Part shown: one piece after another, positions 1 to 64,000 of the stretch
How positions within the stretch are numbered: position 1 is the stretch's first letter
Layout: each line of letters starts with the position of its first letter
Source of the DNA: a virus
Virus record (IMG/VR): IMGVR_UViG_3300044961_000667
Reading direction: 5' to 3' (one strand)
Length of the DNA stretch: 64,000 nucleotides
Translations under genes and position numbers: made by a program
The notes under the pieces: generated by a model
The model's database searches: none
The model's input: the letters and a program-made list of their open reading frames with translations, nothing else
What the model was told of the DNA's origin: nothing

Positions 1-436
1 CGCAGTTGCTTGCGCACCTCACGCGTACCTCCAGGTGGCCATCTCCGGCAACCGCCAGCCGCACTTCGAGCAGTAGTGCCAGTCGTGCGACGAGTCTCGC
101 TCGTGTCCGGAGGGCTCCCGCTCGACATCGCCGCCACACCGAGGGCAACTCAGGCATCCGCCCTGGACGTACTCCCGAATCTCCTCCTCGGAGAGTTCGG
201 CCTTCTCCTTCACGCACGCCTTCGTCACGCGTACTTCCTCAGTCGCTCCATGGCCTGTTCCATGGTGATTGGCCGGTCGCCGGGGAATCCGTGCTTCACC
301 CAGGACTTGGCCACCATGTCGTGGCAGCTGCCGCACGTGCCGAAACCGATGTCGCGCTCGGGATCGTGCGGCAAGTCCGTCCTGAAGCGTTGGCCACAGC
401 AGTGGCACTCCACGGTACGGTAAAGACCAGTCTCAC

Positions 437-859
437 TCATTCGCCTCTCCTTGTCGGCCACACATACGGCAGGTTGTCTGGTACGCCGGGGAACAACGGC
501 CCGTAGTGCGACGGCAGTTTCCGCACGAGGTTGCTCTGGTGGCTCCGGTGGAACTCAGGATCGCCCAGCCACGACGGAGAAGTGCCGGTGTGACGCTGCA
601 TCGTCGAGACAAACTCACCGCGGATGGTGTCGTTGTACCCTCGGGCAATCCACTCGTCGGACATGGCGAGGCCGTACGCCGCCAAGTAGCGCAGGTGGCC
701 TTCCCACATCTTGGCGGCCGGGTGGTTTCTCCAACCCTGCGTGCGTCCTTCCAACGCTCGAATCAGCTGGAGGGCCTCCACGCGTTGTTTGCCGAGGCGC
801 CTGTAGTCGAGGGCCCTGGCTGATGCTCCGAAGTCCACCAGCGGCAGGAAGGTCTGCAC
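437..859 (-). CDS. Pyrimidine-dimer DNA glycosylase / T4 endonuclease V-like (MSMEG_6728 family)
   Basis: MQTFLP...LDYRRLGKQRVEALQ...GWRNHPAAKMW...HRSHQSNL motifs. Confidence 0.85.
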   Translation of the reverse strand: MQTFLPLVDFGASARALDYRRLGKQRVEALQLIRALEGRTQGWRNHPAAKMWEGHLRYLAAYGLAMSDEWIARGYNDTIRGEFVSTMQRHTGTSPSWLGDPEFHRSHQSNLVRKLPSHYGPLFPGVPDNLPYVWPTRRGE

Positions 860-860
860 A

Positions 861-1367
861 TCAGCGCAGCTCCGGGTGCTCTTCGCAGTACTCGTCGAAG
901 TCCTGGCCTGTCTCCGGGTGGCACCAGTCGAACCAGGCGTCGTCCTTGGTCGGCTTCCCGTCGTCGTCCACGGCGCTGTCCGGCTCGTAGATCTGCAGGC
1001 CGCCGGCGTTCGAGTAGTCGGGCTTGATGCGGTGCTGCAGCTGGAACATGTCGTAGTTCGCCAGCGTGTCGATCAGCAGCTTGGCCTCACGGAGCGTCTT
1101 GACTGGGACGTGGAACGCCTTGCCTGGAACCTGGGGGATCCACCAGACCCGGAGATCTCCCTTCTTCGGCTCCGTCTTCTTCGCCTTCTTCGCCATGACG
1201 TCTCCCTTCTCCAGAAACTGCAGATGATCTCTGTCGTACGTGCGCAGCTCGGCACCGAAGCTGATCTTCACCCGCGTCTTGAGCACCCGCTGCACGGTGC
1301 CCAAGCCCCAATCGGGGTACCAACGATCGCGGACCTTCAGCCCCAGCTTGAACTCGTCGAGCCTCAC
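861..1367 (-). CDS. Protein with C-terminal domain resembling P22 gp17 superinfection-exclusion family
   Basis: LRVWWIPQVPGKAF...LANYDMFQ...IKPDYSNAGGL; may start at internal Met 1197. Confidence 0.6.
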   Translation of the reverse strand: MRLDEFKLGLKVRDRWYPDWGLGTVQRVLKTRVKISFGAELRTYDRDHLQFLEKGDVMAKKAKKTEPKKGDLRVWWIPQVPGKAFHVPVKTLREAKLLIDTLANYDMFQLQHRIKPDYSNAGGLQIYEPDSAVDDDGKPTKDDAWFDWCHPETGQDFDEYCEEHPELR

Positions 1368-2017
1368 GGCGACTGCTCCGACACCAACAACGCGACGCGG
1401 GTGGCGCCGTACAGCGCGTGCAGCTCCTCGGACTTCAACAAGTCCCAGGCGAAGACCGGTCGCTTGAGCGTCTTCATCGCAACCGCCTCCTGCTGCTCGC
1501 CCGGAAGCTGCTCGAACTCCCGACGCACCATCCTCAACAGCTCGCTCTTCGTCACAGCGCCACCTCGCTCACCTGCATCGGCCAGTACTCCAGCAAGCCC
1601 GAGCGGTACCGCTGCTCCTGCCAGAGGGCGTGCTGCTTGAGGACGGCCACCACGCGGTAGCCGGCGTACTGCGGCACCACCGTCATCGTTCCGAAGCCGT
1701 CGTACGACTCCGGGGCTCGCGTCCTGGCGAAGACGTAGTCCGCAGTCACGTCGATCTCCCGCGCTCCATCCTCGCCCGCCAGATGCTCCGCGATGGCTGC
1801 GTGGGCGTCCGACGGCTTCGCCACGGGCTCCGACCTCAGCCCATAGCCGGCGGTGAAGCCCCACTTCAACTCGACGCCTGGCGCCGGCTTGTACATGACG
1901 TCGGTGACGCCGCTGTCGGCCAGCTTCTCCACCAGCTTCTCCGTCACCTCGAAGACGATGATCTTCATCCGATTCTCCTTGCCCGCCTGGGGTGGCGGGG
2001 AGTGGTTGATTTTCAAG

Positions 2018-2046
2018 AGCATCTCACAGGACGGCGCGTTCGTCAA
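2018..2046 (-). promoter_or_regulatory. sigma70-like promoter
   Basis: TTGACG-17 nt-GATGCT, in CTCTTGACGAA context. Confidence 0.65.
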
Positions 2047-2167
2047 GAGGACAAAGCGCCATCAACTGTCGTTTTCTTCTCTCAGCAGACGCTGGCGACG
2101 ATGCCGCGCCAACGACAAGGGCTCTCGCCACTGTGTGTGGGAGAGCCCCTGCGTCGCGTTGGTGCTG

Positions 2168-3160
2168 TCAGGCTACCTTGCGGATCGGGATCACCTTGGC
2201 CAGCTTGTCGCCGTCCAGCGGGCTGCTGTCGCCGTAGACGAGCTTGCCGTCTTCCAGGGTGATGTTCGCGTGGGCTCGGAACGTCTCCTCCGCGGTTTCG
2301 ATCAGCAGCTTCTGCATCAGCATCGCATCGCCGGCGGGGACGCCGTTCGGCTGGATGCACAGACGCTCGACGATCTTCCGCGTCTGGCGGTGGATCACCT
2401 TCACGTTGCCGTGCGTGCCCTTGTCGATGCGGTACAGGCGGCCCGAAGGGGCGTCCACGAGGAAGTACCCGTGGCGCACGAGGCAGTCGGCCTGCTCGTC
2501 CGTCAGCACCTCCATCAGCAGCTTGATCGCCGTCTCCTCGGCGAGCTTCCGCTTCTGGTCCTCCGCGGCGAGGCGGGCTCGACGCTCTTCCTCCTCGCGT
2601 CGCCACCGTTCCGCCTGTTCCGCCCGGAGCTTCTTCTGCTCCTCCGACTCCACGTGCTGGATGCGCCCGCGGTAGATCGGCTGCGGCTGGCTCTGCCAGA
2701 CGCCCCAAACGGCGTCTTGTCGAGCACCACCAGTGCCCACCACCCAGGAGTCCCAGATGTCGTACGTCGTCGCCGCCGACGTCATCGTGCCGGCGGACAC
2801 CCAGGTGTTCCACACCGTCGTCGCGCTGTTGGTCGTCAACCCCGTCGTCGAGTTGTCGACCCACGTGCGCCACACCCCGGCCGTCCCGCCGGTGGGCATC
2901 GCCTGGAACGTTCCGTTGATCGATCGGACTCGCACGATCCCTGTCTCCTCTGAAGTCGGCGACGCCGTGTCGAGAACACCGTTCCCGCCGAAGAAGGCCG
3001 TCGACCGACGCGGAGCGGGCGGTGGAGTCGGCGGCGGTGGCGGCGCAACGTGCAATCGATTGCGCTTCAGCCCCTTGGCCATCTTGGCCTGGTTCAGCCT
3101 GTCGAAGACGCCTGGGCGGTAGCGCTCCTGCGCCCGCCTCAACGCAGCCGCGGAGGGCAT
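2168..3160 (-). CDS. Hypothetical protein: W/T-rich segment, coiled coil, C-terminal domain with HGNV...LCI motif
   Basis: ORF begins 1 nt after the stop of 3162-3428. Confidence 0.75.
   Translation of the reverse strand: MPSAAALRRAQERYRPGVFDRLNQAKMAKGLKRNRLHVAPPPPPTPPPAPRRSTAFFGGNGVLDTASPTSEETGIVRVRSINGTFQAMPTGGTAGVWRTWVDNSTTGLTTNSATTVWNTWVSAGTMTSAATTYDIWDSWVVGTGGARQDAVWGVWQSQPQPIYRGRIQHVESEEQKKLRAEQAERWRREEEERRARLAAEDQKRKLAEETAIKLLMEVLTDEQADCLVRHGYFLVDAPSGRLYRIDKGTHGNVKVIHRQTRKIVERLCIQPNGVPAGDAMLMQKLLIETAEETFRAHANITLEDGKLVYGDSSPLDGDKLAKVIPIRKVA
3050..3065. promoter_or_regulatory. Palindromic motif GTGCAATCGATTGCG, copy 1 of 7
   Basis: Identical 15-mer also starts at 11345, 15377, 29527, 29877, 38257, 43165. 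Confidence 0.8.
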
Positions 3161-3161
3161 G

Positions 3162-3428
3162 TCAGCCCCCGGTGACCGGCGGCGAGAGGATGATCTTCTC
3201 GGCGTTCGGGTCGAACTCCGTGATCATCTCGCCCTTGTCGCCCTTCTTGTTCACGGAGTAGGCGAGGAAGCCCTTCTTGCGAAGGCGGTTGAACTGCTCC
3301 TTCGCGTTCTCCACCTCGTCGGGGTTCTTCGGGTCCCAGATGATCTTGGTGTCGCCCGTGCCGTCGAGCACGTGCAGCATGCCCTTGATCGGCTTCCCAC
3401 CAAACGTCTCCGTCGTCAGCTCGCCCAT
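3162..3428 (-). CDS. Small protein ending IILSPPVTGG (ubiquitin/ThiS/MoaD-like tail)
   Basis: AGGAG RBS, ATG 3428, C-terminal Gly-Gly. Confidence 0.75.
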   Translation of the reverse strand: MGELTTETFGGKPIKGMLHVLDGTGDTKIIWDPKNPDEVENAKEQFNRLRKKGFLAYSVNKKGDKGEMITEFDPNAEKIILSPPVTGG

Positions 3429-6400
3429 GTCGTCTCCTGTTGCGTTGTGGTGCTTCGTCCTCTTGACAAACAACCATGCTGACCCTCCTTCGTCAAGAGG
3501 GTCAAGCTGATTTGCTTCACTCACTACCGCTGGCGGCGATGCCCCTGCTGCCTGTCAGTGCACCTTCACAGGTGTGGGAGTGAAGGGCGGCGCGTCGTCC
3601 GTCTCGGGCTCCTTGATCGAAGACTTCTCGCCCGCCAGCCCCTTCTCCAGCTCAAGCCGGATCGCTTCTTCGGTTTCTCCGCCGACGAGGAGCACCTCCA
3701 GCGTCGTCGGCAGGCCGAGGCGGCTCAGCTCGATGTGGATCGGCCGCCCCTCCAGCAGCTTCTCGCAGTTGAGCCTCGACAGGCCCAGGATCACCAGCTG
3801 CTCTCCGCTTCCGGTTGCCTTTGTCAGCACGGCCTTCAGCATTCGCTTTCCTCGTTTCCTTCTTCGGGGTTCGTTCCTTGATGACCTGCAGGCACCGCTT
3901 GCACGTCACCTGCTCTTCGTCCTCAACCAGGTTGCGACGAGAGATCCACGGCACGTCGCACACCTGGTGGCCAGTGTCTTTGTCGCGGAGGTGCTTCTTC
4001 CGAGGCGTGTACAGGAGCGCGTCCTGCTTCGACGCCCAGGTGATGTCGAGGTGGCCGCCGACATACGCGTACCCGGCCTCGTCCACCATGTCGCGGACCT
4101 TCTCAGAGATCTGCTCGGCCACGGCCTGCTCGACGTCGACCTGCTTGGCCTCATCGAGCTTGGACGGGTTCTTCATCAACAGCGTCAGCTGCAGCTTCAC
4201 CAGCATCGTCGTCCCTCACTTTCATCGAACTTCCATCACCGCCGCTCAGAGCAGCGTTTCTTGCTTCGGCTTCGCCGACTCCACCTTCCAGCACTCCGGG
4301 CAGAAGTCCTGATCGGGCTCGACGTGATGGGCGCAGTCGCGGCACATCGGCTTGTCGCAGCCCTTCCCGTCGCACAGCACCTCGTGCGGCTTCTTCTTGC
4401 AGACGAAGCATGGCCGGCGGGGGCGACCTCGGCCCCTCTTGCAGGCGATGAACACCGTCCCGTCGGGGGCTTGAATCTTCTCGCAGACCATCGGCTATTT
4501 CCTCAGGCCGACCTCCCGCTCGGCCTCTTCGAGCGACTTTCCCACCCAGTAGACCACCGAGGCTTCCCTGGCAAAAGGCGGGCTGACCGAGGTGTCCAGG
4601 GTCCACCGTCCCGTCAGGGCCTTGATGGTCCACAGGCCGTCGCCGAGGCCCCAGCAGACGGCGATGCGACGGTCCTTCCACTTCGCCACCGCGGCCCGGT
4701 GGGCGGCGTCCACCCGCTTCTTTTCGCTTTCGGAGGTCACCGTCGCGGCTTCGCCGGGAGCGCCTCCAGCACCATCGTGCCCTTCACCAGCAGCCCGTCG
4801 TGGACGAGCGCCTGCAAGGCACGCCCGACCGTTTCGGGCACGGTGAATCGCGTGGGCGCCTGGTCTCCCTCGAACTGCACCTGGACGGCGTACCTCTCGT
4901 CGAAGCCGAGCGGCGACGTCATGCTGGGGCCCAGCTTCGCCACGCCGGTGATCCGCCCACGCGCCATCTCCATGTCGTTGCCCTTGGCCGCGAGCCGCGA
5001 AGCAGCCTCCCTCATCAGGGCACGGTGGGCCACGTTGTCGACCTGCCGCTCAGCGGCTTGTTCGAGCGCCTGCGCCAACAGGCCGTTGCTGGCGTCTCGG
5101 GCCAGGCCGGCTGCGGCTTCTTCGAGCTTCCGCTCCGTCACTTCGAGCATCGCTTCTTCGTTCTTGTTCATGTCGTTTCCACCACCAGCCTGATGCTGGT
5201 CCCCAACGGGTAGTGCTTCGGAACGGTGGCCGGCACCTCCGTCTTGAAGGTGTGCTCCCCGATGCGGAAGCTCATCAGCAGCTTCCCCGACTCCATCGCG
5301 TAGCTGGTGATCTCCGCGGCGATGCGGATCTTCGGAGCATCAGGGCCAATCTGCTCCACCACCACCTGCTTCGGCTTCTCCTGCTTCTTCTCGAACGGCC
5401 ACATCACGCGAAGCGCTTCATGTGGCCCCCGTGACTGTGATCGTGCTGCCCCACGGCGTGGCTGTGTCCACGCCCGTTCTTTCTTCCGAACATCGTCATC
5501 CCTTCCGGCCAGTGTTGGCCGCCATCATCACTGCCCGCACCCACTCCACGGGCAAGCTCAACTGCGAGGCGACGTCAGACGCCGTCACCGACTCTTCCAT
5601 CTCAGCTTGCTCGCGAAGAAACGAGATCACCCGTTGCTTCGCCTGGGCTGGCACCGGGCCGATGGGCGTCTCCAGCAGCCCGCCGGCGTCCACCGAGATC
5701 ACCGGCTCAGGCGCCGCCTGGGCCGCCGGAGCCCTCACCGCCGCCGTCTTCGGCAACGGCATGCCGACCAGGCTGGCCAACAGCTGCTGGTGCTCGACCA
5801 GCAGCGGGGCGAGTTCTGCCTCCAGCACCGCGATGTCCGTCTGCGTCTGCGACAGCGTGACTCGCAGTGCGTTCAGCTTCTGCCCCAGCTCCATGATCTG
5901 AGCGCCGACCAGCGCGAAGCGTCGGGGCGCGTCCGCCGCCTGCAAGTCCTTCAGCTTCGTCTCCAGCACCTCAGTACCCATGGCAGTCCTCGCAGGTCTC
6001 GTCGTCGCAGTGCTCGGCACGCAACGGCAGGTTGATCTTCTCTCGCGGCGTGGCCGCGTCGTACTTCGCCTTCGCCTTCGCGTCCGCAGCGTCGCAGTCG
6101 TCGTGCCGGTTGCAGGTGCGCTTCTTCGGCTTCACCTCCAGCGGGACGATCAAGTTCGTCACCAGCTCCGCCCCGCAGGCCCTGCAGAACGAGGTGCCGT
6201 CAGATCGAAGGTACACCTCGTGCTTCCCCTGCCGCGCCTCGTGCGGACACGGGCTGTCGGGCTGCAGCAACGGCTTCTGCGCCTCCTTCACGAGCCGAGC
6301 GAACGTCGGCGTCAGCTCTCCCAGGAGGAACTTCCTGGCCGAGTAGCAGATGTCCTTGGTGCAGGTCTCCCACGAGCCGTTGCCGTTGGGGCCGTCGTCG

Positions 6401-8160
6401 TTGTGGTACGCCTGGTGCGTCGTCTGCGCCATCCACCGCACCATGTCGCGAGCGCCCTGATCCCACGCCGGCGGCGAAGTCTGCAGCAGCCGCTCCATCA
6501 GCGCTGGCGCTGGCGACGGCGTGTGGAGCACCAGCGGGGCCACCTTCACTCCGCCGACGTACACGCCCTGCACCGAGTTCGGGCAGTCAGGCTCGTGCCC
6601 AGTCGTCTTGCATCCGCACGGCGTCATCCGAACCTCCCCATCAAGTACCCGCCGCCCAGCCCCACCATGAAGGCCACGGCCGTCGAGAGCCACGGCAGGT
6701 GGCGACGCACCGTCAGCACCGACGGCGACACCACCTTCGTCACGACGTACTTCTTCCCGTCGTTCAACTGCAGCACGGTGCCCACTGGGACCCACGCCTC
6801 CGTGAAGCCGTGGCCCACCGTCGTGATCTCCGCCTTCGCCCACGGCCATCTCATGCGTTTTCTCTCTCTCAAAGACGCTGGCGCCGATGCCGCGGCTGGC
6901 TGATCAGCTCTCACTCTTGGGGGTTGGAGCCTGGAGCGCCGCGTTGCGCGGGCAGTACATGCAGGGCTCCGAGGTCGAGACGCAGACGGACACCCGTCCA
7001 GGATGCAGCGTCTCACCGCAGGTGCGGCACTTCTTCTTGCCATTCTTCTTGGCGCCACGGACACCGGTGCCTTCGCAGTCGGTGCAGGTAGCGAGCTGCA
7101 GGTGAGGACACTCCATGAACATCAGCGGGGCTCCCAGTGTGACTCGTTGTCGTCCTTCGTCGTCTTCACGCCGAACTTCGCCTCGCGTTGGGCGATGAGG
7201 CCGTCGTACAGCTTCAGAGCCTCGTCCTTGGTGGGCGGGCGGCCGACGCGCTTGCCGTCACCACGGACGACAGGCGGCTCGCCAACAGGCAGCTGCCCCT
7301 TCACGGGGTTGAACAGCATGCAGCGGTAGAAGCAGCCGCTGTGGCCCTGGTCGAACGAATCCGGCTTGAAGCGACCGCGATCGAAGGGGCAGGTGGCCTG
7401 CTTCGGCGGGTCGCGAGGGGAGCTTCGCCCGGCTTTGACCTGCTCCGGGAAGACGTGATCGTTCACGTCGGGGTAGCTGCGGGCGTCGTCGGTGCACAGG
7501 CCCCACGAGGCGTGCGTGTGCTTGTCGCCGATGGTGTTGCTGTCATCGAGATCGAGCGGCAGCCCAGCAGCGATGCGCCCGCGGATTCGCCGCAGCGTGT
7601 CCTGGTAGCGCCCCTCACCCATCTCCGGGTTGATGGGCGTGTCGAACACCGTGCGGCGCCTCGTGTCTTCCATGGACGTCTCCTTGTCTACCCTTTGTCG
7701 TGTTTCGTCAAGTGGTCTTGACGCAGCTTGCGGACGTGCTTGCCCACGGCATTCGTGATGTTCAGCAGCGCGTTCGCCTGGCCTCGGGCCAGGTAGTCGT
7801 CGAGACGGCTCTCCAGCTCCCAGCACGGGTTGCATCGCTGCGTGCCGTACTGATCGATGGGGATCGTCGCACCGCAGGTGGCGCAGACGAGCGTGGCGCC
7901 AGAGCACTCCGGGCACGGGCCTGTCGGCTGGCCTGGGCCTGCGTCCGGCGGCACCCGCTTCGTGTCGTTGCAGGTGACGCAGGTCACTTGAGCACCGGGA
8001 GCGCGATCGACTGGGCGGCGGCATTGCCGGCAGCCACCAAGAGCGGGGCACCGACGGGACAGAGATCGAACGGATGATCGCGGCACTGCTTGCACACGTC
8101 GAGGTGCGCGTGGAACTTCTCGATCTCCGCCTCAGCCTTCTTCTGCGCTTCATTCATGGA

Positions 8161-8820
8161 TCAGTCCTTCAGCACCTTGTTCACCTTCAGGAACAGCTCG
8201 TGCGAGTCCTTGCTCAGCTGCTCCAGCGGGGCCGGCAAGACAGGGGCGGTGAGGTACTCCATCAGCGACGCAGGGGCGTTCTTGCCGAACGGCAGGACGT
8301 GAGGATCGACCTCGACGAGCTGCTGCAGCAACACCTTGCGGTGCGTCACGACGAAGACGGCCTCCGTCTTCGTCGGCAGAGCCGAGACGAAGTCGGCGAT
8401 GGCCTTGCCCACGCCCGCGGCGTAGCGATCCGAGAGGCCGGTGTCCGGCTCGTCCCAGAACACCATGTGCGGCGTCTCCCGGCCCTGGGCCGTGCGGATG
8501 GCCGTCGAGACCGTCATCGCCGAGTTCGCCCCGGTCGAGCTGGTGTGCTCGTCGCCGTACACGAAACCGCGCATCGCCCCCATGAAGCCGCCGGCACGGC
8601 CCTCCATCGACAGGCCGATCAGCTCGATGTCGCGCTTGTCGGCCTTATTGCGGCAGTACGCGCCCACCGCACGACGGAACAGCGACTTGCCGGTGGCGTT
8701 CTCCCCGACGATGACGGCCAGCGGCGACTTGCTGGCCACCCAGCGCACGTGCAGGCCGGTCACCTCGGAGTCAAACAGCTGCCGATCCAGACACCACTTG
8801 ATGCAGTCGTTCGTCTTCAT
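8161..8820 (-). CDS. ABC/AAA-type P-loop ATPase
   Basis: Walker A GENATGKS, Walker B VFWDEPD, H-loop VVTH. Confidence 0.85.
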
Positions 8821-9168
8821 CGAGCTTCCTCCAGTGAGACGCCCTTCCTTGTCACCTTCGCCTTCATGTCGGCGGTGCCTCTCCCTCCGGGAAACGCGAC
8901 GGCAAGATCCGGCAGCCCCTCATCCAGCATCTGCTGGTTGCGACGAGGACCTGCGCTCTTCCCGAACTTTCCCAGTCGGCCTCGAAGACGCGAACGGGAA
9001 TGCCACGCTTCTTGGCCCACGCGCCGCTCAGTCGCCTGGCGCCCCTCCGTGGATCAGAAGCCCGAACGGGCGACGAGCGTGCAGTCGGTCCAGGGTTTCA
9101 TCCATCAGTCGCTCGTCCGAGAAGTCGCGACCGCCGAACACCAACACCGTGAAGACGGCAGGGCTCAT
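8817..9168 (-). pseudogene. DUF2493/YspA-like SLOG protein, two frameshifts
   Basis: VLVFGGRDF...IHGGAPG / [15 protein letters not shown] / [13 protein letters not shown]...[11 protein letters not shown] spread over different frames. Confidence 0.7.
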
Positions 9169-9931
9169 GCGGGGCGTCCACCCGGCTTCGTCAGATCCTC
9201 GGGCTTCACCAAGCTGACGAGGACGTGATTCTTCTCCTCGATGCACCGCTGCTTCTTCAGCAGCTCGATGCACGACTGGTACTGCTGCAGCGTCAACACG
9301 CCAGTGACGTAGGCGTACAGGACGCCGGACGGCACGCCTTCCGGGCCCGCTGCGTGAATCGCCTGGAAGATCGTGAGCAGCACCTTCGCCGCGGAACCAA
9401 CCTCCTCGCTCGTCACCTTCACGTGTCCTCCTTGGCCTTCTGCACGGCGGCAACCACCGAGGGCTCCGCGTCAGGATGGGCGACGAAGCGCTCATCCTTC
9501 AGACTGGGGACGCTCCAGCTGAACGACTCGGGCTTCGGGTGCTCGGTGTTCTCGCCGGTGATGCTGTAGCGGTACCACTCGCCCTTGCCGGCATCCTTCA
9601 GCGTCTTGATGAGCCACGACATCGGCTACCCCACCTTCGCGTTGCGCTTCGTCCACTCCTGCTCGTTCACCTCGACGTACCCGTTCCAGTGGGCGTCGAT
9701 GCGCTTGCGGTCGACCGCGCCGCTGTCATCCAGCAGGTCCACCCGGTGCTCGCCGAAGAGCCCACCGGAGAAGACCGCCTGCTTCGCCTGGTGGTCGAAG
9801 TCCATCCGCAACCGGAGGTCTCCGGTCCAGCGGGCCTGCACTTCGTCGTAGTGCACGTTGCCGACGTACTTCGCCTGACGGAATTCCATGTGCTGCCTCC
9901 TTGAAGTCCCCATGGGTTTGGGGATTCTTCA

Positions 9932-9960
9932 AAGCTACCAGCAGCCTACTGGTTCGTCAA
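9932..9960 (-). promoter_or_regulatory. sigma70-like promoter
   Basis: TTGACG-17-TAGCTT. Confidence 0.7.
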
Positions 9961-9976
9961 GAGGAAAACGACGGGC

Positions 9977-10933
9977 TTACAGCGACAGCTGCAGGGTCAT
10001 CTGCCCCGTGGCGATGGGCAACGTCCCGATGCGCTGGAGCAGGTAGCCGTTGACTCCCGTGATGCTGCCCGGCGGGTTCAGGCACGAGCCCTGGTTCCAG
10101 CGGCTGTACTTCCAGGCGACCAGGTTGGCCATCGTCGACGTCACCACGTACGCGGTCTGCCCGAAGACGAGCGTCTCGCCCGGCCGGTGCGTCGTCGTGT
10201 ACTTCGGCACGTTCGGATCGGAGTCGGAGCAGCCGGTGCCGCTGAAGAACCAGATCACCTCGTCGTTGACGATCATCGCCGTCCGACGCTGGTAGGTGAC
10301 GAGCACGCGGTAGGTGCCGACCTGCAACACCGTCGTCACCGTCCCGAGGGCGTTCGCCCCCGAAGAGTCGGCGTTCATCGGGTCCGGCAGCGTGTACGAG
10401 ACGACCGGGCCGATGATCGCCCCCGAGCCGTCCTGCGTGAAGAGGTGGTTCGGCCCGGCGGGACCTGCAGGACCAACAGGCCCCTGCGGACCAGTCGCGC
10501 CAGTCGCGCCCGTTGCGCCGGTCGCTCCCGTTGCGCCGGTGGCCCCGGTTGCTCCAGTCGCCCCGGTTGCTCCAGTCGGGCCAACATCACCGCGGGGGCC
10601 AGTCGCTCCGGGCATTCCGGGCGGCCCCTGCAGCCCCATCGGGCCCTGCACGCCCTGGATGCCCTGCGGCCCCTGCTGCCCCGGCGCCCCGTCGAGACCA
10701 GGAGGCCCCTGCAGGCCCTGCGGTCCCTGTGGACCGACTTCTCCGCGTGGCCCCTGCGGACCGGCGTCCCCCTGCGGACCTCGCGGCCCCTGCGGGCCCT
10801 GTGGGCCGGCGGGACCAGTCGGCCCCACCTCACAGGCGGGGCTGCACGACGCGTCTTCTGCGACCGGCGTCAGCTGCTGACACCCAACCAACATCGACAC
10901 TGCCAGACATGCGAATGCGATCTGCCGTTTCAT
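9977..10933 (-). CDS. Collagen-like (Gly-X-Y) lipoprotein
   Basis: Signal peptide with lipobox LVGC; long G-X-Y run including tandem GAT repeats; globular C-terminus. Confidence 0.85.
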
Positions 10934-10975
10934 GGTGTGGCCTCCTTTGGATCCCAAGTTCTTTGGGATGCTTAG

Positions 10976-11005
10976 AAACTAGCAGCAGTCCTCTCCGTTC
11001 GTCAA
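10976..11005 (-). promoter_or_regulatory. sigma70-like promoter
   Basis: TTGACG-18-TAGTTT. Confidence 0.7.
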
Positions 11006-14000
11006 GAGGACTACGCCCGGCGGACGTCGTCCACCGTGAAAGGCCACTTCCCCTCTCCCTTGTGCACCACGGTCAGGATGGTGCCGACCTTGATGGGCAC
11101 GCCGACCGGGATGTCGATCTCGGTCACCATGCCGTTGCTCCAGTACATCTCGAAGCCTTCCTCGTCGCAGTCCAGCACGCCGGTGTGCAGCTTGCCGTCC
11201 CAGCTCCCCTCAAACAGCCAGGGTTGGATGCCGCCCTCGTCGATGACGTTCTGGGCGTCAGCCGGGTAGTAGACCGTGAGATCGTCGCCGTCCGGCGCCC
11301 GCATGTGTACCCGCAACATGGCCACCTTCTACCCGGAAACCGGCGTGCAATCGATTGCGTGCTTCACTGATCCTTGGGCTTCGCAGGACTGACGCCAGTC
11401 CGTAGCTGTGGACGGTTCTTCCCGTCCAGCCACCAGACGTCGATCGGCTCGTACCCCACGCCAGGCAGGCGATCGATGCGCCGCATGCCGCACCGGCACT
11501 CCCGGTACTTGTAGCGTCCCGTCGTCCGCTTCGTGACGTACCAGTGCACGTGCAGGACGTCGATCAGCCCAGCGATCAAGTCCATCACCCTCAAGCCTAC
11601 CCTTCGCCTGGCGATCATCTCCATCATGCGGTTTTCGCCTCATCACTCCCCGCCTGGCGATGCCCCTCCTGGGGATCGATCGACTCGCCTTGGGGTTGGG
11701 AGATCGAAGCGGCGAGGTTCTCCATGGCGTACCGCATGGCCCTGGTGGCGTCCCGGCTGACGCCGACACCTCTCCCGCCGAGCTGTTCCACGGTGACGAT
11801 GCAGGTCCAGAACATGGCTCCGCCGACGGAGGCCGCGGGTGCGTGGTGGAACTGCACGTTCATCGGCGTCGTGACGTTGCAGTGGTTCGGCAGGCGCATC
11901 ACTTCTCCTTGTCGGGTACGACGAAGTTGAACTTCACGAACTCGATGGGCTTGGGCGGTACGATCGTCCTGTCCACCACCAGATCGCCATCCAGCCGCTG
12001 CTTCACCAGATCGCGCACCAGTGCACCGCGGACGACGTCCACCCTGACGATCGCATCGCAGTCCACGCAGACGGTGCTGCGGTTCTTGTCGCCTTCCTGG
12101 AAGCGAGTGTGCGGGCACGTGTCGGGATCGAGCCGCCAGACGCCGTTGCATCGGCCCCAGAGTCGACCGCACGCACGGCAACGGATCAGCGTTGCGCTGA
12201 TCTCCCAGGCTGACTGCTGACAAGCACACCGCTCGTCTGACGGATCGAAGCCCATGTTCCACCCCCAAGTGGACTGCCACTTCCGAAGGGCGTCAGCGCG
12301 ACTTGCCCTTGAACGACACCGAGGCGACCGGCAGCTTGCCATCCTGCGCCGCCTTCAGCACGTCGCCGACGCTCATCCGGCTGGGCCCCTGAACGCCGGC
12401 CGTCAGCAGCTCGATGAACTTGAGCACCTGCGGCGTCGCGTCGTGCGACTCGTCCACCTCAGGCGTCTTCGGCTGCTTCTTCTTCTCCTCGCAGCACTTC
12501 TCGCAGAGATCCCCGTTGCAGTCGGTGCACGGGTACCACGTGGCTCCCGGCTGCAGGTACTTCGCGATGGGCGTGCGGCACGAGGCGCACACCAACGGCG
12601 GCTGGGTGCGCTTGGGCGGCTCCGCCTTGCTCTCGGGCCACGGCCGGCACCAACCGCACGGCTCCGTCTTGAACTTGTACTTGCCGCACTTGCCGCAGAT
12701 CGCCTTGTCGCAGGCTCCGTCTGCGTGTTGATCGCACGGCTTGTCGGGAACGTCAGCCATCACGCCTCTCCGTACTTCTGCTGGAGGCGCTTCAGCTCCT
12801 GTCGCTCCCGAGCTTCGAGGTCGACGGCCACCCGGCCCTGGTACATCTCGCGGAGGCCGGACGTACTGAGCCACGCGCGGATCGCCCGCTCGACGTCGCA
12901 GTGCGTGAAGCGGGGATCGCCGCACGGCTGGAACTCCATCGCGTTCTTGATCCAGGCCAGCTTCTTTCGATCGCTGCTGAACCAGACGTCGAAGAAGCCA
13001 CCCATGTCGTACTCGGCGATGTGGTGGAACATGTTCGACAGCTTCGAGTACAGCTCCTTGTTCCACTTCTTCGGGCTGAAGTCCGAGAGGACGAAGTCGG
13101 CCAGGGCCTGCGCGGTCTTCATCTTCCCCTCCGCGGTGTACGTCGCGTTGTAGACCTTCTCGTACGAGACAAACTGGCTGACATCAAACTCGGGCTTCAT
13201 CATCGTCCTTTCTTCCAGAACACCAACATTCACATCCGTCGCAACCGCCTTCGTGAGATCGATCGCCTCTCTAGTCGCAGACACGTCCGGCACGGCGTCG
13301 CGGCTCCAACCGGCAACCACGCGCCCCCGCGCACCATGCCACACTCCGAGATGTGAGCCGGCCGCCCCTCCAACAACATCACACGGTGAGCCCGCCCGGT
13401 TGTGCCAACCTGTCTCCAAACGTACTGATTCACGATACGCCTCTCCCCGTAAGCGACACCCGTAGCACCAGCGACTGGCCACGTAGCCGAGCAACCCCCG
13501 CTTCATCTTGAGGGTCCTTCGTGAAGTTGGTCGTCACCGCGTCCACTTGGGACGCTTCGGGTTGTCCCCTCGCTTCGACCACTTCGCAGCAGCGTTCATC
13601 TTGCCGGCGAACTCCTTCGCGTACTCCAAGGCCAGCTCGTTGCCAGGCTTGGCCACGGCGACCACCAGCACGAAGGGATGCCCTTCGGGTGTCGTGAAGC
13701 CTTCCAGCATGAGAGCCGAGCCCTCCTGCTTCACCTTCGTCACCAGCGTGTCGACGGTGGTGTGCCGCACCTGCTCCCAGGCGTCGCTCATCCGCGGGCC
13801 TCGTCGGGGTGCTGATCGCAGTTGCCATCGGCGTTGGTGTCACGCTCGCAGCACGGGCCACCGTCGGGCGGCTTCTCCGTGTTCGCGATGAAGTCCGTCA
13901 TGCCGCCATCACCGAGGACGCCGGCGTGGAGCTGGTCGCGCAGCATGTACAGGCGCACCGGGTAGCTGCCATCGCCCAGCACCTCCTGGAGGCGCTTCGT

Positions 14001-15777
14001 CACCAGCTTCTGCGCCAGCTTCACGGTGGTGGCCTTCACGACGCCGTGATCCAAAGGATCGCCGTCGTCGTCGATCTCCTTCACTCGGTACAGCCACAGC
14101 CTCATCATGATCGACCTTTCAGACGGGCGGGACGCCCGACTTCCAGAAGGAGTTGATCCCTCGCACGTTCTTCTCCTTCTCCTTCGGTTGCACCCGGAAG
14201 TTCTTCGACTTCAGGAACTCCAGCGTCTCGCGGTACTTCTCCTTCGTGTGGTGCACCAGCTCCTGCAACTCCTCCACGTAGAAGGTGGTCCGCTCCTCCT
14301 CCTGCAGGTACTGGATGAACGAGTACACGCTCCGGAACTCCTCCGGGAGCTCGTTGAACTGCCAGATGCCTTCACCGTCCAGGAAGAGGTCGCCCTCCTC
14401 CTGCATTCGATCCGCCGCCACCCGGCATTCCTGGCATTCAGCGCCGAGTCGACCGAGCTGAGTGGCGTGCTCCTTGTCCGACACATCCGGATTCGGCGAG
14501 CGCCCGATGTAGACGCAGAGGACGTGGGTGAATCCCGCGGGCCGTATGTGAATGGGCTTCGAGGACATGCTTCATACTGGCAGCGTTCACTCGTTTCGTC
14601 AAGAGACGAGCGTTCCTCGCGTGCGTTTTTTCTCTCTCACATCCGCTGGCGGCGATGCCGCGGCTTGCTGATCGGCTCTCGTCTCAGTGGGTGGGAGGAC
14701 GAGACGTCGCATCAGTCGTCCAGACTGGCCTGCAGGCTTCGCTTGGCGTCACGGTGGGCGGCCACCTGCAAGTACGTCATCTGCAGATTCTGAAGGCAGC
14801 CCAGCATGTGGATGTTCTGGATGCCTCCACCTTGGCGCATCAGCACGGCCAGGAAGTCAGCCTCCTTCTTGAACTCCGCCTCCAGCATCTCCAAGCGGAA
14901 GTCGAGGAGCGACTTCACCTCGGGCTTCTGCTTGTCCTTCTTCTTCTTGGCCATGGTGCCTCCTCAGTCGTAGCCGTACGTCTTGGACAGCGGCTTCTTC
15001 TTCAGGCCGACAGCCCACTTCAGGGAGTCGATGGCGCACGAGAGTTCAGCCTTCGTCTCGTACGTGGCGCCGGCGGCCATGGCCTCCAGCCTGCGGATCT
15101 CGTCGATCAGCAGCGACATCGACTTCGGGTGCGCACCGCGGCAGATGCACTGGCACCGCTTGTCAGGGCACACCAGCGAGGATCCGTACTCCGGGGCACC
15201 TCGGCTGCTGTGCTGGCCCTGGCTGCAGTTGGCGCAGATCACCTGGGTCCTCTTGCCGACAGGGCAGTCGGGGCCGTGCGGATCGTTCGGGTTGCTACCG
15301 CACGATTCGCAGAACCCCGCCTTCTTCACCGAGATGACTCGGCCCTTCAGCTTCTTCGCTGCCATGGGACTCCTCCGTGCAATCGATTGCGCCTACGTCA
15401 GGCGGAAGCGCTCCAGCGCCACCCGCATCTCCTTCGCGGGGATGAACAGGCCGTCGTACCTGCCAGGCGTGCCGGCGCAGGCCCACCAGCCCTTCGTCAG
15501 CGTCCAGTTCTTGAAGTCGGGCGTGAAGTAGCAGGACTCGTAGCCGGTGACGCCGCCCTCCTCCACCTTCACCACCGCCTTGCCTTCGCCGAACTTGCAC
15601 ACCAGCTTCACCGGGCTGATCGACTTCTGCTGAGTCGAGCAGTCGGTGCGCACCGCCGTGACGTCGGCGACGCTGCAGGCAGGGCACGGGGCCTTGTGGG
15701 CGGACACCGTGTACTTCCTGCCCATGAACTCGGCCTCGCGCTCTTCGACTCGGACTTCGCGAAGCCCGCCGCACGTG

Positions 15778-16509
15778 TCACAGCGTTTTGGCGGCACGGT
15801 TCGCCCTCCGGATCTCTGCCTCCTGTTTGAGGGCCTCCTGGACGACGGAGATCACCTTCATGCACGTGGGCACGTCGAACAGCCTGATGTGCGTCTGCTC
15901 CTGGCTCAGCCCGAGCTGATCGGCCAACCAGGCGTACGCTTCGGTCCGCGTCATCCGGCCGTGCTTCCACAGCACGTCGAAGACGCGGTGGGCTGACTTC
16001 CGGGCGTCACGCGTCGGGGCATCCGACTGGGCGCCGAGCGGGTTGCCGCGGCGGTCGCACCCCTGCGTGATGTCGCACTGCGGGTAGCCGCGGCACTGCA
16101 GGAACGGGCCGAAGGGCCCGTGCGTGAGGCTCAGCTCCTGGCCGCGCTTCGAGCATTCGCCACCTTCAGGTACCCAGAGCCAACCCTGGACGTAGGCACC
16201 GGGATCGTCTCCGCGGCTGATCACCGCGTTGTCGTCGATCTCCACGGAACCTTCGCTGCCGTGCTGGATGTTCGCCTGGGCCAGGTACCACTTGTCCGAG
16301 CCGACGACTTCCTCGCCGCCCTCGACGACGTCGTTGTTCGCTTCCTCGATCAGCTCGTCGCGGTACTCCTTGAGGATCGACTTCGCCTCATCGAAATCCC
16401 GACCCAGCCGAGTCTCCAGCTCCTTGAGCGCGTCCAGCTTCGCCCCCAGCGTCATGTCGGTCCGCAACACCTTCGCCCGCTTCGGTCCCTTCGTCTTCTT
16501 GTCTGCCAT
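15778..16509 (-). CDS. DUF3268-like zinc-finger protein
   Basis: QCRGYPQCD...PLG...RKSAHRVFDVLWK...RTEAYAWLADQLG...HI..FD...C. Confidence 0.7.
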   Translation of the reverse strand: MADKKTKGPKRAKVLRTDMTLGAKLDALKELETRLGRDFDEAKSILKEYRDELIEEANNDVVEGGEEVVGSDKWYLAQANIQHGSEGSVEIDDNAVISRGDDPGAYVQGWLWVPEGGECSKRGQELSLTHGPFGPFLQCRGYPQCDITQGCDRRGNPLGAQSDAPTRDARKSAHRVFDVLWKHGRMTRTEAYAWLADQLGLSQEQTHIRLFDVPTCMKVISVVQEALKQEAEIRRANRAAKTL

Positions 16510-17643
16510 CAGGCCAGCGCCTCCCATGCGCGAATGAGCGCCGCTTCGATCTCCAAGCGAGCGCCGAGGAACTCCTCCGTCGTGAGGCCGTACACCGAGA
16601 TCTTGGCCCACTGCTCCTGCTTCTCGATGCGGAACTCGCCGCAGATCTGAGCGTCGAGCTTCAGCCGCTTCATCTCGCCGGTGATCGGCCCGACGCCGGG
16701 CAGCCCAGCCATGTCGTAGACCTCGACGACGATCTGATCCTTGTCGTTGCAGGTGCACGGCCGCTTCGTCTCGACCCTGCGCCAGAAGAGCCCGAGACGG
16801 AATGCCTCGCCCTTGTTCTCCTGGAACTTGAAGCCCAGCTTGGTCATCTCCGCCTTCAGCTCGTCGAAGGTCATCGCTTCTTCCTCCGTTTCTTGGGCTC
16901 GTACTTCTTTCGGCACAGGTAGCAGAGCGACGGCGCATCAGGGTCGCCGTTGGCGTCCCTCCCCACCGCCTTCACGTCCTTGCGGTACTTGCCGCACTCG
17001 TCGCACTCATCCAGGCCCTGCGCCTTCCGCCCTTCACGAATGAGCGCCTGGCCGATCTCGATGGCCTGGCTTGGCGTGAACGCCTCCAGGTGATCAGCGT
17101 CCGACATGTCTTCGTGCCGGTTGACGAAGTAGCGCTCCTCCCCGTCGTCAGAGAAGTCGCGCCACAGATGGACGTTCTGCTTTCCCATCACTTGTCCTTG
17201 CGGTTGAGCCGACCCAGCGACTGCTCGTCGCTCATCGGCGTGTACTTCATGCCCTTGAACACCACCGGCTTGGGCTCCCACGGGAAGCGGCCAAACAGCC
17301 GGCGGTACGCCAGGTCGTACAGCATGACGATCATGTCTCGAACGGTGGGTCGGAAGAAGAACATCACCCCTCCGCGTTCTGCACAGCCTCGCGGCTGACA
17401 CGGCGGGCCCGCTTCTTCCACACCTTCTGCAGCGGCGCCTTGGGGCTGACGCTGCGGTTACGGCCACTCCAACGACGCGCCTTGCGGCTGTCATCGGAGT
17501 CGTACTTCACGCTGCCGCTCTGCTTGCTGTTGATGCCGTAGGGCTTCATCACCATCTCCTCTTGGGTTTGAGGTTGATGGTGAGCATCATGCCTGCCTGC
17601 CCTGTTTTGTCAAGAGGACACAGGGCAGGCTCGGTCGATTCGA

Positions 17644-18450
17644 CTACGGCGTCGCCGTCACCTCGGCGCTGGGCGACTGCACGCCGTCGTTGATGCCGAG
17701 GCAGTGCGGGCACGGGGTGCCAGGGGAGCGGCCGTGGGGGCACCCAATCTCCGTCGGCTGGGTGTCGGGAGGGGCTGCCGTCGTCGCTTCAGGAGCGGGC
17801 TGGAGCTTCGCCTGCTCCTCGATGGCCTTCAGGCGGACCTGCACCTCGGGGAGGCTGCCCAGCACGCGCACGAGCTTGTGCAGGCGCACGTTTTCCTTCT
17901 CCAGCTCCTGCACCTTCTCGGTCTTGCTGTGCAGGCGCTTTCGCAGCGTCTTCGCGTCTTCCATCTTCGCGGTGGCCAGCTCGGCCTGGAGCGCCGACAC
18001 CTTCTGCGCCATCTCGGCTTCGAGCGCCGTCACCCGGTTCGACAGGGCGGTCGCTTCTTCCTTCGACGCCACCAGATCGTTCTGGAGGGCGATCTGCACC
18101 TGCTCCTCGGCCAGCAGGGCCTGGGCGGCGAGCTTGTTCTCGTGCTCCAGCAGCACCTTGTCCTTCAGCAGCGCGTCGATCTTCGCGCTGATGGCGGCGT
18201 CGAGGTTCGTCTCCAGCGCCAGCTTCTCGGCCTTCACCTTCTCCAGCTCGCGCTTCACCTCGTTCACGCTGGCTTCGTACTCCCGCTTCAGGACGACGAC
18301 GTGCTCGCCGGCCCTCACCTCGATGTCGCCGCGGAGCCGGTCGCGTTCGGACTCGGCGGCGGCCTGGGCCGCTCGGGCTTCCTCACGCTGCTTCAGCAGC
18401 TTCTTCTGCGTTTCCTTCAACTGCCTCTCTTTGGCCGTCGTCTTGGACAT
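17644..18450 (-). CDS. Long coiled-coil protein with C-terminal Cys/His motif
   Basis: E/K/A/L heptads; CPHG...CPHC. Confidence 0.75.
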   Translation of the reverse strand: MSKTTAKERQLKETQKKLLKQREEARAAQAAAESERDRLRGDIEVRAGEHVVVLKREYEASVNEVKRELEKVKAEKLALETNLDAAISAKIDALLKDKVLLEHENKLAAQALLAEEQVQIALQNDLVASKEEATALSNRVTALEAEMAQKVSALQAELATAKMEDAKTLRKRLHSKTEKVQELEKENVRLHKLVRVLGSLPEVQVRLKAIEEQAKLQPAPEATTAAPPDTQPTEIGCPHGRSPGTPCPHCLGINDGVQSPSAEVTATP

Positions 18451-18527
18451 GCTCTCCTCCAGAGCTTGGATGCTGTGCTTCGTCAAGCCTGCTTCACCGC
18501 GGGACTACCAAGGGCTACGCTTCCTCC

Positions 18528-18980
18528 ATGGACATCGATCTCGGACCACTGAACGTTCTCATCTGCTGGCAGACCATCCTCCTCAGCCTCACTGTCGCCA
18601 CCGCGACGCACGGCGTGAAGCGGGTGATCGACCACACCATCGAGGGCGGCAAGGTCGCCCGGCAGCAGAAGATCTTCGTCAACCGCATCGTGCTGCCCGG
18701 CACGCCGATCCTGCTCGGCGCGGTCCTGGCGATCTTCGTGCCGATGCACCCGGAAGCGCTCCTCACGTACATCGCCGACCACCAGCTGACGGGCTTCAAG
18801 TACTACGCGATCATGGCCGCCTACGGCTCGTGCCTCGGGCAGTTCTCCGACTACATCTGGCACCGCTTCAGCGGCATCATGGACGACGTGAAGAAGCGCC
18901 GCGGCAGCAAGAAGGCCGCCGCTGACGATCAGGCCCCGGTCGAGCCGCCGTCAGAGCCGCCCGCGCCGCCGGCCGCCTGA
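18528..18980 (+). CDS. Three-TM membrane protein (holin-like)
   Basis: Three hydrophobic segments, charged tail; rare plus-strand gene. Confidence 0.6.
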   Translation: MDIDLGPLNVLICWQTILLSLTVATATHGVKRVIDHTIEGGKVARQQKIFVNRIVLPGTPILLGAVLAIFVPMHPEALLTYIADHQLTGFKYYAIMAAYGSCLGQFSDYIWHRFSGIMDDVKKRRGSKKAAADDQAPVEPPSEPPAPPAA

Positions 18981-19442
18981 GCCTTCACCGGCTCGACGGT
19001 CTTGTCGTCGAAGCCGCAGATGTGCTTCTGCTCGAACTCTTCCTCCGGACCTCCGTCGTCAGGCTTCACCACGACGGTGCGCTTGGAGATCTTCCCGGCG
19101 GCGAAGTCCTCCTTCGAGTCGGCGTACGCGTAGACGTGCGTCACCGTGCCCCAGAAGTCGCGGATCTTCACCTGCCCCTTCATCTGCATGCCGGCGAGCG
19201 CCACCGTCTCCAGCGGCGAGATGGTGCGAATCCGCACCCGGCTCCCCTTCGTCAAGTACACGTCGACTTCCATCACGTCCTCCCCTTCAGCTTCGCGAGT
19301 TCCGCCTCCAGCTCCTGCACGTAGTCGACAGCCTCCCTGCCGACTTTCGCCAGAGTCTTGATGGCGCCTGGCTCGATCTTGTCGAGCACGAAGAGCATCT
19401 CGAACAGCTTCGGCCGCTCCAGCTTCTTGCGTCGCCGGGGCT

Positions 19443-20138
19443 TCAGCACGAGGCCGTCCCGAACAGCACGTACTTGCCCGGCTTGGCGAACAGCAGCCCA
19501 CGGGCTTCGTCGGCGTCCTTGCCGACCGCTGAGCCGTACGGGCCGATCGTCAGCACGCCGTTCTTCTTCACCCCCACCTGCACCATCGTCTGGTCGCCGC
19601 GGCGGGAGACTTCCACCTGCACGCCGGGGCCGTACTTCTCCTCCAGCAGCTTCTGCGCGGCATCCTTCGACAGCCGCTTCACCTCGTCGGGACTGCGGAC
19701 CTCGATGCCGACGCAGGGGCCCCACTTGTCCTGCGCCCGCTTGTCGTTCGCCGAGAGATCGTTGGCGAAGAGCAGCAGCGCTTCCTCCCGCAGGCGGGAT
19801 CGGCCAGGATGCCCTCCAGCTTGGCGATCTCCTCGGCCAGCCCCTTCGCCGTCGTGTACCGGCGGTAGAACTCCGAGCCGAGCGCCACCATCCCCGTCTG
19901 GTCCCGGCTTGGCCGCCCGCATCTCGTCGAGCTGCTTGCCGAGCTTCTCCTTCACCTTGGCGAAGAAGGGCTCCAGCTGGCTGTCCCGAGGCGTGAAGGC
20001 GATGCACTCGCTCTTCTCCGCGATGGTGCCGGTGTACCCGCGGTTCCCGTACTCGAACCGGGCGTTCTCGACTGCCGAACGGAAGGCTTCCTTCATCGAA
20101 CGGCCTTCCACCACCACCATGAATTCAGTCGCTCCCAC
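19443..20138 (-). CDS. Hypothetical protein with two compensating frameshifts
   Basis: Segment MVALGSEFYRRYTTAKGLAEEIAKLEGILADP lies in another frame between a G4 and a C3 run. Confidence 0.65.
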   Translation of the reverse strand: MGATEFMVVVEGRSMKEAFRSAVENARFEYGNRGYTGTIAEKSECIAFTPRDSQLEPFFAKVKEKLGKQLDEMRAAKPGPDGDGGARLGVLPPVHDGEGAGRGDRQAGGHPGRSRLREEALLLFANDLSANDKRAQDKWGPCVGIEVRSPDEVKRLSKDAAQKLLEEKYGPGVQVEVSRRGDQTMVQVGVKKNGVLTIGPYGSAVGKDADEARGLLFAKPGKYVLFGTASC

Positions 20139-20921
20139 GCTTCATCGCTCCTTTCATCTTCGTCCACATCCGCTTCACCCAGACGATCAACAGCCCCGCC
20201 ACCGGGACTGCCGCCATCAGCATCTGCGCCTCTTGGTGGCAGAAGTGCATCACGCCACCTCCGCCGAGGCCGGCCGGTTCTCTTCCAGCCAGTCCGACGC
20301 CACCCGGCAGAACTGCTGCCAGTCGCGGTAGATCCCGTTCACGTCGGTCGCGTGGCAGGGCATCACGGGGGCGAACCCGGCTCCCCGGAACTCCACCTCG
20401 CCCGACGCCTTCTTCACCGCGTACACCGACTGGGCCGCCACCACCCGGCGCTCCGGGTTGAGGATGTGCAGTTCCTGCTGCAGCCGGACTTCCATCTTCC
20501 GGGTGACGCCGTCGCTGTCGAGCCGATCAACCCCAGTCAGCACCAGCGCCGGCAACCGCGCCTTCGACGCCTTCGCCTTCTCCGGCGTCTTGTAGTTCTC
20601 GTTGCCCCGGAGATCCGTCACCACGCCCCAGACGGTCGCCGGCATCTTCCCGCTGTCGTACCAGTACGGCGCTCCGTCCCAGAGGTACACCGTCTCGCCG
20701 TACAGCAGCACCCCCTTGAAGCCGTTGGGGTGGTTCGACTCCAGCCCGCCGATGATGAAGCGCTCCTGCTGCTCCAACCGGCCGCCCCAGCCGAAGGACG
20801 GCTTCATCCGGTACACCAGCGTGTGGGTGGCAGTCACCGCCGCCCCGTCTTCGCGGGTGATCAACTGCGCCTTCTTCAGCTTCTTCACGCCGTAGAGGTA
20901 GGTGCCCATGGTGTCGTCCCC

Positions 20922-21248
20922 TTACGCCGCCTTCAAGGCGGCAACCGCCGGCAGCTCCACCGGGGCGACTTCCACCGGCTTCATCTGCTTCGGGAAGGCG
21001 CTGGCGGTCGCGGCCACCGCGCCCTCCATCACCATCTGGCGGACGAGATCTTCGTGCTTGCAGCTGAGCCCCGAGTTCCGGCTGTGGAAGATGCCTGCCG
21101 GGCAGCTGCACCGGACGCCGTTGGCCACCAGCCCCAGGGTGACGACGTAGGGCTTCTCCTGCCCCGCCTTCCGGACTTCGTACTTCCCGGCTTCGCCGTT
21201 CTCCTTCGGGGTGATGATGTAGTTGGTCTTCGTCGCCTTGGCTGCCAT
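20922..21248 (-). CDS. SWIM zinc-finger protein
   Basis: YVV...CSCP.........CKH. Confidence 0.75.
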   Translation of the reverse strand: MAAKATKTNYIITPKENGEAGKYEVRKAGQEKPYVVTLGLVANGVRCSCPAGIFHSRNSGLSCKHEDLVRQMVMEGAVAATASAFPKQMKPVEVAPVELPAVAALKAA

Positions 21249-21302
21249 TCGCTGCCTCCTGGGTGTCTCCCTGGGTTGGGGAGGTGGATTGAGGATGGAG
21301 AG

Positions 21303-21332
21303 AATCTAGCCCAAGTCCTCCGCGTTCGTCAA
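21303..21332 (-). promoter_or_regulatory. sigma70-like promoter
   Basis: TTGACG-18-TAGATT. Confidence 0.75.
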
Positions 21333-21985
21333 GAGATGTGCGGCCCTCCCCTGTCGATTCGCGAACGAATTTCGATCGACATCATCATGCGTCGGGGGGA
21401 AGGGGGAGGGGCCCCTGGCGTGCACTTTGTTGCCTGTGGACAAGTCGGCGTACGGGCCCAAAGGCTTAGAGGCTTTGAGGGTTTGCCCCTGAGGGGCTGT
21501 GGAAGACTCTGTGGGAAACGAGACGATGGAGGGCGCGCAACTTCCTGCGCCACCTTGGGTGCGGCACAGGGGGTGCGAAAGTGCTGTGGGACGGGTGCTG
21601 GTGTACAGGGCAGCGCGACTTCCAGGGAGGGATGCGCCTTGCTGACGGTGTACCGGTACTACGACAAGCGGGTGAAGACGAAGGGGCCTCTGGTGGAGCG
21701 GATCCACCCGTGCGCCTATGGGGAGAGGTGCAAGTGCTGGGTGGGCGTCTCGGACTCGTGCTTCCCCTTCTGCTGGCACCACGCGGGGCATCCGGAGGGT
21801 CGGGGGAACGAAAGGCCCCCCAGGCGTCCGAAGAAGCGTCCTCCGGGTGGGTCCGGCGGGCCGGCTGGCTCGGGCGGCGTGAATAGGAAACGGAATCTTT
21901 TCCGTGCGTCTCCCGGCGGATCAGCCGAATTCGTCAGCCAGGTCGCCGGGTTACCTGCTGTCGGCCGCGCTGAATAAAACGCGGA

Positions 21986-22291
21986 TCAGGCGCTGATCAG
22001 CTGCCCGTCACGCACCCACCCGTGCCAGTGGCAGGGCGTTGGATCGTTCTCCGCGTTCCAGACGTGCCTGAAGTCGATACTGGGCGTCAGCGTGAGGCTG
22101 TCCAGGGTGTCGCCCTGACGCTGCCACAGGAGCCCGCTGGAGCCCGCGGGGCCGCCGTCGATGGGGTTGGCGAAGGGCACGGAGATGACGCACCGGCAGT
22201 CGGGCCGGCACGGGCACCGGAAGTTCAACCCCATCCCCTGCCTGTCGGGCTTCATCGCCCAGAAGCTGGCTTCCCTGTCCGTGAGTCGCAT
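21986..22291 (-). CDS. DUF6527-like Cys/His protein
   Basis: FRCPC...W..GDTLDSLTLTPSI...CHWHGWVRDG. Confidence 0.55.
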   Translation of the reverse strand: MRLTDREASFWAMKPDRQGMGLNFRCPCRPDCRCVISVPFANPIDGGPAGSSGLLWQRQGDTLDSLTLTPSIDFRHVWNAENDPTPCHWHGWVRDGQLISA

Positions 22292-22577
22292 GGCGCCCAG
22301 GGTTGCACGGGCTCAGGACTGGGTGCAAAGAAGCGCCTGGGACTGGGAGAGCCCGGTCGGCGTCGGCGCCTCGGTGCGGTTCACCGGGGCCCTTCGCTTC
22401 ACACCACCCACTGGAAACGCGCCTGGCGACCGCACCGCGGGCACTGGCACATCTCCGGGTCCGACTTGAGGTTGAGCGGGGCCATGTACTGCTCGGGGCA
22501 CACGGGGCACCGAGGGGCCTTCCCGATGACCTTCAAGTCCTCGGGGCGGAACTGCTTCTCCTTCGTCTCCATCATCT

Positions 22578-23162
22578 TCACCAGCCGATGATCAGGTGCC
22601 CCTGGTCCCGGTCCTTCCGGATGAAGTCGAGCAGCTTCGTCCGCACCAGCTGCTCGGCGGCCGACTTGCTGTCGAAGTACTGCGGCTCCGTGCTGACGCG
22701 AGCCATGTTCTTGAAGCCCGAGCCCGTCCAGAACAGCGGCTCCGAGTCGTTGTTGGCCGTCTTGAAGCAGACGACGAACTTCCCGCCGTAGCCGGGGCCG
22801 TCCACGAAGGGGTTCTGCTTGTGCTTCTTCACCCCGTGGTGCTTCTGCACGATGTCCAGCTCGCGCTTCTGATCAGGCGACAGCTCGACGGCCTCGTGCT
22901 TCTTGCCCTTCCGCACGTCGTGGAACCACTTCCACGCCTTCGGCGAGGGCGGCTCCATGCCCAGCAGATTGCGCATCTCGTCGTCGGTGAAGTCTTCGAG
23001 CCCGGCCATGTGGGCGAAGTCGTCGATCTCGTCCACCGCCAGGCCCAGCTCCTTCGCCTCCAGCCAGCCGTTGCCCTGGCCGCTTTCGTACGAGCGCATG
23101 GCCTGAGCACGCGTCATCGACTCGCGAACTTCCTTCTTCAGGGCCTCGACGATCTGCCGCAT
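22578..23162 (-). CDS. Hypothetical protein with shared N-terminal LVEALK-type leader
   Basis: MRQIVEALKKEVRES; GGAGG RBS. Confidence 0.75.
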   Translation of the reverse strand: MRQIVEALKKEVRESMTRAQAMRSYESGQGNGWLEAKELGLAVDEIDDFAHMAGLEDFTDDEMRNLLGMEPPSPKAWKWFHDVRKGKKHEAVELSPDQKRELDIVQKHHGVKKHKQNPFVDGPGYGGKFVVCFKTANNDSEPLFWTGSGFKNMARVSTEPQYFDSKSAAEQLVRTKLLDFIRKDRDQGHLIIGW

Positions 23163-23197
23163 GGCTACCTCCAAACCTCCGACTTCGTCGAGAACTT

Positions 23198-23482
23198 CTA
23201 CGCGATGGCCTGCACCGTCTTCGCCAGCGGCCGAATCGCCTTCCGGTGCTTCTCGTCCAGGATGTCGATCTGGTTCAGCGTGTCTTCCAGGCGGTACGCG
23301 TCCGCGGCGAGCCCCAGCTCCTGCAGCCCACCCATCATCGCCGCGATGGCCCTGTTGAAGCCCGGATCCTTCATCTGACGCAGGATGCCCTCGTCGGCGA
23401 AGAGGGACGCAGCGAGTCGCCTCGCCATCTTGACGTCGTCCTGCGAGATCTCCTCCTTGAGCGCCTCGACGAGGTGTCGCAC
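23198..23482 (-). CDS. Hypothetical protein with LVEALK-type leader
   Basis: GTG start, RHLVEALKEEIS. Confidence 0.7.
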   Translation of the reverse strand: MRHLVEALKEEISQDDVKMARRLAASLFADEGILRQMKDPGFNRAIAAMMGGLQELGLAADAYRLEDTLNQIDILDEKHRKAIRPLAKTVQAIA

Positions 23483-23483
23483 G

Positions 23484-24174
23484 TCAGAGCCCCCATCATC
23501 TGCGAGACGCACTCCCAGACGATCTCGGCATCGACCTTCTTGCCGCGGTACTGCGGATCGTACTTCGCGAAGCTGTGGGCCGACTGCGCCACCATCGTCT
23601 CCGGCGAGTCGGACTGCTTCAGCTCGCGCCCCATCGAGCCGACGATCTTCTTGGCGATCTCGTGCTCGACCGGGTACCGCGTCGGTAACAACGCCTCACC
23701 CAACACCACTTCGTGAGACGGCCCATCGTCGTGGTAGCGAGGGTACTCGCGGACACTCTGCACGGTGAATCTGCCGACCCGTGCTCCGGGCTTGGGCAAC
23801 TTCTCGAAGAAGGCTTGGTCGGCCACGGTACCATCCGGGTAGTAGACCTTCGCGTAGATCCCATCGTCCCAACTCCGCTTGGCCTCGCCGAACACCTTCA
23901 CCACCGGCCGACCATTGGGCGACACCTTGGGTGGCGGGCGTTTCCCCGAATCGTCGATGCTCATCGAGCCTGGGTTCGAGAACTTCCGGAATAGGTACTT
24001 CTCCGCCCTCTCGTCGGAGCTGAACGGCCCATACGTGATGGCGTCATCGCTTTCGCCATGCTCCTGCGGCGCGAGATCCAGGTACCACTTCCCGTCGGTG
24101 GCCTTTCACACCTCGCAAAAGCGAGACATGGACTCCACCAACTCCTTCTTCAGCGCCTCGACGAGTCGTTTCAT
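23484..24174 (-). CDS. Hypothetical protein with LVEALK-type leader; in-frame TGA at 24106-24108 and a G-run indel near the end
   Basis: MKRLVEALKKELVESMSRFCEV*KATDGKWYLDL continues in frame into MSIDDSGKRP. Confidence 0.65.
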
Positions 24175-24449
24175 CCTTGCCTCAGAACGTTGATCAGCCA
24201 GTCCAACTTCCTCTCCACTCGAATCAGCCGGGCGTTGATCTCCTCGTTGGAGACACCACCCGGCGTCTTGGTGGGCCTGGTGGCGGCACGCTGCAGGCCG
24301 GTGGGCTGCGTCTTTGCGACGGGCACGGCCACCATAGGCACGTGGGTCTCGGAGATCTCCCCGCCACTATTCTTGTAGCGGTTGTGCTGGATGCCGACGT
24401 TCACCAACTCTTCCAGCGACAGGCCACCAATCTTGCCGCCTGACATGCC

Positions 24450-24784
24450 CTACTCCTCGCCAATGACTCTTCCGTATTGAACTCCACCTGACGTGCTCGA
24501 TCATCGTACAACACTTCGCACGCGTAGTCCTTCACGCAGGTGATGCGCAACTTCTGTCCGATGTGCAGCACGCACCAGTCCTCGATGCCGGCCACCTCAC
24601 GGGCCACCACCCGCTTGTCAGGCTCCGAGACTCGGGCGGTGAAGATGCGCACCTCCTTGCCGGCGGCGAGCAGCTCCTTCACGCGATTCACCATCGCCGG
24701 CACCGGCGGCCCCACCACGCCGTAGATGTGACGCCCGTCGTAGACGGCGAGCGTGCCGTCGAGATCGAAGCCAACCCAGCCCAT
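24450..24784 (-). CDS. HAD-family phosphatase (polynucleotide phosphatase type); indel near C-terminus
   Basis: GFDLDGTLA, IFTAR, YDDRA. Confidence 0.8.
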
Positions 24785-24795
24785 GCGTTCCTCGC

Positions 24796-25179
24796 TTACC
24801 CCGCCCAGTACCGCCACACGTCATCAGTCGTCGACGTGCTGGTGGTCGTGGTTCGATTGAAGCCCTGCTGCCGCACGACGACAACTCGAATCGGCGGCTG
24901 CGGCATGACGGGACGCTGGGCAACCTCCAGCTTCTCCATCTCCTCCATGACGCAGCTGACGAGGCGGAACAGCTCGGCCTTCCCCTCGTCGCCATTCGTC
25001 CTGTCGGGGTGCAGGTCCATCGCTGCGCGACGGAAGCCCGCCTTCGCCCGCGCCTTCAGCTGAACAAGTCTCTGCTTCGACTCTTCCAGGTTGTTCGTCT
25101 GCAGCGGGAACTGCAGATCGGCGAACGTCAGCCCCATCAGCTGCAGCGCCTGCGACACCTGCTGTTGAGTCAGCTTCAT
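24796..25179 (-). CDS. J-domain protein
   Basis: KAGFRRAAMDLHPDRTNGD...AELFR. Confidence 0.8.
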   Translation of the reverse strand: MKLTQQQVSQALQLMGLTFADLQFPLQTNNLEESKQRLVQLKARAKAGFRRAAMDLHPDRTNGDEGKAELFRLVSCVMEEMEKLEVAQRPVMPQPPIRVVVVRQQGFNRTTTTSTSTTDDVWRYWAG

Positions 25180-25641
25180 ACTCGGCCCAGCCTACTTGAT
25201 GATGGTCGCGAACGCCGGCGTACGGTCTCCGACGTAGGAGCCCACGACGTTGAAGTCGAAGAACTCGTTGGCGTCGGCACGGCTCATCTTGTCGCGCTGC
25301 ATCAGCACCTTGATGCGCTTCTCCCTGTCGTAGAGCGCGAGCGTCGAGCCTCCGGCGATCTCGACGTACCCGATGATGGCGTCGTCGAAACCGTCTGCGA
25401 GCACCATCTCCTCGTCCACCGCGGCCAGCTCTTCCCGGAGTCGCTCACCCTTGCGTGCCACCACGTCCTCCGCTTCTCCACGGCCACGTCAGCGGCCCGG
25501 TCGACGACATCGGTCCAGCCCAGGCCGGCACCGGCGTGTTGGTTGTGACACCTCCGAAGGCCCTCTGAAGAGGCGCCTGGCCGCCCCCGTACTCGTCGAA
25601 CAGCGGCACCGAGGATGTCGGGATGTCGCTCTCGTCGGGGC

Positions 25642-25926
25642 CTACAAGTCGACGAGATTGAACCTCGGGCGGTTCACCCCGTCCGGCCACGTCACCATCT
25701 CGCTCCACTGCTTCAGGCTTCGCACCTTCACGCGGCCCTTCCACTTTCCGAGCGGGACGTAGATCACCACCGGCTCGTGGCTTGCCTGGCTTCCGTCGGG
25801 CGGGTTGGTCGAGTCGTCGCCCACCATCAGCAGGTGGTACAGATCGCCGTCGCGGTGACGGTACACGCCCGGAACCGGGTCCAGCGGCTTCTTTGCCTCC
25901 GACTCGCCCTGCAGCATCGCTTCCAT
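25642..25926 (-). CDS. DUF1653-like SH3-fold protein
   Basis: GVYRHRDGDLY...EPVVIY...VRS...W...RPRF. Confidence 0.7.
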   Translation of the reverse strand: MEAMLQGESEAKKPLDPVPGVYRHRDGDLYHLLMVGDDSTNPPDGSQASHEPVVIYVPLGKWKGRVKVRSLKQWSEMVTWPDGVNRPRFNLVDL

Positions 25927-26251
25927 CAGCTTTTCTCCGTCGCGCCATTGGCGGCTCCGTTGCCGCTGACAACCGCGGGCTGAACTCGACTGGGGTTCGT
26001 CTCCGGCGTGAAGGGCGGCGTCACCATCGGCGTCTGCCCCGTGTCGAACGCCTTCCCGTCGGCGCCCATCTTTCGGCACCTGTCGCGGTCCTTGCACTCG
26101 AACTCCTCGGGACCGTTGTTCACCTTCAGGACGTTCAGCCCACCAAGCGTACTGTCGATGGGCTGCGTGACTCCGCAGAGTCGGCACTTCTTCCACGGCT
26201 TCGCGGGCTCGTAAGGCATGGAGTCCTTACTGCACGAGTTCGTCGAATTCG

Positions 26252-26707
26252 TCAATAGGACGAGACGATCTGACTGACAGCCGGGTACAGCTTCTCAACA
26301 GACTCGCGAGTCTGGTGCTCGACGCACAGCGGCCACGACTTCATGTCGACCCAGCCGATGTGCTGCGTCCAGGCTGAACAGATCGCGCAGCGGCGCTGCT
26401 CTTCCTCGTTCGGCTTGTCCGAGAAGCGCAGCTGCGTGTCGAGCAGGTACTTGCGGTAGCACGCCTGCGCCTCTTCGGCGGTGGCATGCCCGTCGGCGTG
26501 GTAGTTCGCCTTCAGCGGCTCGAACTTCGCCTGGTGTTCCTTCACCATGCGCTCGATCTGCTCCGGGGAGCCCACGTACGACAGGTCCTCCGCGGTGAGC
26601 GGCCTCCACGCCTTGCAGTACCCGACTGGCCACGTCTTGCCGTCGTTCATGCAGGTGAAGTCGAAACGCTGATCAGACAGCCTCTGTCTCGCGGCGTAGT
26701 AGTTGAT
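26252..26707 (-). CDS. Hypothetical protein (target gene of adjacent HNH); possible ATC start
   Basis: AGGAG-6 nt-ATC in frame with ATG 26650. Confidence 0.6.
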   Translation of the reverse strand: MNYYAARQRLSDQRFDFTCMNDGKTWPVGYCKAWRPLTAEDLSYVGSPEQIERMVKEHQAKFEPLKANYHADGHATAEEAQACYRKYLLDTQLRFSDKPNEEEQRRCAICSAWTQHIGWVDMKSWPLCVEHQTRESVEKLYPAVSQIVSSY

Positions 26708-26716
26708 GGTTGTCTC

Positions 26717-27193
26717 CTAGATGTGCGCCCAGCGCTCCTTGCGTTCAAGCTGGCCGACATACCTTCGGTCAACACCGAATTGCTTGGCCACGGTGCTCGG
26801 TGAAACACCTTCCTCACGGAGCTTCCGAATCTTCCGAACGGCGTCGCCAGTCAGCCTGGCATTGCCGTGCTTTTCGCCTGGGTGCATTCGCCCCCGAACA
26901 ACCGCGTCCTGAGAGTTCTCTTTGTAGGTCCCGAGCACAAGATGCTCTGGGCGGACACATCTACGGGTGTCGCACCGATGCCGCAGCACCTTGGTTCCGC
27001 GACCGCGCGGGAGAGACCCGAACCCATACGCCAACTCGTAAGCAAATCGGTGCACCAGCATCTGCGATCCGTCGGTCAGATAGAGGGCTCCATACCCCTG
27101 CTTGGTCGCACCACCAGTCCACAACCAACACGTATCGGTCTTCTGGACCCGGCTCCAGAACTTATCGATCAAACCTTGATCAAAATCGTTCAT
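26717..27193 (-). mobile_element. HNH homing endonuclease with C-terminal HTH
   Basis: CWLWTG...GYG...HRFAY...HRCDTRRCVRPEHL..GT..EN; atypical codon use. Confidence 0.9.
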
Positions 27194-27632
27194 GCAGTGG
27201 CGCAAGCCTCACGGGCTCGTCAGCAGGACTTTCACTTCTTCTTCTTGGACACCAGCTGGCCCAGGCTGAACTTGGGCTTCGGCGGGAGCGGGTCCGGACC
27301 CGGCGGCACGCCGGTGGGCACGGGCCTGGGAGCCACATCGGGCGGCGGCGGCGGCTTCACGGGCACGCCCAGCCGTCGATCGTCCTCGTCCAGCCAGACG
27401 TTCACCGACATGAGCGCCGCCGTCAGCGTGTCGAAGCGCTCCGACTGCTTCACGCTGGTCGAGCCGTTCGGGTACGAGCGGATCCACACCAGCTTCACAG
27501 GCTTCAGATCGCCAAGCGGTTGCCCGCGGCGAACAGCCCTCTTGTACGACTGGCTCGTCAGAACTTCGAGGTGTCCCTCCGGGCCAAGCCGAGCGAGCAC
27601 CCCGGAGTAGAGCTGTTCGAGATCGATGGACA

Positions 27633-27998
27633 TCAGTCGACCAGCTTCTCCAGTTGCCGCACGACGGCGAGGAACAGGTAGTCCTTCGCCTGCTGCTCCT
27701 TCGGCAACTGCTCGAATGGCACCAGACAGTGGTGCGTCGGGGGCTTCGCGTCGGGGTCCTTCTTCTCGCCGTACACCCAGCCCGTCGCCACCTTCTCCTT
27801 CATCCACTCGGCGTGCGAGTCGGAGGGCTTCGAGTCCGGATTGGCGAGGTGGTAGTTGACGCCCTTCATCACGGACACCTTCTGCCACTCAGGCGCCTCG
27901 CTCCACGGCACCTGGCTCGTGTCGCCGATGGCCTGGCAGTAGGCCCGATTCACCTCGTGGCACACGGACGCGATGACCTCAACTTTCGACTTCGCCAT
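27633..27998 (-). CDS. RyR-domain protein
   Basis: SHAEWMKEKVATGWVYG.KKD...THHCLVPFEQLP..QQAKD. Confidence 0.85.
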   Translation of the reverse strand: MAKSKVEVIASVCHEVNRAYCQAIGDTSQVPWSEAPEWQKVSVMKGVNYHLANPDSKPSDSHAEWMKEKVATGWVYGEKKDPDAKPPTHHCLVPFEQLPKEQQAKDYLFLAVVRQLEKLVD

Positions 27999-28662
27999 GA
28001 CCAGCCCTCCTTCGTTCCCACATGGCCAAAGCGGCCAGTCGGTTCTTTTCGCGTGCCTCCGGCGAGTGTTTCTTGCCGGAAAAGTTCTTGTTGCCCATCA
28101 GACCAAGGCTGATGTTCAGGCTCCGCTCGGCGCTGTGTTTCTTGCCAGTCCGCTGCGTGACCAACAACTGGATCGTCTCCGGCGAATGCTTCTTTCCGAT
28201 CTGGGCCGACCGAAGCATCTCCTGAATGTGCTCTGGCCGAGACTTGCCACGATGGAGAGCGGCCAGCTTTCTCCTGGTCTCTGAAGAAAGCGTCCGCCCC
28301 TTCTGCGCCGCAGACATCTTCGCCTTAGCTTCCGGCGTGTGCCTGTACCCAAGAAGCGAACCGGCCTTGGGCGCCAGATTGTACGGCGGACTCAGCACGT
28401 CGATGTGGTGCTGCTCTCGCTCAACGAGCATGGCTGGATCTTCGACCCGCTCCACCACGGAGAAACGGAACGACGCCTCGCCGTACTTGTTCCAGGCCAT
28501 CTGCAGTTTCTGATTGGGGTGCGTTCCGCAACGGAGATGATGTCGATGACCGTACCAACGCTTGGCACCGTGGACTGCGCTCCCAACGTAGAACTTGCCG
28601 TTGACGACGTTGGAGATCCTGTACACGCAGGAAAAGCTGGCGATCTTCTCGACCTTCGACAT
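27979..28662 (-). mobile_element. GIY-YIG homing endonuclease with NUMOD3 repeats
   Basis: CVYRISN...FYVGSA...RW..H...HPN..LQ.AWNKYG; repeated G.KHS.E. Confidence 0.9.
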
Positions 28663-28716
28663 GGGCTTCTCCTTTTCGTCCCATAGAGCCCGCATGGTCG
28701 CCGGCGTCAAGCGCTC

Positions 28717-29011
28717 CTATTTCTGGCCAGCCAACACCATGCGCAGCTTTCGCATAGCCTTGTCGGCGTCGTACAGCGCGGCCTCAAGCCTCTTGGCGGC
28801 CGGGTGCGGACCGAGCGCATCGATGAAGTGCTGGATGTCGATGAGAATCTCATCGAAGTGGGTCTTGTGGCTCCGCAGCTTCGCGAGGATGTCGCTGGCG
28901 GCCCCGCCGAGGGGCTCTTCGGCTTCCCCCCAGCGCCAGCTTCACGGACTCCAGGAGGGCGTTGGTGCGATCGAACGGACTACGACGAGACTCCACGCGC
29001 ATCTGATTCAT
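28717..29011 (-). pseudogene. Fourth TNxLLESVK-leader gene, frameshifted in a G6 run
   Basis: RTNALLESVKLALG; removing one G restores EAEEPLGGAASDIL...LAGQK*; span is 3n+1. Confidence 0.7.
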
Positions 29012-29167
29012 GGCCAGCCCTCCCTCGTTTTCTCCACCGTCTTTTGAACTGCACGATGATGTAGCCGCGCTGCCTCGCCGGCAACACCGCTTTCACCTCG
29101 CGGCGCCTGCCATCGGTGTACACCACGACGTCCCCCGGCTTCAGCTGCTTCAGCGTCTTGAGCGTGC

Positions 29168-29515
29168 TCATCGTTTTCCCCCGTCGTAGGCGACGGCGTG
29201 CCCGGCGCGGATCATCTCTTCGTTCACCACCACGCCCGCCCCGTTGACGATGGTGGCCAACATCCGTCCGTACTTGTCGGACTCGTCCTTCTTCGTGCGG
29301 ATCGTGACCGGCCCCTTCGACATCAGGTCCGCCATGTACTTGGTCGCCGCCTGCGCCCTCGCCCTTTCGGTGGCGTCCTTCGACGACATCTCCGGCGTGT
29401 TGATGCCGAGTAGTCGGAAGCGCTCCTCGACGTGGACGCTGAAGCCCAGGTCGACGCGAAGGTCGACGGTGTCCCCGTCGACGACCTTCAACAACGTCGC
29501 CCTGTACTCGTACAT
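29168..29515 (-). CDS. Thermonuclease (SNase) family nuclease
   Basis: KVVDGDT...RLLGINTPE...DKYGRMLA...VNEEMI..GHA. Confidence 0.9.
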   Translation of the reverse strand: MYEYRATLLKVVDGDTVDLRVDLGFSVHVEERFRLLGINTPEMSSKDATERARAQAATKYMADLMSKGPVTIRTKKDESDKYGRMLATIVNGAGVVVNEEMIRAGHAVAYDGGKR

Positions 29516-29545
29516 ATCGACCCCTGGTGCAATCGATTGCGCGAC

Positions 29546-29863
29546 TCAGTCCTCTTCGGACTCGTCGTCGTCAGCCTCGTCCGCCATGGATTCGATCCGC
29601 TGGCGAAGATCGTCGATGTTCCCAGTCTGGTGGCGGCCGGCAATCCACCCCTTCAGGTGCGGAATGATGTAGGCCGCCATCACGGGCTTCAATCCCGGAA
29701 CGGAGCGGTACACCTCCTTGAGGGACTCCAAAACATCCCTGATGCCCTCTTCGGCGTCATCGAGAGCGCTCAGCGCGGCATCGAAGTCAGAGCCAGGTCG
29801 AATCCCTTCGTGAAGCTCGCGCTTCACGGACTCCAACAGCGTGTTGGTCTTCTTCAGGTTCAT
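29546..29863 (-). CDS. Hypothetical protein with TNxLLESVK leader
   Basis: MNLKKTNTLLESVKRELHE; GAGGAGG RBS. Confidence 0.8.
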   Translation of the reverse strand: MNLKKTNTLLESVKRELHEGIRPGSDFDAALSALDDAEEGIRDVLESLKEVYRSVPGLKPVMAAYIIPHLKGWIAGRHQTGNIDDLRQRIESMADEADDDESEED

Positions 29864-29897
29864 GGTTCCTCCTCTTGTGCAATCGATTGCGCGTGCT

Positions 29898-30302
29898 TCA
29901 GCCGGCCTTGACAATGGCCCAGACGGCCCTGGCAACCTGGAGGCAGTCCGCCATCTCCTTCATCGCCATCTCGATGTCGCCCGCAGTCATGTTCTTCGGG
30001 TTGAATCCGTACCCGCCGATCTTCCCCGGCTCCAGGCCAACGCCAAGCTGCGCCATGCCGTGCGTGCCATGGATGTCGAACGTCTGGTCCATGCCCCATT
30101 GCTCGATGTTCTTCAGCACGCGATCGGCGCCGCCGTAACGATACTTTGCCCGCCCCGACGTCAGCGCGCGAGCGATCTTCTGGGCGAGAACGGGGTCGAC
30201 CGAATCCGTAGCCTCCCCGATGTATCGCGAGGAGCGCCTGGCCGGATTCGCCAACTCCTTCTTCACCGACTCCAACAGGACATTCGTTCTCTTCAGATCC
30301 AT
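29898..30302 (-). CDS. Hypothetical protein with TNxLLESVK leader
   Basis: MDLKRTNVLLESVKKEL. Confidence 0.8.
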   Translation of the reverse strand: MDLKRTNVLLESVKKELANPARRSSRYIGEATDSVDPVLAQKIARALTSGRAKYRYGGADRVLKNIEQWGMDQTFDIHGTHGMAQLGVGLEPGKIGGYGFNPKNMTAGDIEMAMKEMADCLQVARAVWAIVKAG

Positions 30303-30319
30303 GATTGAGTTCTCTTTCT

Positions 30320-30829
30320 TTACTTCGGGGCGGGCTTCGTCAGATCGCGATTGTTGTGCAGGTACGACGCGATTTGCTGGCTCATCGCGTACAACTGATT
30401 CGACAACCGCTTTGCGAACGCCTTGGCTTCGGGCACATCGCTGAACCGAGCCACCTGCGTGAGAGAGTGGGCCGCCTTGCCGTCGAACATCTCCACGCGG
30501 GCACGATCGAGAAAGTCATAGGTGTCCTTCGCGTCGTGGCCTGTCGCCTCGCCGAGGCTCTTGGACTTGCGCGGCCGGTTGCCGGGCGTGCTGGTCAGCT
30601 CGTCGTGAAGCTCTTCGAGCGCGCGAATCGCGGCGTCGACCGGCGTCACGGAGATCATCGAGCCGAGCTTGCCCTTGTTGGCCCTCAGCTCCTTCACCAT
30701 CTTCGCGACACGCCCCTCCCAGTTCGTGAGATCGGCGTCCAGGTCCTCCTTCACCGGGCGGCTACGCCCCGAGAGGCGGCTCTTCACGGACTCCAGGAGG
30801 GCGTTGGTCTTCTTCGGGTCCACGGGCAT
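30320..30829 (-). CDS. Hypothetical protein with TNxLLESVK leader
   Basis: MPVDPKKTNALLESVKSRL. Confidence 0.8.
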   Translation of the reverse strand: MPVDPKKTNALLESVKSRLSGRSRPVKEDLDADLTNWEGRVAKMVKELRANKGKLGSMISVTPVDAAIRALEELHDELTSTPGNRPRKSKSLGEATGHDAKDTYDFLDRARVEMFDGKAAHSLTQVARFSDVPEAKAFAKRLSNQLYAMSQQIASYLHNNRDLTKPAPK

Positions 30830-30835
30830 GTCTCC

Positions 30836-30895
30836 TCAGAAGCAGCAGCTATCACGATAGCCGCACTTGGGGCACTTGTCGTCTGTCGGCTTCAT
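30836..30895 (-). pseudogene. Displaced duplicate 3' end of the zinc-ribbon gene
   Basis: MKPTDDKCPKCGYRDSCCF* versus MKPEHAHYICPKCHYRDSCCF* at 31282-31347. Confidence 0.8.
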
Positions 30896-31278
30896 GCGAC
30901 CCTCAATGCGTTGACGTTTGGACGAGGACGCTTGAGGTACGCCTCAGCCAATGGTTGGAGCCCTCGCTCCACGCCCCCAATGAACCAGTTGCAGAACGCA
31001 CACAGCAGCCCTCTGACGTCACCGGTCTGATGATCGTGGTCGACATGCAGCAGCGCCCTGAAATTGCCAGGCAGTTTCTCTGGCGCCTTGCCGCAACAAG
31101 CACAGACTCCGCCCTGCTTTTCAAGCAGCGAGTCGTACACCTCGGCGGTGATGCCGTACCGCTTCTTCAGGGTGTGGGTCCGCTTGCGATCGTACGACGC
31201 CGCCATCCATCGCTCGTGACCGACTGGGTCACGAGCGATCCTGGCCTTGGTCCATCTGGCGTTCGTCGACTTAGTCAT
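30892..31278 (-). mobile_element. Endonuclease VII-family homing endonuclease
   Basis: YGIT...QGGVCACC...LHVDHDHQTGDVRGLLC..CN. Confidence 0.9.
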
Positions 31279-31281
31279 GAC

Positions 31282-31479
31282 TCAGAAGCAACACGAGTCC
31301 CGATAGTGACACTTCGGGCAAATGTAGTGCGCGTGTTCGGGCTTCATCGTCGTCGAGCACTGGGGGCACGACGTCGACAAGTCGCAGCTCGCCGGCTTTT
31401 CTTCCGTCAGCACTCGCGCGTTCGACGGCTGGCGCGAGCGCTGCGGAAGCTCCTCTGTGATCAGTCCCGGCTTTTGCAC
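31282..31479 (-). CDS. Small zinc-ribbon protein
   Basis: CPQC...CPKC..RDSCCF. Confidence 0.7.
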   Translation of the reverse strand: MQKPGLITEELPQRSRQPSNARVLTEEKPASCDLSTSCPQCSTTMKPEHAHYICPKCHYRDSCCF

Positions 31480-31819
31480 CGGGCCAATCTACGCGGCCTG
31501 GTTTTCAGATTCAAGAGCGTACTCCTTCAGAGCCAGCTCGACGGCCTCAGCCTGCTGCTCCGAGGTGTGCTGCTTGAAGTGCACCTTTCGCCGGCTGTGG
31601 GCGATGAGCTGGTACAGCCGACTGGCGTGCTGCTTCTCGGCTTTCAGCCGGGCGATCGTGCCAGGCGTGAACTTCTTGAACGTCGGGTCCCAGCTGCCGC
31701 TCTCCAGTCGCGGCTGATGCGACTCGCGGAGAATGCCCTTCAGCATCTTGATCTCCGCCTCGATGTCCTTCCGGTCCTGGTGCAGCTTCTTCAGGTTCAG
31801 CTTCATGGCCTTCTCTCCT

Positions 31820-32165
31820 TCAACGAAGCAAGGAGAGCCGCCCGAGCGCCCTCCTCACGGTGGGGGTTCGGACGGTGGGCACGATGCCCAACGCCATGAG
31901 CGCGCCGTTGAAGGGCGCGTCGGGCTCTCTGATGGCTGTGTGCGGGATGCCGAGACGCTGAAGCTCGGCTTCGAGCCGAAGCAGCTCCTCCTCGTCGGAG
32001 ACGGCAAGAGCAACAGCTCTGGTACTCGGGGGGACTTGCTCGCGGACGGACTCGCCGGCCGCGTGAATCGTCTGGGCAACCTGCACCCCTGGGGGCAGGT
32101 CTCGCCTCAAGACGACGTAGTGGTACAGCGGCTCTTCGTTACAGCACTACCTGGCTCAGCGACAT
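31820..32165 (-). CDS. Peptidyl-tRNA hydrolase type 2-like (Pth2/PTRHD1); the RBS-linked ATG is one frame off
   Basis: YHYVVLRRDL...QVAQTIHAA...IREPD...ALMALG. Confidence 0.8.
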
Positions 32166-32181
32166 GTGCTTCTCCTTTCAG

Positions 32182-32210
32182 CGCCCACGACGGGACTCGA
32201 ACCCGCTTCG
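32182..32210 (-). pseudogene. 3' part (T arm and acceptor) of split tRNA-like gene
   Basis: GCGGG TTCGAGT CCCGT CGTGGGC G pairs with GCCCTCG at 32758-32752. Confidence 0.8.
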
Positions 32211-32620
32211 ACGACGATGGGTTCTTTCAGCATGGCAGTTGGCACAAACAACCTCGCACTTCGCCAACTCCATTCTCACATCTTCCTCTGAACGGGCGTG
32301 GTTGACCATCCTCGACACGTCGTCTTGCTTCGTTCCCCTGACGTGATCAAACTGCATCACCCACGGCCCATACTGATGGCCACAGTCCGTACACGGCGTC
32401 GTGCTCTTGATCTCGTTGGCGATCTTGCGAAGCGTTTCACGCTTGATCGACTTGTACGCCCTGTTCTTGTCGACGTACTTCTGGTGATTGGAGCGGTAGT
32501 GCTTTCGCGAACCCTTCTGCATGCACACCCGACATCGCGAATGCCGCAGCGTCGGCTTCCTCTTCCAGTTGAAGTCGTCCTCTGACTTGAACCGTTCGCA
32601 TCCGGAGCACCACTTCTGAA

Positions 32621-32696
32621 CGCCCCCGGCGGGAATCGAACCCGCAACCCGTTCGCCTGTAGTCGGCGACAGCTCTGCCAGTTGAGCTACGGAAGC
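32621..32696 (-). tRNA. Intact tRNA-like gene with non-canonical loop GACUACA (central triplet CUA; identity undetermined)
   Basis: Cloverleaf with normal D and T arms; A33, C37, 3 extra nt. Confidence 0.75.
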
Positions 32697-32711
32697 ATCT
32701 TCCACATCATC

Positions 32712-32758
32712 TCCGTCCACCTGTAGTCGGCGGTTGCTCGCCTATGAGCTACGAGGGC
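32712..32758 (-). pseudogene. 5' part of split tRNA-like gene (same GACUACA loop)
   Basis: GCCCTCG TA GCTC ATAGGC GAGC AA CCGCC GACTACA GGTGG ACGG. Confidence 0.8.
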
Positions 32759-33046
32759 CTGTTCCAACCTGAGGAGATCGTAACTCCTGCAGGAGTTTCG
32801 TCAAGTGACTGACTGCGCCGGCTCCTTGCAGTCGATGCAGTAGCCGCACGAGCCGCACCGGTACTTCACCCAAACGCCCTGCACCTTCGACACCCCCGCC
32901 GAGCGTCCGTCCTCCTGGCGCGTGATGCCAGGCTTCTTGCACTGCGGGCAGATGCCTTGCTTCAGCTTCTCGTCGATCTGCTGACTCCATTCCTGGATGG
33001 CAGCGACAACGTCCTGAGGCGGCTCTTTCACTTCTCCTCCGTACCA

Positions 33047-33426
33047 TGGAGCTGCGGGGAATCGAACCCCGGTCCGAAAGCCTTCAGTCCTTCGACTCTA
33101 CGTGCGTAGCCGCTGTCACCGCGGCCGAGTCCTGCTGCCCGCTGGTCTTTCCCCGCATTCGCCGAGCGGACTGGGCGGGGGCAACTCCTGGGTGGGTTTC
33201 GCCTCGCCAGCTACGCAGGAGCGCCTCGCTGGTTCGACGGAGAGCTAAGACTTTCGGTCCGCTCTCAAGCCCTGATCAGGGCAACCGCTCACGCGGCTGC
33301 GAGCATCGGGGCCGCCTCGACGTTGTCGTTGGCGGTTGTGGTTTCTCACTGGGATTTACGAGCACAGCGAGCTGCTCGGCACGCATCTCAGGTCGTCTTT
33401 GCCCCCGTCGAATCCAGTTCAGCCCC
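33047..33426 (-). ncRNA. ssrA: tmRNA; tag peptide ANDNVEAAPMLAAA
   Basis: 5' GGGGCTGAACTGGATTCGAC, 3' GGTTCGATTCCCCGCAGCTCCA, G3-U70; tag frame 33333-33289. Confidence 0.95.
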
Positions 33427-33806
33427 GTTCACTGCTTCCTTCAAGCAACGGCGATAGGCGCCCGTGCCGAACATCCGGTCGGTGCGCCCAACGCAGGGAG
33501 TTGTGGTCCCCCGCATCGCCGTCCTCATCATCTCGCGCGTCGGTGTCGCCTGCACTTTTCGCACTGGCCCGTGCTGTCGAACACGCACAGCTCCTGATTC
33601 ACACCGCATCCCACGTACTGCGCGACCGAGTCGACGCGGAGCTGGGCTTCGTGGCCGCTCTCACGCGAGTCCGCTGCTCTCTGCGACTGCTCGTTCTGCG
33701 TCATGGGGGTGCGCCTTCTGTTCTTGGTCGAACTGACTGTCAAGATCATCAATGACACCAGTGGACAGTGTTCGTCAAGGGGAACCGGACAGCAGCGACA
33801 GTTTCT

Positions 33807-33872
33807 CGACCCGTCCAGGAGTCGAACCCAGCACCACGCCCTTAGAAGGGGCCGGCGGATCCATCACGGGCC
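33807..33872 (-). tRNA. tRNA-Arg(UCU), D arm reduced (66 nt)
   Basis: GCCC CTTCTAA GGGC; T arm and acceptor intact. Confidence 0.7.
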
Positions 33873-33885
33873 TCAACAACAACAG

Positions 33886-33970
33886 CGGAGCGCCCGAGAG
33901 TCGAACTCGGCTGACCCGTGAAGGTCGTCGCGTTAGCAGTGCGATGCCGTCCCACGCTGGCTCACGCTCC
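33886..33970 (-). tRNA. tRNA-Ser(GCU)
   Basis: Loop CTGCTAA, long V arm, G73. Confidence 0.9.
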
Positions 33971-33973
33971 ATG

Positions 33974-34061
33974 CGGAAAAGGCGAGAGTCGAACTCGCAG
34001 ACCGCCCGAAGACGATCGTCCGCTTTCCAAGCGGGTGGGCTCACCAGTGCCCAGCTTCTCC
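33974..34061 (-). tRNA. tRNA-Ser(GGA)
   Basis: Loop TTGGAAA, long V arm. Confidence 0.9.
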
Positions 34062-34064
34062 ATG

Positions 34065-34153
34065 CGGAGCGGGTCCGAGTCGAACGGACAGCCCGCCTTT
34101 CGACGAGCAAGCGCTTTCGAGACGCTCTGACTTGCCTGTGTGCAAACCGCTCC
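34065..34153 (-). tRNA. tRNA-Ser(CGA)
   Basis: Loop CTCGAAA, long V arm. Confidence 0.9.
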
Positions 34154-34249
34154 AGAAACACCCTCAGATGACCGCCTGAGGGGCGCGGGGGCCTGTTGGC
34201 CGAGATGCCCCTAGCTGTCGCCAGTTCGTGAGCGTCTCGGGACGGCTTG

Positions 34250-34336
34250 CGGAAGACGGAGGACTCGAACCCCACACCCACTCGGGGTGCCGACCGCTTT
34301 CAAGGCGGGCCAGCGTCCATCACTGGTTCATCTTCC
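34250..34336 (-). tRNA. tRNA-Ser(UGA)
   Basis: Loop CTTGAAA, long V arm. Confidence 0.9.
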
Positions 34337-34337
34337 A

Positions 34338-34667
34338 TCACTGCGATCGCGGCTGATCGGCGTTCCAGACGGAGCGGCCCATCGCTCCCTCATCGGCCTC
34401 AGCGTTCTTCAACATCGAGTAGTAGTCCGGTCGCTCCTTCAGGTGCGCCCAGGCGATCTTCCCGATGTCGAGCAGGTCGTCAACCACGTCGGTCTCCGGG
34501 TCGACGTCATGCTCCGACTCAACCCCGAGACCGGCCGCGAACTCTCCGAGGTCGACCTGGCTCCAGTCGATCCCCAGCTGGTCGCCAACCCACTTCGCCA
34601 GCTCAGGGCTCCATGCCGGCGCCTCGCCGACCTCTTCCTTCAGCTGCCTGACGAGCTTCCTGAGCAT
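34338..34667 (-). CDS. DUF5661-like protein
   Basis: GIDW...EFAAGLGVESEH...KIAWAHLKERPDYYSML. Confidence 0.75.
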   Translation of the reverse strand: MLRKLVRQLKEEVGEAPAWSPELAKWVGDQLGIDWSQVDLGEFAAGLGVESEHDVDPETDVVDDLLDIGKIAWAHLKERPDYYSMLKNAEADEGAMGRSVWNADQPRSQ

Positions 34668-34707
34668 GCGGTGGCCTCCGGGCGCACAGTACACCCAGAG
34701 GCCACCC

Positions 34708-35250
34708 TCAGTCTTCCAGCTCGGTGTTCCAGTACGCCACCGAGGCGAGCCACTGCTTCCACGGCTCGGGCATGCCCTTCTTCCAGGTGAAGGTGAGCCG
34801 CACCGACTCGGGCAACGACTTCGGCTTCACCGGCACCTGCAGGAGCTTCATGCCTGCCTGCGCTGGCGTCCGACCGCCCTTCTTCTGGTTGCAGGGCGTG
34901 CACGACACCACGATGTTCTCCCACGTCGTGTGGCCGCCCTGCGTGCGCGGGACGACGTGGTCGTACGTGAAGTCGTGCCTGGGCACCTTCGCCGAGCAGT
35001 ACTGGCACTTGCCCTTGTCTCGCGTGAAGACGTTCTCGCGACTGAACTTGATCGCCTTCTTCTTGCCGCGGATCGCCCGGAGGAACCGGATCACCGACGG
35101 CACCTTGAACTCCAACGTCATCGAGCGGACGGTCTTGTCCTCGTACTCCTCGACGACTTCCACCTTCTCCTCCCAGAGGAGGGTGATCGCCCGTTGCCAG
35201 CTCACGCGGGCAACCGGGGTGTAGCCAACATCGAGCACCAGCGTTTCCAC
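34708..35250 (-). CDS. HNH endonuclease (McrA-like)
   Basis: TLVLD..Y.P...WQRAI...PSVIR...SRENVFTRD...CQYC...DHVVPR.QGG.TTWEN...C..CN. Confidence 0.9.
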   Translation of the reverse strand: METLVLDVGYTPVARVSWQRAITLLWEEKVEVVEEYEDKTVRSMTLEFKVPSVIRFLRAIRGKKKAIKFSRENVFTRDKGKCQYCSAKVPRHDFTYDHVVPRTQGGHTTWENIVVSCTPCNQKKGGRTPAQAGMKLLQVPVKPKSLPESVRLTFTWKKGMPEPWKQWLASVAYWNTELED

Positions 35251-35288
35251 GTTGCCCGTCCTTTCTGCGGCCTTCGCCGCGGTGAGTG

Positions 35289-35373
35289 TAGTCCCGGCCG
35301 GACTCGAACCGGCACGGCCTTTGTGGCCACTGGGGTTTGAGCCCAGCGCGTCTACCGACTCCGCCACGGGACC
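35289..35373 (-). tRNA. tRNA-Leu(CAA)
   Basis: Loop CTCAAAC, long V arm. Confidence 0.9.
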
Positions 35374-35378
35374 ATCTG

Positions 35379-35467
35379 TGCTCGGGGCGAGACTCGAACT
35401 CGCATGAGGCTTTCGCCCCACCGGCTTCTGAGGCCGGCGTGTCTACCGAAGGTTCCACCACCCGAGC
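35379..35467 (-). tRNA. tRNA-Leu(CAG)
   Basis: Loop CTCAGAA. Confidence 0.9.
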
Positions 35468-35478
35468 ATGCACTTCAG

Positions 35479-35565
35479 TGGTCCGGGCGAGAGTCGAACT
35501 CGCATGATCTTTCGATCGGCAGGCTCTCAACCTGCTGTGTCTACCGGAGGTTCCACCACCGGACC
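35479..35565 (-). tRNA. tRNA-Leu(GAG)
   Basis: Loop TTGAGAG. Confidence 0.9.
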
Positions 35566-35569
35566 AAAG

Positions 35570-35642
35570 TACCCGCTCTCGGAATCGAACCGAGCCCTCC
35601 GCCTTGTGAAAACGGCGCTCTCACCAGTTGAGCTACGCGGGC
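35570..35642 (-). tRNA. tRNA-Val(CAC)
   Basis: Loop TTCACAA. Confidence 0.85.
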
Positions 35643-35645
35643 ATG

Positions 35646-35717
35646 TCGTGAGCCTGGGAGTCGAACCCAGCTGGGCGGATTATGAGACCGCTGCCTTCCC
35701 TCGATGGCTTGCTCACG
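35646..35717 (-). tRNA. tRNA-Met/Ile2(CAU)
   Basis: Loop CTCATAA. Confidence 0.85.
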
Positions 35718-35720
35718 GAG

Positions 35721-35793
35721 TAGCAGGGGCTGGGATCGAACCAGCGTTCTCCAGGTTATGAGCCTGGCGAGATGACCTCTTCTCCACCCTGCA
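35721..35793 (-). tRNA. tRNA-fMet-like (CAU)
   Basis: Loop CTCATAA; unpaired 1:72. Confidence 0.85.
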
Positions 35794-35794
35794 G

Positions 35795-35868
35795 TACTCC
35801 CGGAGGGACTCGAACCCCCAGCCTCTTCGTTCGTAGCGAAGCGATCTGATCCGTTGATCTACGGGAGC
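35795..35868 (-). tRNA. tRNA-Arg(ACG)
   Basis: Loop CTACGAA. Confidence 0.9.
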
Positions 35869-35880
35869 ATCAAACAACAG

Positions 35881-35954
35881 CGGTCTCGGCGGGACTCGAA
35901 CCCGCGGCCTTTCGCTTCGGAGGCGAACGCTCTCATCCACTGAGCTACGAGACC
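35881..35954 (-). tRNA. tRNA-Arg(CCG)
   Basis: Loop CTCCGAA. Confidence 0.9.
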
Positions 35955-35956
35955 AG

Positions 35957-36029
35957 CGTTCCCGGAGGGACTCGAACCCCCGACTTCTCCGTTAGGACCG
36001 GAGCACTCTTCCAACTGAGCTACGGGAAC
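35957..36029 (-). tRNA. tRNA-Arg(CCU)
   Basis: Loop GTCCTAA. Confidence 0.85.
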
Positions 36030-36035
36030 ATCCTG

Positions 36036-36106
<71 letters not shown>

Positions 36107-36505
36107 TCAACCAACCACGTACTTCTCAGCCAACTTCACACCGGACTTCTGACCGTTCTTGGCAGGCTCGACCCGAAGCTGCCCGCCAACGGCCCCAACC
36201 TCCTCGACCGGGACCAGATACACCGCATCCAACTCTGGGCAGTGGACGCCGAAGAACTCGACCTCACCGCGGTACGACTTTCTCCCAGTCCCTCGGTGAG
36301 CCGAGTTGCTGCTGGTGTCGAAGACAACCGCTCCATTCTTGAGCCGCCCAGTCTTGCACTGCACTCGCTGGAACCCGGCATCAGTGTCGATCACCAGGTC
36401 GTAGCGCTGGTTCTCTCCAATCGGGAGCAGCACCGTCCTCCCGGTCTTGAGCAACGCCGCCATCACCGCACCCTCTGTTCTCGTCCCCTGCGCCTTGGTG
36501 TTCAT
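36107..36505 (-). mobile_element. PD-(D/E)XK endonuclease (group I intron-associated type)
   Basis: G...E......LLP.GENQRYDLVID...RVQCKTGR...Y.GEVEFF. Confidence 0.85.
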
Positions 36506-36520
36506 GCTCCACATCTACCA

Positions 36521-36567
36521 CACCGCTCGGACACCAGCCGAGTGCTCTGCCTTCGAGCTGCGGGGGC
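36521..36567 (-). pseudogene. 5' fragment of tRNA-Thr(GGU), no T arm
   Basis: GCCCCCG CA GCTC GAAGGCA GAGC A CTCGG CTGGTGT CCGAG CGGTG. Confidence 0.85.
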
Positions 36568-36571
36568 GCTG

Positions 36572-36644
36572 TGGATCTGGCCGGACTCGAACCGGCAACC
36601 TTCTGCGTGCAAAGCAGCCGCTCTCCCATTGGAGCTACAGACCC
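36572..36644 (-). tRNA. tRNA-Ala(UGC)
   Basis: Loop TTTGCAC, G3-U70. Confidence 0.9.
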
Positions 36645-36649
36645 TTCAG

Positions 36650-36722
36650 TGGAACCGGCGGGACTTGAACCCGCCACCTCTCGCATGCGAAGCGAGCGCT
36701 CTCCCAGATGAGCTACGGCCCC
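36650..36722 (-). tRNA. tRNA-Ala(CGC)
   Basis: Loop TTCGCAT, G3-U70. Confidence 0.9.
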
Positions 36723-36727
36723 AGGTG

Positions 36728-36798
36728 TGCGCGAGCAGGGAGTCGAACCCTGTCGTCTCCCGCGTCGGGGGAGTGCTCTACCGGTGAGCTACACGCGC
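36728..36798 (-). tRNA. tRNA-Val(GAC), C33
   Basis: Loop CCGACGC. Confidence 0.85.
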
Positions 36799-36887
36799 AT
36801 GGGCAGGCGGTGCTTTCGCCGAGCTGCCAGCAGTCACCACGTTCGTGACCCCGGCCCTGCTCGGTAGACTGCCACCTCTCCTGCTTG

Positions 36888-36960
36888 TGGACCCGGCGGG
36901 GATCGAACCCGCTACCTCTCGCATGCCATGCGAGCGCTCTCCCAAGTGAGCTACAGGCCC
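36888..36960 (-). tRNA. tRNA-Ala(GGC)
   Basis: Loop ATGGCAT, G3-U70. Confidence 0.9.
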
Positions 36961-37052
36961 TAAGCGAGGCAGTTCGTAACGCTGCCTGCCCGGCTTTCCA
37001 CCGGCGCGGGTTGATCAGACCCACGAGACTTGCCCGGAGCGACCGGGCCATG

Positions 37053-37125
37053 TGCCGTCCCTCGGAATCGAACCGAGATCCTCCGCTCTTCAGGCGGGTG
37101 CATGGACCACCACTGCCAAGACGGC
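37053..37125 (-). tRNA. tRNA-Phe(GAA)
   Basis: Loop CTGAAGA. Confidence 0.9.
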
Positions 37126-37134
37126 GTACTTCAG

Positions 37135-37206
37135 CGGACCCGAACGGAATCGAACCGTCCTCGCCGGCGTGACAGGCCGGTCGCCTCACCAGATGCGTAC
37201 GGATCC
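37135..37206 (-). tRNA. tRNA-Asp(GUC)
   Basis: Loop CTGTCAC, G73. Confidence 0.9.
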
Positions 37207-37211
37207 AACAG

Positions 37212-37294
37212 GGCGACTGGAGAGAATCGAACTCTCACTGAGCTTTCGCTCGCGGGGTCACAACCCGCTGGGAACCCATTTCCCATCAGCCGCC
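37212..37294 (-). tRNA. tRNA-His(GUG) with long variable arm
   Basis: Loop TTGTGAC; G-1:C73; V arm GAGC-GAAA-GCTC. Confidence 0.85.
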
Positions 37295-37302
37295 AGAAGA
37301 AA

Positions 37303-37422
37303 TCTGCTCCACCCGAGTGAGGAAGGCATGAAACGGGTTTGAACCGTCTGGTCGATTTAGCAGATCGACTGATCACCAAGATCAGTAGTGCGTGTGAGCC
37401 ATCCTCGGCCGGGTGGTGCAGA
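37303..37422 (-). ncRNA. tRNA-mimic RNA (D, anticodon and T arms on a long imperfect stem)
   Basis: GATC TTGGT GATC / GTCGAT CTGCTAA ATCGAC / ACGG TTCAAAC CCGT inside TCTGC..CCACCCG..GAGGA terminal stem. Confidence 0.65.
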
Positions 37423-37423
37423 G

Positions 37424-37495
37424 TCCGCCGCAGTGGAATCGAACCACTTGCCTCTCGCTTATCAGGCGAGTGCTCTTCCAGTGAGCTACCGGCGG
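37424..37495 (-). tRNA. tRNA-Ile(GAU)
   Basis: Loop CTGATAA. Confidence 0.9.
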
Positions 37496-37504
37496 GCACG
37501 TCAG

Positions 37505-37578
37505 TCAGGGTGGCTGGGATCGAACCAGCGACCTCCTGCATCCGAAGCAGGCGCGCTACCAGGCTGCGCTACACCCTG
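37505..37578 (-). tRNA. tRNA-Pro(CGG)
   Basis: Loop TTCGGAT. Confidence 0.9.
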
Positions 37579-37588
37579 TTGAGTCAAG

Positions 37589-37625
37589 TCAGGTCGGCTG
37601 GGATCGAACCAGCGATCTCCTGCAT
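37589..37625 (-). pseudogene. 3' half of split tRNA-Pro(GGG)
   Basis: AT GCAGG AGATC GCTGG TTCGATC CCAGC CGACCTG A. Confidence 0.9.
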
Positions 37626-38035
37626 CACCAGACGTGGTCACTGGCCAGCAGGATGTTCTTCTTGGCCCCATTCGCGGGGGCCTCCAATCTCACATGCAGG
37701 ATCGACTTCCCCTGGAACTCCTCAGGCAGGAAGGCCGTCACCACGTCCATCTCAGGCAGATACACCAGAAGCAGGTCAACCTCCCCGACCTCATACTTCT
37801 TGAACGACTTGTTGCTCGGTCCCACCCACGTCCTCAGAGCCACAGTCGCCACGCCGGACGAATGAGACGACTTGCCGCCTCCATACTTCGCTTGGGCCCG
37901 GATCAACCTAACACCATCATCCAGAACCAGATCGTACCTGGCATCGGTTGTGGGCCGACTGACGACAAACCCCTTCTCAATCGCCCTCTGCTGCGCCTTC
38001 AGCGATGCCACTTCACCCTTCTGCCTGGTGTCCAC
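37625..38035 (-). mobile_element. PD-(D/E)XK endonuclease inside split tRNA-Pro
   Basis: KGE......GFVVSRP...RYDLVLD...RAQAK...Y...EVDLLLVY. Confidence 0.85.
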
Positions 38036-38066
38036 TTCTCTTGCGTACCACACAGGAGAACATCTG

Positions 38067-38138
38067 TCGAAGAGACTGGACTCGAACCAGCATCCTCACG
38101 GCCCCCAGCCGTGCGCTCCACCATTGAGCTACTCCTCG
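38067..38138 (-). tRNA. tRNA-Pro(GGG), intact copy nested inside the split gene
   Basis: Loop CTGGGGG. Confidence 0.9.
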
Positions 38139-38143
38139 TCACG

Positions 38144-38178
38144 CCCGAGCAGGCGCGGTACCACTCCGCTACGACCTG
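38144..38178 (-). pseudogene. 5' half of split tRNA-Pro(GGG)
   Basis: CAGGTCG TA GCGG AGTGGTA CCGC G CCTGC TCGGG; pairs perfectly with the 3' half. Confidence 0.9.
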
Positions 38179-38182
38179 AAAG

Positions 38183-38254
38183 TCTGGAAGGCGGGGATCG
38201 AACCCGCGACCTCTCGCGTCCAAGGCGAGCGCCCTACCGCTGGACTACTTCCAG
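38183..38254 (-). tRNA. tRNA-Pro(UGG)
   Basis: Loop CTTGGAC. Confidence 0.9.
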
Positions 38255-38438
38255 TTGTGCAATCGATTGCGTTCAAAACTGTGCAGTGCGGACTGGCGGT
38301 TTGCACCCGCTGCACCGCATTGTCGGCCTGGCCTCAATAGGCCGCACGGTCCCACGCCGTCGAACGCCAGGACCTGCACCAACCACCGCCATGTTCGACC
38401 TGCCAAGCGGTGCCCGTTCATGCCGGGATGCTGCACAG

Positions 38439-38510
38439 TACCCCGTACGAGAATCGAACTCGTTTCGCTCGCTTGAAGGGCGAGGGGCCTAACCAATGGC
38501 CGAACGGGGC
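38439..38510 (-). tRNA. tRNA-Glu(UUC), C33, intact copy downstream of HNH
   Basis: CTCGC CCTTCAA GCGAG. Confidence 0.85.
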
Positions 38511-38845
38511 TTCTCTGCTCGATCATGCGTCCTCTGCCGATGACAGTTGGCGCAGACCACTTCACATTTCTCGATCTCGGCTACGACCTTCTCAGGTCCG
38601 ACACCGTGCCTCTTGAACTGCCCCAGGCTGAACTCCTTCCGACCCCTGACGTGATCAAAGTCCATCACCCATGGCGGATAGGCGACACCGCAGTCCGCGC
38701 ACGGCCTGGACTTGGCTTTGTCGATGATCGCCTTGATCGTCTCTTTGTAGGCCGCTGCCGCTCTGATGTACGAGATCTTGTTCTTCTCGTAGTGCCTGCG
38801 GCTGTACTCGGCCTGCTTCGACTTCGACGGCTCTCTGAGCGGCAT
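38489..38845 (-). mobile_element. HNH endonuclease, paralog of 32178-32705
   Basis: PCADCG...VMDFDHVRG...KCEVVCANCHRQRT; last codons overlap tRNA-Glu. Confidence 0.9.
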
Positions 38846-38872
38846 TCTTCGTCATACCACTTGACGAACCTT

Positions 38873-38924
38873 TCGTCACTCCACCTTGAAAGGGTGTCGG
38901 CCTCACCTGAAGCACCAACGGGGC
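38873..38924 (-). pseudogene. 5' fragment of tRNA-Glu(UUC)
   Basis: GCCCCGT...CACC CTTTCAA GGTG, then AGTG ACGA and breaks off. Confidence 0.8.
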
Positions 38925-38929
38925 TGAAG

Positions 38930-39000
38930 TACCGCGTACGGGTGTCGAACCCGTCTCACTGGGCTGAGAACCCAGGGACCTCCCGGAAGTCGAACGCGGC
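38930..39000 (-). tRNA. tRNA-Glu(CUC)
   Basis: Loop TTCTCAG. Confidence 0.9.
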
Positions 39001-39006
39001 TTGAAG

Positions 39007-39079
39007 AGGCGGAGGCGGGAGTCGAACCCGCTCGATGTCGGTTTTGCAGACCGATGCCTTCCCAGTTGGCTACTCCGCC
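39007..39079 (-). tRNA. tRNA-Cys(GCA)
   Basis: Loop CTGCAAA, U73. Confidence 0.9.
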
Positions 39080-39101
39080 AGGGAAAGACGAGACTGTGCA
39101 C

Positions 39102-39458
39102 ATGAAGCGCGTGCTGTGCCTTGATGACGACGACATGGTGGCCCGGCTCATCGCCGAGGTGGTCGAGTTCTGCGGACACGAGCCCGTTCGAGAGAGCGAC
39201 CCGCTGAAGGCTTCCTCGGACCACCTCCACGACCGGAAGATCGCTGCGGTGCTCACCGACTACATGATGCCTCGCCTCGATGGCGTCGACGTTCTGGTGG
39301 TCTGGCAGGAGTCTCGACCCGAGGTGCGCCGAGTGCTGATCACCGCGGCCCCGAACGAGCCGGCGGTGAAAGAGGCCCTCCGCACCGGCGTCGCTCAGAT
39401 GGTGATCGCTAAGCCTCCGACGATCGCCGACATCAAGATGGCCCTGGCCTGGCTCTGA
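39102..39458 (+). CDS. Single-domain response regulator (CheY-like receiver)
   Basis: VLCLDDD, TDYMMPRLDG, LITA, IAKP. Confidence 0.9.
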   Translation: MKRVLCLDDDDMVARLIAEVVEFCGHEPVRESDPLKASSDHLHDRKIAAVLTDYMMPRLDGVDVLVVWQESRPEVRRVLITAAPNEPAVKEALRTGVAQMVIAKPPTIADIKMALAWL

Positions 39459-39459
39459 G

Positions 39460-40023
39460 CTACCGCTTCTTCCTCGCCAGTCGCTCCTCCAGCTGCTGAA
39501 CCGACATCTGGATGGAGTCGTTGATCGACCGCATCATGTCCTGCCGGAGCTTGTACTCCAGCTCCTGCAGCTTCTTGTCGGAGGCGTCCTTCGACTCCTT
39601 CTCGCGCTGGCGGTAGTACTCACCCTGTTTCTCGATGCGCTGGTCCACCGCCTGCCGGATCTCCGAGACCGTTCCCTTCATGGCCTCGATGGCCGACAGC
39701 ACCTGCTTCATCTCGGTCTGAACGTTGCCGACCGACTTGTCGATACCGGCCAGGGCGTCGCTCTGCTCGTCGAACTTGTCGTCGTGCTCGTCGAGCCGCT
39801 CTTCGGTCTTCTGCTTGTCCTTGTCCTCGCGGTCGACCGTCCGCGAGCCCAGCCACTTGACGAAGCCAACGACGGCTCCGATCAACTGGGTGACGACTGC
39901 TGCTCCGACCAGCAAGTACAGCCCGGTCAGCCCGTCACCTGCTGGCGCTGGCGGTGGGGTTGCTGCTGCGGCTCCTGCCGCCGCCGCCGCCGCCGGGCCC
40001 GCCGCCAAGATCAACAGGTTCAA
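39460..40023 (-). CDS. Single-TM coiled-coil membrane protein
   Basis: Hydrophobic segment followed by heptad repeats. Confidence 0.7.
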   Translation of the reverse strand: MNLLILAAGPAAAAAAGAAAATPPPAPAGDGLTGLYLLVGAAVVTQLIGAVVGFVKWLGSRTVDREDKDKQKTEERLDEHDDKFDEQSDALAGIDKSVGNVQTEMKQVLSAIEAMKGTVSEIRQAVDQRIEKQGEYYRQREKESKDASDKKLQELEYKLRQDMMRSINDSIQMSVQQLEERLARKKR

Positions 40024-40026
40024 GAA

Positions 40027-40383
40027 CTACTCCTTGCTCGACAGATCGTCGTCGTCGTCGGGCTCTTCAGAGGGCACCGCCGACACCGGAGTCGCTGGCG
40101 GGAGGTTCACCTGCAGCTTGGCCGCAATGGCGTCCACCACCTTCGACGTGTGCCGGCTTTCCATCTGCATCGACATCATCAGCTTCTCGCCTCGGAGCGT
40201 GCGCTCGTCGACATGCTTCACGGCGGTCTTCAGTGCCGCCAGGTCCTCGCCGAAGCCGGCCATTTTGGACCTCATCTCGTGCATGTCCTCTTCGAGCTTT
40301 GCCACTCGCGAGGCCAGGCTGATGGCCGTCGGCTTCCGCTTTCTTGGGGCCGTACGGAGGCCCCTCCCTCTGGTGTCACGCAA
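40027..40383 (-). CDS. Coiled-coil hypothetical protein
   Basis: ORF with acidic tail. Confidence 0.65.
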   Translation of the reverse strand: MRDTRGRGLRTAPRKRKPTAISLASRVAKLEEDMHEMRSKMAGFGEDLAALKTAVKHVDERTLRGEKLMMSMQMESRHTSKVVDAIAAKLQVNLPPATPVSAVPSEEPDDDDDLSSKE

Positions 40384-40492
40384 AGTCGCTCTCCGAAGAA
40401 GCGGTCCACGGTCGTGGTTCTCTCACGGCCTGCTGTTGGTTGACTGCTCCATCTTTCGCCCTCTTCTGGGCATCCGTCAACTGTCACTGATG

Positions 40493-40567
40493 CGTACCCT
40501 CTCGGAATCGAACCGAGCACCGTCGGCTTAACAGGCCGCTGCTATCAACCAGACCAGCTCAGGGCAC
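40493..40567 (-). tRNA. tRNA-Asn(GUU)
   Basis: Loop CTGTTAA, G73. Confidence 0.85.
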
Positions 40568-40573
40568 ATCGTA

Positions 40574-40644
40574 CTGGGGAGGAAGGGATCGAACCTTCTC
40601 CGTCGGCTTCAGAGACCGCTGCGCTACCCTTGCGCCACTCCCCA
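40574..40644 (-). tRNA. tRNA-Gln(CUG)
   Basis: Loop CTCTGAA, U1-A72. Confidence 0.9.
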
Positions 40645-40656
40645 ATGTCTTTCGCT

Positions 40657-40722
40657 CAGGGGCCCTGGGAATCGAACCCAGCTCGTCGGCTTCAAAGGCC
40701 GACTCACTCCCTGAGTACCCCT
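40657..40722 (-). tRNA. tRNA-Gln(UUG), miniature D arm (66 nt)
   Basis: Loop CTTTGAA; D arm CTCA-GGGAG-TGAG. Confidence 0.7.
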
Positions 40723-40727
40723 CCATG

Positions 40728-40799
40728 AGCGGGTGGCGAGGATCGAACTCGCGCATCCTGGGTTGGAAGCCCAGAGCCTTTCCGCTTGGCTACACCCGC
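40728..40799 (-). tRNA. tRNA-Gly(UCC)
   Basis: Loop CTTCCAA, U73. Confidence 0.9.
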
Positions 40800-40802
40800 A
40801 TG

Positions 40803-40873
40803 TACCGCCGCTGGGGATCGAACCCAGTCCCTCCGCTTAAAAGGCGGTTGCTCTACCCTTGAGCTACGACGGC
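40803..40873 (-). tRNA. tRNA-Lys(UUU)
   Basis: Loop CTTTTAA. Confidence 0.9.
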
Positions 40874-40912
40874 GCGTGGACCTGCGCCGTCGCGTTTCAT
40901 CTTCGTCTTCAT
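40853..40912 (-). CDS. Candidate Lys-rich regulatory mini-ORF MKTKMKRDGAGPRAVVAQG
   Basis: AAGGAG-6 nt-ATG; runs into tRNA-Lys(UUU). Confidence 0.55.
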   Translation of the reverse strand: MKTKMKRDGAGPRAVVAQG

Positions 40913-40930
40913 CGTCGTCTCCTTGTCGAG

Positions 40931-41018
40931 TGGTGGGAAGGCTCGGAGTCGAGCCGAGCTGGGACGCAATGCCACCCGCTTTACAGGCGGGCCACGAGCC
41001 CTACGTGTCTACCTTCCC
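40931..41018 (-). tRNA. tRNA-Tyr(GUA)
   Basis: Loop CTGTAAA, V arm, encoded CCA. Confidence 0.9.
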
Positions 41019-41021
41019 ATG

Positions 41022-41092
41022 AGCGGCATCCGGGAATCGAACCCGGTTCAGTGGCCTGGCAGACCACGGCCCAACCAATAGACCAATGCCGC
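41022..41092 (-). tRNA. tRNA-Gly(GCC)
   Basis: Loop CTGCCAG, U73. Confidence 0.9.
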
Positions 41093-41174
41093 ATACGGCT
41101 TTGTCGCTGACGGCCGCGCAGATCCTCGTGCGGAATGCACGAAGGACTGAACGTCTGCCGGCGACAGAAGCCAG

Positions 41175-41245
41175 TGGGCCCTGAGGGGATCGAACCCTCT
41201 CCTGACGCTTAAGAGGCGCCTGCTCTACCCTTGAGCTAAGGACCC
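41175..41245 (-). tRNA. tRNA-Lys(CUU)
   Basis: Loop CTCTTAA. Confidence 0.9.
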
Positions 41246-41295
41246 AGATTCGGCCAGCCCGACTAGACGTCAGACAGGTGGCCGAACTGTCGCTG

Positions 41296-41316
41296 CTATC
41301 CAGTTTTCAGAGAACA
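41296..41316 (-). promoter_or_regulatory. rrn-type boxA-like antitermination site
   Basis: TGTTCTCTGAAAACTGGATAG. Confidence 0.6.
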
Positions 41317-41325
41317 GAACTGCGA

Positions 41326-41399
41326 AGCACCAGGTCGGGCTCGAACCGACGACCTGCGGTTTACGAAACCGCTGCTGCTACCTGCTGAGCTACTGGTGC
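41326..41399 (-). tRNA. tRNA-Thr(CGU)
   Basis: Loop TTCGTAA. Confidence 0.9.
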
Positions 41400-41403
41400 A
41401 CTG

Positions 41404-41477
41404 CACGGCGAGCAGGAGTCGAACCTGCAGCGTCGGGTTTTGGAGGCCCGTTCCCTTCCCGTTGGGGACTTCGCCGT
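41404..41477 (-). tRNA. tRNA-Trp(CCA)
   Basis: Loop CTCCAAA, G73. Confidence 0.9.
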
Positions 41478-41539
41478 ATACCGTTGTTCCTTTCCTTTTG
41501 ACGAAACATCCTCTCGAAGACTGACCTGCGGTGGTGCAG

Positions 41540-41580
41540 AAAAGCGAAAGGCCGGGACCCTTTTGGGGTGCCCGGCCTCC
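41540..41580 (-). terminator. Intrinsic terminator in tRNA-operon leader (attenuator candidate)
   Basis: AGGCCGGG(C)ACCC-CAAAA-GGGTCCCGGCCT followed by TTCGCTTTT. Confidence 0.75.
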
Positions 41581-41605
41581 GTGAGCGATCCAATGTGCTA
41601 CTGGA

Positions 41606-41776
41606 TCAGGTTCTCATGGAGCCGGGCCGTCGGTGGTCGCTGGTACCCAGATTCTGCTCGGGCTGATAGGCGACCACGCTTTCGACGGACCAAAGGCACG
41701 AACGCAAAAACGCCGGTCGAGCGGCCATGGCCGCCCCGGCGATTCGCTTCGTCAGCGCTTTGGTTGAGGTCGACAT
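41606..41776 (-). CDS. Candidate leader peptide (56 aa, all 20 amino acids)
   Basis: AAGGAG at 41794-41789; GTG 41785 or ATG 41776; stop 25 nt before the terminator. Confidence 0.6.
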   Translation of the reverse strand: MSTSTKALTKRIAGAAMAARPAFLRSCLWSVESVVAYQPEQNLGTSDHRRPGSMRT

Positions 41777-41804
41777 CGAAAGCACGTGCTCCTTGATGTC
41801 CAGC

Positions 41805-41834
41805 AGAGTACCCACCTGACGAATTCGCCGTCAA
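41805..41834 (-). promoter_or_regulatory. sigma70-like promoter of the tRNA operon
   Basis: TTGACG-18-TACTCT. Confidence 0.7.
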
Positions 41835-41856
41835 GCACCTGACGACGATTCTTCGA

Positions 41857-42792
41857 TCAGTACCAGCCCGCGGGGTTCAACGTCGGGTTGTTCTCGAACG
41901 GGTACTGCTCACCGCCACCCTCGTCGTCATCCTGCCAACCAGGAGCGCCCTGTTCCATCTCCGGGTCGGACTCGATGCTTCGACGAACTTCCTTCTCCAT
42001 GAAGTCGGCGATCACCGCCATCATCGCCTCGTCGTCTTCAGCTCCCTGCATCGCGCTCACGAGCGAGCCCTCGTCCGAGTCGGCCTCGACCAGCATCTGG
42101 CCGTGGAGCTGGAACGCCTCGACGAAGTCGATCTTCTTCAGGAAGCTCTGCCACGCATCCCTCGCGTAGTCGGCGACCTTCTCCTTGAACTTGCCGGTGC
42201 CGATGTCTCGACCGCGGTAGAAACCCTTGAGAAAGGTCCTCGCGATCGACTTCGCGATTCCTCCGGCCACGTCGGAGACCTTCTTCTTCTCCTCGGGAGA
42301 CGGCTTCTTCCCGGCCGCCGCCCCCTTGAGCGCCTTGGTCGCTTCCTTGGCTGCTTCGGGATTCTTGGCGACAGCCTTGGCAGCGGCCTTCTTCGCGCGG
42401 CCCTTGCCCTTCGCGACCTTCGCCTGACCAGGGGCTTTCTTCGGGGCCGGCGCCTCGGCATCACCCTTCGGCTTGTCGACCTTGGTGGCCGGCTGCCCCT
42501 TCGGCTTCTTCGCGGAACCACCCTTCTCGGGCACCTTCTCCCAGTCGCCCTCCTTCGTCTTGACGAAGGTGCCCGCCTTGCGCTTCCGCTTCTCACCCGG
42601 CTTGGCGACGTTGGTGCCCTGGCCCTTGCCGGCGGCAGTCTTCGCCACCGACGGCTTGCCCACCGCGGTTCCACCCTTCTTCTGCAGCTGCGAGATCGGG
42701 ATGAGCACCGGAGACGTCTTCACGTCGCGCGGGTACGGGCCCTTCTCAACGAGGGAACGCATCTGCTCCACGAGTGAAGAGAGGCTGCTCAC
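41857..42792 (-). CDS. Lys/Ala-rich protein with acidic C-terminus (possible internal head protein)
   Basis: AGGAG RBS; LVE motifs; histone-H1-like composition. Confidence 0.7.
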   Translation of the reverse strand: MSSLSSLVEQMRSLVEKGPYPRDVKTSPVLIPISQLQKKGGTAVGKPSVAKTAAGKGQGTNVAKPGEKRKRKAGTFVKTKEGDWEKVPEKGGSAKKPKGQPATKVDKPKGDAEAPAPKKAPGQAKVAKGKGRAKKAAAKAVAKNPEAAKEATKALKGAAAGKKPSPEEKKKVSDVAGGIAKSIARTFLKGFYRGRDIGTGKFKEKVADYARDAWQSFLKKIDFVEAFQLHGQMLVEADSDEGSLVSAMQGAEDDEAMMAVIADFMEKEVRRSIESDPEMEQGAPGWQDDDEGGGEQYPFENNPTLNPAGWY

Positions 42793-42800
42793 GTCGACTC

Positions 42801-43154
42801 CTACGCGCTCTTGCGGGCGCGGAAGATCGCGGTGCGCGCCAGCTCGTCCATCCACGATGCGTCCGCGAGCACCGACTGGATCGAATCAGTCAACTGACCC
42901 ATGTACTCGTTCACGCGAGGCACGGTGATCTCCTCGGGCCGCCCCTGGTACTCGCGAGCAAGGTGCGCGGCCAGGTGATCGGCGAGCAGCTCTCGCAACA
43001 TCACGCGGGCGTCTGCCTTCAGCGCCTCGTTCTCATCGTCGTGGAACGGGTCCTCGTCAGTCTCCCCGGCGTCTTCCACCCCCGCCGACAGGTGATCGAG
43101 CGTGGCCTGCATCTCGTCGAGGTCTTCGAGGATCTTCTCGGCACTGACTCCCAT
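42801..43154 (-). CDS. Acidic hypothetical protein
   Basis: GAGGTGG RBS; palindrome directly upstream. Confidence 0.7.
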   Translation of the reverse strand: MGVSAEKILEDLDEMQATLDHLSAGVEDAGETDEDPFHDDENEALKADARVMLRELLADHLAAHLAREYQGRPEEITVPRVNEYMGQLTDSIQSVLADASWMDELARTAIFRARKSA

Positions 43155-43185
43155 CGTCCACCTCGTGCAATCGATTGCGTGAGCG

Positions 43186-43572
43186 CTACGGCTGCTGCGC
43201 CTTGTTCACCGCGAACACGACTACCACGACTGTGGCCGCGCCGAGAACGAAGCCCGACACGAGGCCGATCTGCCCTTTATACTCGCTCCAGAAGGTCGGC
43301 TTCAGCACCTCGACCTGCTTCTTGTAGGCGTCCTCCTTCTTGGCCCACGCCTCCTTGTCGGCTTCGTACTCGCGCCGCAGCTTCTTCAGGTCCACCTTGT
43401 CGGCGAACGTCTGCTCGGCCAGCTGCTCCGGGAACAACAGGCCAGGGAACGGCGCCTTTTCTCCGGTCTCCAGCGGAACGATGACTCCTGCGTCGGCCAG
43501 GGGGACATCGACCGGCGGATCGGCAAAGGCCGGCAGGCAGACCAACAACGTCAGCAGGGCGATCAGTCTCAC
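43186..43572 (-). CDS. Signal-peptide protein with coiled coil and C-terminal TM (spanin-like)
   Basis: MRLIALLTLLVCLPAFA; C-terminal hydrophobic helix. Confidence 0.6.
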   Translation of the reverse strand: MRLIALLTLLVCLPAFADPPVDVPLADAGVIVPLETGEKAPFPGLLFPEQLAEQTFADKVDLKKLRREYEADKEAWAKKEDAYKKQVEVLKPTFWSEYKGQIGLVSGFVLGAATVVVVVFAVNKAQQP

Positions 43573-44546
43573 GGGGGCACCACGGGGAGCGTCGGGTTGC
43601 GACGGTACACTTTCGTGTTCGTCGGGTTGTCGTTGTCGTCTCGCAGATCGAACACCTGGATCGGCGTGAGTCCATCGACGTCGTACAGCGTGAGCTGGAA
43701 CGACTCGATCTTCCACTTCCCGAAGGCCACCTTGCGGGCGGCGAGCGCGTGAGCCAGCGAGTCGGAGAACATCTTGCCGAACGTCCCGGCGGACGCGTGG
43801 CCAGCCGTGGGCTCGTCGTAGATCAGGTCGACGAGAGCCGGGTGGTTGGCGGCCACGTTCAACTGCGTGCCGGCCTGGCCGGCGGTGTTGTACCCGCTGA
43901 TGCTCTTGTCCCAGACCGCCGTCGCGATGGCAGCGTTGTCGATCGTGAGGTTCGACGCGTCGAACAGCGCCTGCCCTGCCTTGCCCGCGCCCAGGTGGCC
44001 GGCCAACAGCTCCTCCCAGACGTCGCCAGCGACCGTCAGAACCTCGTTGAAGACCGCCTGGCCGCTCTTGCCGTCGTTGTTGCCGGCGGTGTCGCCTCGG
44101 ATGGACTCCTTGTAGAGCAACGCCTTGCCGAACACCGTCGCGGCTGCCGAGTTGTCGGTCGGGTCGCCGAGCTGATCGACGCGAAGGCCCTTCTGCCCGG
44201 CCGCGTACGCCGTGCTGTCGGACCAGACGTCGGTCACGATCTGCGAGATCGGCTCATCGAGGAAGGCATCGCGCGGGCTAATCGCCCCCTTGATGTACCG
44301 CACCTCCTCGGTGGGGATGCTGGCTCCGCCGTCGACCATGAAGACGATGTCGGGATCGTTCTTCGTCGTCCACGTCCAGTCGAAGTAGTACTCGCCGTTG
44401 CTCTTCTCGACGATCCCACCGACCGGCGAAGCAGGCGACGTCGCACCGAAGGTGTCGGCGCGCTGGAAGAACGTGAAGATCGGCGCGAGCCCCGTGTCGG
44501 AGTTGCGGAAGTTCAGGAAGTAGCGCTTGACGACTGGGAATGGCAT
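43569..44546 (-). CDS. Virion structural protein
   Basis: Repeated VW(D/E)...H...G.AG units; C-terminal domain similar to 56113-56604. Confidence 0.7.
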   Translation of the reverse strand: MPFPVVKRYFLNFRNSDTGLAPIFTFFQRADTFGATSPASPVGGIVEKSNGEYYFDWTWTTKNDPDIVFMVDGGASIPTEEVRYIKGAISPRDAFLDEPISQIVTDVWSDSTAYAAGQKGLRVDQLGDPTDNSAAATVFGKALLYKESIRGDTAGNNDGKSGQAVFNEVLTVAGDVWEELLAGHLGAGKAGQALFDASNLTIDNAAIATAVWDKSISGYNTAGQAGTQLNVAANHPALVDLIYDEPTAGHASAGTFGKMFSDSLAHALAARKVAFGKWKIESFQLTLYDVDGLTPIQVFDLRDDNDNPTNTKVYRRNPTLPVVPP

Positions 44547-44716
44547 CGGCTCCTCACTTTCCTGGCGGCGTTCCCGGCGTCATCACCTGCTGACCCTGGA
44601 TGCTGGTGAACGTGCCGTTGTTCAGCGACGCACCGCCGTCTGCCTTCGGCCCTCCGACGGTTGCCGTCGAGGGCTTGGGCACGATGCTCACGATGGTGAC
44701 GAAGAGGTCGGCCATG

Positions 44717-46528
44717 TCAGAACAGTCCGTTCGCGGTTACGAGCCAGATTCTCCCATCGGTCCCAAGAACACCACCAGCCACGCCCACAGCGTAGATGCG
44801 CTTGGCCGGCTCGTCGAGAACGACTCCAACCGCAACGCCATCGGTGAGCCCGACGGCAGTCCAGGTCGCGGTGTTGTCGGAGACCGAACCAGTCGACGCC
44901 CACGCCGGCTCTGCGCTTCCTGACGTACCTCCAGCCGCGGTACGGAAGTAGTACTTCGACTTCGCGAACTGATGCGTCTCGCGAGGGCGCACCAACGCGC
45001 CCGCCGAATACACGGTGTTCCGCACCCACTCCTGGATCACCTGTCCCGAGAGCGTCCGCTGCGCAGCGATTCGCCCTTCACTGTCCAGCACGACCACGCC
45101 GGCGGTTCCAGCTGCAACCACCACGCTGCCGTTCGAGGCCACCTTCGACTGGAAGAAGCTGCCACCACCGGGCAACGTCAGCGAGTCGAACAACTGCACA
45201 GGCGCCGAGGAGCTGACGTACTTGTAGACGTTCAGTCGGTCGACCAGCGACGCATAGACGAGCGCGCCAGTCGGGTTCCCGGAGTCCACGCCCACGCTGA
45301 GCGCGTTCGCCCTGCTGGTCAACTTGGTGTTCACCAGCAGCGTCGGCGTCACGCCGTTCTCCTGGTACACCCGAAGCCTCTCGACGCCAGCCTCGGTGGA
45401 CGCCACGAAGATCAGAGCCGGCGAGAGGAAGTTCGCCACTGCCACGGCCCTGACTCCAGTCACGCCCGAGAAAACGGTGCCCGTCGCTCCCGACGAGAGG
45501 TTGACGACAACGAGCTGCCCGCCCGTGCCGGAGTTGTCGGCGTACTGCGCGACGTAGCCATGCGTGCTGGAGACATCCATGGCCACCGCGTAGGACGTGC
45601 CAGGGAGATCGACGTTCAGCGAGCCGGCTGCAGGCACGAGCGAGTACTCGTTCACGTCGTCGCCGTTACCGGTCGGCCCTGCCGACGCCCCCACCGTCAT
45701 CACCGTCCCAGCGACATCCACCCTCGCCACGGCGCCAACACCATCTGACGTGCCCTGCTGAACACCGTCGAGGTGGTACAGCTTCGTGTTGTCGGTCGAC
45801 AGCACCAAGGCCCCGCGCAGGTTGTCGATCAACGTCGTGTTGTCGAACTTCGACGGCTCCCCCACGAAGAACGTGTTCGCCACCGACGGGTGCTTCACGA
45901 TGCACTGCAACGGACGCGTTCTGCCAAGCGTCGCCGCCTCGACCAACTGCCTCGACTCTCTGCCCAGCTGAGCCACGGACGCGTGACTCTGCGTGTACGA
46001 CGCGACGTCCACGAAGGTCGTCTCGTTCACCTGCCCCGTCAGCAACGGGTACCCCGACTGCCAGGTGAGGCCGCCGTCATCGCTGATGCGGCCGTACACG
46101 CCCAGGTTCTTTGCCGTGCGGTAGTACAACATCCACTCCGGCCCCTGAGTCGTCCGGTACGACATCTTGGGCTGCGAGCCCTGGCAGAGCACCGTCGGCC
46201 CCGAGATGAGCACGCCCGTGGTCGGGTGAAACCGCGCGATGAGCAAGTTGCCGTTGGCGGAGCCGTTCACGGCAACGCCGTCGTCCCAGACCACCACGAC
46301 ATGGTCCGTCACCGGATCGTACAGCGCGCTCACGCCTCGGAACGGCTGCCCCAACTGCGGCGTGACCTCGGTGAAGTCGAGCCCGTTGTGCGGCTTCCAG
46401 CTCAGGCGCTTGGTCGCAAACGCGACCGGCGTGTACCAGACGACGTACGTCACCCCCGAGCGCAGGAAGCTCGAAAGCTCCTGCGGCTGCCCCTCGATGG
46501 TGATCCCTGAGATGGCCGAGACGGTCAT
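44717..46528 (-). CDS. Beta-propeller-like virion protein with carbohydrate-binding-like module
   Basis: Asp-box SDDGGLTW; WVRNTVYSAG...GTSGSAEPAW. Confidence 0.7.
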   Translation of the reverse strand: MTVSAISGITIEGQPQELSSFLRSGVTYVVWYTPVAFATKRLSWKPHNGLDFTEVTPQLGQPFRGVSALYDPVTDHVVVVWDDGVAVNGSANGNLLIARFHPTTGVLISGPTVLCQGSQPKMSYRTTQGPEWMLYYRTAKNLGVYGRISDDGGLTWQSGYPLLTGQVNETTFVDVASYTQSHASVAQLGRESRQLVEAATLGRTRPLQCIVKHPSVANTFFVGEPSKFDNTTLIDNLRGALVLSTDNTKLYHLDGVQQGTSDGVGAVARVDVAGTVMTVGASAGPTGNGDDVNEYSLVPAAGSLNVDLPGTSYAVAMDVSSTHGYVAQYADNSGTGGQLVVVNLSSGATGTVFSGVTGVRAVAVANFLSPALIFVASTEAGVERLRVYQENGVTPTLLVNTKLTSRANALSVGVDSGNPTGALVYASLVDRLNVYKYVSSSAPVQLFDSLTLPGGGSFFQSKVASNGSVVVAAGTAGVVVLDSEGRIAAQRTLSGQVIQEWVRNTVYSAGALVRPRETHQFAKSKYYFRTAAGGTSGSAEPAWASTGSVSDNTATWTAVGLTDGVAVGVVLDEPAKRIYAVGVAGGVLGTDGRIWLVTANGLF

Positions 46529-49500
46529 CAGGCCCTCAAGCCAGTGCAGTACTTGGCCAGGCGGAAGCGTCGATCGCCGAACACGCGGTACGACACGGGG
46601 CCAGCATCCGCGGTGAACGACACCGCGGCCCCCGTGTAGTGGTTCTTCACGGTGATCGCCGTCGCGCTCGTGAAGACGCTGATCTCGTAGATCCCCTTGT
46701 TCACGCCGCTGTCGACGTAGAGCAGGCGCCCCACGTCATCAGAGCAGAACCCGGAGCCCACGAAGTTGCCGTTGCTGCCCGCCATGGACCCGTCGGCTCG
46801 GGCGTACCCGCTGCCGATGTCTTCAGGGAAGAACCGGTAGTGACCACGGCTGTCCTGGCAGATGTCGCCGCTCTGCAGCGGGTACGTGCTCATCGGTCGC
46901 GTGATGCGAGCGCTCTTCGAGCCCTCGGTCGTCGTCGACGTCGTGTCGTAGCCGGGGCGACGAATCTCCCAGGGGCGGTTGGTCACGGCCGGCTGCAGGT
47001 TCTCGCTGATCGTGATGGTCGTCAGCGCATCGTTGATCGTCGCGATCGTGTACTCGCGCAGATCGCTGTCGAACTCCAGCGTGCCACCAGTGCCGCCAGC
47101 GAACGAAACAGCGGCCCCCAACTGCGACGAAACTGTCACCTGGGTCGAGCTGTTCACCGTCTTGATGATGTAGCCGCCGTTGTCCGCGGTGGCGCCAGTC
47201 ACCTTGACCACCTTGCCGAGATCGGCGTCGGTGAAGGCGGCGGAGGCCGAGTTGAGCTGATTCGTCCCCACCGTCGTGACAGCATCACCGGCCGCACCGA
47301 GCCGACGAATCGCGAACCGATCGGGAGCCGTACCTCCGGCGTTGATGCCCTCGTGCACGGTGAAGTTCATCGGGCCAGCGTCGGTCGCCAGCGCAGGAGC
47401 ACCACCCGACGGCGTCACCAACGTCACCTGCGTCGCCGAAACACGGCTGGCGATGCGGTAGAAGTTGCCCGAGTACGTCCCCGAGGTGAACCTGACGAAG
47501 CGCCCCACGTCGGCCGTCACCCACGCCGCGCTCGCCGAGTTCAGCGCGTTCGGCGACGTCGTCGTGCCGTCGGTGTACGGCACCCGCACCTGGTGGCCGA
47601 GGAACTTGTTGCCCCCGGTGGTCAACGTCAGCGTGTCGCCGCTGGCGCCACCGAGATCGACGTTCCCGTTGAAGCCCGCCACGCCAGACATGGCGTTGTT
47701 CGCCGCCTGCAGGAAGTCGACCCTGTTCAGCCAGCTGAAGTAGAAGTCGGCGTTCGTCTGCGCCTGATCGGTCGACGTGTAGCGGCTGCTCGCCAGCTTC
47801 GCTCCGGACGGCGAGTAGAACTCGAAGCTGCTCCACCAGAAGGCGGCGTCCTGGCCAGTGTCGCCGTTGAACCTCGGAATGCCAGTCCACTTCCACCACC
47901 TGCCCGTGCGCTGCGCGACGGACAAGTCGGTGAGGTCGAAGTACATCAACGCGTCGTTGTTGTCGTACTGGTTGCGACCGTTCAGCGTGAAGAACGTGCC
48001 GTTGTTCTTCACGTCGGGAGGCAACGCCTCGGTCGAGAACGACAGACGCTTGACCAGGCTCCAGGTCGGAACGACAGCCTGGTAGTTCTGGTTCGTGACG
48101 GTCGCGTTCGGACCCGTCCGCACCTGCGCCGACGTCGCCGACAGGAGCCGGTCCACGCAGAGACGGTGCGTCGGGGCTCCCAGGCTGGGAATGGCGATCA
48201 TGTCTTCGTCCTGCACGCCATCGCGGACTTCGTACGTGATGCCCGACGCAGAGCCGCCCCACGCCTTGGCCGTCTGATCGAGGTTGCGCACCGTGACCGT
48301 CGAGCCATCGAGCGACACCGCGATGATGCGGTAGCTGCCGTTGTCGGCACCCGCACCAGCAGTCAGCTTCAACACCTTGCCGCGGTCGCCAGTGACGAAG
48401 GTCGACGCCGCCGCCACCAACGTGTTGCCGCCAGCCGTGATGGCACCGTCGGTGTTCGGGCCCGTCGTCACCGCGCCCAGGAAATCTCCGGACGACAGAG
48501 TCAGCGTGGTGACGTTCGCTCCCGACGCGTTGATGTTCGCCGTTCCGCTGGTGCGAACAACGGACGAGGCGACCGGAGTGCCGCCAGAGTTCGGTGCCGA
48601 GTACAGGTTCGCCACCAGTCCGTGGAACGTGGCCGTGAGTCCCTGGAAGCTGTACCCGCTGCCGGTGTTGCTCTTGAAGCGGATCTGAACGAACCCAACC
48701 TCGGTGTCCTTGCCGAGGTCGACCATCACCGAGGCCCCCATCACAGAGCTGTTGGCGTCACGCCCATGCCAGTCAGTGTCGGCGCTGGGGGACGAGTACA
48801 TGTCGGCTCGCCCACCGGCGTTGTTCAGGTATTTGTCCTGAATCCAGTCGCAGAGCTGGCGGCCGTTGGTCGTCTCCGCACCAGGCAGCGCCCGGTGGTG
48901 ACTGAGTGCCGCATCGTACTGCGGCGAAGCCCTCGCGTACGTCTCGTAGTACACCTTGGTCTCGGTCGAGCCAGGCACGGCCAGCGGGTTCTCGACGACG
49001 AACTTCTTGTCCTCGAAGTTCTCCGAGAAGCGCGTCTTGAAGCCGAACATCTCGTAGGTGGCGCCCGACAGATCCTGCGTGTTGTCCTTCCCGAGACCGT
49101 CGGCCAACATCACGGTGATGTTCTCCGGGCCGGCGTTCGAGCCAGGGGTGCCCAGGTCCCAGACGGAGTACGTCAGGGTTCCCGCCGTCGCGCTGGCCGA
49201 GAAGGGCCTGCCGTTCATCCTGGTAAGCGTGACGCTCGCCGCGCTGATGAACGCGGTGATCTTGTAGACATCAGCGTCCGCTCCCGACTCGATGCGGAGG
49301 AGCTTGCCCACGTCACCAGACACGAAGCTGGAGCCGCCGAACGTCGACGACGCCGACGTCGTCGAGCCATCGGTAGCAGTCACCCTGCTCTGCCCACCGC
49401 GACCCAGGAACTCGTTGTTGGGCGGCGTCGCGCCACCCTGACGGTTCCAGCGCACCTTCACACCGAACATCGTGTCCTGATGCGTCGAGTGAATCGGCCG

Positions 49501-52500
49501 CGTGAAGAGCCCGCCGCCCTTCGTGTACGAGAGCGTCCCCGCCGTCGCGCTGGCCGAGAACGGCTTGCCGTTGAGCAGCCTCAGGTCGACCGACGTCGAG
49601 CTGTTGAAGACGCCGATGCGGTAGATGCCGATGGAAGCGCCCGACTCGATCCGCAGCAGCTTGCCCACGTCAGCAGCGGCGAAGCCCGAGCCCGTGAAGG
49701 TCGCAGACCCAGACGTCGTCGCTCCATCCGTCGGAACGTTGTTGCCCTTGAGGGGCATGGACTCCCGCGAGTGCTCCAAGGGCACCCACTTCGCACCATC
49801 CCACTGGTAGTGCACTTCGATGGGGGCAATCAGGTACCGCGCGCCACTGCCCACCGCCGACGGATGGACGTAGAAGTACCGACCCCAGGGGTCGAAGTGG
49901 AACGCGACCGCCTCGTTGCTGTTGTTGGGGTTGATCTCTCCCTTGTACGCCCAGGACTGCGTCGCCTGAGAGAAGTACCCGACGTTGCCCACCGAGTTCG
50001 TGTTGGGCCTGAGGTACACCATCATCTTCCCGTCCGGGTGCTCGTAGAACGCTCGAACGTACCGCGTGTTGCCCGAGCTGCCGGCGTACGCGCCATCTGG
50101 CCGCGGGGCGACCTTGTCGGACACGTAGAACGTGCCCGCGTAGTTCGACTGCGCTGAACCGGAAGCGTTGGTGAAGGTCACCGACGACGAACTATTGAAA
50201 GCCGTGATCGGGAATGCCCCGTTGTTCGCCGCCGTCGACGCGCCGGTGATGACGATCCACCGCCCCACGTCGGCAGCCGTGAAAGGCGTACCCGTGGCGT
50301 TGATCGTCATGTTCGGCGTCGAGAACGACAGACCCGTCGTGCCGTTGCCGGTGCCCGTCGTCAACGGCACTCCAGCGAAGTACGTCGTGTTGTCAGGGCC
50401 GAAGTGACGCTTGACGGCCGCCGCGGCGAAGTTGCTCCTCGGGATCTGGAAGATGCCGTTGTCGGAGCCGACCCAGACGTCATCGAACTTGCTGTTGACG
50501 TGGATCGCAGAGAACACGCCCGGCGTGCCAGGGTTGGTCGCCGGATTCGCACCGCCCTGCACAACACCGCCAGCCGGCGACAGCAGCGACGTGTTCGAGA
50601 TCGAGATGAACGCGTGCGTATTGGCCACGACGTCGTACTTGTTGATCTGCTGCTGCGTGTCGTTCGACAGCCAGTAGACGTCTCCCGTGCCCTGATCGAC
50701 GCTGCACATCTGCGGCTGCCCGTACAGCAGCCCCGTGCCACCAGGAACTCGCGTGTTGATGTTCGCGCCATTCGTCATCGTCACGGTGCGCGTCAAGAAC
50801 GTCCCCGGAGCGAGGGACTCCATGTAGTTGATCTTCCCGGCACCCGTCGTGTTGTTGTTGAAGAACAGGTACAGGCGATCACCGATCTCGAATGTGCCGC
50901 CACTCTGGGTGGTGAACGTCACCGCCCCACCAACGAGCGTCTGGACCTCGACCGAGGTCGCGCTATTGATCGCGCTGATCTTGTACGTGCCCGAATCCGC
51001 GCCAAGCCCCGTGAGCTTGATGACGCGCCCGATGTCGGCGGCCGTGAAGCCTCCCGACGCCGACGTCACATTGTCGGCACCATCGGTCGAAGCGTCGGCA
51101 GCAGTCCCGAGCCGAGTCCTCGTCTTGTCGATGACGCAACCCGCGAGCACCGAGGAAGGAACGCCGTCGCCGAGGCCATACTGCAACGTCGTCAAGTCCG
51201 GCTTGATGACGATGATGCCGGCGTTGCCTCCGCTCGCGTGGAACATCGCGACGTAGACCCAGTTCTTCCCAGAGCCGAAGTTACTGCCGATCTGCATCGA
51301 CGTGACGACGTCGCCAGCACCCATCACTGGGGTGGGCGTCAGCATCTGCTGAGGGGCATTGCCGAGGTAGTTCGCCACCTCGCGAATGCCCTCGCTCGTC
51401 TTGTACCGCCAGTGGAACAGCGCCGACGTGTTCGAGATGGTGGTGCCGCTGAACCACATCCGCTGGTTGTCCCAGTCCAGAACGAGTCCGTTGCAACCGC
51501 CAGAGAAGTTCGACAACCACGGGATGGTTTCGCTCCCGTTCGCCCCGAACAAGCAGTCGGAGAGAATGAACCCGTCGTCCTGGATGGCCGAACCGAGAGC
51601 GCCATACCCGTGCGTGAACGGACGCAGCGTCATCGAGTAACTGCCCTGCTGCTCGGTCCCCACAGCAGCTTCAGTGGAGCCAGTCTTCTCCACGACGAAG
51701 CGCATGATGAAGGACTCCCGCAACGCCTTGTCACCGTAGTACGGCGCGGCCGGGTTCCGCGGATTGTACCGGCCGGCGGTGTCAACAGTACCGACACTGA
51801 GCGGGATGATGCCGACCTCGTTGAACCAGGCTCGACGACCAGGAGCCGCAGTCATCAGCAGGCCACTCGCCGTGTCCTGTGCGTAGAATGGAGTGCCGTC
51901 CAGGTTTCGCAGCCACAGCCTGTTGGTCTGCAAGTCGTTGTTCTGAACGAAATAGTACCCGGCGTCAGCACCCGTTTCGATGCGGACAATCGAGAAGACA
52001 TGCTGCGACGTCGACCCAAAATCCCAGAACTGACCATTCGTGTACGTGACGTAGCTCAACCCAGCAGTCGTGGCGACCGTGTTCCCCTGTTGATGCGCAG
52101 GGTGAAAATACACAATACCGATCTGCGTATAGTCGAGCGGCACGTCCACCTGCGAAACGAGCTGATCTCCACCACCAAATCTCGACGCGATAACTCCCGG
52201 ATAGGCGCTCCCGGCACCAAGCCCACCAACGACTCGCGGGATGTTGGCTGCAGGCACGTTCCCGACCGTCCCGGTAACCCTGAACTGCGCGTACTGCACC
52301 GTCGACATGGTCGTCGTGCTTCCGGTCGGAGAGTCAGGGTAGTTCGTCACACCTCGAACGAACGTGTCGTGACCGATGCTCTGATCATCGTCCGCCAACA
52401 GGTAGACCATCTTGAAGGGCAGAGCCAACACATGCGGGGCGGTGCCCGCGTAGTTGTTGTTCCACTGATAGATGGTGCGGTACCTCGACGCGTACAGGTA

Positions 52501-52581
52501 CGACAAGTTCGAGCCCTGGTGCTCGACGCGACCCTCATTGTCGTGGAGGGTCAGCAGACCGACGATGTCCTTGAGTCCCAT
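46528..52581 (-). CDS. 2017-aa virion fibre/baseplate-type protein with 8 internal repeats
   Basis: T/G/S/A-rich; repeats F..xDxG(K/R)...G...G.Y.I....S.T.V. Confidence 0.85.
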   Translation of the reverse strand: MGLKDIVGLLTLHDNEGRVEHQGSNLSYLYASRYRTIYQWNNNYAGTAPHVLALPFKMVYLLADDDQSIGHDTFVRGVTNYPDSPTGSTTTMSTVQYAQFRVTGTVGNVPAANIPRVVGGLGAGSAYPGVIASRFGGGDQLVSQVDVPLDYTQIGIVYFHPAHQQGNTVATTAGLSYVTYTNGQFWDFGSTSQHVFSIVRIETGADAGYYFVQNNDLQTNRLWLRNLDGTPFYAQDTASGLLMTAAPGRRAWFNEVGIIPLSVGTVDTAGRYNPRNPAAPYYGDKALRESFIMRFVVEKTGSTEAAVGTEQQGSYSMTLRPFTHGYGALGSAIQDDGFILSDCLFGANGSETIPWLSNFSGGCNGLVLDWDNQRMWFSGTTISNTSALFHWRYKTSEGIREVANYLGNAPQQMLTPTPVMGAGDVVTSMQIGSNFGSGKNWVYVAMFHASGGNAGIIVIKPDLTTLQYGLGDGVPSSVLAGCVIDKTRTRLGTAADASTDGADNVTSASGGFTAADIGRVIKLTGLGADSGTYKISAINSATSVEVQTLVGGAVTFTTQSGGTFEIGDRLYLFFNNNTTGAGKINYMESLAPGTFLTRTVTMTNGANINTRVPGGTGLLYGQPQMCSVDQGTGDVYWLSNDTQQQINKYDVVANTHAFISISNTSLLSPAGGVVQGGANPATNPGTPGVFSAIHVNSKFDDVWVGSDNGIFQIPRSNFAAAAVKRHFGPDNTTYFAGVPLTTGTGNGTTGLSFSTPNMTINATGTPFTAADVGRWIVITGASTAANNGAFPITAFNSSSSVTFTNASGSAQSNYAGTFYVSDKVAPRPDGAYAGSSGNTRYVRAFYEHPDGKMMVYLRPNTNSVGNVGYFSQATQSWAYKGEINPNNSNEAVAFHFDPWGRYFYVHPSAVGSGARYLIAPIEVHYQWDGAKWVPLEHSRESMPLKGNNVPTDGATTSGSATFTGSGFAAADVGKLLRIESGASIGIYRIGVFNSSTSVDLRLLNGKPFSASATAGTLSYTKGGGLFTRPIHSTHQDTMFGVKVRWNRQGGATPPNNEFLGRGGQSRVTATDGSTTSASSTFGGSSFVSGDVGKLLRIESGADADVYKITAFISAASVTLTRMNGRPFSASATAGTLTYSVWDLGTPGSNAGPENITVMLADGLGKDNTQDLSGATYEMFGFKTRFSENFEDKKFVVENPLAVPGSTETKVYYETYARASPQYDAALSHHRALPGAETTNGRQLCDWIQDKYLNNAGGRADMYSSPSADTDWHGRDANSSVMGASVMVDLGKDTEVGFVQIRFKSNTGSGYSFQGLTATFHGLVANLYSAPNSGGTPVASSVVRTSGTANINASGANVTTLTLSSGDFLGAVTTGPNTDGAITAGGNTLVAAASTFVTGDRGKVLKLTAGAGADNGSYRIIAVSLDGSTVTVRNLDQTAKAWGGSASGITYEVRDGVQDEDMIAIPSLGAPTHRLCVDRLLSATSAQVRTGPNATVTNQNYQAVVPTWSLVKRLSFSTEALPPDVKNNGTFFTLNGRNQYDNNDALMYFDLTDLSVAQRTGRWWKWTGIPRFNGDTGQDAAFWWSSFEFYSPSGAKLASSRYTSTDQAQTNADFYFSWLNRVDFLQAANNAMSGVAGFNGNVDLGGASGDTLTLTTGGNKFLGHQVRVPYTDGTTTSPNALNSASAAWVTADVGRFVRFTSGTYSGNFYRIASRVSATQVTLVTPSGGAPALATDAGPMNFTVHEGINAGGTAPDRFAIRRLGAAGDAVTTVGTNQLNSASAAFTDADLGKVVKVTGATADNGGYIIKTVNSSTQVTVSSQLGAAVSFAGGTGGTLEFDSDLREYTIATINDALTTITISENLQPAVTNRPWEIRRPGYDTTSTTTEGSKSARITRPMSTYPLQSGDICQDSRGHYRFFPEDIGSGYARADGSMAGSNGNFVGSGFCSDDVGRLLYVDSGVNKGIYEISVFTSATAITVKNHYTGAAVSFTADAGPVSYRVFGDRRFRLAKYCTGLRA

Positions 52582-52596
52582 TTGAATTCTCGCCCT

Positions 52597-53205
52597 TCAG
52601 TAGACCGGGTTCATGCTGAGCTTGTACACGACCTCCAACGTCTGAGTCGTGGTCTGCGTCTTGGGCGGCGTCAGGAGCGAGTACGACCAAATGTAAACTG
52701 GCCCGAAGTTCACGTCCGTCGACGTGCCAGTGAAGTAGCTCGTCCAGATGATGCCCAACGTGCGGTTGGATGCTGGCGCCCCGAACGTCGTCGAATACTG
52801 CTTGGTGTATGTACTCGGCGTGATGACGGGCGTCAGGAGGGACGACAGGAAGGACTGGTTTCCATTCGTCGGGATTGCAGACCTGAAAATGCTCGGAGTC
52901 TCCTGGCTCGGAGCAAAGCCAAGCCTCAGGTTCTGAAGTCCGTTGTCGAACCACGCGCTTCGAGCGATGTCGGTCAGCAGGTTCTCCTGCTTCGTCTGCC
53001 ACTCCACTTCGCCTGATCGAACGTCTCGGGCCGTCAGCTCGAACTCGCCCTTCACCTCGAACCCACTGGCCAACACCATCTTGCGATGGGCACTGGGGAT
53101 CGGACTCCCGAGGTGACTCGGCATTCGCCCCTGCGCACGCGCCCGGAGGAACGCGTCGACTTCGGCGGGGCCCATCTCCTGCGCGATGTAGGACTTGTTG
53201 CTCAT
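52597..53205 (-). CDS. Virion structural protein
   Basis: KGEF.L...G...W...ENLLTD; P.T.TTTQTLEVVYKL. Confidence 0.7.
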   Translation of the reverse strand: MSNKSYIAQEMGPAEVDAFLRARAQGRMPSHLGSPIPSAHRKMVLASGFEVKGEFELTARDVRSGEVEWQTKQENLLTDIARSAWFDNGLQNLRLGFAPSQETPSIFRSAIPTNGNQSFLSSLLTPVITPSTYTKQYSTTFGAPASNRTLGIIWTSYFTGTSTDVNFGPVYIWSYSLLTPPKTQTTTQTLEVVYKLSMNPVY

Positions 53206-54986
53206 TCCGTCTGAACCACCTTTCCAGAGTCGACTGGACGATTCGTCGTTCCGTTGGTCACCGACCCGGATTGAGCGCCGCCCGAACCCAGGTTGTTCAT
53301 ATCCGGGTCCTGGGTCGACATCTTCACGGGTGCTCGGTTCACGTACGAGAAGTCCTCCAACAACACCTCTCGCATGCCTCCGCCCCAACCCAGGCTGGCG
53401 CCTTCCCGGTCGAATCCATCACCATCGTTACCGAACTGCAAAATCGTCCCGCCGGGCGTGTCTCTGACGAGACCAAACCTGTCGTACAGCACCTCCGACA
53501 AGACTCCCGTCCTCATCCCGGTTCGACTCAGCGCTTCGGCAAAGTACCCTCGCCCCGAGACCCTGGTGGCGATGGGCACGAAGAATCGGCTGTCGGAGAT
53601 GGGCGTGGGCGCCGCCATCGCGACGACGGCTCCGCCATCGTTGTAGTACGCCAGGTACCCGCCCTCCTCGGAGTCGACAGGTCCGATGACGAAACCGAAG
53701 CCGAGCGTCGGATGCTTCAGAAAGGCCAGCTGCGGGGTGTTCGGCGTCCCCTGGACCACCACCGGCTCCATCCCGCTTCCACCCCACCCAAGGTTGACGA
53801 TCGTCGGCTCGGTGAGGTTCAGCTTCACGGTGCCGAACGTCGTCTGAGTGAAGTCGCTGATCAGCGGCTCGCGCTGTCCACCACCCGACCCAAGCCTCGC
53901 TCCGTCGACGTTGTCGACAGACTTGATGATGGTGCCCGTGTCCGCGGTGTACGGCATGTTGATCGTCGCCGGGTCGTCGGTCGAGTTCGCCGTCAGCTTG
54001 TAGATGCGGTTGCCGGAAACGAAGAACACGTAGAGCGTGTCGGTGGCAGCGTCGTAGAGCAGCTCCGGCTGGCCCGTGAGAGACGAGTTGCCGCCACCGA
54101 CCGTCGTGAGTCGCGTCTCGGAGCCAAACTGCCCAAATGGCGACTCCTTCACCGCGTACAAGTCCTTGTCGCGCTCGAACACCCACCACCGCACGCCGGC
54201 ACCCATCTCGGACGTCGAGACCGCCAAGACGGTGTTCGACGCACTGAGCTTCGTCGTCGTGCTTCGGAGCGCAGCGCGGAAGTACGCGTCGATGAGGTAC
54301 GCGTGGTAGGGCCTCGCCACGTCGTGGACCGAGATCTCGTCCAGGAGGCCATCCCAGAACGCCGAGTTCGCTTCCTTCTGGGACCGCCCCACAGAGAACA
54401 CGGCCGATGCGTTGGCCGCCGGCCCCGGAACAGGGAATGCCGTCGGGCTGCCATTCAACGTGATGACAGCAGGCGCCTTCTGCACGTTGTCGACGAAGAT
54501 CTCGACATCGAAGCCTCCGCCATTCACCACCCGCCGAACCTGTACGAAGTACGTCTGCCCGGTTCGGATGGTGCCGGCGGCAGTCTGAACGACAACCTCT
54601 CCTCCGGCCGCCGTGTGGCGGTACTGCAGCGCACCGCTCAGCGTCACGTTCAGCGCGTAGAGCGAGTTGTCGCCCGTCGTCGGACCACCACACGAGACGA
54701 TGCACCTCAGCTGCGAGCCGGCGCCGTTGTACGTGTTCAACCGCACCCAGCCCATGAGCGTCAGCGAGCCCGTCAACCGCAGAAGCGCTGACGTCACGCT
54801 GGCAAACGACGTCGACCCATCGAAACGCCTGGCATTGCCGACTCGCCCCGGCAGCGCCCCGTTCGAGTTGGTGACAGCCAGGTTGAGACCGTTGGCGGTC
54901 GAGTCGACAGCGGGATCGGTCTCCAGAGCTTCATCGAAGCCCCAGTACCCAACGACATTCGAGTCGAGCGTGAGCCTCTGGCCCAT
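53202..54986 (-). CDS. LamG/ConA-like domain virion protein
   Basis: VVGYWGFDE...ARRFDG...FWDGLLDEISVHD. Confidence 0.8.
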   Translation of the reverse strand: MGQRLTLDSNVVGYWGFDEALETDPAVDSTANGLNLAVTNSNGALPGRVGNARRFDGSTSFASVTSALLRLTGSLTLMGWVRLNTYNGAGSQLRCIVSCGGPTTGDNSLYALNVTLSGALQYRHTAAGGEVVVQTAAGTIRTGQTYFVQVRRVVNGGGFDVEIFVDNVQKAPAVITLNGSPTAFPVPGPAANASAVFSVGRSQKEANSAFWDGLLDEISVHDVARPYHAYLIDAYFRAALRSTTTKLSASNTVLAVSTSEMGAGVRWWVFERDKDLYAVKESPFGQFGSETRLTTVGGGNSSLTGQPELLYDAATDTLYVFFVSGNRIYKLTANSTDDPATINMPYTADTGTIIKSVDNVDGARLGSGGGQREPLISDFTQTTFGTVKLNLTEPTIVNLGWGGSGMEPVVVQGTPNTPQLAFLKHPTLGFGFVIGPVDSEEGGYLAYYNDGGAVVAMAAPTPISDSRFFVPIATRVSGRGYFAEALSRTGMRTGVLSEVLYDRFGLVRDTPGGTILQFGNDGDGFDREGASLGWGGGMREVLLEDFSYVNRAPVKMSTQDPDMNNLGSGGAQSGSVTNGTTNRPVDSGKVVQTE

Positions 54987-55466
54987 TTACGCCCCCGCGA
55001 GGAGGTACGGACCATTCGTGTCGAGGAAGTTCGGCTCGAACTGGGGGTTCAGGTGGTCCTGGTGGAACACCGTCTTCTCGCGCTTCTGAATGCGCAGCTC
55101 GACCCGGTACTTCTTCTGCCACCCCGCCGCTCCAGCGCCACCCACCACGCAGAAGGACAGATGCTGCTCAGCTGGAACCCAGAAGCAGTTCGGGACGAAC
55201 TCTTTGCCAGGAGAGAGCTGGAACGGCATGCAGGCTTCAGGGTTGGCCGGCGCGACCGCCATGGCGTTCGGGTCGGTGCCAATCTCCAGTCCCACCGAGG
55301 CAACCTCAGCATCGGCCTCCTTCGTCAGCCGCAGGAAGGTGCCTCCACCGCAGTTCAGAATCAGGTCGTCAGCCGAGATGGTGCGTTCGACGGACATCCC
55401 CGACGCGATGAGCATGCTCCGCAGATCGGAGAAGAACAGGGCGACGCTCTGGTAGCTCGACTGCAT
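54987..55466 (-). CDS. Hypothetical protein in the structural module
   Basis: GGAGG RBS; abuts next gene. Confidence 0.7.
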   Translation of the reverse strand: MQSSYQSVALFFSDLRSMLIASGMSVERTISADDLILNCGGGTFLRLTKEADAEVASVGLEIGTDPNAMAVAPANPEACMPFQLSPGKEFVPNCFWVPAEQHLSFCVVGGAGAAGWQKKYRVELRIQKREKTVFHQDHLNPQFEPNFLDTNGPYLLAGA

Positions 55467-55513
55467 CGGGTTCCTCCGCCAAGGGCTGTTTACCCCAGGA
55501 GTCTCAGGCCAAC

Positions 55514-55540
55514 AAGAAAAGCCCCAGAGGCTCCGGGGCT
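55514..55540 (-). terminator. Intrinsic terminator
   Basis: AGCCCCGGAG-C-CTCTGGGGCT followed by TTTCTT. Confidence 0.8.
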
Positions 55541-55563
55541 GTCGACCAGTCTACACCAGAAGC

Positions 55564-55950
55564 TCAGACAGAGATGGTGACAGTCGGCTCGACGGAGAAG
55601 TGACTGCGCTCGACGATGACGTGCACGTCGGCCCCCATCATCATCTTGATGTCGTAGACGTAGTCCTGCGGGAAGAGGTTCTGGGTGTCTCCGGGGTCGA
55701 TCCTCACCTCGAACTTGCCGGGAGTCGTCGCGTCGCCGTTCTGGGTGATCACGATGCCGAGACCGCCCGTCTTCTTGAAGAAGACCTGATCGACATCCGC
55801 ATCCGCCTCGACACGCTTCACCCGCATCGTGATGGTCGCGTTCTGAATGCTGATGCCGATGTCGACCTCGATCTCCACGACCAGGCTCGTGCCCTGGTAC
55901 ACGGACAGGTCGAACGTCTGAGGCATGGCTGGCGGTCTTTTGGTCGGCAT
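55564..55950 (-). CDS. BppU-like Ig-fold baseplate protein
   Basis: DLSVYQGTS...G.FEVRIDPGDT..L...YVYDI. Confidence 0.65.
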   Translation of the reverse strand: MPTKRPPAMPQTFDLSVYQGTSLVVEIEVDIGISIQNATITMRVKRVEADADVDQVFFKKTGGLGIVITQNGDATTPGKFEVRIDPGDTQNLFPQDYVYDIKMMMGADVHVIVERSHFSVEPTVTISV

Positions 55951-56112
55951 CTCAGCCCTCTCCTCAGCGCTTCAGCTTCACCTTCAACTGCACCTTCATC
56001 GTCACCTTCACCCGCTTCGGTCCGCGCTTGATGCGAACCTTCACCTTCTGCGGCTCGAAACGCACAACCCTGGTCCCACCAGATGCACCCAAGCCCTTGG
56101 TGATCAGCAGAC

Positions 56113-57607
56113 TCACGGCGCCTGCGTCCTCTCGAACACCTCTTCGACGTTCGGAGCCCCGTTACGGTCGAACAGGTTGAACTTCAACAGCGGAGTCACC
56201 TGATCGTCGTCGTACATGATCATCTGCAGCGTGTTCTTGTCGAGCTTCCAGCGGTTCGTCTCGATCTTCCGAAGCAGCGACACGTCGGACACGAGCGAGT
56301 TCAAGGTCGGCTGGACGACAAGATCTTCGCCCATCATCCCAACAACCCCGTTGCCGTCGGTGAGCTTGTACTCGACGACGTACGCACCCGCGGGAAGCGT
56401 CGGCCCCGACCACACGTAACGCCAGACGTTGGTCACCCCCACCTGGACCAACGACGTGCTCGGCAAGTCCACCGTCTCGGTCACGCCCGCAAGGTGGTAG
56501 ACGCGGACCAGTCCGCTCACCACGTCGAGCTTGGCGGCACCACCAAGGCCGAGCGCCACCGCTTCGAGCACCACTTGAGCTGGGTTCGTCGAGACGATGA
56601 GCACGCGAGGCAGCCCTCCGTCCCCACTCTACGCCCATCAGGCCGAACGCCCAAGCGACTCGGACCCAATGGGCGCAGCTGGTCGCTTAGCCGGCGACGC
56701 CGATCTCGCCTTCGCCCTGGATCGACAGCGACGTGGCCGCGGACGCGCCACCGACCAGGAACTGCGTCGAGTCGATGCGCATCATGCCGTACCAGTCGTA
56801 CGCGCTGTTGGCGGCAACCGAGAGCGCCTGACCAACGACTTCGGTGCCAGCGGCGTTCGCGCCGCTCGCACCGAGCCACAACGAGAACGTCACGGCGCCC
56901 GCCGTCTTGTTCACGATGCGGATGTGCCGGAGGATGATGTACATCGGCGACGATCCACCGTTCACGCCGCCAGTGGCCGTCGGCGGGTTGAGGATGTTGG
57001 TCGTCAGCGTGTTGCTCATCGCGACCGGGCCGAAGTTGAAGATCTTGTTGGCTGCCATGGTTCAAAGCTCCTGCGTGTTCGAGATGGACTTGGAACTTAC
57101 CCTGCGATGTCGCTCAGGGTGAGAATGTCTCGCGCGTTGTGCACCGCGGGAGCGCCCAACGAGTCGAGCCGCGCCAGGATGGCCGCGTTGATCTTCGCCT
57201 TCTGCTGCGTCTCGGAGTCGGTGTTCGCCACCACCACTTCGATCGACTCCTGGGCCGTTCCTTGCGCCAGCCCCCAGTAGTCGACCAGCAGCACGATCAC
57301 GCTCTGGTTCGTCGGGTCAGCCGGGTTGGGGAAACGGTCGGTGATCTCGTTCACGTACGCAGTCGCCATGGCTTCCTCAGTCAAACAGATCGGACGGTAC
57401 AACTCCATCGACAGGACGCTCGATCCACCCCGTCATCGAGCCGTCGTCAAGCAGCCAATGCGTCGCCGACAGCTGTTGCACACCCTCGGCGAAGAACACC
57501 GACATGAGCGGCTCTGGCCCGCCACGAATCACGACCGCAGGGAACGGGCCCTGCTTGTCATCCCACATCATGAACCACACCATCTGTCCAACCGTCGTCG
57601 TCGGCAT
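56113..57607 (-). CDS. Four small structural-module genes (56113-56604, 56687-57058, 57097-57369, 57377-57607)
   Basis: Tightly packed ORFs, mostly beta-rich composition. Confidence 0.65.
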
Positions 57608-60063
57608 CAGTAGTCCGTCTCAATATAGAGCCCGAAGAGCGTGTACCCCACAACCGACGACGTACCACCAACCGAGGTGTACCCGTAGAAGTTGAGCGCC
57701 GTGGTGTTGCTCGGAATGTCCGTGTTGACCGAACCCGTAGCCACGGCCCCCGACGTGAGGTTCGTCACCTCGTAGTTGATGGTCGTCGTGTTGGGCGAGC
57801 AGAACATCGCCAGCTCGTACACCGCGGCGCGGTCCGTAGTGGGCACCGCGAACGAATCACCCAGGTCAACCTTGGACGCCGTGCCGGTGCCGTCGTTGTA
57901 CATAAACTGGATGTTCGTATCGGCCGCATCCCACCCCATGCCCAGAATGTTCGTCAACGACGACGGCTGCACATCCGTAGGCGCCGCCGTGGAAGCACGG
58001 AATCCAGTGAATGCACGATGCGTCGCAGTCGCCACTCCCGTCGCAGCGCCCCACCGACACACATAATGGAAGCCACCAAGGCCCGCCGCGTTACCCGTCC
58101 ACCACTGCTGTGCAGCGCCTCGAAAGCCAGCGACAGCAGTCGTTGCCGCAGTCGTGACGAGGTAGTCGATTCGGCGCATCGACTGATACAGATCGGTCGA
58201 CGCCCAGTTGGCAGCCGTAGCCGTGCCGGTGGCCGTCACCGCAGCACCAAAGGCCGAAACCGTCGTGCTATTGCCATTCGGCCGCACGATGGCGATCGCG
58301 TTCCGTCCGAAGTGCGGCTGAAGGGACGTGCCAAGTCCCGACGGACCCAACTGCGCCGTCATCATCCGGCCGCCGAACTTCCTCGCGAAGACGGTCAGCT
58401 TGTCAGTGGCCGGCGTAGTCGGAGAGGCATCAAGCGACAGCACAGGCGAGCCGCTGGCGGCCACTTCCATCTTCGATGCGCCAGCGAGTGCGCCAGCGTT
58501 GTTGTACTGCACCTGGCCCGTCGAGCCACCAGCGCTTGCCGTGCCGGCTGCTCCAGCAGGACCAGGCGGGCCCATCTCGCCGTCCAACCCGTCCTCGGCG
58601 ACGAGGAAAATGGCCGGACCAACCGGACCAGTCGCTCCCGTCGGACCAGTAGCTCCAGGCGCCCCCGGAGGGCCAGGCTCACCGTCGATGCCGTCTTCGG
58701 CAGTCAGGTAGACGGCGGGCCCGACTGGACCCTGGGCGCCCGTTCCTGCTGGCCCCGTCGGCCCCTGTGGCCCTTGCGGCCCCTGCGGCAACACCCCGAG
58801 GTCGATGTACGACGCCGGGTCGTCGAACAGCATGTGTGAGCCGGCCGGCGGTCCAGAGCCGATCGCAACATCGGCCACAAAAGCCAACGACGTCACCCCC
58901 ACCACGATGGTGCCCTGCGTGTTGAGCCGCCACCGCGTGTGCGCGTTCGATGTGCCTGCGCTCACCGCAACCAGAATCTCCGGAACCACCGACTCCGAAG
59001 TCCAGTCGGCCGCGTAGCTCCAAGCCCCACTGGCGACTACGTAGATGCCGTTGGCAGAGCCCGTCGTCTGATTCTTCAACAACACTCGGTCGCCGGCCGC
59101 CAGCGCCACACCATCGATGGTGAGCAATCCCGACAACGTACCAACGTTGACGGTCGACGCGGCACGCACGGGGCGAACCATGCCAGTCTGCGCCGACGCA
59201 GAACCAGGCAGCGAGTTGAACGCCTGGGCCGCGGTGGTGAACGGGTTCGTCGCAACGTACGAATACCCCTTCGTCGCCATGACATCGTCGAGGTCGCCCT
59301 TCGACGTCACTGGGGCCGTGATGTCGACGTACGGCCCCTGGGCAAACGAATCGAGCACCAACGAGCCAGGGACCAGCAACGACAACGCCCCCAGCGACGG
59401 GTCCGCCTGCCTGTAGCGGAAAGTCGGAGTCGCCCCGTTGACAGGCACACTGGGGCCAGCCTCCACTGTCCACGTTCCAGCACCACCAGGATTTGTGAGG
59501 TTTCGCCCGTTGCCAGAGCCGTCACTCAGCATCGAGCCCAGCGACTGCAACGAATAGTACGACCAGAGATTCGTCGTACTAACCGGATCGAGCTGCGTAC
59601 GCTCCACATCCAGTTCTTCGAGCGTCAGAGCCCGAGACCACGTCTTGATGCCGGCGGCGTGTCCATCGTTGCCGATGTAGCCGATGCCGAAGAGCGTGCT
59701 CGTGAAGTTGGCAACGTTGGTGCCGGCATTCACCTGCGTAAGGCCAGCCGTCCCATCCTGCATCCAGGCAACAAAGTCCGACGTCCCGTTTCTCACGTAC
59801 GCAACGAACCACCACGAAGCCGTGGAGAACGTCGGCGTACTCAGATCGACGATGGCAGCACCACCACTGAAGATGACGGGGTTCAACACCTCCAACCCGA
59901 GAGACACCGCCGTCCCGGGGCTGTCCAGCAACCAGAACTGCGAGTAGTTGTTGTACGTCACCCAGTAGTACCAGCCAGCAATCGTGTAGCTCGCGTTGGC
60001 CGGCACAGGCGAGGCGCTCGTGATGCCATCCGCATTGCTGTTGAAGCGAATCGAGTTGGTCAC
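57607..60063 (-). CDS. Tail fibre-like protein: LamG domain, fibre module, collagen repeats, C-terminal domain
   Basis: GDRVLLKNQT...NGIYV; G-P-X repeats. Confidence 0.8.
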   Translation of the reverse strand: MTNSIRFNSNADGITSASPVPANASYTIAGWYYWVTYNNYSQFWLLDSPGTAVSLGLEVLNPVIFSGGAAIVDLSTPTFSTASWWFVAYVRNGTSDFVAWMQDGTAGLTQVNAGTNVANFTSTLFGIGYIGNDGHAAGIKTWSRALTLEELDVERTQLDPVSTTNLWSYYSLQSLGSMLSDGSGNGRNLTNPGGAGTWTVEAGPSVPVNGATPTFRYRQADPSLGALSLLVPGSLVLDSFAQGPYVDITAPVTSKGDLDDVMATKGYSYVATNPFTTAAQAFNSLPGSASAQTGMVRPVRAASTVNVGTLSGLLTIDGVALAAGDRVLLKNQTTGSANGIYVVASGAWSYAADWTSESVVPEILVAVSAGTSNAHTRWRLNTQGTIVVGVTSLAFVADVAIGSGPPAGSHMLFDDPASYIDLGVLPQGPQGPQGPTGPAGTGAQGPVGPAVYLTAEDGIDGEPGPPGAPGATGPTGATGPVGPAIFLVAEDGLDGEMGPPGPAGAAGTASAGGSTGQVQYNNAGALAGASKMEVAASGSPVLSLDASPTTPATDKLTVFARKFGGRMMTAQLGPSGLGTSLQPHFGRNAIAIVRPNGNSTTVSAFGAAVTATGTATAANWASTDLYQSMRRIDYLVTTAATTAVAGFRGAAQQWWTGNAAGLGGFHYVCRWGAATGVATATHRAFTGFRASTAAPTDVQPSSLTNILGMGWDAADTNIQFMYNDGTGTASKVDLGDSFAVPTTDRAAVYELAMFCSPNTTTINYEVTNLTSGAVATGSVNTDIPSNTTALNFYGYTSVGGTSSVVGYTLFGLYIETDY

Positions 60064-60545
60064 GCCACTGCCTCCAACGTCGCCACGATGTTGGACGGCG
60101 ACGTGTCAATCGCCGCCGCCTTGGTGATCTGAATGTCCAGCAGATCACCAGCCGCGAACGCAACCGTATTGCTCAAGTCGCTTCCGTCGTTCGCCGTCGA
60201 AGCCATCGTCACCACCAGCGCCGTCGCGACACTGTTCTTACGCACGGTGTAGACGACGTTGTTGCCATTCCCAGCGCCAGTATTCTGCCTCACCCGAAGA
60301 CTACGCAACGTGCAGGCACTCGGAACGCGAAACTGGATGGCCGTGGTCGGCGCAGTCTCGTTCTCGAACGATGGCCACAGGAAGCGAGTCGTCGTCGTCG
60401 TTGCGATGCTCGCAGCTCCGAACAAAAAGAGTGCGATGGGGTTAAGCTGGGGCTCCCACCTGGCCGTGGAGGCGTTCCAGGTGAGAACCTGCTTGTCGCT
60501 CGCGCTGTCCTGCGCGATCTGCTTCGGAGCGAGCTTCCCAGCCAT
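60060..60545 (-). CDS. Small fibre-associated protein
   Basis: QVLTWNASTARWEP; VAFAAGDLLDI. Confidence 0.7.
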   Translation of the reverse strand: MAGKLAPKQIAQDSASDKQVLTWNASTARWEPQLNPIALFLFGAASIATTTTTRFLWPSFENETAPTTAIQFRVPSACTLRSLRVRQNTGAGNGNNVVYTVRKNSVATALVVTMASTANDGSDLSNTVAFAAGDLLDIQITKAAAIDTSPSNIVATLEAVA

Positions 60546-60554
60546 CGCCCCTCC

Positions 60555-62066
60555 TTAGAAGGACTCGTACAGGAAGTCGATCCGATCGGTCGCCGCCAAC
60601 TGGAAGCCAGCGACGGAACCATTCCAGCGCAACGTGTCTCCGGCGACGATGGCCGACATCGCACGCGCCGTCGTTCCTCCATCTCCAGAAAAATAGCAGT
60701 CCACCGACACCTTCGTGCCGTCGCCGACGAGGTAGTGAACACCGTTCACGCGCACTCCAACGTACCCGCCGAGGGCGTTCGCGCTGGCCACGGTGGTGGC
60801 GGTCGCCTGATCGCCATCCGACGTCGTGACGCTCGCGGTGAGGGACTTGTTCGCCGTCACCTGCCGCGGAACGCGGTGGACGTGGTCCGACCGAACGAAC
60901 GTCGTCGCAGCGCCAGCAGCGTTCGCACTGCCGACATCAACGGGCGCCGCCACTGACACCGCGTGCTGATGATCGGACCGAGCGAGCGAAGTGGCCGTCC
61001 CTTCGGCAGCCGTATTCCCAGCGGCCACCGCACCAGCCGCCGGAGCCGCCGTCGAAACGTCGTGCTTGTGGTCCGCTCGGGCCACAGTGGTAGCAGCACC
61101 CGCCGAGGCCGCTGACTTGGTGACATCCGCCGGAGCCGCGGGCGCAGGAAGCGCATGCGTGTGATCCGAACGAGCGAGCGACGTCGCAGAGCCAGCAGCC
61201 GACGCATCGCCGACTGCGATCGTACCAGCAGCAGCCGTCGTGACTGAGTGCTTGTGATCGCCGCGAGGAATCGTCTCCGCGGTGCCCGCCGAAGCTGCAG
61301 CCGCGTCGATGGCAGTGAGGCCGCCTGCCAGCGTGTAGTTGATGCTGATGTCGTTCGGGTTCGCCGACAGACCGGCGGAGCCCGCTGCGATCACCACGTC
61401 GATGGTGCTGCCAGTCTTCGTCAGACCGTTGCCAGCAGTGACCGTACCGCCGCCGGAGAACTGCGCAAACGTCAACGCCGTCGTGTTGAGAGTGATCGGA
61501 TTGTCGGTCGACAACACCCATCCCGAATCACCGTTGGTCGCGCCCTCCTCAATGAACACAAAGAGACCTGCCGTCACCTTCGCCGAAGTGTCAGCGTCAG
61601 TGGTGCGCGTCAGCGTGAAGGGAGCGCCAGCGTTACCAACCTGCGAGACGAAGTAGAGGCCGTTGTTGGCACCAGTCGCCTCGTCCTTGACCAGGATGCG
61701 GTCGTTCAGCGCGAGCGTGATGCCGTCCTGGGCCGCCAGCGCACCGTTCGCCGTGGCCGTGAGAACGTTGCCAGAACGAGTATTCGAGGGCAGCGGCCCA
61801 GTGGTGGCAACACGCATCGACTGCTTGACGTCGAGCCCCTGCGCAATCGCATCGACGTAGTTCTTCGTCGCCGCATCGGACGGGTTCGACGGGTCGACGA
61901 GGCCGGTGATCTTGAAGTTGTTGACGTTCCAATCCGCGGTGAGCGGGTTGGTGCCAGCCGCCACGAGAACGCTGGAGTCGACCTTGGCCGACGTGACCGC
62001 GTTGGGAGCGATCTTCGCCGTCGAGATGGTGTTGTCGGCAAGCTGCTTACCCTGAATCTGCGCCAT
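60555..62066 (-). CDS. Tail/head fibre protein with ARSDHxH repeats
   Basis: DAATKNYVD, DRILVKD, five R.DH.H motifs. Confidence 0.8.
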   Translation of the reverse strand: MAQIQGKQLADNTISTAKIAPNAVTSAKVDSSVLVAAGTNPLTADWNVNNFKITGLVDPSNPSDAATKNYVDAIAQGLDVKQSMRVATTGPLPSNTRSGNVLTATANGALAAQDGITLALNDRILVKDEATGANNGLYFVSQVGNAGAPFTLTRTTDADTSAKVTAGLFVFIEEGATNGDSGWVLSTDNPITLNTTALTFAQFSGGGTVTAGNGLTKTGSTIDVVIAAGSAGLSANPNDISINYTLAGGLTAIDAAAASAGTAETIPRGDHKHSVTTAAAGTIAVGDASAAGSATSLARSDHTHALPAPAAPADVTKSAASAGAATTVARADHKHDVSTAAPAAGAVAAGNTAAEGTATSLARSDHQHAVSVAAPVDVGSANAAGAATTFVRSDHVHRVPRQVTANKSLTASVTTSDGDQATATTVASANALGGYVGVRVNGVHYLVGDGTKVSVDCYFSGDGGTTARAMSAIVAGDTLRWNGSVAGFQLAATDRIDFLYESF

Positions 62067-62078
62067 TGCTGCAACCTC

Positions 62079-62606
62079 CTAGAGAGCTTCGTACTCGAAG
62101 TCGATTCTGTCGCTGCCATCCAACTGGAAGCCAGCCACCGAGCCGTTCCAGTACAGGAAGTCACCGGCAACAATCGTCCCGGTGGCTCTCGCGGTCACAC
62201 CGCCGTCACCACTGAAATAGCACGGAACCCCAGACTTGGTCCCATTCCCGACTTGGTACTCGACGCCATTCACTGAAACCGAAACCCACGACTTCAGAGG
62301 CGGAGTGCCAAGCATCGCAGTGACGCACGCCAAGCTGTTGTCTGCACCGGTCGCCAACGCCGGCATCCACTTGTTCAACGGCGTCGGCCCAGAGGCGATC
62401 AGCGCCGGAACCTTTCCCGCCGCGAAGTCTTGGTTCCACGAGCCAGGGTTCGAGCCGAAGATGACCTGCTTGAGCTGACTCAGCACGCCGTCCTGCATCT
62501 GGTCCTGATCGGCAGCCGTCGTCTCGACCACAGCAATGGCGCCGGGGCTCAGCTGATCATTCAGCGAGTCTCCCTTCCGCACCTGGCTGAGTCGGACCTT
62601 CGTCAT
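62079..62606 (-). CDS. Structural protein sharing its C-terminal domain with 60555-62066
   Basis: CYFSGDGG.TARA...IVAGD.L.WNGSVAGFQL...DRIDF.YE in both. Confidence 0.8.
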   Translation of the reverse strand: MTKVRLSQVRKGDSLNDQLSPGAIAVVETTAADQDQMQDGVLSQLKQVIFGSNPGSWNQDFAAGKVPALIASGPTPLNKWMPALATGADNSLACVTAMLGTPPLKSWVSVSVNGVEYQVGNGTKSGVPCYFSGDGGVTARATGTIVAGDFLYWNGSVAGFQLDGSDRIDFEYEAL

Positions 62607-62869
62607 CAGCTCACCCTCACGTAGTCGATGAGCAGGACATCTCCCGAGAGCGGCGGCACGAGGAGGGTGATCGACTGAAGTCCGACGTTCTCAATGTAGT
62701 CGGCGCTCGGTCCCTCTTCCTGGCGAACGCCGTTCCGAAAGAGCTTCGTTGAGCCCGTCTTGAACTGGAAGAACGTCGTGAACGTCACGTTCACACCGTT
62801 GACGAGGCCGCCGGGGACCTCGTTGTGCACCGGCTCCTGAAGGAGACCAAAGCGAACCTCTACAGCCAT
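62606..62869 (-). CDS. Small beta-rich structural protein
   Basis: NEVPGGLVNGVNVTFT...RNGVRQ...DY...GDVLLIDY. Confidence 0.7.
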   Translation of the reverse strand: MAVEVRFGLLQEPVHNEVPGGLVNGVNVTFTTFFQFKTGSTKLFRNGVRQEEGPSADYIENVGLQSITLLVPPLSGDVLLIDYVRVS

Positions 62870-62875
62870 GGCGGC

Positions 62876-63178
62876 TCACCCCTTCAGTTCACGGTTGAGC
62901 AGCTCGGCGAGTCGCTTCCGGCGCTCGGCACCGTTCTCGATCTTCTTCACCTCTTCGAGTTGAGCCTTCTTCTCGACGGACTCCGTCTGCGCCTTCGCCT
63001 TCTCCAACATGGCCTGCGTGTCCGCGTCTCGGATGGCGTCCTTCGCCTTCTCGATCGCGAGATCGACACCGCGTCCACGCGGCCCGAGCACCAGCTTCAG
63101 GATGAAGCCGAGCAGGACGATGGCAATCAAAGCCACCATCCACCACCACTTCTTCAGCGTGGCGAGCCAGGCTTCCAT
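62876..63178 (-). CDS. N-terminal TM plus coiled coil (i-spanin-like)
   Basis: KKWWWMVALIAIVLLGFIL followed by charged helix. Confidence 0.6.
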   Translation of the reverse strand: MEAWLATLKKWWWMVALIAIVLLGFILKLVLGPRGRGVDLAIEKAKDAIRDADTQAMLEKAKAQTESVEKKAQLEEVKKIENGAERRKRLAELLNRELKG

Positions 63179-63182
63179 CGGA

Positions 63183-63545
63183 TCACCAGGCCCAGACCCT
63201 GACGGTGGCCGCGCCACCGTTCTGCTTGAAGTAGATCTCCTTCTCGCGCATGCCCACGAAGGAGAGCAGCCCGTCGGTCGACTTGATCGTGCCGTGCACC
63301 GTCGTCCCGTCGAAGCTGTAGTCGGCGTTGCCCGAGTCAGCGCGCATCATCACGCCCTGGCTCTTCGTCAGCTTCGTCCCCTGGACCGTCCCGTCGAACG
63401 GATCCGTCTCGGCAGGGTTGATCGTCGGGTCGACGAACGGAACGTACGAGTTCGCGTCGGTCTTGCTGAAGGCCACGGGCGTCGTCAAGGTCTTGAAGAC
63501 CCGGAGCGACTTGTGGCCCTGGCTCTGCGGGGTGGCAACGGTCAT
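63183..63545 (-). CDS. Hypothetical structural protein
   Basis: ORF with RBS; YSFDGTTVHG. Confidence 0.65.
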   Translation of the reverse strand: MTVATPQSQGHKSLRVFKTLTTPVAFSKTDANSYVPFVDPTINPAETDPFDGTVQGTKLTKSQGVMMRADSGNADYSFDGTTVHGTIKSTDGLLSFVGMREKEIYFKQNGGAATVRVWAW

Positions 63546-63754
63546 TCTCTATCTCCGGCTCATCAGCTGTTTCGCTGAACGTACTCTCCAAACGCCTTCG
63601 CGACGACCTCAGAGACCGAAATCTTCTTCGACTGAGCGTGCTTTTCCAACACCTCGAACGCCTTCTGGGGCACCAGAACTACCACGAAGCCGTCCTGCCG
63701 AGCCAGACTGTCGAGGGACACCGGAGCTGGCACTTCAGTCGCCTTGGCCATCGA

Positions 63755-64000
63755 TCACCTGCTCAGTTTCTTGGCTCCATAGGTGCTGGCAGTGGTCGCC
63801 AGCCCAGCCCGACCCACGAACTTGACGCGACCGCCGACCTGCACGGTCTCCATGAACGAAAGCCCCAGCTCGACCAGCCGAGGCGTCCCGTCAGGGAACC
63901 ACATGCGGTAACCCACGTCGCACTTCGTCATCACGCACTCCATCGACGGCAGCTTTCCTGGACCCAGGATCGTGTTCGGCAAGTAGAGCAACAGCTTGCT
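63755..64000 (-). CDS. Partial contractile-tail tube/initiator-like protein (C-terminal part)
   Basis: CVMTKCDVGY..WFPDGTPRLVELGLSFME; runs off the window. Confidence 0.6.
   Translation of the reverse strand, partial: SKLLLYLPNTILGPGKLPSMECVMTKCDVGYRMWFPDGTPRLVELGLSFMETVQVGGRVKFVGRAGLATTASTYGAKKLSR

Follow-up and report, generated by a model that had tools for sequence, protein, structure and literature searches.

Free-standing homing-endonuclease cassettes, present or absent within genes and carrying a diverged spare of the segment that they displace, likely (probability about 0.8) spread via break repair in an uncultured phage represented by a 64,000-nt stretch of DNA (IMG/VR record IMGVR_UViG_3300044961_000667), referred to here in its entirety as the window. 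These gene-interrupting cassettes likely spread in the manner of mobile introns, with no need of splicing out, and in four of them the spare is a whole same-anticodon tRNA (two cassettes), the 5′ two-thirds of a tRNA-Thr or a recoded 3′ gene end. All features described below lie on the minus strand.

Results

Nuclease genes and their flanking duplicates

All eight nuclease genes of the window, identified by Pfam or PHROGs, fell within 26.7-38.9 kb, and none of the 62 further window ORFs carried such a domain at E ≤ 1e-5, in agreement with the count of eight in the original prediction. The GC3 of the seven cassette nuclease ORFs (0.68-0.78, compared with 0.85-0.93 in the adjacent genes) revealed a foreign codon bias, and these ORFs either adjoined or overlapped the spare, or used resident bases as their own start or stop. 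The eighth gene, HNH_5 (34708-35421; Pfam E 1.8e-15), had a GC3 of 0.87 similar to that of resident genes and no flanking duplicate; its listed ORF start ran across two tRNA-Leu genes, and the true start is probably below 35288.

Scoring of the duplicates by local alignment against 1000 shuffles (z) supported diverged flanking copies in six of the seven units for which they had been proposed, the exception being the HNH_3 unit. The stronger claim that all seven nucleases carry a replacement was upheld by empty alleles for four units (A, B, D and G), was matched by internal similarity in the GIY-YIG unit F and in the Glu unit C, where no empty allele was seen, and failed for the HNH_3 unit E. 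As a result, three of the four nuclease families named in the prediction (PD-(D/E)XK, HNH and EndoVII) are well supported and the fourth (GIY-YIG) is probable. The tRNA targets were of two kinds: in the Pro and CUA-loop units the resident tRNA was split into two halves flanking the new tRNA and the nuclease gene, and in the Thr unit, probably also in the Glu unit, only a 5′ remnant of the resident tRNA was left. In these three units and the EndoVII unit alike, where a spare was supported by empty alleles, it looked functional. The spare preceded the nuclease gene in the Pro, CUA-loop and 65-codon-gene units and followed it in the Thr unit.

Empty and filled alleles in other strains

We compared the window with public metagenome contigs from eight runs, each of a different study, using assembled contigs matched at 85-88% likeness rather than reads, and accepting only joints with sides of 67-255 letters or long collinear records. 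Near-identical strains cleanly skipped five of the seven cassettes, of 486 (E), 446 (G), 507 (D), 461 (A) and 518 (B) nt, giving a range of cassette lengths of 446-518 nt. The flanks rejoined without the inserts restored an intact tRNA-Pro(GGG), tRNA-Thr(GGU), CUA-loop tRNA and a whole 65-codon gene, and at unit E a longer start for gene 26252-26650. Empty alleles, on whose existence the proposal depended, were thus present for five of the seven units in up to six of the eight runs (E 6/8, B 4/8, D 3/8, A 3/8 in two forms, G 2/8), with one run, X7, contributing a single collinear contig of 123,753 nt and the other empty alleles coming from contigs of the seven further runs. Both filled and empty forms were found among strains with flanks ~96-100% identical. 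Filled contigs recurred in X8 (record 17, spanning G and D), X17 (records 3 and 4), X9 (record 23) and X5 (records 9 and 12, the latter with a filled unit B), indicating that the window is not an assembly artefact, as had initially been a concern for the duplications. The HNH_5 gene was present in the X7 contig, with 1 difference across 32717-35869. Presence and absence alone give no direction, and some of the empty alleles may be secondary losses.

Cassettes in tRNA genes

The 518-nt Pro cassette (37626..38143; joint 37625→38144 in X5, X7, X8 and X17) was inserted in the anticodon loop of the resident tRNA-Pro(GGG) gene, leaving the old 5′ half up to the anticodon (38144..38178; z 8.8 against the phage's tRNA-Pro(CGG)) and the old 3′ half (37588..37625; z 18.6 against the same tRNA) on either side; these halves were contiguous in the same four runs. 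The cassette consisted, in order, of 5 nt, a complete foreign tRNA-Pro(GGG) (38066-38138; Rfam tRNA 61.2 bits), a 12-nt spacer and the PDDEXK_5 ORF (37625-38053; Pfam E 2.7e-22), the last base of whose stop codon is resident. When modelled, the empty allele gave a tRNA-Pro(ggg) of 73 nt that folded as a perfect cloverleaf, its loop being UCGGGAU. Because the old halves were closer to the phage's own tRNA-Pro(CGG) (scores of 21 and 33) than to the new tRNA-Pro(GGG) (13 for the 5′ half), the resident gene is native and the spare foreign.

The Thr cassette of 461 nt (36065..36525; joint 36064→36526 in X18, with a side of 181 letters, and in X9) contained a leader, a PDDEXK_5 ORF (36107-36514; Pfam E 3.3e-37; PDB 2ost E 1.8e-09) and, adjoining the nuclease stop codon, a new 5′ two-thirds of tRNA-Thr(GGU) (36106-36065). 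The working tRNA-Thr gene (36035-36106) joins this new part to the resident variable loop, T arm and acceptor 3′ strand (36035..36064), which are common to the old and the working tRNA-Thr. The displaced 5′ two-thirds of the resident tRNA (36526..36567; z 9.0) matched positions 1-47 of the Rfam tRNA model at 16.7 bits as a 3′-truncated hit and shared 34 of 46 nt with the new copy, the differences in the anticodon stem being compensatory. The X18 joint was clean by record arithmetic. A different joint (36078→36540) was found in X7, and both modelled empty forms were called as tRNA-Thr(ggt) of 72 nt. The X7 allele combined the old acceptor and D arm with the "new" anticodon arm and had no nuclease gene, an outcome not foreseen in the original prediction, which fits either co-conversion or loss of the nuclease gene via recombination between the repeats.

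In the CUA-loop unit, a 507-nt cassette (32210..32716; joint 32209→32717 with 3 other letters in X5, X7 and X18) separated the acceptor, D arm and anticodon arm of an old tRNA with the loop GACUACA (32717..32758; z 9.8) from its T arm and acceptor 3′ strand (32181..32209; z 7.1). The two parts were contiguous in the same three runs, and the modelled empty allele folded into a 74-nt cloverleaf. The cassette opened with a 19-nt leader (32716-32698) holding GGAG and GTG, followed by a complete new tRNA with the same GACUACA loop (32620-32697; called by ARAGORN; Rfam tRNA 41.4 bits). The HNH ORF (32178-32720; PHROG 2255, E 4.8e-28 from residue 35; GC3 0.69) ran through the new tRNA to a stop at 32178 within the old 3′ part, which now codes for the final codons of the nuclease ORF.

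The HNH/tRNA-Glu(UUC) unit (38438..38924) comprised a putative degenerate 5′ piece of tRNA-Glu(UUC) (38924 to about 38870), an HNH ORF (38489-38845; PHROG 2255, E 1.2e-27) and a complete tRNA-Glu(UUC) (38438-38510) that overlapped the end of the ORF by 22 nt. The two tRNA copies aligned with z 6.2. The remnant was not recognised as a tRNA by Rfam at E ≤ 10, and no credible empty allele was found among the eight runs, the unit being filled in X5, X7, X8, X17 and X9.

Cassettes in protein genes

The 446-nt EndoVII cassette (30877..31322; joint 30876→31323 in X7 and X18, with 0 letters between the sides in X18) carried an Endonuclease_7 ORF (30892-31278; Pfam E 2.4e-19; GC3 0.72) and a recoded 3′ gene end (31322-31279) comprising 13 codons and a stop. 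Its resident counterpart, KCPKCGYRDSCCF followed by a stop (30836..30876; z 11.5), was left behind as a remnant, which in both X7 and X18 directly continued the gene at 31323. Remnant and patch differed at 12 of 42 nt, 8 of these differences being synonymous and located in 6 codons, with 11 of 13 residues conserved. The cassette ended in 19 nt resembling the target sequence upstream of the joint.

The GIY-YIG/NUMOD3 endonuclease ORF of unit F (27979..28662; 27979-28710 in the domain listing) preceded an RyR-domain gene with its own ribosome-binding site (27633..28013; gene 27633-27998; Pfam RyR, PHROG 5154). Judging by sequence, the first 9 codons of the nuclease ORF (MSKVEKIAS, 28662-28636) together with its ribosome-binding site resemble a start displaced from the RyR gene, whose recoded start, MAKSKVEVIAS, is the presumed replacement 5′ end. 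The GIY-YIG domain began after residue 10, at most of 63 loci the alignment of relatives started at residue 9-13, and a KVEQIA-type motif was present at the N-termini of the RyR family. Of 9 residues, 7 were common to the two peptides, and none of 300 cross-locus controls exceeded 5; at the DNA level the duplicate scored z 3.7 (1000 shuffles). Synonymous differences between the old and recoded starts included an agc/tcc switch of Ser. GIY-YIG relatives at 56 loci all lacked a similar N-terminal duplicate, the eight runs yielded no empty allele, and the region 27627-28945 was unalignable in all eight. The proposed SKVE.IAS duplication was confirmed, and this internal evidence makes a carried 5′ patch probable.

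The HNH_3 cassette of 486 nt (26702..27187; joint 26701→27188 with 3 ambiguous letters, found in X5, X7, X17, X18, X9 and X13) interrupted a gene whose body (26252..26701, from the sequence and the joint) was in frame and free of stops. The insertion point was 1-2 codons past the resident ATG (27193-27191); read from this ATG, the empty allele added ~19 codons to the 132-codon ORF 26252-26650, and the one strain difference in this stretch, at 26666, fell on a third codon position. The cassette consisted of the body of the HNH_3 gene (26717-27205; Pfam E 2e-08; ORF GC3 0.68 compared with 0.89 for the target gene), a TAG stop, GGAG, 6 nt and ATC AAC. Both copies of the "CMND" repeat, originally taken for a patch, remained in the cassette-less alleles and are therefore resident. 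The HNH_3 cassette is mobile but without a real patch, and since it leaves ATC in place of ATG the target gene may be impaired.

Discussion

We infer cleavage, patch immunity and homing along the following lines. Each nuclease would recognise the resident sequence around its own insertion point, the site of the I-Ssp6803I-like PD-(D/E)XK enzymes being presumably the palindromic anticodon arm. Cleavage of the uninterrupted allele in a co-infecting relative would let the cassette be copied in during repair of the break, with the displaced pieces on either side serving as homology arms, exactly the role that exons play when an intron homes. At the site itself the spare would be too diverged to be cut, and gene function would be kept without splicing. 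Subsequent decay of the remnants would leave a nuclease gene beside a tRNA, as observed in cultured phages.

Alternatively, the cassettes might be kept as selected cargo if the new tRNAs or the nucleases help the phage, for instance against host tRNA-cutting defences, with the nuclease mainly promoting local recombination and not site-specific invasion. SegB promotes tRNA-locus amplification that rescues phage T6 from Septu, according to the available part of PMC13096335, and the old and new tRNAs of the window differ most in the anticodon arm (7 of 17 positions common in Pro and 10 of 17 in Thr), with position 33 being C in the old tRNA-Pro and the usual U in the new one. We nevertheless regard this as unlikely: unit G uses the same design on a protein gene end, where no tRNA benefit applies, and the cassettes are polymorphic and not fixed. 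Selection of this kind is, moreover, compatible with homing.

It is even less probable that two copies of each target pre-existed as tandem paralogues and that the nuclease gene landed between them or in one of them, with no patch ever carried. Although several isoacceptors adjoin in phage tRNA arrays, and at unit E the "CMND" repeat does belong to the resident gene, the empty alleles of units B, D, A and G have one copy, the second being absent along with the nuclease gene, and the new tRNA-Pro does not resemble the Pro tRNAs native to the phage. Assembly chimeras, or spliced elements that escaped detection (an intein, or a group I intron within the anticodon loop of a tRNA), deserve hardly any credence. 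The Pro cassette does sit in an anticodon loop, and the PDDEXK_5 genes have an intron-encoded relative, I-Ssp6803I. However, an Rfam search of 26000-42000 yielded neither group I nor group II introns at E ≤ 1, in line with the original observation; less than 90 nt of the cassettes remains once ORF and tRNA are subtracted; each nuclease ORF occupies a separate frame and has a stop of its own; and filled forms recur across independent runs.

The preferred reading, homing of cassettes that carry a spare, can be placed among known systems. Half-tRNA/nuclease/tRNA units were also found beyond the window. L030 has the 5′ fragment of a class-II tRNA, a PDDEXK_5 gene and a tRNA-Ser; at two of five HNH-tRNA neighbours checked (L037, Thr UGU; L047, Gly UCC), the HNH gene overlaps the full tRNA and is preceded by a 5′ fragment with the same anticodon. 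HNH genes are known in actinophage tRNA arrays (Cluster M and Cluster C mycobacteriophages, Streptomyces BE-type phages). The cultured phages Phabba and Mx1 have homologues of the window HNH in such arrays, overlapping the next tRNA, and both of these examples lacked a remnant of a displaced tRNA. No report of the tRNA form of the cassette was found in the literature searched, outside of which lay Pope et al. 2014, cited on HNH genes in tRNA arrays in the available parts of PMC5966550 and PMC6409571.

The Seg/Mob genes of "intronless homing", such as segB of T4/T6, are also free-standing nuclease genes, located in the phage tRNA cluster and absent from close relatives. In the available text, SegB cuts inside tRNA genes at a T-arm motif (PMC2330249) and carries flanking DNA along (PMC2330249, PMC13096335). 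segB lies between genes, whereas the window cassettes lie within the target gene, with pieces on both sides and a substitute carried; the string "duplicat" has 0 occurrences in PMC2330249, and neither a split tRNA nor a same-anticodon spare is described in its available text. The nuclease families also differ, being GIY-YIG in the Seg system and PD-(D/E)XK, HNH and EndoVII in the window cassettes.

Both PD-(D/E)XK ORFs of the window match PF11645, and ORF 36107-36514 matches the chain in PDB 2ost, which we take to be I-Ssp6803I. A group I intron within a tRNA-fMet gene encodes this enzyme, which targets the anticodon region of that gene; the host tRNA is restored by splicing. The window units have no intron, and a spare tRNA or tRNA part takes the role of splicing. 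The I-Ssp6803I target is a 23-bp pseudo-palindrome, as stated in the available part of PMC3384342.

The gene-end form matches the already known "gene hybrids" of fungal mitochondria, described in the accessible text of PMC3630166 for atp6 of Allomyces and atp6, atp9, cox2 and nad3 of Glomus. There, a mobile endonuclease ORF (mORF) interrupts the 3′ part of a gene; upstream of it, in frame, stands a diverged C-terminal copy of foreign origin, and the native C-terminus, matching that of relatives, is left downstream, which is exactly the layout of unit G. The fungal mORFs are mitochondrial LAGLIDADG or GIY-YIG genes often fused in phase to the gene, whereas unit G has a phage Endonuclease_7 (His-Me finger) ORF, with a stop codon and 3 nt lying between it and the patch. 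Beyond this gene-end form, the window phage also has a 5′-end version (unit F, as presumed above) and RNA-gene versions.

Nuclease genes and diverged duplicates in the window

The window (63.9% G+C, with every gene on the minus strand) carried tail-fibre-like and collagen-like genes, one tmRNA and 39 tRNA genes detected by ARAGORN, and its 26000–39500 part gave no megablast match to cultured phages. Eight nuclease genes were identified, all on the minus strand: HNH_3 (26717–27205), GIY-YIG with NUMOD3 (27979–28710), Endonuclease_7 (EndoVII; 30892–31278), HNH_5 (34708–35421) and two PDDEXK_5 genes (36107–36514 and 37625–38053) by Pfam, and two HNH endonucleases of phrog_2255 (32178–32720 and 38489–38845) by PHROGs. 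The first PDDEXK_5 protein matched PDB 2ost (E 1.8e-09), which we take to be I-Ssp6803I. Identity was 49% between the two phrog_2255 proteins and 31% between the two PDDEXK_5 proteins. A search of 62 further window ORFs revealed no homing-type nuclease domain at E≤1e-5, so the original count of eight nuclease genes was right. Seven of these ORFs form units with a target gene, and all seven belong to homing-endonuclease families by Pfam, PHROG 2255 or PDB 2ost. Seven of the eight nuclease ORFs had GC3 values of 0.68–0.78 compared to 0.85–0.93 in their neighbours; the value for the eighth gene, HNH_5, was 0.87.

Reading of the minus strand combined with alignment showed that six of the seven nuclease genes adjoin a second, diverged copy of a segment of a neighbouring gene. 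Local alignment scores tested against 1000 shuffles gave z values of 11.5 for the EndoVII gene-end duplicate, 9.0 for the tRNA-Thr duplicate, 9.8 and 7.1 for the tRNA with the CUA loop, 6.2 for the tRNA-Glu duplicate and 3.7 for the GIY-YIG duplicate, while the old (resident) tRNA-Pro halves scored 8.8 and 18.6 against the phage's own tRNA-Pro(CGG). Flanking duplicates, predicted for seven units, were confirmed for six, the exception being the HNH_3 unit. The old tRNA-Thr piece corresponded to tRNA positions 1–47 (16.7 bits, Rfam in truncated mode) and differed from the new, cassette-borne copy by compensatory changes in the anticodon stem; the Glu fragment had no Rfam match.

Elsewhere in the array, a tRNA detected by Rfam at 35479–35565 (44.4 bits) was missed by ARAGORN, and a tRNA-Glu(CUC) called by ARAGORN at 38929–39000 had no Rfam match at E≤1. 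A small PTH2-like gene (PHROG 1866) and the tmRNA lay at the array edge (31820–32110 and 33047–33426), the same company as described for Cluster C mycobacteriophage arrays (PMC5966550).

Empty and filled alleles in sister strains

Parts of 30000–39500 were present in 20 public runs from 13 studies, and Logan contigs of eight runs (eight studies) were aligned on 26000–39500; joints with sides of 21–26 letters between distant tRNAs were set aside as cross-matches. Run X7 provided a single contig of 123,753 nt that is collinear with the window, has 1–18 differences per aligned piece and skips five cassettes. The HNH_3 cassette (486 nt) was absent at joint 26701→27188 in X7, X5, X17, X18, X9 and X13, and the EndoVII cassette (446 nt) at 30876→31323 in X7 and X18, the latter with zero intervening letters. 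At the CUA-loop tRNA, joint 32209→32717 had three letters in place of 507 nt in X7, X5 and X18. The Thr cassette (461 nt) was missing at 36078→36540 in X7 and at 36064→36526 in X18 and X9, with the X18 joint clean by record arithmetic, and the Pro cassette (518 nt) was missing at 37625→38144 in X5, X7, X8 and X17. Clean joints therefore revealed presence or absence at one locus among close relatives in five of the seven units, each in 2 to 6 of the eight runs, and the original prediction's call for empty alleles in related phages was answered for these five. The Glu and GIY-YIG units showed no clean empty-allele joint among the eight runs; a candidate empty Glu allele from X17 joint 38213→38874 was set aside because one side was only 22 letters long.

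Filled forms recurred in X8 record 17, which spans the EndoVII and CUA-loop units, in X17 records 3 and 4, in X9 record 23 and in X5 records 9 and 12, so the window is not an assembly artefact and the possibility, named in the original prediction, that the duplications arose in assembly was ruled out. Because its filled records 9 and 12 stand beside empty joints, X5 has both forms of the Pro and CUA-loop units. When window slices were joined to model the empty alleles, ARAGORN recovered a 73-nt tRNA-Pro(ggg) with a perfect cloverleaf, a 72-nt tRNA-Thr(ggt) from both forms of the Thr allele and a 74-nt cloverleaf from the CUA-loop allele. The cassettes thus break tRNA genes and ORFs and are not intergenic as are the T4 seg/mob genes.

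The sister strains also differed in stretches outside the nuclease units. About 100 extra letters were found between tRNA-Asp and tRNA-His (37210) in X7 and X17, and about 75 between tRNA-Arg(ACG) and tRNA-Arg(CCG) (35869–35884) in X7, each sized as one additional tRNA gene missing from the window. The 28717–30829 region carries a tandem family of small genes sharing a TNxLLESVK motif near the start, one member of which was missing in X5, X7, X17 and X18 (joint 29865→30320, 454 nt replaced by 11 other letters) and involved no nuclease gene.

Organization of the tRNA units

In the Pro unit, the old 5′ half was followed by 5 nt, a complete, foreign 73-nt tRNA-Pro(GGG), 12 nt, the PDDEXK ORF and the old 3′ half, placing the insertion point in the anticodon loop directly after the anticodon. 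The cassette in the Thr unit was defined by the X18/X9 allele, which is the entire old tRNA-Thr: it brings a leader and the PDDEXK ORF together with new versions of the acceptor strand, D arm and anticodon arm, and the working tRNA is finished by the resident T arm and 3′ strand. In the X7 allele the nuclease gene is missing and the new anticodon arm is combined with the old acceptor and D arm, reflecting either a partial conversion tract or loss through recombination in 9 shared letters. The CUA-loop unit opens with the old 5′ segment, which reaches through the anticodon stem. Next come a leader containing GGAG and GTG, a complete new tRNA whose GACUACA loop equals that of the resident, and the HNH ORF, which terminates within the old 3′ part; the old T arm and acceptor close the unit. 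This ORF most likely reads through the new tRNA gene, since a start codon is absent after the tRNA. The Glu unit was filled in five runs. Tight packing should hold nuclease and spare (the cassette-borne copy) together, because the nuclease stop codon abuts the tRNA in the Thr unit, ORF and tRNA overlap by 22 nt in the Glu unit, the ORF would run through the tRNA in the CUA-loop unit and the PDDEXK stop is completed by a resident base in the Pro unit.

In a search for the donor of the Pro cassette, 23 nt from the anticodon arm of the new tRNA-Pro matched 10 IMG/VR loci. These had no PDDEXK gene nearby and shared only 49–60 of 73 tRNA positions, so none qualified as a donor. A 24-nt query from the old tRNA-Pro half had 0 matches in IMG/VR.

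Several of these tRNAs had unusual anticodon loops. In the uninterrupted resident tRNA-Pro(GGG) of sister strains (37588–37625 joined to 38144–38178), the loop reads UCGGGAU and position 33 is C, and the working tRNA-Glu(UUC) at 38438–38510 (loop CCUUCAA) likewise has C at 33, which is unusual in elongator tRNAs. The GACUACA loop of the resident (32717–32758) and cassette-borne (32620–32697) tRNAs presents a CUA amber-reading anticodon preceded by A, not U; the new copy was labelled 'Pyl' by ARAGORN and scored 41.4 bits in Rfam. TAG terminates 17 of 81 candidate window ORFs and is therefore not generally reassigned.

Organization of the protein-gene units

The EndoVII cassette interrupts a 65-codon gene. 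In the empty gene, 31323 continues directly into the window's remnant (KCPKCG...), so the upstream copy (ICPKCH...) arrived with the EndoVII gene. This patch (31322–31279) differed from the remnant (30876–30836) at 12 of 42 nt; 8 of these differences, spread over 6 codons, are synonymous, among them a tcg/agc exchange at a Ser codon. The final 19 nt of the cassette are similar to target sequence lying upstream of the joint, which suggests that the cassette formerly resided in a diverged homologue.

The HNH_3 unit was organized differently from the original prediction, in which the 'CMND' repeat served as a recoded patch: both 'CTGCATGAAC' copies are kept in the cassette-free alleles, and the unit has no such patch. 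The empty allele reads in frame from an upstream ATG, with about 19 extra codons into 26252–26650, which places the cassette 1–2 codons into the gene, taking its ATG. The filled form leaves GGAG, 6 nt and ATC AAC before the remainder of the target gene.

At the GIY-YIG unit, MSKVEKIAS opens the nuclease ORF and MAKSKVEVIAS the RyR-domain gene that follows it; 7 of 9 residues agree in the best ungapped window, compared to at most 5 among 300 cross-locus controls. Starts of the KVEQIA type are typical of the RyR family, and a duplicated start of this type was found at 0 of 56 loci with GIY-YIG relatives. The 1.3-kb stretch 27627–28945, comprising the RyR-domain gene, the GIY-YIG gene and 235 nt upstream, was the sole part of 26000–39500 without a match at ≥85% in the eight runs; X5, X8 and X18 matched just a 31-nt island within it, located at the old start, and its flanks matched at ~96–100%. 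No run covered 27804–28254, and X7 holds 1292 unalignable letters against 1319 in the window. This stretch resembles an allele swapped in from a distant donor.

Related layouts in other phages

In IMG/VR, a low-GC phage (L030) carried the 5′ fragment of a class-II tRNA along with a PDDEXK_5 gene of 29% identity and a tRNA-Ser. Relatives of the HNH genes at 20 IMG/VR loci had tRNA genes within 1.5 kb in nine cases; a tRNA abutted or overlapped the end of the HNH ORF at four of these (L034, L037, L043 and L047) and lay ~90 nt behind it at L036. A same-anticodon 5′ fragment was present upstream in two of five HNH–tRNA loci, L037 (Thr UGU) and L047 (Gly UCC), and no displaced-tRNA remnant was found at L034 and L043. 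The HNH ORF also overlaps a tRNA in the cultured phages Phabba and Mx1, with no remnant of a displaced tRNA beside it, a layout we read as a settled end state. The unannotated Mx1 ORF (Myxococcus phage, OR576727.2, 600–949; 56% identity to the window HNH over 85 residues) is flanked by tRNA-Gln and by the annotated tRNA-Lys, which it overlaps.

Searches for syntenic relatives returned 29 IMG/VR loci for the RyR gene (47–63% identity over the full gene; none syntenic), no IMG/VR relatives of a 332-aa gene, two IMG/VR loci with the PTH2-like gene (L031 and L032; neither syntenic), a single distant locus (L033) in one metagenome scan and 0 matches in genome contigs scanned with a 39-nt conserved stretch.

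Proposed mechanism of gene invasion

The cassettes have the geometry of intron homing, in that the insert carrying the nuclease is flanked on each side by resident sequence, and they have no ribozyme. A group I intron of the I-Ssp6803I type in a tRNA anticodon loop was rejected, as Rfam matched no intron family in 26000–42000 (E≤1) and no ribozyme core was present; after subtraction of ORF and tRNA the cassettes retain <90 nt, and the nuclease ORFs have their own stops and are free-standing, outside any self-splicing intron or intein. An integrase-borne tRNA-gene element was rejected, with no integrase or transposase domain in the 13 + 62 ORFs scanned and with unit repeats that are diverged (65–75% identical) and often duplicate the 5′ part, not the identical att repeats of a tRNA 3′ end.

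The original prediction of nucleases that cut a gene and patch it with a recoded replacement was partly supported. The duplicates are real in six of the seven units, and polymorphic insertion is proven for five. A spare is carried by four of these five; the exception is HNH_3, which lacks the patch. In such units, the carried substitute would stand in for splicing. Each nuclease would cut the uninterrupted allele near its own insertion point, the displaced pieces would serve as homology arms for repair templated by the cassette-bearing genome in mixed infection, and the spare would escape cutting because its sequence differs at the site. Old and new copies shared 7 of 17 anticodon-arm positions in tRNA-Pro, 10 of 17 in tRNA-Thr and 30 of 42 at the EndoVII gene end. 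The target of the solved PDDEXK_5 relative (2ost) is a tRNA anticodon region, and the palindromic anticodon arm would be a natural target for PDDEXK_5 enzymes. The solved relative recognizes a 23-bp pseudo-palindrome (PMC3384342).

We give roughly even odds (about 0.5) to the broader reading that nuclease-plus-spare units form a distinct, widespread class of mobile elements, which would invade genes as introns do, with a site-diverged substitute replacing splicing, the ORF–tRNA overlap acting as a lock and the displaced halves as homology arms. Such elements, built on at least four nuclease folds, would be a main engine of phage tRNA-array turnover and gene-end swapping, and may deliver tRNAs with altered anticodon arms relevant to tRNA-cutting host defences. 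The natural filled and empty alleles in public data indicate that homing endonucleases can inhabit essential-looking genes without intron or intein by way of a replacement part, a lifestyle that covers RNA and protein genes and several nuclease folds within one 13-kb stretch. For annotation, half-tRNAs and short duplicated gene ends beside nuclease genes should be treated as scars, not noise. Each cassette also offers a specificity pair, a known target beside a presumed immune sequence, for testing new site-specific nucleases.

Comparison with known systems

PMC5966550 and PMC6409571 describe HNH genes as the most frequent passengers in tRNA arrays of mycobacteria and phages and cite Pope et al. 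2014 for a role in tRNA repertoire diversity. The cassettes offer a concrete mechanism for this prevalence and for isoacceptor tRNA exchange between phages. In the full-text literature covered, which did not include Pope et al. 2014, no paper was found to describe a nuclease cassette that splits a phage tRNA and carries the replacement, and the tRNA-splitting nuclease-plus-spare form is, as far as searched, unpublished.

T4 SegB is a free-standing GIY-YIG gene in a tRNA cluster that cuts tRNA genes at a T-arm motif and that T2L, RB1 and RB3 lack (PMC2330249); it also drives tRNA-locus amplification (PMC13096335). As portrayed in these accounts, SegB lies between genes and has no same-anticodon spare, whereas the window cassettes lie inside genes and, in four units, carry a spare of the displaced part. 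Fungal mitochondrial mORFs form gene hybrids in which a foreign C-terminus occurs together with a native remnant (PMC3630166). Among the seven units, this layout was found in the EndoVII unit only, with a diverged C-terminal copy upstream and a native end downstream matching X7 and X18. Going by the mORFs as reported there, which are LAGLIDADG or GIY-YIG genes in mitochondria, the EndoVII unit is their phage counterpart with another nuclease fold, an Endonuclease_7 in a phage that also has tail-fibre genes, collagen-like genes and a tmRNA/tRNA array. The cassettes are a variant of free-standing homing endonucleases and of mORF gene hybrids, situated inside genes rather than between them.

Follow-up and report, generated by a model that had tools for sequence, protein, structure and literature searches.

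A phage tRNA-Pro(GGG) gene interrupted in its anticodon loop by a putative homing cassette that carries a nuclease gene and a second tRNA-Pro(GGG) gene

Homing endonuclease genes are thought to persist in essential genes only within self-splicing introns or inteins, and otherwise to lie between genes. To our knowledge, the I-Ssp6803I family is the sole homing endonuclease family known to target the anticodon region of a tRNA. The gene for I-Ssp6803I lies in a group I intron within a cyanobacterial tRNA-fMet gene, and the enzyme is described as "specific for the anticodon region" (PMC1995217); a further paper describes it as a tetramer that reads a 23-bp pseudo-palindromic site (PMC3384342). 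Two other systems are close to the locus considered here. One is SegB, the GIY-YIG nuclease of T4 and T6, as portrayed in PMC2330249, PMC2988022, and PMC13096335. The other is the mORFs, which, according to PMC3630166, make gene hybrids in fungal mitochondria (atp6 of Allomyces macrogynus; atp6, atp9, cox2, and nad3 of Glomus).

The locus lies in a 64,000-nt stretch of DNA, here called the window, from an uncultured phage (IMGVR_UViG_3300044961_000667). It was read throughout on the minus strand, on which all the features given below are encoded. A tRNA-Pro(GGG) gene, the resident, is present in two pieces, which were delimited by their sequence, by rejoining them, and by the run contigs and joints described below. 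The 5' stub (38144 to 38178; 35 nt, tRNA positions 1 to 36) consists of the acceptor strand, the D arm, the anticodon-stem strand CCTGC, and the loop bases TCGGG, and its 3' end is the anticodon GGG. The 3' stub (37589 to 37625; 37 nt, tRNA positions 37 to 73) opens with AT GCAGG. When the two stubs were joined by coordinates, ARAGORN called a tRNA-Pro(ggg) of 73 nt with a perfect cloverleaf and the loop TCGGGAT. With long introns allowed, ARAGORN also found the split gene, with a 518-nt "intron," but put the cut two bases earlier, reading GTG; the uninterrupted alleles fix the true junction.

Between the stubs is a 518-bp cassette (37626 to 38143), which is exactly what is skipped in the empty alleles. 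It begins with a 5-nt spacer, CGTGA (38139 to 38143), that separates the 5' stub from a complete tRNA-Pro(GGG) gene, the passenger (38066 to 38138; ARAGORN, and 61.2 bits with Rfam RF00005). After a second spacer comes the nuclease gene (PD-(D/E)XK, I-Ssp6803I family; 37625 to 38035), which encodes 136 amino acids from the GTG at 38035. The longest open reading frame begins at 38053. The nuclease start lies 12 nt from the passenger if the first in-frame GTG is used and 30 nt from it if the GTG at 38035 is used; the latter is favored because the aligned homologues begin at the residue encoded there. The stop codon, TGA, occupies 37627 to 37625, and its final A doubles as the first base of the 3' stub. 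Only about 35 nt of the insert in total lie outside the tRNA and the reading frame. No target bases were lost or duplicated at the insertion, and the clean insertion of a foreign tRNA gene plus a nuclease gene is not the usual outcome of illegitimate break repair. The last four bases of the 5-nt spacer, GTGA, are found again at the opposite end of the cassette (37628 to 37625).

The initial annotation had described a tRNA-Pro(GGG) gene split at the anticodon whose halves rejoin into a perfect cloverleaf, and ARAGORN on the joined halves agreed. The break that it placed at position 36/37 was confirmed by the sequence and by natural uninterrupted alleles, and its insert of roughly 520 nt proved to be 518 bp long. 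The contents that it listed were likewise found, namely, a 5-nt spacer (by sequence), a diverged but complete tRNA with the same anticodon (by ARAGORN and Rfam), a PD-(D/E)XK gene (by the PF11645 match below), and a TGA overlapping the junction, with its last base in the 3' stub.

The nuclease matched Pfam PF11645 (PDDEXK_5) with an E value of 2.7e-22 and 79.7 bits against a cut-off of 26.1; residues 8 to 140 aligned with profile positions 2 to 135 of 138. It also matched PDB entry 2OST, which is I-Ssp6803I, by sequence (E = 1.2e-4). When an AlphaFold model of the protein (pLDDT 84, pTM 0.80) was used in a fold search, the top four PDB matches were the four chains of 2OST (E = 2.5e-8, TM 0.65-0.77), and the next match was EcoRV (E = 2.8e-3). 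For the identification with I-Ssp6803I by fold, the values were TM 0.74-0.77 and probability 1.00. In a seven-sequence alignment, D41, Q54, and K56 were invariant and aligned with YDLVFD and QVK of 2OST; we take the D of YDLV.D and the QxK to be catalytic motif positions. The homologues in the alignment all terminate in a tryptophan codon followed by the stop. By sequence and by modeled fold, the protein belongs to the I-Ssp6803I family of homing endonucleases.

The cassette and the I-Ssp6803I intron of Synechocystis PCC 6803 tRNA-fMet have in common a nuclease of the same family and fold (PF11645; 2OST), a tRNA host gene interrupted in the anticodon loop, and a nuclease gene inside the interrupted gene. 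However, the intron restores its tRNA by splicing, whereas the cassette, which has no ribozyme, destroys its host tRNA. The cassette further differs in that its nuclease gene is accompanied by a second, complete tRNA gene, and in that it lies in a phage tRNA array with a tRNA-Pro gene as its presumed target.

As far as the three SegB papers describe that system, it is likewise a nuclease gene without an intron or intein among phage tRNA genes, its target is in tRNA-coding DNA (SegB reads a T-stem-loop motif), neighboring tRNA genes are carried along with it, and related phages have or lack the gene. SegB belongs to another nuclease family than the window nuclease. In those accounts it lies between tRNA genes and cuts at a distance, whereas the cassette interrupts its presumed target, both halves of which persist as exact stubs. 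In addition, the spare tRNA gene of the window is part of the inserted unit, which is not the case for SegB. The mORFs, in the account of PMC3630166, are also intronless endonuclease genes within a gene that supply a foreign copy and leave a dead native remnant. They replace the C terminus of a protein gene in frame, giving a hybrid, whereas the cassette supplies a whole RNA gene and leaves both halves, so that no hybrid is formed at the window locus. We take the likeness to mORFs as an analogy in mechanism and not as membership in the class.

A search for empty alleles had been proposed in the initial annotation, and the precise empty form was present in seven of the eight public sequencing runs compared. 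In contigs from X5, X7, X8, X9, X10, X12, and X13, which come from seven studies, position 37625 was joined directly to position 38144, with exactly 518 bases skipped and an ambiguity of 1 base. The shorter side of the joint was 29 letters in X5 and 49 to 255 letters in the other six runs. The eighth run, X15, had no contig spanning the site and so was uninformative about the allele. In X7, a DNA run, the joined form stood in a 123.7-kb contig. The flanks of the empty alleles were about 99% or more identical to the window (e.g., 4 differences in 1357 nt). Because the joined empty allele is a perfect tRNA-Pro(ggg) gene, it is the insertion that is derived. The two sides of the junction have only a single base in common, which argues against a deletion between repeats. 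Like the free-standing homing endonuclease genes of the SegB, SegF, and SegG type, the nuclease gene lies outside any intron or intein, is present or absent among near-identical genomes, and has sharp boundaries.

The sequencing runs were the source of the empty alleles. A scan of metagenome contigs for an exact 24-mer of the 5' stub gave 0 matches, as did scans of viral contigs for relatives or empty alleles with exact words (a 32-mer and a 30-mer pattern). A megablast search of positions 37300 to 38500 against 50,697 phage records gave no match, and a distant-mode search of the same segment against phage records found only ordinary tRNA-Pro similarity to the tRNA-Pro(CGG) gene and the 3' stub, and none to the passenger.

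The filled form was assembled independently in one run. X5 yielded a 577-nt contig covering 37597 to 38173 with 8 substitutions relative to the window, alongside the empty joint (depths of 11.5 and 18.1, respectively). A 99% identical nuclease (P0001) was also found in the protein database. Of the 518 cassette positions, 8 differed between the X5 copy and the window, as against 5 of 1886 in the flanks (Fisher p = 0.002), a cassette divergence about six times that of the flanks. All 8 differences fell in the nuclease gene, 7 of them being synonymous (P = 0.004) and 1 conservative. As judged from these substitutions, the nuclease gene is under purifying selection; the comparison suggests that the gene is a working one and that the cassette has its own history, separate from that of its flanks. 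The window has private bases, relative to all eight runs, at 37500 and 38244, which are 125 and 100 nt from the insertion point and are candidate markers of co-conversion; at these sites X5 had only the common bases, seen in contigs that could not be phased with the filled X5 allele.

We consider it probable that the 518 bp constitute a homing cassette that has no intron and brings a replacement tRNA with it; the cleavage of the resident gene, the immunity of the spare, and the compensation for the lost tRNA are inferred. The cassette is present in some phage genomes and missing from most sister phages, and it likely spreads by homing. During co-infection, the nuclease would recognize and cut the DNA encoding the anticodon stem-loop of an uninterrupted resident gene. 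The break would then be repaired from the cassette-bearing genome, with the two tRNA halves and the neighboring tRNA-Pro genes serving as homology arms, and the 518 bp would be copied in. The insertion would split the presumed recognition site, making the carrier safe from its own enzyme at the price of the resident tRNA. The passenger, which shares the anticodon but not the anticodon stem of the resident, would be spared by the nuclease and would take over the reading of CCC and CCU codons. The initial annotation had already spoken of an element that destroys a tRNA gene and puts an immune isoacceptor in its place. That such an element is mobile, disrupts one tRNA gene, and supplies another is supported by the empty alleles, the nuclease family, the purifying selection, the lack of a group I intron signal, and the recurrence of the layout at two other loci (L056 and L067, below). 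The word "isoacceptor" had to be given up: the passenger has the same anticodon as the resident, and it is therefore an isodecoder and not a different isoacceptor.

The first alternative is that the cassette is a stranded relic, i.e., a single old insertion whose nuclease no longer homes, being inactive or put to another use, and whose present distribution reflects lineage sorting or recombination. The occurrence of the cassette in only 1 of the 8 runs is what a relic would give, and it is also compatible with an old insertion undergoing loss. The 1.5% difference between the two known copies means that the insertion is not a very recent one, and many of the bacterial relatives, such as the Gly(CCC) clade described below, look fixed beside one tRNA gene. 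Nevertheless, we judge this explanation unlikely. Seven of the 8 substitutions between the copies are synonymous, the reading frame is intact in both, and the motif positions are invariant. In addition, the divergence of the cassette, about six times that of its flanks, fits movement between genomes better than it fits shared descent.

The homing cassette reading is also favored by the sequence of the passenger, in which the presumed target site has diverged. The passenger and the resident are identical at 52 of 73 bases, and around the insertion point at only 10 of 22. The anticodon stem of the passenger is CACGG/CCGTG and its loop is CTGGGGG. Whereas the resident has C33 and A37, the passenger has the usual U33 and G37; C33 occurs in two further tRNAs of the phage's array. 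With its unusual C33, the resident may have been of little use as a tRNA, or dispensable, and compensation would then be unneeded. For the origin of the passenger, a 26-mer gave 0 matches in genome contigs and in viral contigs, and its best match among the tRNAs of the relatives' loci was 59 of 73 bases.

The tRNA-Pro genes on either side of the locus differ in their similarity to the resident. The closest paralogue of the resident is tRNA-Pro(CGG) (37504 to 37578; ARAGORN), 10 nt downstream of the 3' stub. The two genes match at 63 of 75 bases overall, and at 19 of 22 in the vicinity of the insertion point, and they share the anticodon stem and the T arm. By its sequence, tRNA-Pro(CGG) is a candidate near-cognate site for the nuclease. 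It was intact in the window and in every run contig that covered it, and given the 19 of 22 matches, either the enzyme distinguishes loop bases or the presumed site is wrong. On the other side, 3 nt upstream of the 5' stub, is tRNA-Pro(UGG) (38182 to 38254; ARAGORN, and 66.3 bits with Rfam), which would form part of the left homology arm and matches the resident at 13 of 22 bases around the insertion point.

A second alternative makes the tRNA the cargo that matters. Under it, the passenger is a better tRNA-Pro(GGG) than the resident, or one that escapes a host anticodon-loop nuclease, and the endonuclease serves mainly to exclude competitors' markers. The rare C33 of the resident and the canonical loop of the passenger agree with this, as do statements in two SegB papers, one that SegB-linked phage tRNA genes are amplified to overcome a tRNA-cleaving defense (PMC13096335) and the other that SegB spreads the tRNA genes around it (PMC2330249). 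However, a beneficial cassette should be common, and 7 of the 8 runs had the empty allele. Moreover, C33 may be an ordinary feature of this phage, being found in two further tRNAs of its array. We regard this alternative as quite improbable as a replacement for homing, with which it is in any case compatible, merely adding a benefit on top.

Relatives of the nuclease were obtained with an alignment as the query; a single-protein query of viral contigs had given none that could be confirmed. We examined 73 distinct loci (of 80), in 67 of which the downstream side could be assessed. A complete tRNA gene on the same strand started between -20 and +47 nt from the nuclease stop in 50 of these 67 loci, and in 7 of them an orphan T arm lay no more than about 60 nt from the nuclease stop. 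As read, six of the seven are 3' stubs that start in the anticodon loop, of a proline tRNA in L025, L037, L048, L050, and L053 and of a serine tRNA in L067; the seventh, L076, was outside the stub reading. ARAGORN long-intron calls over the 80 loci were mostly chimeras of neighboring tRNAs and were excluded from the counts. Among bacterial genome assemblies, 13 of 14 loci had a complete tRNA gene directly downstream. The nuclease family thus habitually adjoins, or sits inside, tRNA genes.

When the identity of the adjacent tRNA was mapped on the nuclease tree, there were 17 label changes versus 42.4 with shuffled labels, but some of the labels belong to near-copies, so the clustering may reflect vertical descent. 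The nearest relatives of the window nuclease are all beside tRNA-Pro genes, and a Gly(CCC) clade of 18 rows has near-constant spacing between nuclease and tRNA. A conserved noncoding stretch upstream of the bacterial tRNA-Pro(CGG)-associated relatives (L025, L037, L038, and L048) was considered as an intron and rejected, an Rfam group I search of 19 loci having given no match. A 10-nt identity between the left junction of the window and L037 was dropped as chance because it lies inside a region common to L037 and L038.

Two loci repeat the layout of a spare tRNA plus a nuclease gene. L056 has a tRNA-Pro(CGG) 5' stub ending at G36; a spacer of 22 nt separates it from a diverged but complete tRNA-Pro(CGG), and the nuclease gene follows 114 nt further on. 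In L067, a complete tRNA-Ser(GGA) is followed after 64 nt by the nuclease gene and then by a Ser-type 3' stub that starts at the anticodon. For L067, L025, and L050, a 5' stub was sought and none was found, and these are one-sided cases. In L016, L023, and L024, the nuclease gene is directly upstream of a tRNA-Asp gene that holds a group I intron (67-77 bits). This intron-adjacent layout resembles the window in that the carrier's target is interrupted by something that restores function; in the window, however, it is the nuclease cassette that interrupts the target, and a second gene, instead of splicing, would restore function.

These introns beside relatives of the nuclease speak for a third alternative, that the 518-nt insert is itself an intron that is removed, so that the halves are ligated, the resident tRNA is still made, and the passenger is a bonus. 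Also in its favor, the insertion site, 36/37 in the anticodon loop, is also used by bacterial tRNA group I introns and by the I-Ssp6803I intron, as stated in PMC1995217 and a preprint (Williams 2020), and the joined form was present in a contig from an RNA library (X8). The protein-spliced tRNA introns of archaea and eukaryotes have a bulge-helix-bulge motif at their splice sites, depend on a splicing endonuclease, and canonically lie at 37/38; the window insert is at 36/37. A covariance search of positions 36500 to 39500 with Intron_gpI (RF00028) found no match at E <= 1, and the same search detected the introns of L016, L023, and L024. The roughly 35 nt that are neither tRNA nor reading frame are too few to accommodate a ribozyme core. 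In both registers of the joint, the insert is preceded by G, and its last base is G or T. According to the Williams preprint, tRNA group I introns are preceded by U, or rarely by C, and end in G. Thus, neither a detectable catalytic core nor a U or C before the insert was found. The joined form was also present in DNA runs, including the 123.7-kb contig of X7, and X8 had no contig covering the cassette, so its joint represents the empty allele and not a spliced product. RNase P cleaves tRNA precursors at their 5' end, and its cut at the 5' end of the passenger would be expected to sever any precursor. We therefore consider an intron highly improbable. That the halves form a split tRNA, made as separate RNAs that pair through their acceptor and anticodon stems as in some archaea, is scarcely credible: the halves are perfectly complementary wherever a tRNA requires it, but extra complementary leader and trailer sequences are not evident, the nuclease mRNA carries the 3' half at its end, and we know of no split-tRNA system in bacteria or phages.

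Beyond the window, we offer tentatively, and give jointly a little under an even chance, the following set of propositions. Nucleases of the I-Ssp6803I family would be specialists for tRNA anticodon loops across phages and many bacterial phyla. A spare tRNA gene with an uncuttable site would be a second, RNA-free answer to the homing dilemma, taking the place of the self-splicing intron. These selfish nucleases would drive turnover of tRNA repertoires both in phage arrays and around bacterial tRNA genes that occur as single copies. The four layouts (intron-borne, intron-adjacent, tRNA-adjacent, and nested with a spare) would all belong to a single evolutionary cycle as its stages. The open-access papers and preprints searched describe homing endonucleases linked to tRNA clusters; in them, no cassette of a nuclease gene plus a spare tRNA lying within a tRNA gene was found.

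The cassette may represent a third route by which a homing endonuclease gene can occupy an RNA gene, which is to break the target and bring a replacement that the enzyme should not recognize. If this mechanism is true, it would explain the nuclease genes, duplicated isodecoders, and tRNA fragments that litter phage tRNA arrays, and the nucleases would be a force for the horizontal replacement of tRNA genes. The PD-(D/E)XK homing family, represented by a single intron enzyme from a cyanobacterium, would become a broad group associated with tRNA genes. Genome context would then reveal its natural target sites, in the anticodon-arm DNA of proline, aspartate, arginine, glycine, lysine, and serine tRNAs, which would be useful for studying enzyme specificity. 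For annotation, orphan tRNA halves beside small nuclease genes would be scars and not sequencing errors or introns.

The window contains another nuclease cassette in a tRNA gene. This HNH cassette lies in a tRNA-Glu gene 300 nt upstream of the locus and is nearer to the gene-hybrid (mORF) type.

The resident tRNA-Pro(GGG) gene is broken between positions 36 and 37 by a 518-bp cassette (38143..37626, minus strand). Its 5' stub (38178..38144) holds the first 35 nt of the gene: the acceptor strand, the D arm, the anticodon-stem strand CCTGC, and the loop bases TCGGG. Then follow, on the same strand, the spacer CGTGA, a complete passenger tRNA-Pro(GGG) gene (38138..38066; ARAGORN and Rfam), a short spacer, and a nuclease open reading frame (ORF) that ends in TGG TGA (stop codon, 37627..37625). 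The 3' stub begins with the A of this stop codon and runs to 37589, comprising the loop bases AT and the stem strand GCAGG, then the variable region and T arm, and lastly the acceptor strand with the discriminator. When the halves were rejoined by coordinates, ARAGORN returned a tRNA-Pro(ggg) in which every stem was perfect; with long introns allowed, it found the identical split gene with a gap of 518 nt. The initial annotation had described a tRNA-Pro(GGG) gene split by an insert carrying a different tRNA-Pro(GGG), and this description was right in all details. In the anticodon loop the resident has C33 and A37, and the passenger has U33 and G37. The sequence GTGA stands at each end of the cassette, and the 5' flank of the passenger is similar to the "W-stop then tRNA-Pro" junction of relatives, e.g., at locus L029. 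These two features are a loose clue that the cassette may have been excised from a tandem nuclease-tRNA arrangement.

Public sequencing runs gave us the allele without the cassette. Twenty of the 24 runs listed had part of 36800-39200, and we compared the contigs of eight over 36500-39500. The initial annotation had proposed a search for empty alleles, and we found them in contigs from seven of the eight runs (X5, X7, X8, X9, X10, X12, and X13, from seven studies): 37625 was joined directly to 38144, with exactly 518 bases skipped and a one-base ambiguity. The eighth run, X15, had no contig spanning the insertion site. On its shorter side the joint extended over 29 letters in X5 and over 49 to 255 in the other six runs; in X7 it lay inside a 123.7-kb contig. 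The flanks were nearly identical to the window (e.g., 4 differences in 1,357 nt). Since a perfect tRNA results without the cassette and no repeat marks the junction, the 518 bp are an insertion, and this insertion is polymorphic in nature. X5 also yielded a 577-nt contig (37597-38173) with the full cassette and 29 to 30 nt of each stub; its pair of contigs looks like an assembly bubble of two coexisting alleles. The window alone departs from all eight runs at 37500 and 38244; these would be the candidate markers of co-conversion, and the filled allele of X5 is unphased with either. X8 is an RNA library, but its joint is uninformative about splicing because the joined contig has the same form as in the DNA runs and the cassette is uncovered in X8.

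We rejected the possibility that the cassette is a group I intron, since Rfam gave no group I intron match at an E value of ≤1 within 36500-39500 (the same search detected introns of 67 to 77 bits in three related loci), only about 35 nt of the insert lie outside the tRNA and the ORF, and G precedes the insert in each of the two registers that the joint allows, whereas group I introns in tRNAs have U, rarely C, before the 5' splice site (Williams 2020).

The nuclease is a member of the I-Ssp6803I family, as sequence, fold, and motif all show. The ORF scored 79.7 bits against PF11645 (cutoff, 26.1), and the chains of PDB 2OST were matched by sequence with an E value of 1.2e-4. For a structure model built from seven sequences (pLDDT, 84), strong PDB matches were limited to the four chains of 2OST (I-Ssp6803I), with TM scores up to 0.77. 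The D and QxK positions, aligned with I-Ssp6803I, are invariant. The homologues begin at the residue that 38035 encodes, and every one of them finishes in W-stop. Among PD-(D/E)XK homing endonucleases, I-Ssp6803I is the founding member. As a tetramer, it binds a pseudopalindromic site of 23 bp (PMC3384342). Pseudopalindromes of this very kind are encoded by tRNA anticodon arms, that of the resident tRNA being CCTGC...GCAGG.

The cassette is alive and has a history of its own. The X5 copy differed from the window at eight sites, all of them transitions and all within the nuclease ORF; seven were synonymous third-position changes and one changed V to A. Given that 36% of the possible transitions in the ORF are synonymous, seven of eight has a P value of 0.004, and the nuclease gene is under purifying selection. 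The same two copies had 8 differences in the 518 nt of the cassette versus 5 in 1,886 nt of flank (P = 0.002). A 136-amino-acid protein 99% identical to the cassette nuclease is present in the protein database.

Relatives of the nuclease are habitually found at tRNA genes. We collected 74 metagenome and 4 viral loci in an alignment-based scan, and two named phages with tblastn. In Streptomyces phage Forrest, 7 nt separate the end of the nuclease gene from tRNA-Asp; in Synechococcus phage Sf-FR1, tRNA-Arg and tRNA-Val flank the nuclease gene, which overlaps tRNA-Val. The 80 loci reduced to 73 distinct ones, 67 of which were assessable downstream. A complete same-strand tRNA started -20 to +47 nt from the stop codon in 50 of the 67, and an orphan T arm lay within about 60 nt of it in 7. 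Our script scored the other 10 as "none," yet in L006 the tRNA is truncated by the contig end, in L016, L023, and L024 it is a tRNA-Asp containing a group I intron, in L072 and L075 it lies 28 nt past the end of the alignment, and in L079 it is at +68; L038, L056, and L059 are the only loci of the 67 with nothing downstream. Fourteen loci came from bacterial genome assemblies of five phyla; in 13 of them the nuclease gene is immediately followed by a complete tRNA, and the remaining one looks like the intron type.

A tree of the window's enzyme and those of 63 of the 73 distinct loci (64 rows; 10 loci with partial or unlabeled nucleases, L007, L040, L054, L060, L068, L070, L071, L073, L074, and L076, were omitted) had clades that track the adjacent tRNA. 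There were 17 label changes, versus 42.4 with shuffled labels. Many rows are near copies, so simple vertical descent accounts for some of this clustering. The Gly(CCC), Arg(GCG), Asp, and bacterial Pro(CGG) clades were well supported; the window's enzyme fell into an unresolved group with other tRNA-Pro-adjacent enzymes.

Several other observations concern these loci. In L081 to L094, each PF11645 relative lies immediately upstream of a single tRNA gene (Pro, Asp, Arg, Gly, or Ala); the assemblies are labeled Acidobacteriota, Capsulimonadaceae, Tepidisphaerales, Woesebacteria, Solirubrobacterales, and others, and the Gly(CCC) group has a TTGACA-like box between the nuclease stop codon and the tRNA. 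A group I intron occupies the anticodon loop of tRNA-Asp(GTC), with a free-standing nuclease relative directly upstream, in L016 (194-866), L023 (3001-3700), L024 (1192-1886), and L093; the first three introns scored 67 to 77 bits with Rfam and the last was judged by eye. This layout resembles collaborative homing (PMC3984707) at a tRNA gene. In the viral contig L078, a phage tRNA array includes a bacterial-type RNase P RNA (2121-2499; RF00010, 165 bits), and the nuclease homologue lies about 500 nt downstream of it.

Tracts of broken tRNA genes also accompany other relatives. L071 has an intact tRNA-Pro(CGG), and everything in it from position 34 onward recurs without a mismatch in the 42 nt that follow the L050 nuclease gene. 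After the L025 nuclease gene, 38 of 39 nt agree with the 3' part of another tRNA-Pro(CGG) type, from about position 37. Upstream in L056, 36 of 38 nt agree with positions 1 to 36 of the L071 tRNA, and the match stops at G36. Beyond this 5' stub come a 22-nt gap, a diverged but complete tRNA-Pro(CGG), and, 114 nt further on, the nuclease gene; this is the window's layout minus the 3' stub. L067 has a complete tRNA-Ser(GGA), 64 nt, the nuclease gene, and a Ser-type 3' stub that starts at the anticodon and, as in the window, overlaps the nuclease stop codon. These four sets of stubs make a break point at or beside the anticodon a family trait, and the arrangements indicate that a spare tRNA with the same anticodon was acquired at least three times. 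For one tRNA-Pro(CGG) type, the 5' stub ends at G36 (L056) and the 3' stub begins at C34 (L050). If they came from the same type of event, they would imply a duplicated anticodon, fitting a 3-nt staggered cut; the window's insertion has no anticodon duplication.

From the anatomy, the polymorphism, the enzyme family, the purifying selection, the lack of an intron, and the habit of residing at tRNA genes, we infer ordinary homing. The enzyme would cut the uninterrupted resident gene, and a genome with the cassette would serve as the repair template via the flanking tRNA halves and neighboring tRNA genes. Insertion would split the recognition site, and the passenger would escape cutting while supplying tRNA-Pro(GGG). 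Around the insertion point, 10 of 22 positions of the passenger are identical to the resident, versus 19 of 22 for tRNA-Pro(CGG) and 13 of 22 for tRNA-Pro(UGG). Homing has its weak points: the near-cognate tRNA-Pro(CGG) is intact wherever it is covered, the resident's odd C33 means that compensation by the passenger is perhaps unneeded, and it is difficult to see how foreign DNA could first have inserted so cleanly. On balance, the cassette is probably an intron-free homing element carrying a replacement tRNA. The interpretation first offered, an element that splits a tRNA gene and brings its own tRNA, is thus supported by the empty alleles, nuclease family, purifying selection, absence of an intron, and family habit.

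The cassette differs from a group I intron in both features tested. In its mode of working it is closest to the intronless homing of free-standing phage endonucleases such as SegB, which resides in the tRNA cluster of T4, recognizes a tRNA T-arm motif at the DNA level, and spreads surrounding tRNA genes (PMC2330249, PMC2988022, and PMC13096335), and to the fungal mitochondrial mORFs, which enter a gene along with a foreign copy of the part displaced (PMC3630166). In open-access papers and preprints we found no case of a tRNA gene that harbors a nuclease gene along with a complete spare tRNA, and no general association of PF11645 genes with tRNA genes.

We take the window to be a piece of an uncultured large phage. 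Its G+C content is 64%, its products include tail fiber-like proteins, and it has no close match among 50,697 phage records. ARAGORN found 38 tRNA genes and a tmRNA as a minus-strand array (32620-41477). Position 33 of tRNAs is almost universally U; three tRNAs of the array have C33, namely, Val(GAC) (36727-36798), Glu(TTC) (38438-38510), and the resident Pro(GGG). What ARAGORN calls a "tRNA-Pyl(cta)" (32620-32697) has A33 in an aberrant loop and is perhaps not a functional suppressor.

The array has a second tRNA-splitting cassette (38438-38930, minus strand). A 5' stub of tRNA-Glu(TTC) (about 38926..38879), ending after the anticodon arm, is followed on the minus strand by an HNH endonuclease gene (38845..38489; PHROG HNH families) that overlaps the first 22 nt of a complete tRNA-Glu(TTC) (38510..38438). 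A low-depth contig of X9 (depth, 2.3; side, 30) joins 38462 to 38879 with three other letters; by our reading of the sequence, this joint gives an uninterrupted tRNA-Glu made of the stub and the T arm. The HNH cassette seems to be a hybrid type that brings a new 5' two-thirds of the tRNA. In X15 the HNH region is strongly diverged (36 differences in 674 nt). An ORF with an HNH motif (34708-35421, minus strand) directly follows two tRNA-Leu genes, and its longest reading overlaps both; with the two nuclease genes of the cassettes, the array has at least three endonuclease genes. In X7 and X10, contigs have about 100 extra bases relative to the window at about 37210, between tRNA-Asp and tRNA-His, seen as jumps in record coordinates; this is a further insertion/deletion polymorphism of the array. 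In a low-depth X5 contig, 129 bases (36918-37048), in the interval from tRNA-Ala(GGC) to tRNA-Phe, are replaced by 40 other letters.

Follow-up and report, generated by a model that had tools for sequence, protein, structure and literature searches.

The window analysed here is the whole 64,000-nucleotide stretch of IMG/VR virus record IMGVR_UViG_3300044961_000667, which has a G+C content of 61–67% and genes almost all on the − strand. Its phage genes include those for tail-fibre-like and collagen-repeat proteins, homing endonucleases, a pyrimidine-dimer glycosylase and a superinfection-exclusion gp17 domain. ARAGORN placed 38 tRNA genes and a tmRNA between 32620 and 41477, all on the − strand, and 30 tRNAs together with the tmRNA reached the Rfam gathering score in the region 30000–44000. 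Gaps from one tRNA to the next in this array are mostly 1–12 nt. The spacer between tRNA-Tyr(GTA) and tRNA-Lys(UUU) is 57 nt long and consists of a leader with a small reading frame and its start signals, without any other content (Table 1). Other long spacers of the window, before tRNA-Lys(CUU) and tRNA-Gly(GCC), form stable self-contained hairpins that make no contact with the tRNA, and they contain no such frame.

The tRNA-Lys(UUU) gene is of functional type, with a cloverleaf, the UUU anticodon in a 7-nt loop and a score of 61.7 bits against RF00005 (threshold 29). Read from the sequence, its acceptor stem has G1-U72 and U5-G68 wobbles, the discriminator base is A and no CCA is encoded. 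Five further tRNAs separate it from the nearest downstream protein gene (40027–40383), and we identified no nuclease or repair gene next to the leader element.

Table 1. Features of the tRNA-Lys(UUU) leader and associated genes in the window
Feature	Position	Strand	Basis
PTH2-like peptidyl-tRNA hydrolase	31820–32110		24.9 bits, cut-off 23
tmRNA	33047–33426	−	ARAGORN and Rfam
tRNA-Lys(UUU), 72 nt	40802–40873	−	ARAGORN; Rfam RF00005
Mini-ORF, MKTKMKRDGAGPRAVVAQG, 19 codons plus stop	40853–40912	−	Sequence and ORF list
Blocking helix, 3′ strand, GCGCCGTCGT: last 2 leader nt plus tRNA nt 1–8 (5′ acceptor strand and U8)	40866–40875	−	Sequence and fold
Spacer, whole leader, 57 nt: 6 nt, ribosome-binding site, 6 nt, 13 codons	40874–40930	−	Sequence and ARAGORN
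Blocking helix, 5′ strand (anti-acceptor), GCGACGGCGC, beginning 1 nt after AAA	40884–40893	−	Sequence and fold
AAA codon (codon 6), presumed sensor, 21 nt ahead of the tRNA	40895–40897	−	In-frame AAA conserved in 15/15 leaders
ACGACG between ribosome-binding site and ATG	40913–40918	−	Constrained fold
Shine–Dalgarno-like AAGGAG, 6 nt ahead of ATG	40919–40924	−	Sequence
tRNA-Tyr(GTA), upstream neighbour	40931–41018	−	ARAGORN; sequence

A first-pass annotation, made from this DNA alone, had described an AAGGAG motif 6 nt before an ATG and three lysine codons among the first six. Both are present on the − strand: the codons that follow the ATG (40912–40910) are AAG, ACG, AAG, ATG and AAA, placing lysine at codons 2, 4 and 6, and the AAGGAG itself begins 6 nt beyond the 3′ end (CCA) of tRNA-Tyr(GTA). 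That annotation mentioned neither the exclusive occupation of the spacer by these elements nor the end of the frame. Thirteen codons of the mini-ORF lie in the leader and six lie inside tRNA-Lys(UUU), where the frame closes at a TAG (40855–40853) formed by D-loop nucleotides 19–21 of the tRNA. Since the stop lies inside the tRNA, unstalled ribosomes would run onto its 5′ half. As with a leader peptide, a short frame that has a ribosome-binding site and a start codon of its own directly precedes the gene it might control. By eye, no T-arm-like sequence that could be the relic of a tRNA 3′ half is present in the leader.

Conservation of the leader frame and its AAA codon

Relatives were sought by scanning metagenome contigs with a pattern for the tRNA D-arm and anticodon loop, which yielded 96 loci with 100 matching tRNA-Lys(UUU) genes in 73 distinct contexts, none of the loci being a near-identical copy of the window. 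A short frame with a start codon precedes tRNA-Lys(UUU) at 21 of the 96 loci (14 of the 73 distinct contexts), representing about eight lineages. Besides the window's own leader (WIN), and with L-numbers denoting metagenome loci, the leaders fall into an L006 group (L006/L016/L031, L085, L010, L092, L013 and L043), L041, L045, L011/L080, L018 and its copies with L091, the AT-rich pair L014/L025, and L072. They occupy a spacer of 59–74 nt, or a comparable stretch, with the layout seen in the window, and the frame is kept whether the upstream tRNA is Tyr, Lys(CUU) or Val(UAC). Apart from four loci with a longer frame (below), the other 71 of the 96 loci have no frame and consist of lone genes of bacterial type or of arrays whose spacers are short. 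At L021, L051 and L065, where the tRNA itself is a close relative, the spacers measure 7–22 nt and there is no leader, indicating that the element is dispensable.

Conservation was counted over 15 leaders, the window included. Every one of them has an ATG and an open frame that enters the tRNA, and 12 have a Shine–Dalgarno-like 4- to 6-mer 3–12 nt ahead of the ATG (there is none in L011, L014 and L025). The D-loop TAG ends the frame in 12 leaders, L014, L025 and L072 reading the tRNA in another frame, and the distances from ATG to tRNA in these 12 are 36, 39, 42, 45 or 51 nt, all multiples of three. Between lineages the tRNAs are 69–97% identical and the leaders 47–67%; by our estimate the latter is about the level expected from optimal alignment of unrelated 40-mers. 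This pattern suggests that the leader frame is conserved and behaves like a translated frame.

AAA is decoded by tRNA-Lys(UUU) only, and each of the 15 leaders contains one in frame, 13–27 nt ahead of the tRNA, so that the presumed regulatory codon matches the product it would regulate, as in leader peptides. Nine leaders have this codon 24 nt from the tRNA; it is closer in the window (21 nt), L014/L025 (19 nt) and L072 (13 nt) and farther away in L018/L091 (27 nt). Its distance from the ATG is 9–21 nt, in frame every time. The codon is rare in the phage: in 22 genes of the window (8,220 codons) AAA accounts for 8 and AAG for 357 lysine codons (8/365, or 2.2%), none of the 15 lysine codons within the first ten codons of window genes is AAA, and in the flanking genes of GC-rich relatives AAA makes up 3 of 45 and 1 of 35 lysine codons. 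The number of lysine codons per leader varies from one to five among relatives while AAA is constant. The proposal that three lysines in six codons form the sensor thus stands as regards a conserved lysine codon, but what is conserved is a single AAA. Two features of the codon complicate its interpretation. In L011 and L045 a second AAA lies only 6 nt ahead of the tRNA, and a stall there would cover the cleavage site; and the base after AAA is C in most leaders, so that what is retained might be an RNA motif, AAAC, rather than a codon.

To gauge specificity we applied a composite rule, requiring an ATG with a Shine–Dalgarno-like motif, a frame entering the tRNA and a cognate codon in frame 10–30 nt upstream. 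The rule was satisfied by 12 of 50 distinct tRNA-Lys(UUU) contexts that had 45 nt or more of upstream sequence, compared with 3 of 209 contexts of other tRNAs at the same loci (Fisher P=2 × 10−7), and these three look like ordinary gene ends or isolated cases. Viral contigs provided a separate sample, of tRNA-Lys(UUU) genes whose D-arm is commoner (120 loci of an estimated 3,700, of which 77 were distinct and had enough upstream sequence), and here the count was 2 of 77. The lineages share ancestry and the P values therefore overstate their independence, but the contrast with the controls is nonetheless large. Judged from these sequence comparisons, the leader element is strongly non-random and more than chance.

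Four further loci, L036, L049, L071 and L078, carry a longer variant, a basic frame of 39–43 codons with AAGGAG that adjoins tRNA-Lys(UUU). These frames traverse the tRNA in the one stop-free frame, meeting no stop before or inside it. They have invariant residues in common (APRN, G.H.K and KA.RR), and in their K-rich starts and A(P)RNP stretch they are similar to the WIN, L041 and L045 mini-frames. We considered whether they encode ArfA or another known small protein and rejected this, there being no match in Pfam, NCBIfam, a PDB profile search, a protein atlas (unnamed clusters) or a protein database.

The window region, L014 and L036 gave tRNA-length matches only in blastn searches of 50,697 phage records, and IMG/VR viral contigs queried with a neighbouring protein and two tRNA patterns gave no loci. 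Genome contigs gave five matches, all in Burkholderiales tRNA arrays with spacers of 5–48 nt and no leader frame, from which no host assignment follows. Part of the stretch occurs in 20 of the 24 sequencing-run rows listed, always as assembled contigs. Four contigs (X10, X15 and X17 from RNA libraries, X14 from DNA) are identical across the leader, and X10, X15 and X17 span the leader–tRNA junction without differences; as assemblies they are silent on transcription, RNA ends, strand, level and translation.

Predicted pairing of the leader with the tRNA acceptor strand

The bases that follow the AAA codon had been said to pair over 10 bp with the 5′ acceptor strand of the tRNA, and this pairing was confirmed: GCGACGGCGC and GCGCCGTCGT form a helix of 10 bp, one of them G-U, that takes in tRNA nucleotides 1–8. 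The helix is part of the minimum-free-energy structure in the window, the hairpin state having a predicted energy of −43.1 kcal mol−1 compared with −33.8 kcal mol−1 when leader and tRNA are folded separately. The leader with tRNA nucleotides 1–16 folds at −21.8 kcal mol−1, compared with −15.2±2.8 kcal mol−1 for dinucleotide-shuffled leaders (z=−2.3, P=0.037). The whole 129-nt stretch of the window is unexceptional in fold energy (z=−1.35), 18 of 200 shuffles folding as well. The blocker strand is predicted to be specific for its own tRNA, forming a duplex of −22.1 kcal mol−1 with it and of −7.9 to −15.0 kcal mol−1 with the other 11 tRNAs (shuffle P=0.012), and the same specificity is found in L041. 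Taken by itself, the window provides modest evidence for the element.

Among the relatives, the hairpin state is also the minimum-free-energy structure in the L006 group, L041, L011 and L014. The energy of the leader with tRNA nucleotides 1–16 is better than that of shuffles in the window, in all six members of the L006 group (z=−2.3 to −4.1), in L041 (z=−3.7) and in L014 (z=−2.3); it is borderline in L011 (P=0.07) and not better in L045, L018 and L072, and in L018/L091 and L072 the helix is absent or not significant. The best partner of the 14 nt after AAA is tRNA nucleotides −3 to 14 in the window, the L006 group, L041, L011 and L014, and the anticodon arm (nucleotides 24–36) in L045. As a general feature, the acceptor-blocking hairpin of the first-pass annotation therefore holds with significance in four to five lineages but is absent from two to three, and L045 targets another arm. 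Sequence and register of the helix also vary with lineage: ACGGCGC pairs with the acceptor strand in the window, and GGAAGCGAGA pairs with leader nucleotide −4 to tRNA nucleotide 6 in L041. The blocker begins 1–3 nt after AAA in the window, the L006 group, L041, L045 and L014, and a ribosome paused at that codon would therefore cover it.

Comparison with other tRNAs points in the same direction. In minimum-free-energy structures of full precursors, at least six of tRNA nucleotides 1–8 are paired with the leader in 8 of 10 Lys leaders, compared with 10 of 167 other array tRNAs (P=9 × 10−8), and Lys leaders are more structured than those of other array tRNAs (median z=−1.37 versus −0.14; 16 versus 174 contexts, P=5 × 10−4). 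In truncated constructs, shuffled leaders also pair with tRNA nucleotides 1–8 in 27–83% of trials, and so it is the energy alone that is unusual, not the pairing itself. Covariation, which had been suggested as a check on the hairpin, did not appear in formal terms in the L006 group, where 12 of 14 pairs are invariant, no double changes occur and positions are paired in 97% of cases; the single varying helix pair reads G-U, A-U or G-C.

We modelled a stalled ribosome by placing a ribosome-sized mask at AAA. The minimum-free-energy structure then regains the full acceptor stem in 5 of 12 leaders, a count to be read with the unreliability of nearest-neighbour folding for tRNAs. In the window the masked fold does not restore the acceptor stem; instead ACGACG, which is complementary to tRNA nucleotides 3–8, pairs with them and could be a second, weaker blocker. 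Mutually exclusive structures with a strand that a ribosome could cover are predicted in silico in the window, the L006 group, L041, L014 and L045, and not in L018/L091 or L072.

A putative ribosome-sensed switch and competing readings

With moderate confidence, we propose that the leader mini-gene is a ribosome-sensed feedback switch acting on the folding and maturation of tRNA-Lys(UUU). The attenuation model put forward in the first-pass annotation is partly supported, in that its parts are conserved across sequence-diverged phages. When no ribosome is present, or when one has read through and gone, the leader strand would capture the 5′ acceptor strand with a predicted gain of about 9 kcal mol−1 over the cloverleaf. 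The cloverleaf could then not form, and RNase P and the other maturation enzymes would be left without a substrate. The footprint of a ribosome extends about 10 nt past the A-site codon. A ribosome waiting at AAA for Lys-tRNA(UUU) would thus cover nine of the ten blocker nucleotides of the window, stop well short of the tRNA, with over 10 nt of leader still free up to the RNase P site. With the blocker covered, the tRNA would fold and be cut out, an irreversible step. Without a stall, the ribosome would move on into the 5′ half of the tRNA, terminate at the D-loop TAG and leave, whereupon the blocker would recapture the acceptor strand. The output would be negative feedback, slow decoding of AAA giving more mature tRNA-Lys(UUU), and decoding might be slowed by shortage of lysine, by a host poor in tRNA-Lys(UUU) or by host nucleases that destroy this tRNA.

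An alternative we consider unlikely is that translation of the leader acts as a brake without any sensing of codons. Ribosomes that reach the D-loop TAG would block folding of the tRNA, or cleaved leaders lacking a stop would be passed to tmRNA, with AAA and the helix being secondary. This would fit the retention of the frame that ends at the TAG within the tRNA in 12 of 15 leaders despite changes in length, the wider conservation of the frame than of the helix, and the presence of both a tmRNA and a PTH2-like hydrolase in the phage. It leaves unexplained why a rare AAA occurs in every leader at a near-fixed distance and why the blocker starts right after it, and L014, L025 and L072 use another frame.

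Quite improbable, in our estimation, is a kinship of the mini-frame, as a shortened form or a relic, with a small basic protein gene that adjoins tRNA-Lys(UUU) in other phages and would be expressed in ArfA fashion from a stop-less message ended by RNase P; the window may retain part of that role. The long AAGGAG frames of L036/L049, L071 and L078, which enter the tRNA in its stop-free frame, are what suggest this, as do the invariant residues of the four long frames and the resemblance of their starts to the mini-frames of WIN, L041 and L045. Neither ArfA nor any other family was matched in the databases named above, however, and the frame of the window has a stop codon. Nor would a relic retain ribosome-binding site, ATG, frame and AAA while leaders diverge to 47–67% identity.

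We assign a still smaller likelihood to the idea that the leader is an RNA-only element in which the helix and the A-rich stretch are signals for processing or folding of the polycistronic tRNA precursor (for instance cleavage by RNase E or RNase III, or delayed folding) and the frame is incidental. A-rich single strands are typical RNase E sites, which speaks for this idea, as do the strong hairpins in other spacers of the array (z down to −5) and the recurrence of AAAC as a motif. But insertions and deletions before AAA come in multiples of three only, ATG and ribosome-binding site persist, RNase III would need a longer helix, and the hairpins of the other spacers leave the tRNA untouched.

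We regard as very improbable that the leader is a chance combination of a GC-rich spacer, an inverted repeat and a frame, or else a feature of the + strand, namely a terminator made of the repeat followed by CGTTTCATCT. The unexceptional fold of the 129-nt stretch would suit chance, which is difficult to reconcile with recurrence in about eight lineages against 3 of 209 and 2 of 77 contexts in the controls. A terminator scan did flag 40867–40892 on the + strand, but it returned two sites compared with 1.4 from shuffles, the T-run is due to the lysine codons alone and is absent in relatives such as L006, and there is no + strand gene nearby, the nearest ending at 39458. The + strand terminator was therefore rejected, as it is not conserved and has no gene to terminate. 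Least probable of all is that the 19-residue basic micropeptide is itself the product, since, although the frame is open with a basic start in most relatives, its sequence is hardly conserved beyond richness in K and R, its last six residues are set by the tRNA sequence and three leaders go through the tRNA in another frame.

Relation to known attenuators and to conflict over tRNA-Lys

Ribosome-mediated attenuation by leader peptides is established for trpL, hisL, pheL, thrL and leuL, and for pheM before pheST. The proposed switch resembles these systems in its short leader frame with its own start signals, in codons matched to the product and, by the predicted folds of most lineages, in a strand that a stalled ribosome could cover so as to alter the fold further downstream. 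It differs in that no intrinsic terminator follows the helix (there is no U-run on the − strand, and a − strand terminator scan was empty), so that its output would be folding and processing of a tRNA and not transcription of an operon. Its sensor would be one rare codon where those systems have several in a row, the tRNA under control is itself the one that decodes this codon, and the switch need not be a single co-transcriptional decision. In translational attenuation of the ermC and cat type, a drug stalls the ribosome in the leader, and the hairpin that had concealed a protein gene's ribosome-binding site opens. Here too a ribosome stalled in the leader would open a hairpin that hides a downstream element, with no terminator and reversibly at the level of RNA. 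What is hidden, however, is nucleotides 1–8 of a tRNA and not a ribosome-binding site or the start codon of a protein-coding gene, and stalling would be governed by how much of a single tRNA is available. By its sequence layout, then, the leader element belongs neither to the leader-peptide attenuators nor to erm-type attenuation.

T-box riboswitches offer a third comparison. As in the proposed switch, the state of a specific tRNA feeds back on genes for the supply of translation, but in a T-box the uncharged tRNA itself is bound, with no ribosome involved, and the targets are synthetase and amino-acid genes. Neither a T-box nor any other curated RNA leader of Rfam 15 was matched: nothing but tRNAs and the tmRNA reached the gathering score in 30000–44000, and in 40780–41030, searched at E values up to 1, we found the tRNA and two matches at chance level. 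The control of ArfA is similar in that the leader message would be stop-less after RNase P cleavage, the long variants L036, L071 and L078 are stop-free and the phage encodes tmRNA; it differs in that there is no similarity of sequence to ArfA and that the frame of the window has a stop in the intact precursor.

The first-pass annotation had also named tRNA-Lys(UUU) as the target of PrrC. This agrees with the sections consulted of a published account, in which PrrC cleaves tRNA-Lys(ttt) (PMC10264068), and serves as background only. Likewise, AriB of the PARIS system degrades host tRNA-Lys, and the tRNA-Lys of phage T5 rescues that phage, according to the consulted part of a second paper (PMC11464382). 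The portions consulted of these two sources (PMC10264068 and PMC11464382) deal with nuclease-resistant or repaired tRNAs and describe neither a leader frame nor control of maturation. In full-text literature searches, judged by titles and the starts of abstracts, we found no description of a leader frame that controls tRNA maturation. The leader shares with PrrC and with PARIS versus T5 the same tRNA species at the centre of a conflict between phage and host, which gives a phage reason to monitor tRNA-Lys(UUU). The genes of the phage avoid AAA, and hence the switch might serve codon supply less and an alarm or reserve more. On this basis one might imagine that tRNA-Lys(UUU) is kept locked and is freed on a stall at AAA, as an RNA-only alarm or reserve in counter-defence against PrrC-like or PARIS-like nucleases. 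We think this unlikely, and any link of the leader to host defence is speculation.

Should the proposed switch operate as outlined, ribosome-sensed attenuation would extend beyond transcription termination and exposure of ribosome-binding sites to how a tRNA folds and matures, and such a tRNA would feed back on its own production via the codon it reads. The element, 57 nt long and defined to the single nucleotide, could serve as a compact feedback controller for engineered tRNAs. For the phages themselves, the switch would account for the presence, in some large phages, of a tRNA whose codon they seldom use, and it would connect phage tRNA arrays with the conflict over tRNA-Lys.

Reading frames running into tRNA-Lys(UUU)

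At four metagenome loci (L036, L049, L071 and L078), a long, basic frame of 39-43 codons, with AAGGAG present, enters tRNA-Lys(UUU) in the only frame that lacks a stop codon inside the tRNA. APRN, G.H.K and KA.RR are invariant across the four, and searches of Pfam, NCBIfam and PDB profiles with the frames of L036, L071 and L078 matched no known family. RNase P cleavage would leave the long-frame message without a stop codon.

On a viral contig (L165), the 51-nt spacer upstream of tRNA-Lys(UUU) carries AAGGAG and, after a gap of 7 nt, an ATG that opens a frame of 10 codons (MDSDKSEKIC). This frame, which has two AAG codons and no AAA, continues into the tRNA-Lys(UUU), itself of another type, and the leader may be an independent analogue. 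Dense tRNA arrays also occur on five Burkholderiales genome contigs (L097-L101; Albitalea, Ideonella, Rhizobacter and Comamonadaceae MAGs), where the D-arm and T-arm of the bacterial tRNA-Lys(UUU) are those of the phage tRNA. No leader frame precedes tRNA-Lys(UUU) in these arrays, the spacers being 5-48 nt.

Hairpin spacers and other features of the array

The window spacers upstream of tRNA-Lys(CUU) and tRNA-Gly(GCC) fold strongly and contain no reading frame. A similar hairpin also lies upstream of tRNA-Lys(CUU) in L016 and L041, relatives with a short leader frame. The window's tRNA-Gln(UUG), a marginal pass, may be degenerate. Protein genes are found within and near the array (table).

Features of the window and of the long-frame loci
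Feature	Coordinates	Strand	Remarks
80-nt spacer upstream of tRNA-Lys(CUU)	41246-41325	-	self-contained hairpin, -35.5 kcal/mol including tRNA start
81-nt spacer upstream of tRNA-Gly(GCC)	41093-41173	-	self-contained hairpin, -43.4 kcal/mol including tRNA start
tRNA-Gln(UUG)	40657-40723	-	only 67 nt; Rfam 30.3 bits, threshold 29
Two PD-(D/E)XK (PDDEXK_5) and two HNH endonuclease genes	36107-36514, 37625-38053, 34708-35421, 38489-38845	-	inside tRNA array
GIY-YIG/NUMOD3 endonuclease gene	27979-28710	-	outside tRNA array
Lone response-regulator receiver domain gene	39054-39458	+	mid-array, strand opposite to array
PTH2-like peptidyl-tRNA hydrolase gene	31820-32110	-	24.9 bits, cut-off 23; adjoins array
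tmRNA	33047-33426	-	tag ANDNVEAAPMLAAA
tRNA with anticodon CUA	32620-32697	-	called Pyl by ARAGORN
Long basic frame	L036:2223-2340	-	continuous into tRNA-Lys(UUU)
Long basic frame	L049:801-918	+	continuous into tRNA-Lys(UUU)
Long basic frame	L071:1311-1440	-	continuous into tRNA-Lys(UUU)
Long basic frame	L078:1739-1856	-	continuous into tRNA-Lys(UUU)

Codon usage and ribosome rescue

Although the window encodes tRNA-Lys(UUU), AAA accounts for only 8 of the 365 lysine codons in its genes (22 genes between 861 and 62606), and codon supply is therefore an unlikely motive for the phage to carry this tRNA. The PTH2-like hydrolase, the tmRNA and the CUA tRNA, all three beside the array, together form a set of tools for ribosome rescue and suppression.

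Follow-up and report, generated by a model that had tools for sequence, protein, structure and literature searches.

What tells a phage to transcribe a large array of tRNA genes? The question is posed by a 64,000-nucleotide stretch of viral DNA (hereafter the window) in which 38 tRNA genes and one tmRNA lie at positions 32620-41477, preceded by a short reading frame and a predicted terminator. Why phages carry large tRNA sets at all is an old question, to which the relevant parts of PMC10264068 and PMC11555353 offer, as current answers, codon compensation, replacement of host tRNAs that are lost in the course of infection and escape from tRNA-cutting defences. Judged from its sequence and that of its relatives, the segment 41836-41538 is a conserved leader unit, likely a ribosome-dependent transcription attenuator that tests the decoding of all 20 amino acids, a reading to which we assign a probability of roughly 0.6. 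Its parts, and the first gene downstream, are as follows.

41829..41836, minus strand: -35 region of the leader promoter, TTGACG inside the invariant GCTTGAC
41805..41810, minus strand: -10 box (TACTCT), 18 nt downstream of the -35 box
41789..41794, minus strand: Shine-Dalgarno-like AAGGAG, a putative ribosome-binding site read from the sequence, 12 nt 5' of the ATG
41776-41606, minus strand: leader reading frame from ATG to TGA, 56 sense codons plus stop
41705..41740, minus strand: GC-rich hairpin with five U after it, within the leader frame, a candidate polymerase pause site
41613..41627, minus strand: antiterminator 5' arm, corresponding to leader codons 50-54 (from fold and alignment)
41586..41608, minus strand: middle hairpin of 9 bp whose first bases are the stop codon (from fold)
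41570..41585, minus strand: antiterminator 3' arm, overlapping the terminator 5' arm and so the shared segment (from fold and pair counts)
41550..41576, minus strand: predicted terminator hairpin (RNAfold)
41538..41549, minus strand: U-rich tract after the terminator, interrupted (from sequence)
41403..41477, minus strand: tRNA-Trp(CCA), the first gene of the array (ARAGORN and Rfam)

A promoter, a ribosome-binding site and an intrinsic terminator had been proposed here by a sequence-only reading of the same DNA. All three elements could be located, but a generic consensus scanner called neither the leader promoter nor the leader terminator, because the -10 box is weak relative to the E. coli consensus (3/6 positions matched), the stem is mismatched internally and the U tract is not continuous; the 12 nt separating AAGGAG from the ATG is, moreover, a long spacing. 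Purine-rich boxes 10-12 nt 5' of the ATG are present in three related lineages (L053, L037 and L051), and the U tracts of relatives are similarly interrupted. When the window is compared with these three, GCTTGAC is invariant in four of four, as are the T, A and final T of the -10 box. The leader ATG lies around 23 nt downstream of the predicted transcript start, its context and the promoter both being kept in 4/4 lineages. Motifs of the GCTTGAC type number only five in the 64-kb window, and a motif scan of the same 64 kb found no leader-type promoter inside the tRNA array. The hairpin within the frame (41705-41740) has an energy of -24 kcal/mol in our own terminator scan and, with its five U, may act as a polymerase pause site; it does not pair with the antiterminator 5' arm, and in relatives the corresponding codons contain a small tetraloop hairpin of 4 bp.

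A recount of 41776-41606 bore out the claim that the frame ahead of the tRNA array contains all 20 amino acids and uses 37 distinct codons in its 56. Completeness of the window copy alone is weak evidence: phage proteome composition would give a 56-residue peptide 20/20 amino acids in 3.4% of cases, and among real windows of that length 3.8% contain them all. The evidence is made strong by the relatives and by codon diversity. Among 9,483 gene windows the maximum is 36 distinct codons, none attaining the 37 of the leader, and the leader engages 32 of the 37 phage tRNA species (gene-window maximum 29, n=9,483). The number of species engaged also exceeds that obtained on synonymous resampling (p 0.03 for the window and 0.0008 for L018, the latter, like all the relatives' codon and tRNA-species tests, with the codon usage of the window as a stand-in). 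Relatives use 33-37 distinct codons per leader; the counts of three of them are reached by 0 of some 9,600-10,100 gene windows and that of L051 by 0.02%, while codon diversity exceeds synonymous resampling at p values from 0.05 to <0.0002. Part of this high diversity may stem from a weak codon bias, the GC3 of the leader being 0.75 vs around 0.85 in genes. Runs of a codon do not occur in the leader, and eight amino acids are typically represented by single copies; the window's only Asp and His codons fall within the last 11. Among the 21 other small genes of the window not one encodes a complete set.

The family of related leaders comprises at least 12 peptides. Its other lineages (L053, L014, L037/L018 and L051) are metagenomic phages whose tRNAs are 70-85% identical to those of the window and whose upstream genes are unrelated to the window's. 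Each nevertheless keeps the same layout, namely GCTTGAC-N17/18-TAnnnT, the ATG context, an open frame (44-53 codons), a stop codon in the 5' arm, a middle hairpin, a terminator and tRNA-Trp, the last being the first gene of the array in L053, L037, L018 and L051 as it is in the window. Changes in frame length among lineages stay in frame. The sequence-only reading had staked itself on conservation of this architecture, and the architecture is conserved: promoter, start codon, open frame and the position of the stop inside the antiterminator arm are all retained, as are amino-acid completeness and high codon diversity. In ten of the family's 11 full-length peptides, as in the partial one from L014, 20/20 amino acids occur within 45-56 residues, for which the chance is 0.6-3.4% each; the L051 leader has no Cys. 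With identical aligned positions held fixed and the rest redrawn, the joint chance of this degree of completeness is 10^-5.3 to 10^-5.9. Amino-acid types lost as single copies turn up again at other positions in P0006, P0008, P0009, P0010 and the window.

Searches for further relatives covered several collections. Among cultured phages, blastn, megablast and tblastn with the 603-aa neighbour returned only tRNA-Thr look-alikes. Three neighbouring or leader proteins, two DNA patterns and the L053 peptide detected no relatives among viral contigs, nor did the L037 peptide among genome contigs, while the 332-aa upstream protein yielded near-identical copies only.

The pairing suggested in the sequence-only reading, of 41627-41613 with 41585-41570, proved to be the minimum free energy fold of 41635-41565, where it encloses the 9-bp middle hairpin (-35.1 kcal/mol, z -4.9, matched by 0/200 shuffles). 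The window's terminator hairpin, 41576-41550, has a predicted energy of -23.7 to -25.0 kcal/mol (RNAfold), and across all lineages the corresponding values are -22 to -27 kcal/mol, with a U-rich tract in addition. Both conformers thus fold, and they are mutually exclusive, as had been proposed. In the five distinct lineages the antiterminator is made before the terminator hairpin and, at -27.5 to -36.1 kcal/mol against -22.4 to -26.9 for that hairpin by itself, has the greater stability. The conserved CCCGGC core of the antiterminator 5' arm duplicates the terminator 3' arm. The stop codon lies inside the antiterminator 5' arm in relatives and 4 nt past it in the window, and a middle hairpin is present in every relative, with a different sequence each time. 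The terminator is located 42-67 nt 5' of tRNA-Trp in the window, L053 and L037 (67 nt in the window, counted from the terminator end to position 41477), while in L051 an HNH gene sits between the two.

Pairing in both stems has been kept despite changes on both sides. In the antiterminator alignment 82% of cells are paired and five pairs have both sides changed, giving a covariation score above those of 500/500 shuffles and of all slid controls; in the terminator alignment 97% of cells are paired. When folding of the nascent free RNA was followed in four lineages, the shared arm paired upstream, as antiterminator, until the terminator 3' arm existed (4/4). Masking 30 nt around the stop codon switched the shared arm to the terminator in 4/4, although in nascent RNA masked in this way the minimum free energy fold still pairs it with other upstream partners, so that this nascent-RNA test does not discriminate. 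At equilibrium the full-length free RNA prefers the terminator in 3/4 lineages, which would require the switch to be kinetic.

The mechanism suggested by these features resembles that of the sequence-only reading, whose computationally checkable predictions were all borne out. The first structure adopted by the nascent RNA would be the long antiterminator hairpin, and a leader left untranslated, or occupied by a stalled ribosome, would allow read-through into the tRNA genes. A ribosome reaching the stop codon would instead occlude the 5' arm and open the middle hairpin, whereupon the terminator would form and transcription would stop. Were the ribosome held at a hungry codon within approximately the first 45, the antiterminator would stay intact. 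Stalled in the last 11 codons, where the window has its Asp and His, it would already sit over some of the antiterminator arm, so that the leader may be said to respond at almost any codon, not at every codon. Since each amino acid and 32 of the 37 phage tRNA species are sampled, a shortage of almost any charged tRNA would be expected to increase transcription of the entire array, giving a feedback loop that supplies tRNAs when decoding falters, for example after loss of host tRNAs.

The same layout, in sequences unlike that of the window, heads the tRNA arrays of a further eight phage lineages (L020, L058, L055, L012, L001, L041, L040 and L044). For these arrays the leader frame was taken as the shortest ATG frame of at least 40 codons; a rule taking the first start codon after a stop was dropped, having extended frames through the promoter. 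Terminators were located by scanning, with those of the window and L058 entered by hand as the scan had picked the internal hairpin in the former and missed the hairpin of the latter. Of the 17 leaders overall, 11 carry the complete set, where 0.64-1.45 would be expected, and the six incomplete ones have 12, 18, 18, 18, 19 and 19 amino-acid types. The stop codon is 25-37 nt from the terminator arm in all 15 leaders measured, and in 10 of 16 the best complement to that arm lies between -19 and +10 nt from the stop. In nine of 15 measured the terminator ends 10-52 nt 5' of the first tRNA, a gap too short to leave room for another promoter. Among 72 loosely defined array starts (from 123 loci), 48 have no terminator-like hairpin, many of these starts being gaps inside arrays. 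We give about even odds to the broader proposition that large phage tRNA arrays are under what may be called omnivalent attenuation, in which selection would keep all the amino acids in a leader, together with codons for almost all of the tRNA species that the phage carries, making it a decoding test of the whole repertoire that turns the array on whenever any charged tRNA runs short, as when host tRNAs are degraded in infection or cut by anticodon nucleases, with several lineages following one design in unlike sequences.

How far do these observations call for a test of the amino-acid repertoire in particular? An attenuator gauging overall translation capacity, through ribosome availability, ribosome-polymerase coupling or inhibitors, and for which amino-acid make-up was secondary, would have a geometry identical to that of an aminoacyl-tRNA sensor; the existence of incomplete leaders with the same layout (12-19 types) is consistent with it, as is the response of the uORF attenuators topAI/toiL and vmlR to many translation inhibitors, as described in the relevant sections of PMC12121999 and PMC9226507. 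We nevertheless consider it unlikely: a gauge of this sort requires no special composition, yet completeness survives heavy divergence, lost single-copy amino acids reappear and synonymous codons cover more tRNA species than expected. A further alternative is that a random open frame happens to stand beside an ordinary terminator. In the window alone, a complete set in 56 residues would arise with a probability of 3-4%, but four other lineages conserve the unit and it appears again in unlike leaders, with joint probabilities far below 1e-5, so that chance is already contradicted and can be given almost no credence.

Two further explanations would separate the frame from the switch. The frame could encode an ordinary small phage protein and the hairpin be the terminator of its gene, the tRNAs being transcribed by leak-through or from other promoters. 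Some positions of the peptide are indeed conserved (N, D and P invariant; W, A, Y and L nearly so), the gene predictions behind the protein database call the frame as a protein, and AlphaFold2 draws a single helix for it. That model, from a 12-row alignment, has a mean pLDDT of only 59 and a pTM of 0.18, however, and the peptide matches no family in Pfam or PHROGs. Complete sets in 10 of 11 members, the relocation of single-copy residues and the extreme codon diversity would be left unexplained, the stop codon is always in or beside the arm that competes with the terminator, and other promoters have too little room between terminator and first tRNA and no leader-type representative in the array. 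We regard this as quite improbable. Alternatively, the conformers may be real while the switch is set by a protein, by an RNA (such as a tRNA) or by folding kinetics with a constant leak, leaving the frame incidental. The structures are conserved irrespective of translation and the terminator and antiterminator have nearly equal energies at full length, which is in line with that account; against it, in every lineage the frame is kept open, its length changes are in frame, the ATG context is conserved and the stop stays tied to the 5' arm, while composition and codon statistics such as these make no sense for an untranslated RNA. Rfam, T-box models included, gave no match in 41478-41860 at E values up to 1, and elsewhere only tRNA, tmRNA and chance hits. 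A switch of that kind is, in our estimation, very improbable, and we retain the ribosome-dependent attenuator as the preferred reading.

Leader-peptide attenuators are classically known from amino-acid operons, as in trpL, hisL, pheL, thrL and the multivalent ilvL. Like those of the trpL/hisL type, the phage leader has a short, promoter-proximal frame and competing antiterminator and terminator hairpins, between which the position of the ribosome would decide, and a shared segment duplicated in the manner of regions 2 and 4. The clustered regulatory codons of that type are absent, each amino acid being present and many only once; the genes downstream are for tRNAs rather than biosynthetic enzymes; and no clear counterpart of the 1:2 anti-antiterminator hairpin is apparent. 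An untranslated phage leader is consequently predicted to read through, not to super-attenuate. T-box riboswitches sense tRNA charging by binding uncharged tRNA directly and act by antitermination, independently of translation, to control synthetase and amino-acid genes. Sensing of charging and antitermination would be shared with the proposed phage leader, but the leader has no T-box match. Among more recently described systems, toiL-topAI (PMC12121999) and the vmlR leader (PMC9226507) are similar in that ribosome stalling in a short frame switches genes on when translation is in trouble. Antibiotics trigger them at particular codons, or else they work through Rho or occlusion of the ribosome-binding site, and they regulate protein genes; selection for a complete set is not described in the relevant parts of those accounts (PMC12121999, PMC9226507).

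The closest published analogue is the whiB7 uORF of mycobacteria. In the sections of PMC10274678 dealing with it, the whiB7/wblC uORF, of mycobacteria and other Actinobacteria, is like the phage leader in comprising a short frame, an antiterminator and a terminator, with stalling leading to read-through and completion to termination. That of M. smegmatis contains 19/20 amino acids, and a single Trp codon is enough to sense lack of Trp; hits from a screen were tied to 18/20 amino acids, and the amino acids sensed follow the composition of the frame (PMC10274678). Loss of its start codon gives high basal read-through, the raised basal expression corresponding to the default-on behaviour predicted for the phage leader (PMC10274678). 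The two differ in their targets, a chromosomal transcription-factor gene for whiB7 and tRNA genes for the phage, and in composition: the whiB7 frame is enriched in alanine and variable in its amino-acid set, the M. tuberculosis frame does without several, and completeness is not reported as selected in those sections (PMC10274678). The phage leader would thus work in the manner of the whiB7/wblC family, without being a member of it, given its phage location and the tRNAs downstream. A literature search found no published case of leader-frame control of tRNA genes.

If our reading is true, tRNA supply would be regulated by decoding performance itself, and the phage's signal would have a name. 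Leader-peptide attenuation would no longer be confined to one to three amino acids or to protein genes but would span all twenty and reach tRNA genes as well, and the unit would provide a compact natural part reporting a shortage of any aminoacyl-tRNA.

The leader is also covered by contigs assembled from RNA libraries, from four runs in three studies (X11, 40858-43068; X16, 41589-41824; X17, 41624-41886; X18, 41521-41688). Such contigs show neither ends, strand nor level and DNA may be present in the libraries, so that X18, which spans the terminator, represents either read-through or DNA. Comparison of at least five natural strains revealed no variant sites in the 171-nt frame, vs nine in 444 nt of the adjoining gene; the sole natural variant of the leader, at 41592, lies in the middle hairpin.

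The leader ahead of the tRNA array works, most likely, as a ribosome-dependent transcription attenuator, a reading built on its anatomy, its conservation and the statistics of its codons and residues. The window is a portion of an uncultured, GC-rich (61-67%) phage with nearly all of its genes on the minus strand. Upstream of the leader are virion genes, including tail-fibre-like ones, and downstream are 38 tRNA genes and a tmRNA, interrupted by homing-endonuclease genes. The elements of the leader interval are as follows.

41857, minus strand: stop codon of a 332-aa gene, the upstream border of the interval
Minus strand: promoter boxes TTGACG and TACTCT at a spacing of 18 nt, read from sequence
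Minus strand, 12 nt before the ATG: AAGGAG, read from sequence
41776-41606, minus strand: leader frame, 56 sense codons plus TGA
Minus strand, beginning at the stop codon: middle hairpin, 9 bp, from folding
41576-41550, minus strand: GC-rich terminator hairpin, from folding
Minus strand, 3' of the terminator hairpin: interrupted U tract, from sequence
Starting at 41477, minus strand: tRNA-Trp, first gene of the array and downstream border

A generic consensus scanner called neither the leader promoter nor the terminator. The window has only five promoter motifs of the leader type; every one is on the minus strand, and the array contains none. Three more promoter-like sites (21332, 11005 and 9960, minus strand) share a longer motif around TTGACGAAC with a TAG-type -10 box, and may belong to a separate family of phage promoters, different from that of the leader. 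Within the array, Rfam detected a tRNA at 35479-35565 (minus strand) that ARAGORN missed; at the far end ARAGORN called a tRNA with an amber-reading CTA anticodon (32620-32697, minus strand) and the tmRNA (33047-33426, minus strand). A response-regulator receiver-domain gene (Pfam PF00072, E 3.9e-13) lies on the opposite strand among the tRNA genes (39054-39458, plus strand).

In the proposed mechanism, transcription from the promoter would yield an RNA translated over its first 170 nt, as the conserved start, frame and composition lead us to infer. A ribosome at the stop codon while the polymerase makes the next 40-60 nt would cover the 5' arm of a long antiterminator hairpin (codons 50-54) and open the middle hairpin. 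The arm shared by antiterminator and terminator would then pair with the 3' arm of the terminator, and the polymerase would stop at the U tract. Without a ribosome, or with one stalled at a codon that is short of charged tRNA, folding of the long hairpin would come first, and transcription would continue into tRNA-Trp and the rest of the array. With every amino acid and the majority of the phage's tRNA species sampled by the frame, the leader would provide a feedback on decoding, giving more tRNA when decoding of anything falters.

No relatives of the leader were found in the cultured-phage collection, viral_contigs or genome_contigs, and the 332-aa upstream gene yielded near-identical copies only. 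A metagenome scan with a pattern from two tRNA-Lys genes gave 124 loci, among them five (L053, L014, L037, L018 and L051) having arrays of the same gene order, with tRNA-Trp first and tRNAs 70-85% identical to those of the window; as L037 and L018 are nearly the same, these represent four distinct lineages. The leader sequence itself had no blastn match. Direct reading of their DNA revealed the leader layout in all, so that the architecture set out in the sequence-only reading is indeed conserved. The promoter has an invariant GCTTGAC, a 17-18 nt spacer and TAnnnT; an ATG in conserved context opens a frame of 44-53 codons; the stop codon lies within a CCCGGC-containing arm; and a short hairpin of unrelated sequence follows, then the terminator and tRNA-Trp. 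In L037 a separate terminator of the upstream gene precedes the leader promoter. In L051 (880-1248) an inserted HNH endonuclease gene separates the leader terminator from tRNA-Trp, a further case of endonuclease genes colonising these arrays.

The pairing of the last codons with the terminator's 5' arm, previously proposed by eye, was recovered by folding: 41635-41565 forms one long hairpin at -35.1 kcal/mol (z -4.9), in which codons 50-54 are joined to the terminator 5' arm and the middle hairpin is enclosed. With the terminator 3' arm added, the terminator together with the inner part of the long hairpin is slightly favoured. By these energy models antiterminator and terminator are alternatives of similar energy. 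The nascent RNA is predicted to adopt the long hairpin in all five distinct lineages (-27.5 to -36.1 kcal/mol), a more stable fold in each case than the terminator hairpin by itself (-22.4 to -26.9 kcal/mol). Masking 30 nt around the stop codon yields the terminator in four of four lineages, and with a ribosome masked at codons 10-30 the antiterminator remains in the nascent RNA, again in all four. Free full-length RNA at equilibrium prefers the terminator in three of four lineages, and the switch decision would consequently have to fall during transcription, as in known attenuators.

Across the alignment, 82% of cells are paired in the antiterminator, five of its 16 pairs have changed on both sides, and its covariation score exceeds all 500 shuffles and every slid control; the corresponding paired fraction for the terminator is 97%. 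With no more than five distinct rows, and a GC core that does not vary, the alignment offers support here, not proof. Within the leader frame, the terminator scan also reported a GC-rich hairpin followed by five U (41740-41705, minus strand; -24 kcal/mol), and the relatives keep, at the matching codons, a 4-bp hairpin capped by a purine tetraloop. Our guess is that these hairpins may pause the polymerase and let the ribosome catch up.

As previously read, the window's frame contains all 20 amino acids and 37 distinct codons. A profile search of the protein database added seven further leader peptides (P0004-P0010), and completeness extends to ten of the 11 full-length distinct peptides, of 45-56 residues; the exception, L051, lacks only Cys, and the 5'-cut peptide of L014 also has all 20. 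Completeness by chance would be expected for 0.6-3.4% of such peptides given phage proteome composition, and is seen in 1.1-3.8% of real gene windows. Single copies are the rule for C, D, F, H, I, N, W and Y. For a joint test, identical aligned residues were held fixed along a minimum spanning tree, since related sequences share ancestry, and the remainder redrawn; the chance over the tree edges was 10^-5.9 with proteome composition and 10^-5.3 with the leaders' own pooled composition. In P0006, P0008, P0009 and P0010 the amino-acid type missing at conserved positions occurs elsewhere in the peptide, and in the window leader 11 types absent from conserved positions are regained elsewhere. The window has 21 other small predicted genes, and not one of them contains all 20 amino acids. 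The leader peptide matched no Pfam or PHROGs family and its RNA no Rfam family; the predicted fold of the peptide is of low confidence (pLDDT 59, pTM 0.18).

Codon diversity is similarly high. The window leader, with its 37 distinct codons, engages 32 of the 37 phage tRNA species, only its CTT and AGA codons being without a phage tRNA, figures that may be compared with maxima of 36 distinct codons and 29 tRNA species among 9,483 windows of 56 codons from phage genes. The relatives, too, use 33-37 distinct codons in 43-53 codons, a diversity reached by no gene window for three of them and by 0.02% for L051. Distinct codons in the relatives exceed synonymous resampling of their peptides (p 0.05, 0.008, 0.012, 0.018 and <0.0002), as do the tRNA species engaged (window, p 0.03; L018, p 0.0008), the window's codon usage serving as a stand-in in the relatives' tests. 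A weaker codon bias in the leaders (GC3 0.63-0.75) may explain part of this diversity. Among near-identical strains, represented by DNA and RNA-library contigs, the 171-nt frame has no variant sites versus nine in 444 adjoining nt of protein gene. The sole natural variant in the leader, at 41592 (contigs X8, X11, X12, X16 and X18, from five runs), turns an A-U pair of the middle hairpin into a mismatch. RNA-library contigs from three studies cover the leader, though contigs cannot reveal transcription, ends or strand.

Leader-peptide attenuation and broad-spectrum uORF sensors are already known kinds. As described for the whiB7 uORF (PMC10274678), attenuator logic of this sort works in cells: the frame there has 19 of the 20 amino acids, a single codon suffices to sense an amino acid, and loss of the start codon gives high read-through. 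In open-access full-text literature no such leader was found described before tRNA genes or phage tRNA arrays.

All loci were also scanned for short frames preceding arrays. The leader was taken to be the shortest frame of 40 or more codons opening with ATG; L001 and L041 have none, and their GTG frame was used.

Leaders of the same layout and unlike sequence
L020/L050: 41 codons
L058, L055, L012: 52-70 codons
L001, L041, L002: 69-75 codons, GTG or ATG start
L040: 41 codons, locus GC 39%
L044, L008, L062, and two units in L069

Their terminator arms differ (GCCGCC, GGCCCGGAT and others), and every one has a matching copy at the stop-codon region. With L014 (cut) and the duplicates L018 and L050 omitted, the full set of 20 is present in 11 of 17 leaders, where 0.64 would be expected from proteome composition or 1.45 from uniform codons. 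The incomplete ones have 19 types (L051), 18 each (L002, L008 and L062), and 19 and 12 (first and second L069 units). The distance from stop codon to terminator outer pair is 25-37 nt in all 15 leaders measured (28 nt in the window, by its predicted fold), and in ten of 16 the strongest complement to the terminator 5' arm over the whole leader is centred between -19 and +10 nt relative to the stop. No same-strand tRNA lies upstream in the locus for 13 of 15 leaders; in nine of 15 only 10-52 nt separate the terminator end from the first ARAGORN tRNA, leaving no room for a promoter between them. The design is not universal among arrays: a terminator-like hairpin is absent within 330 nt at 48 of 72 loosely defined array starts, many of which are gaps inside arrays and not true starts.

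L020 (3840-3990) and L012 (minus strand, before 1756) each contain a tRNA-like stretch, unreported by ARAGORN, whose variable arm is long and whose anticodon loop reads GTA. As it lies between the terminator and the first ARAGORN tRNA, the true first tRNA is probably nearer the terminator than the 178-200 nt listed. In L069 (1-900) the leader-plus-terminator unit occurs as two paralogues, the first preceding tRNA-Gln and the second Tyr-Lys-Asn-Glu-His. Codons for Lys, His, Leu, Tyr, Asn and Glu stand at the start of both leaders, and these six include each of the five amino acids carried by the second unit's tRNAs. The leaders fall short of the full set, with 19 and 12-15 types. These observations, noted for L069 and L062 (minus strand, before 3883), suggest leaders matched to sub-arrays instead of the full set.
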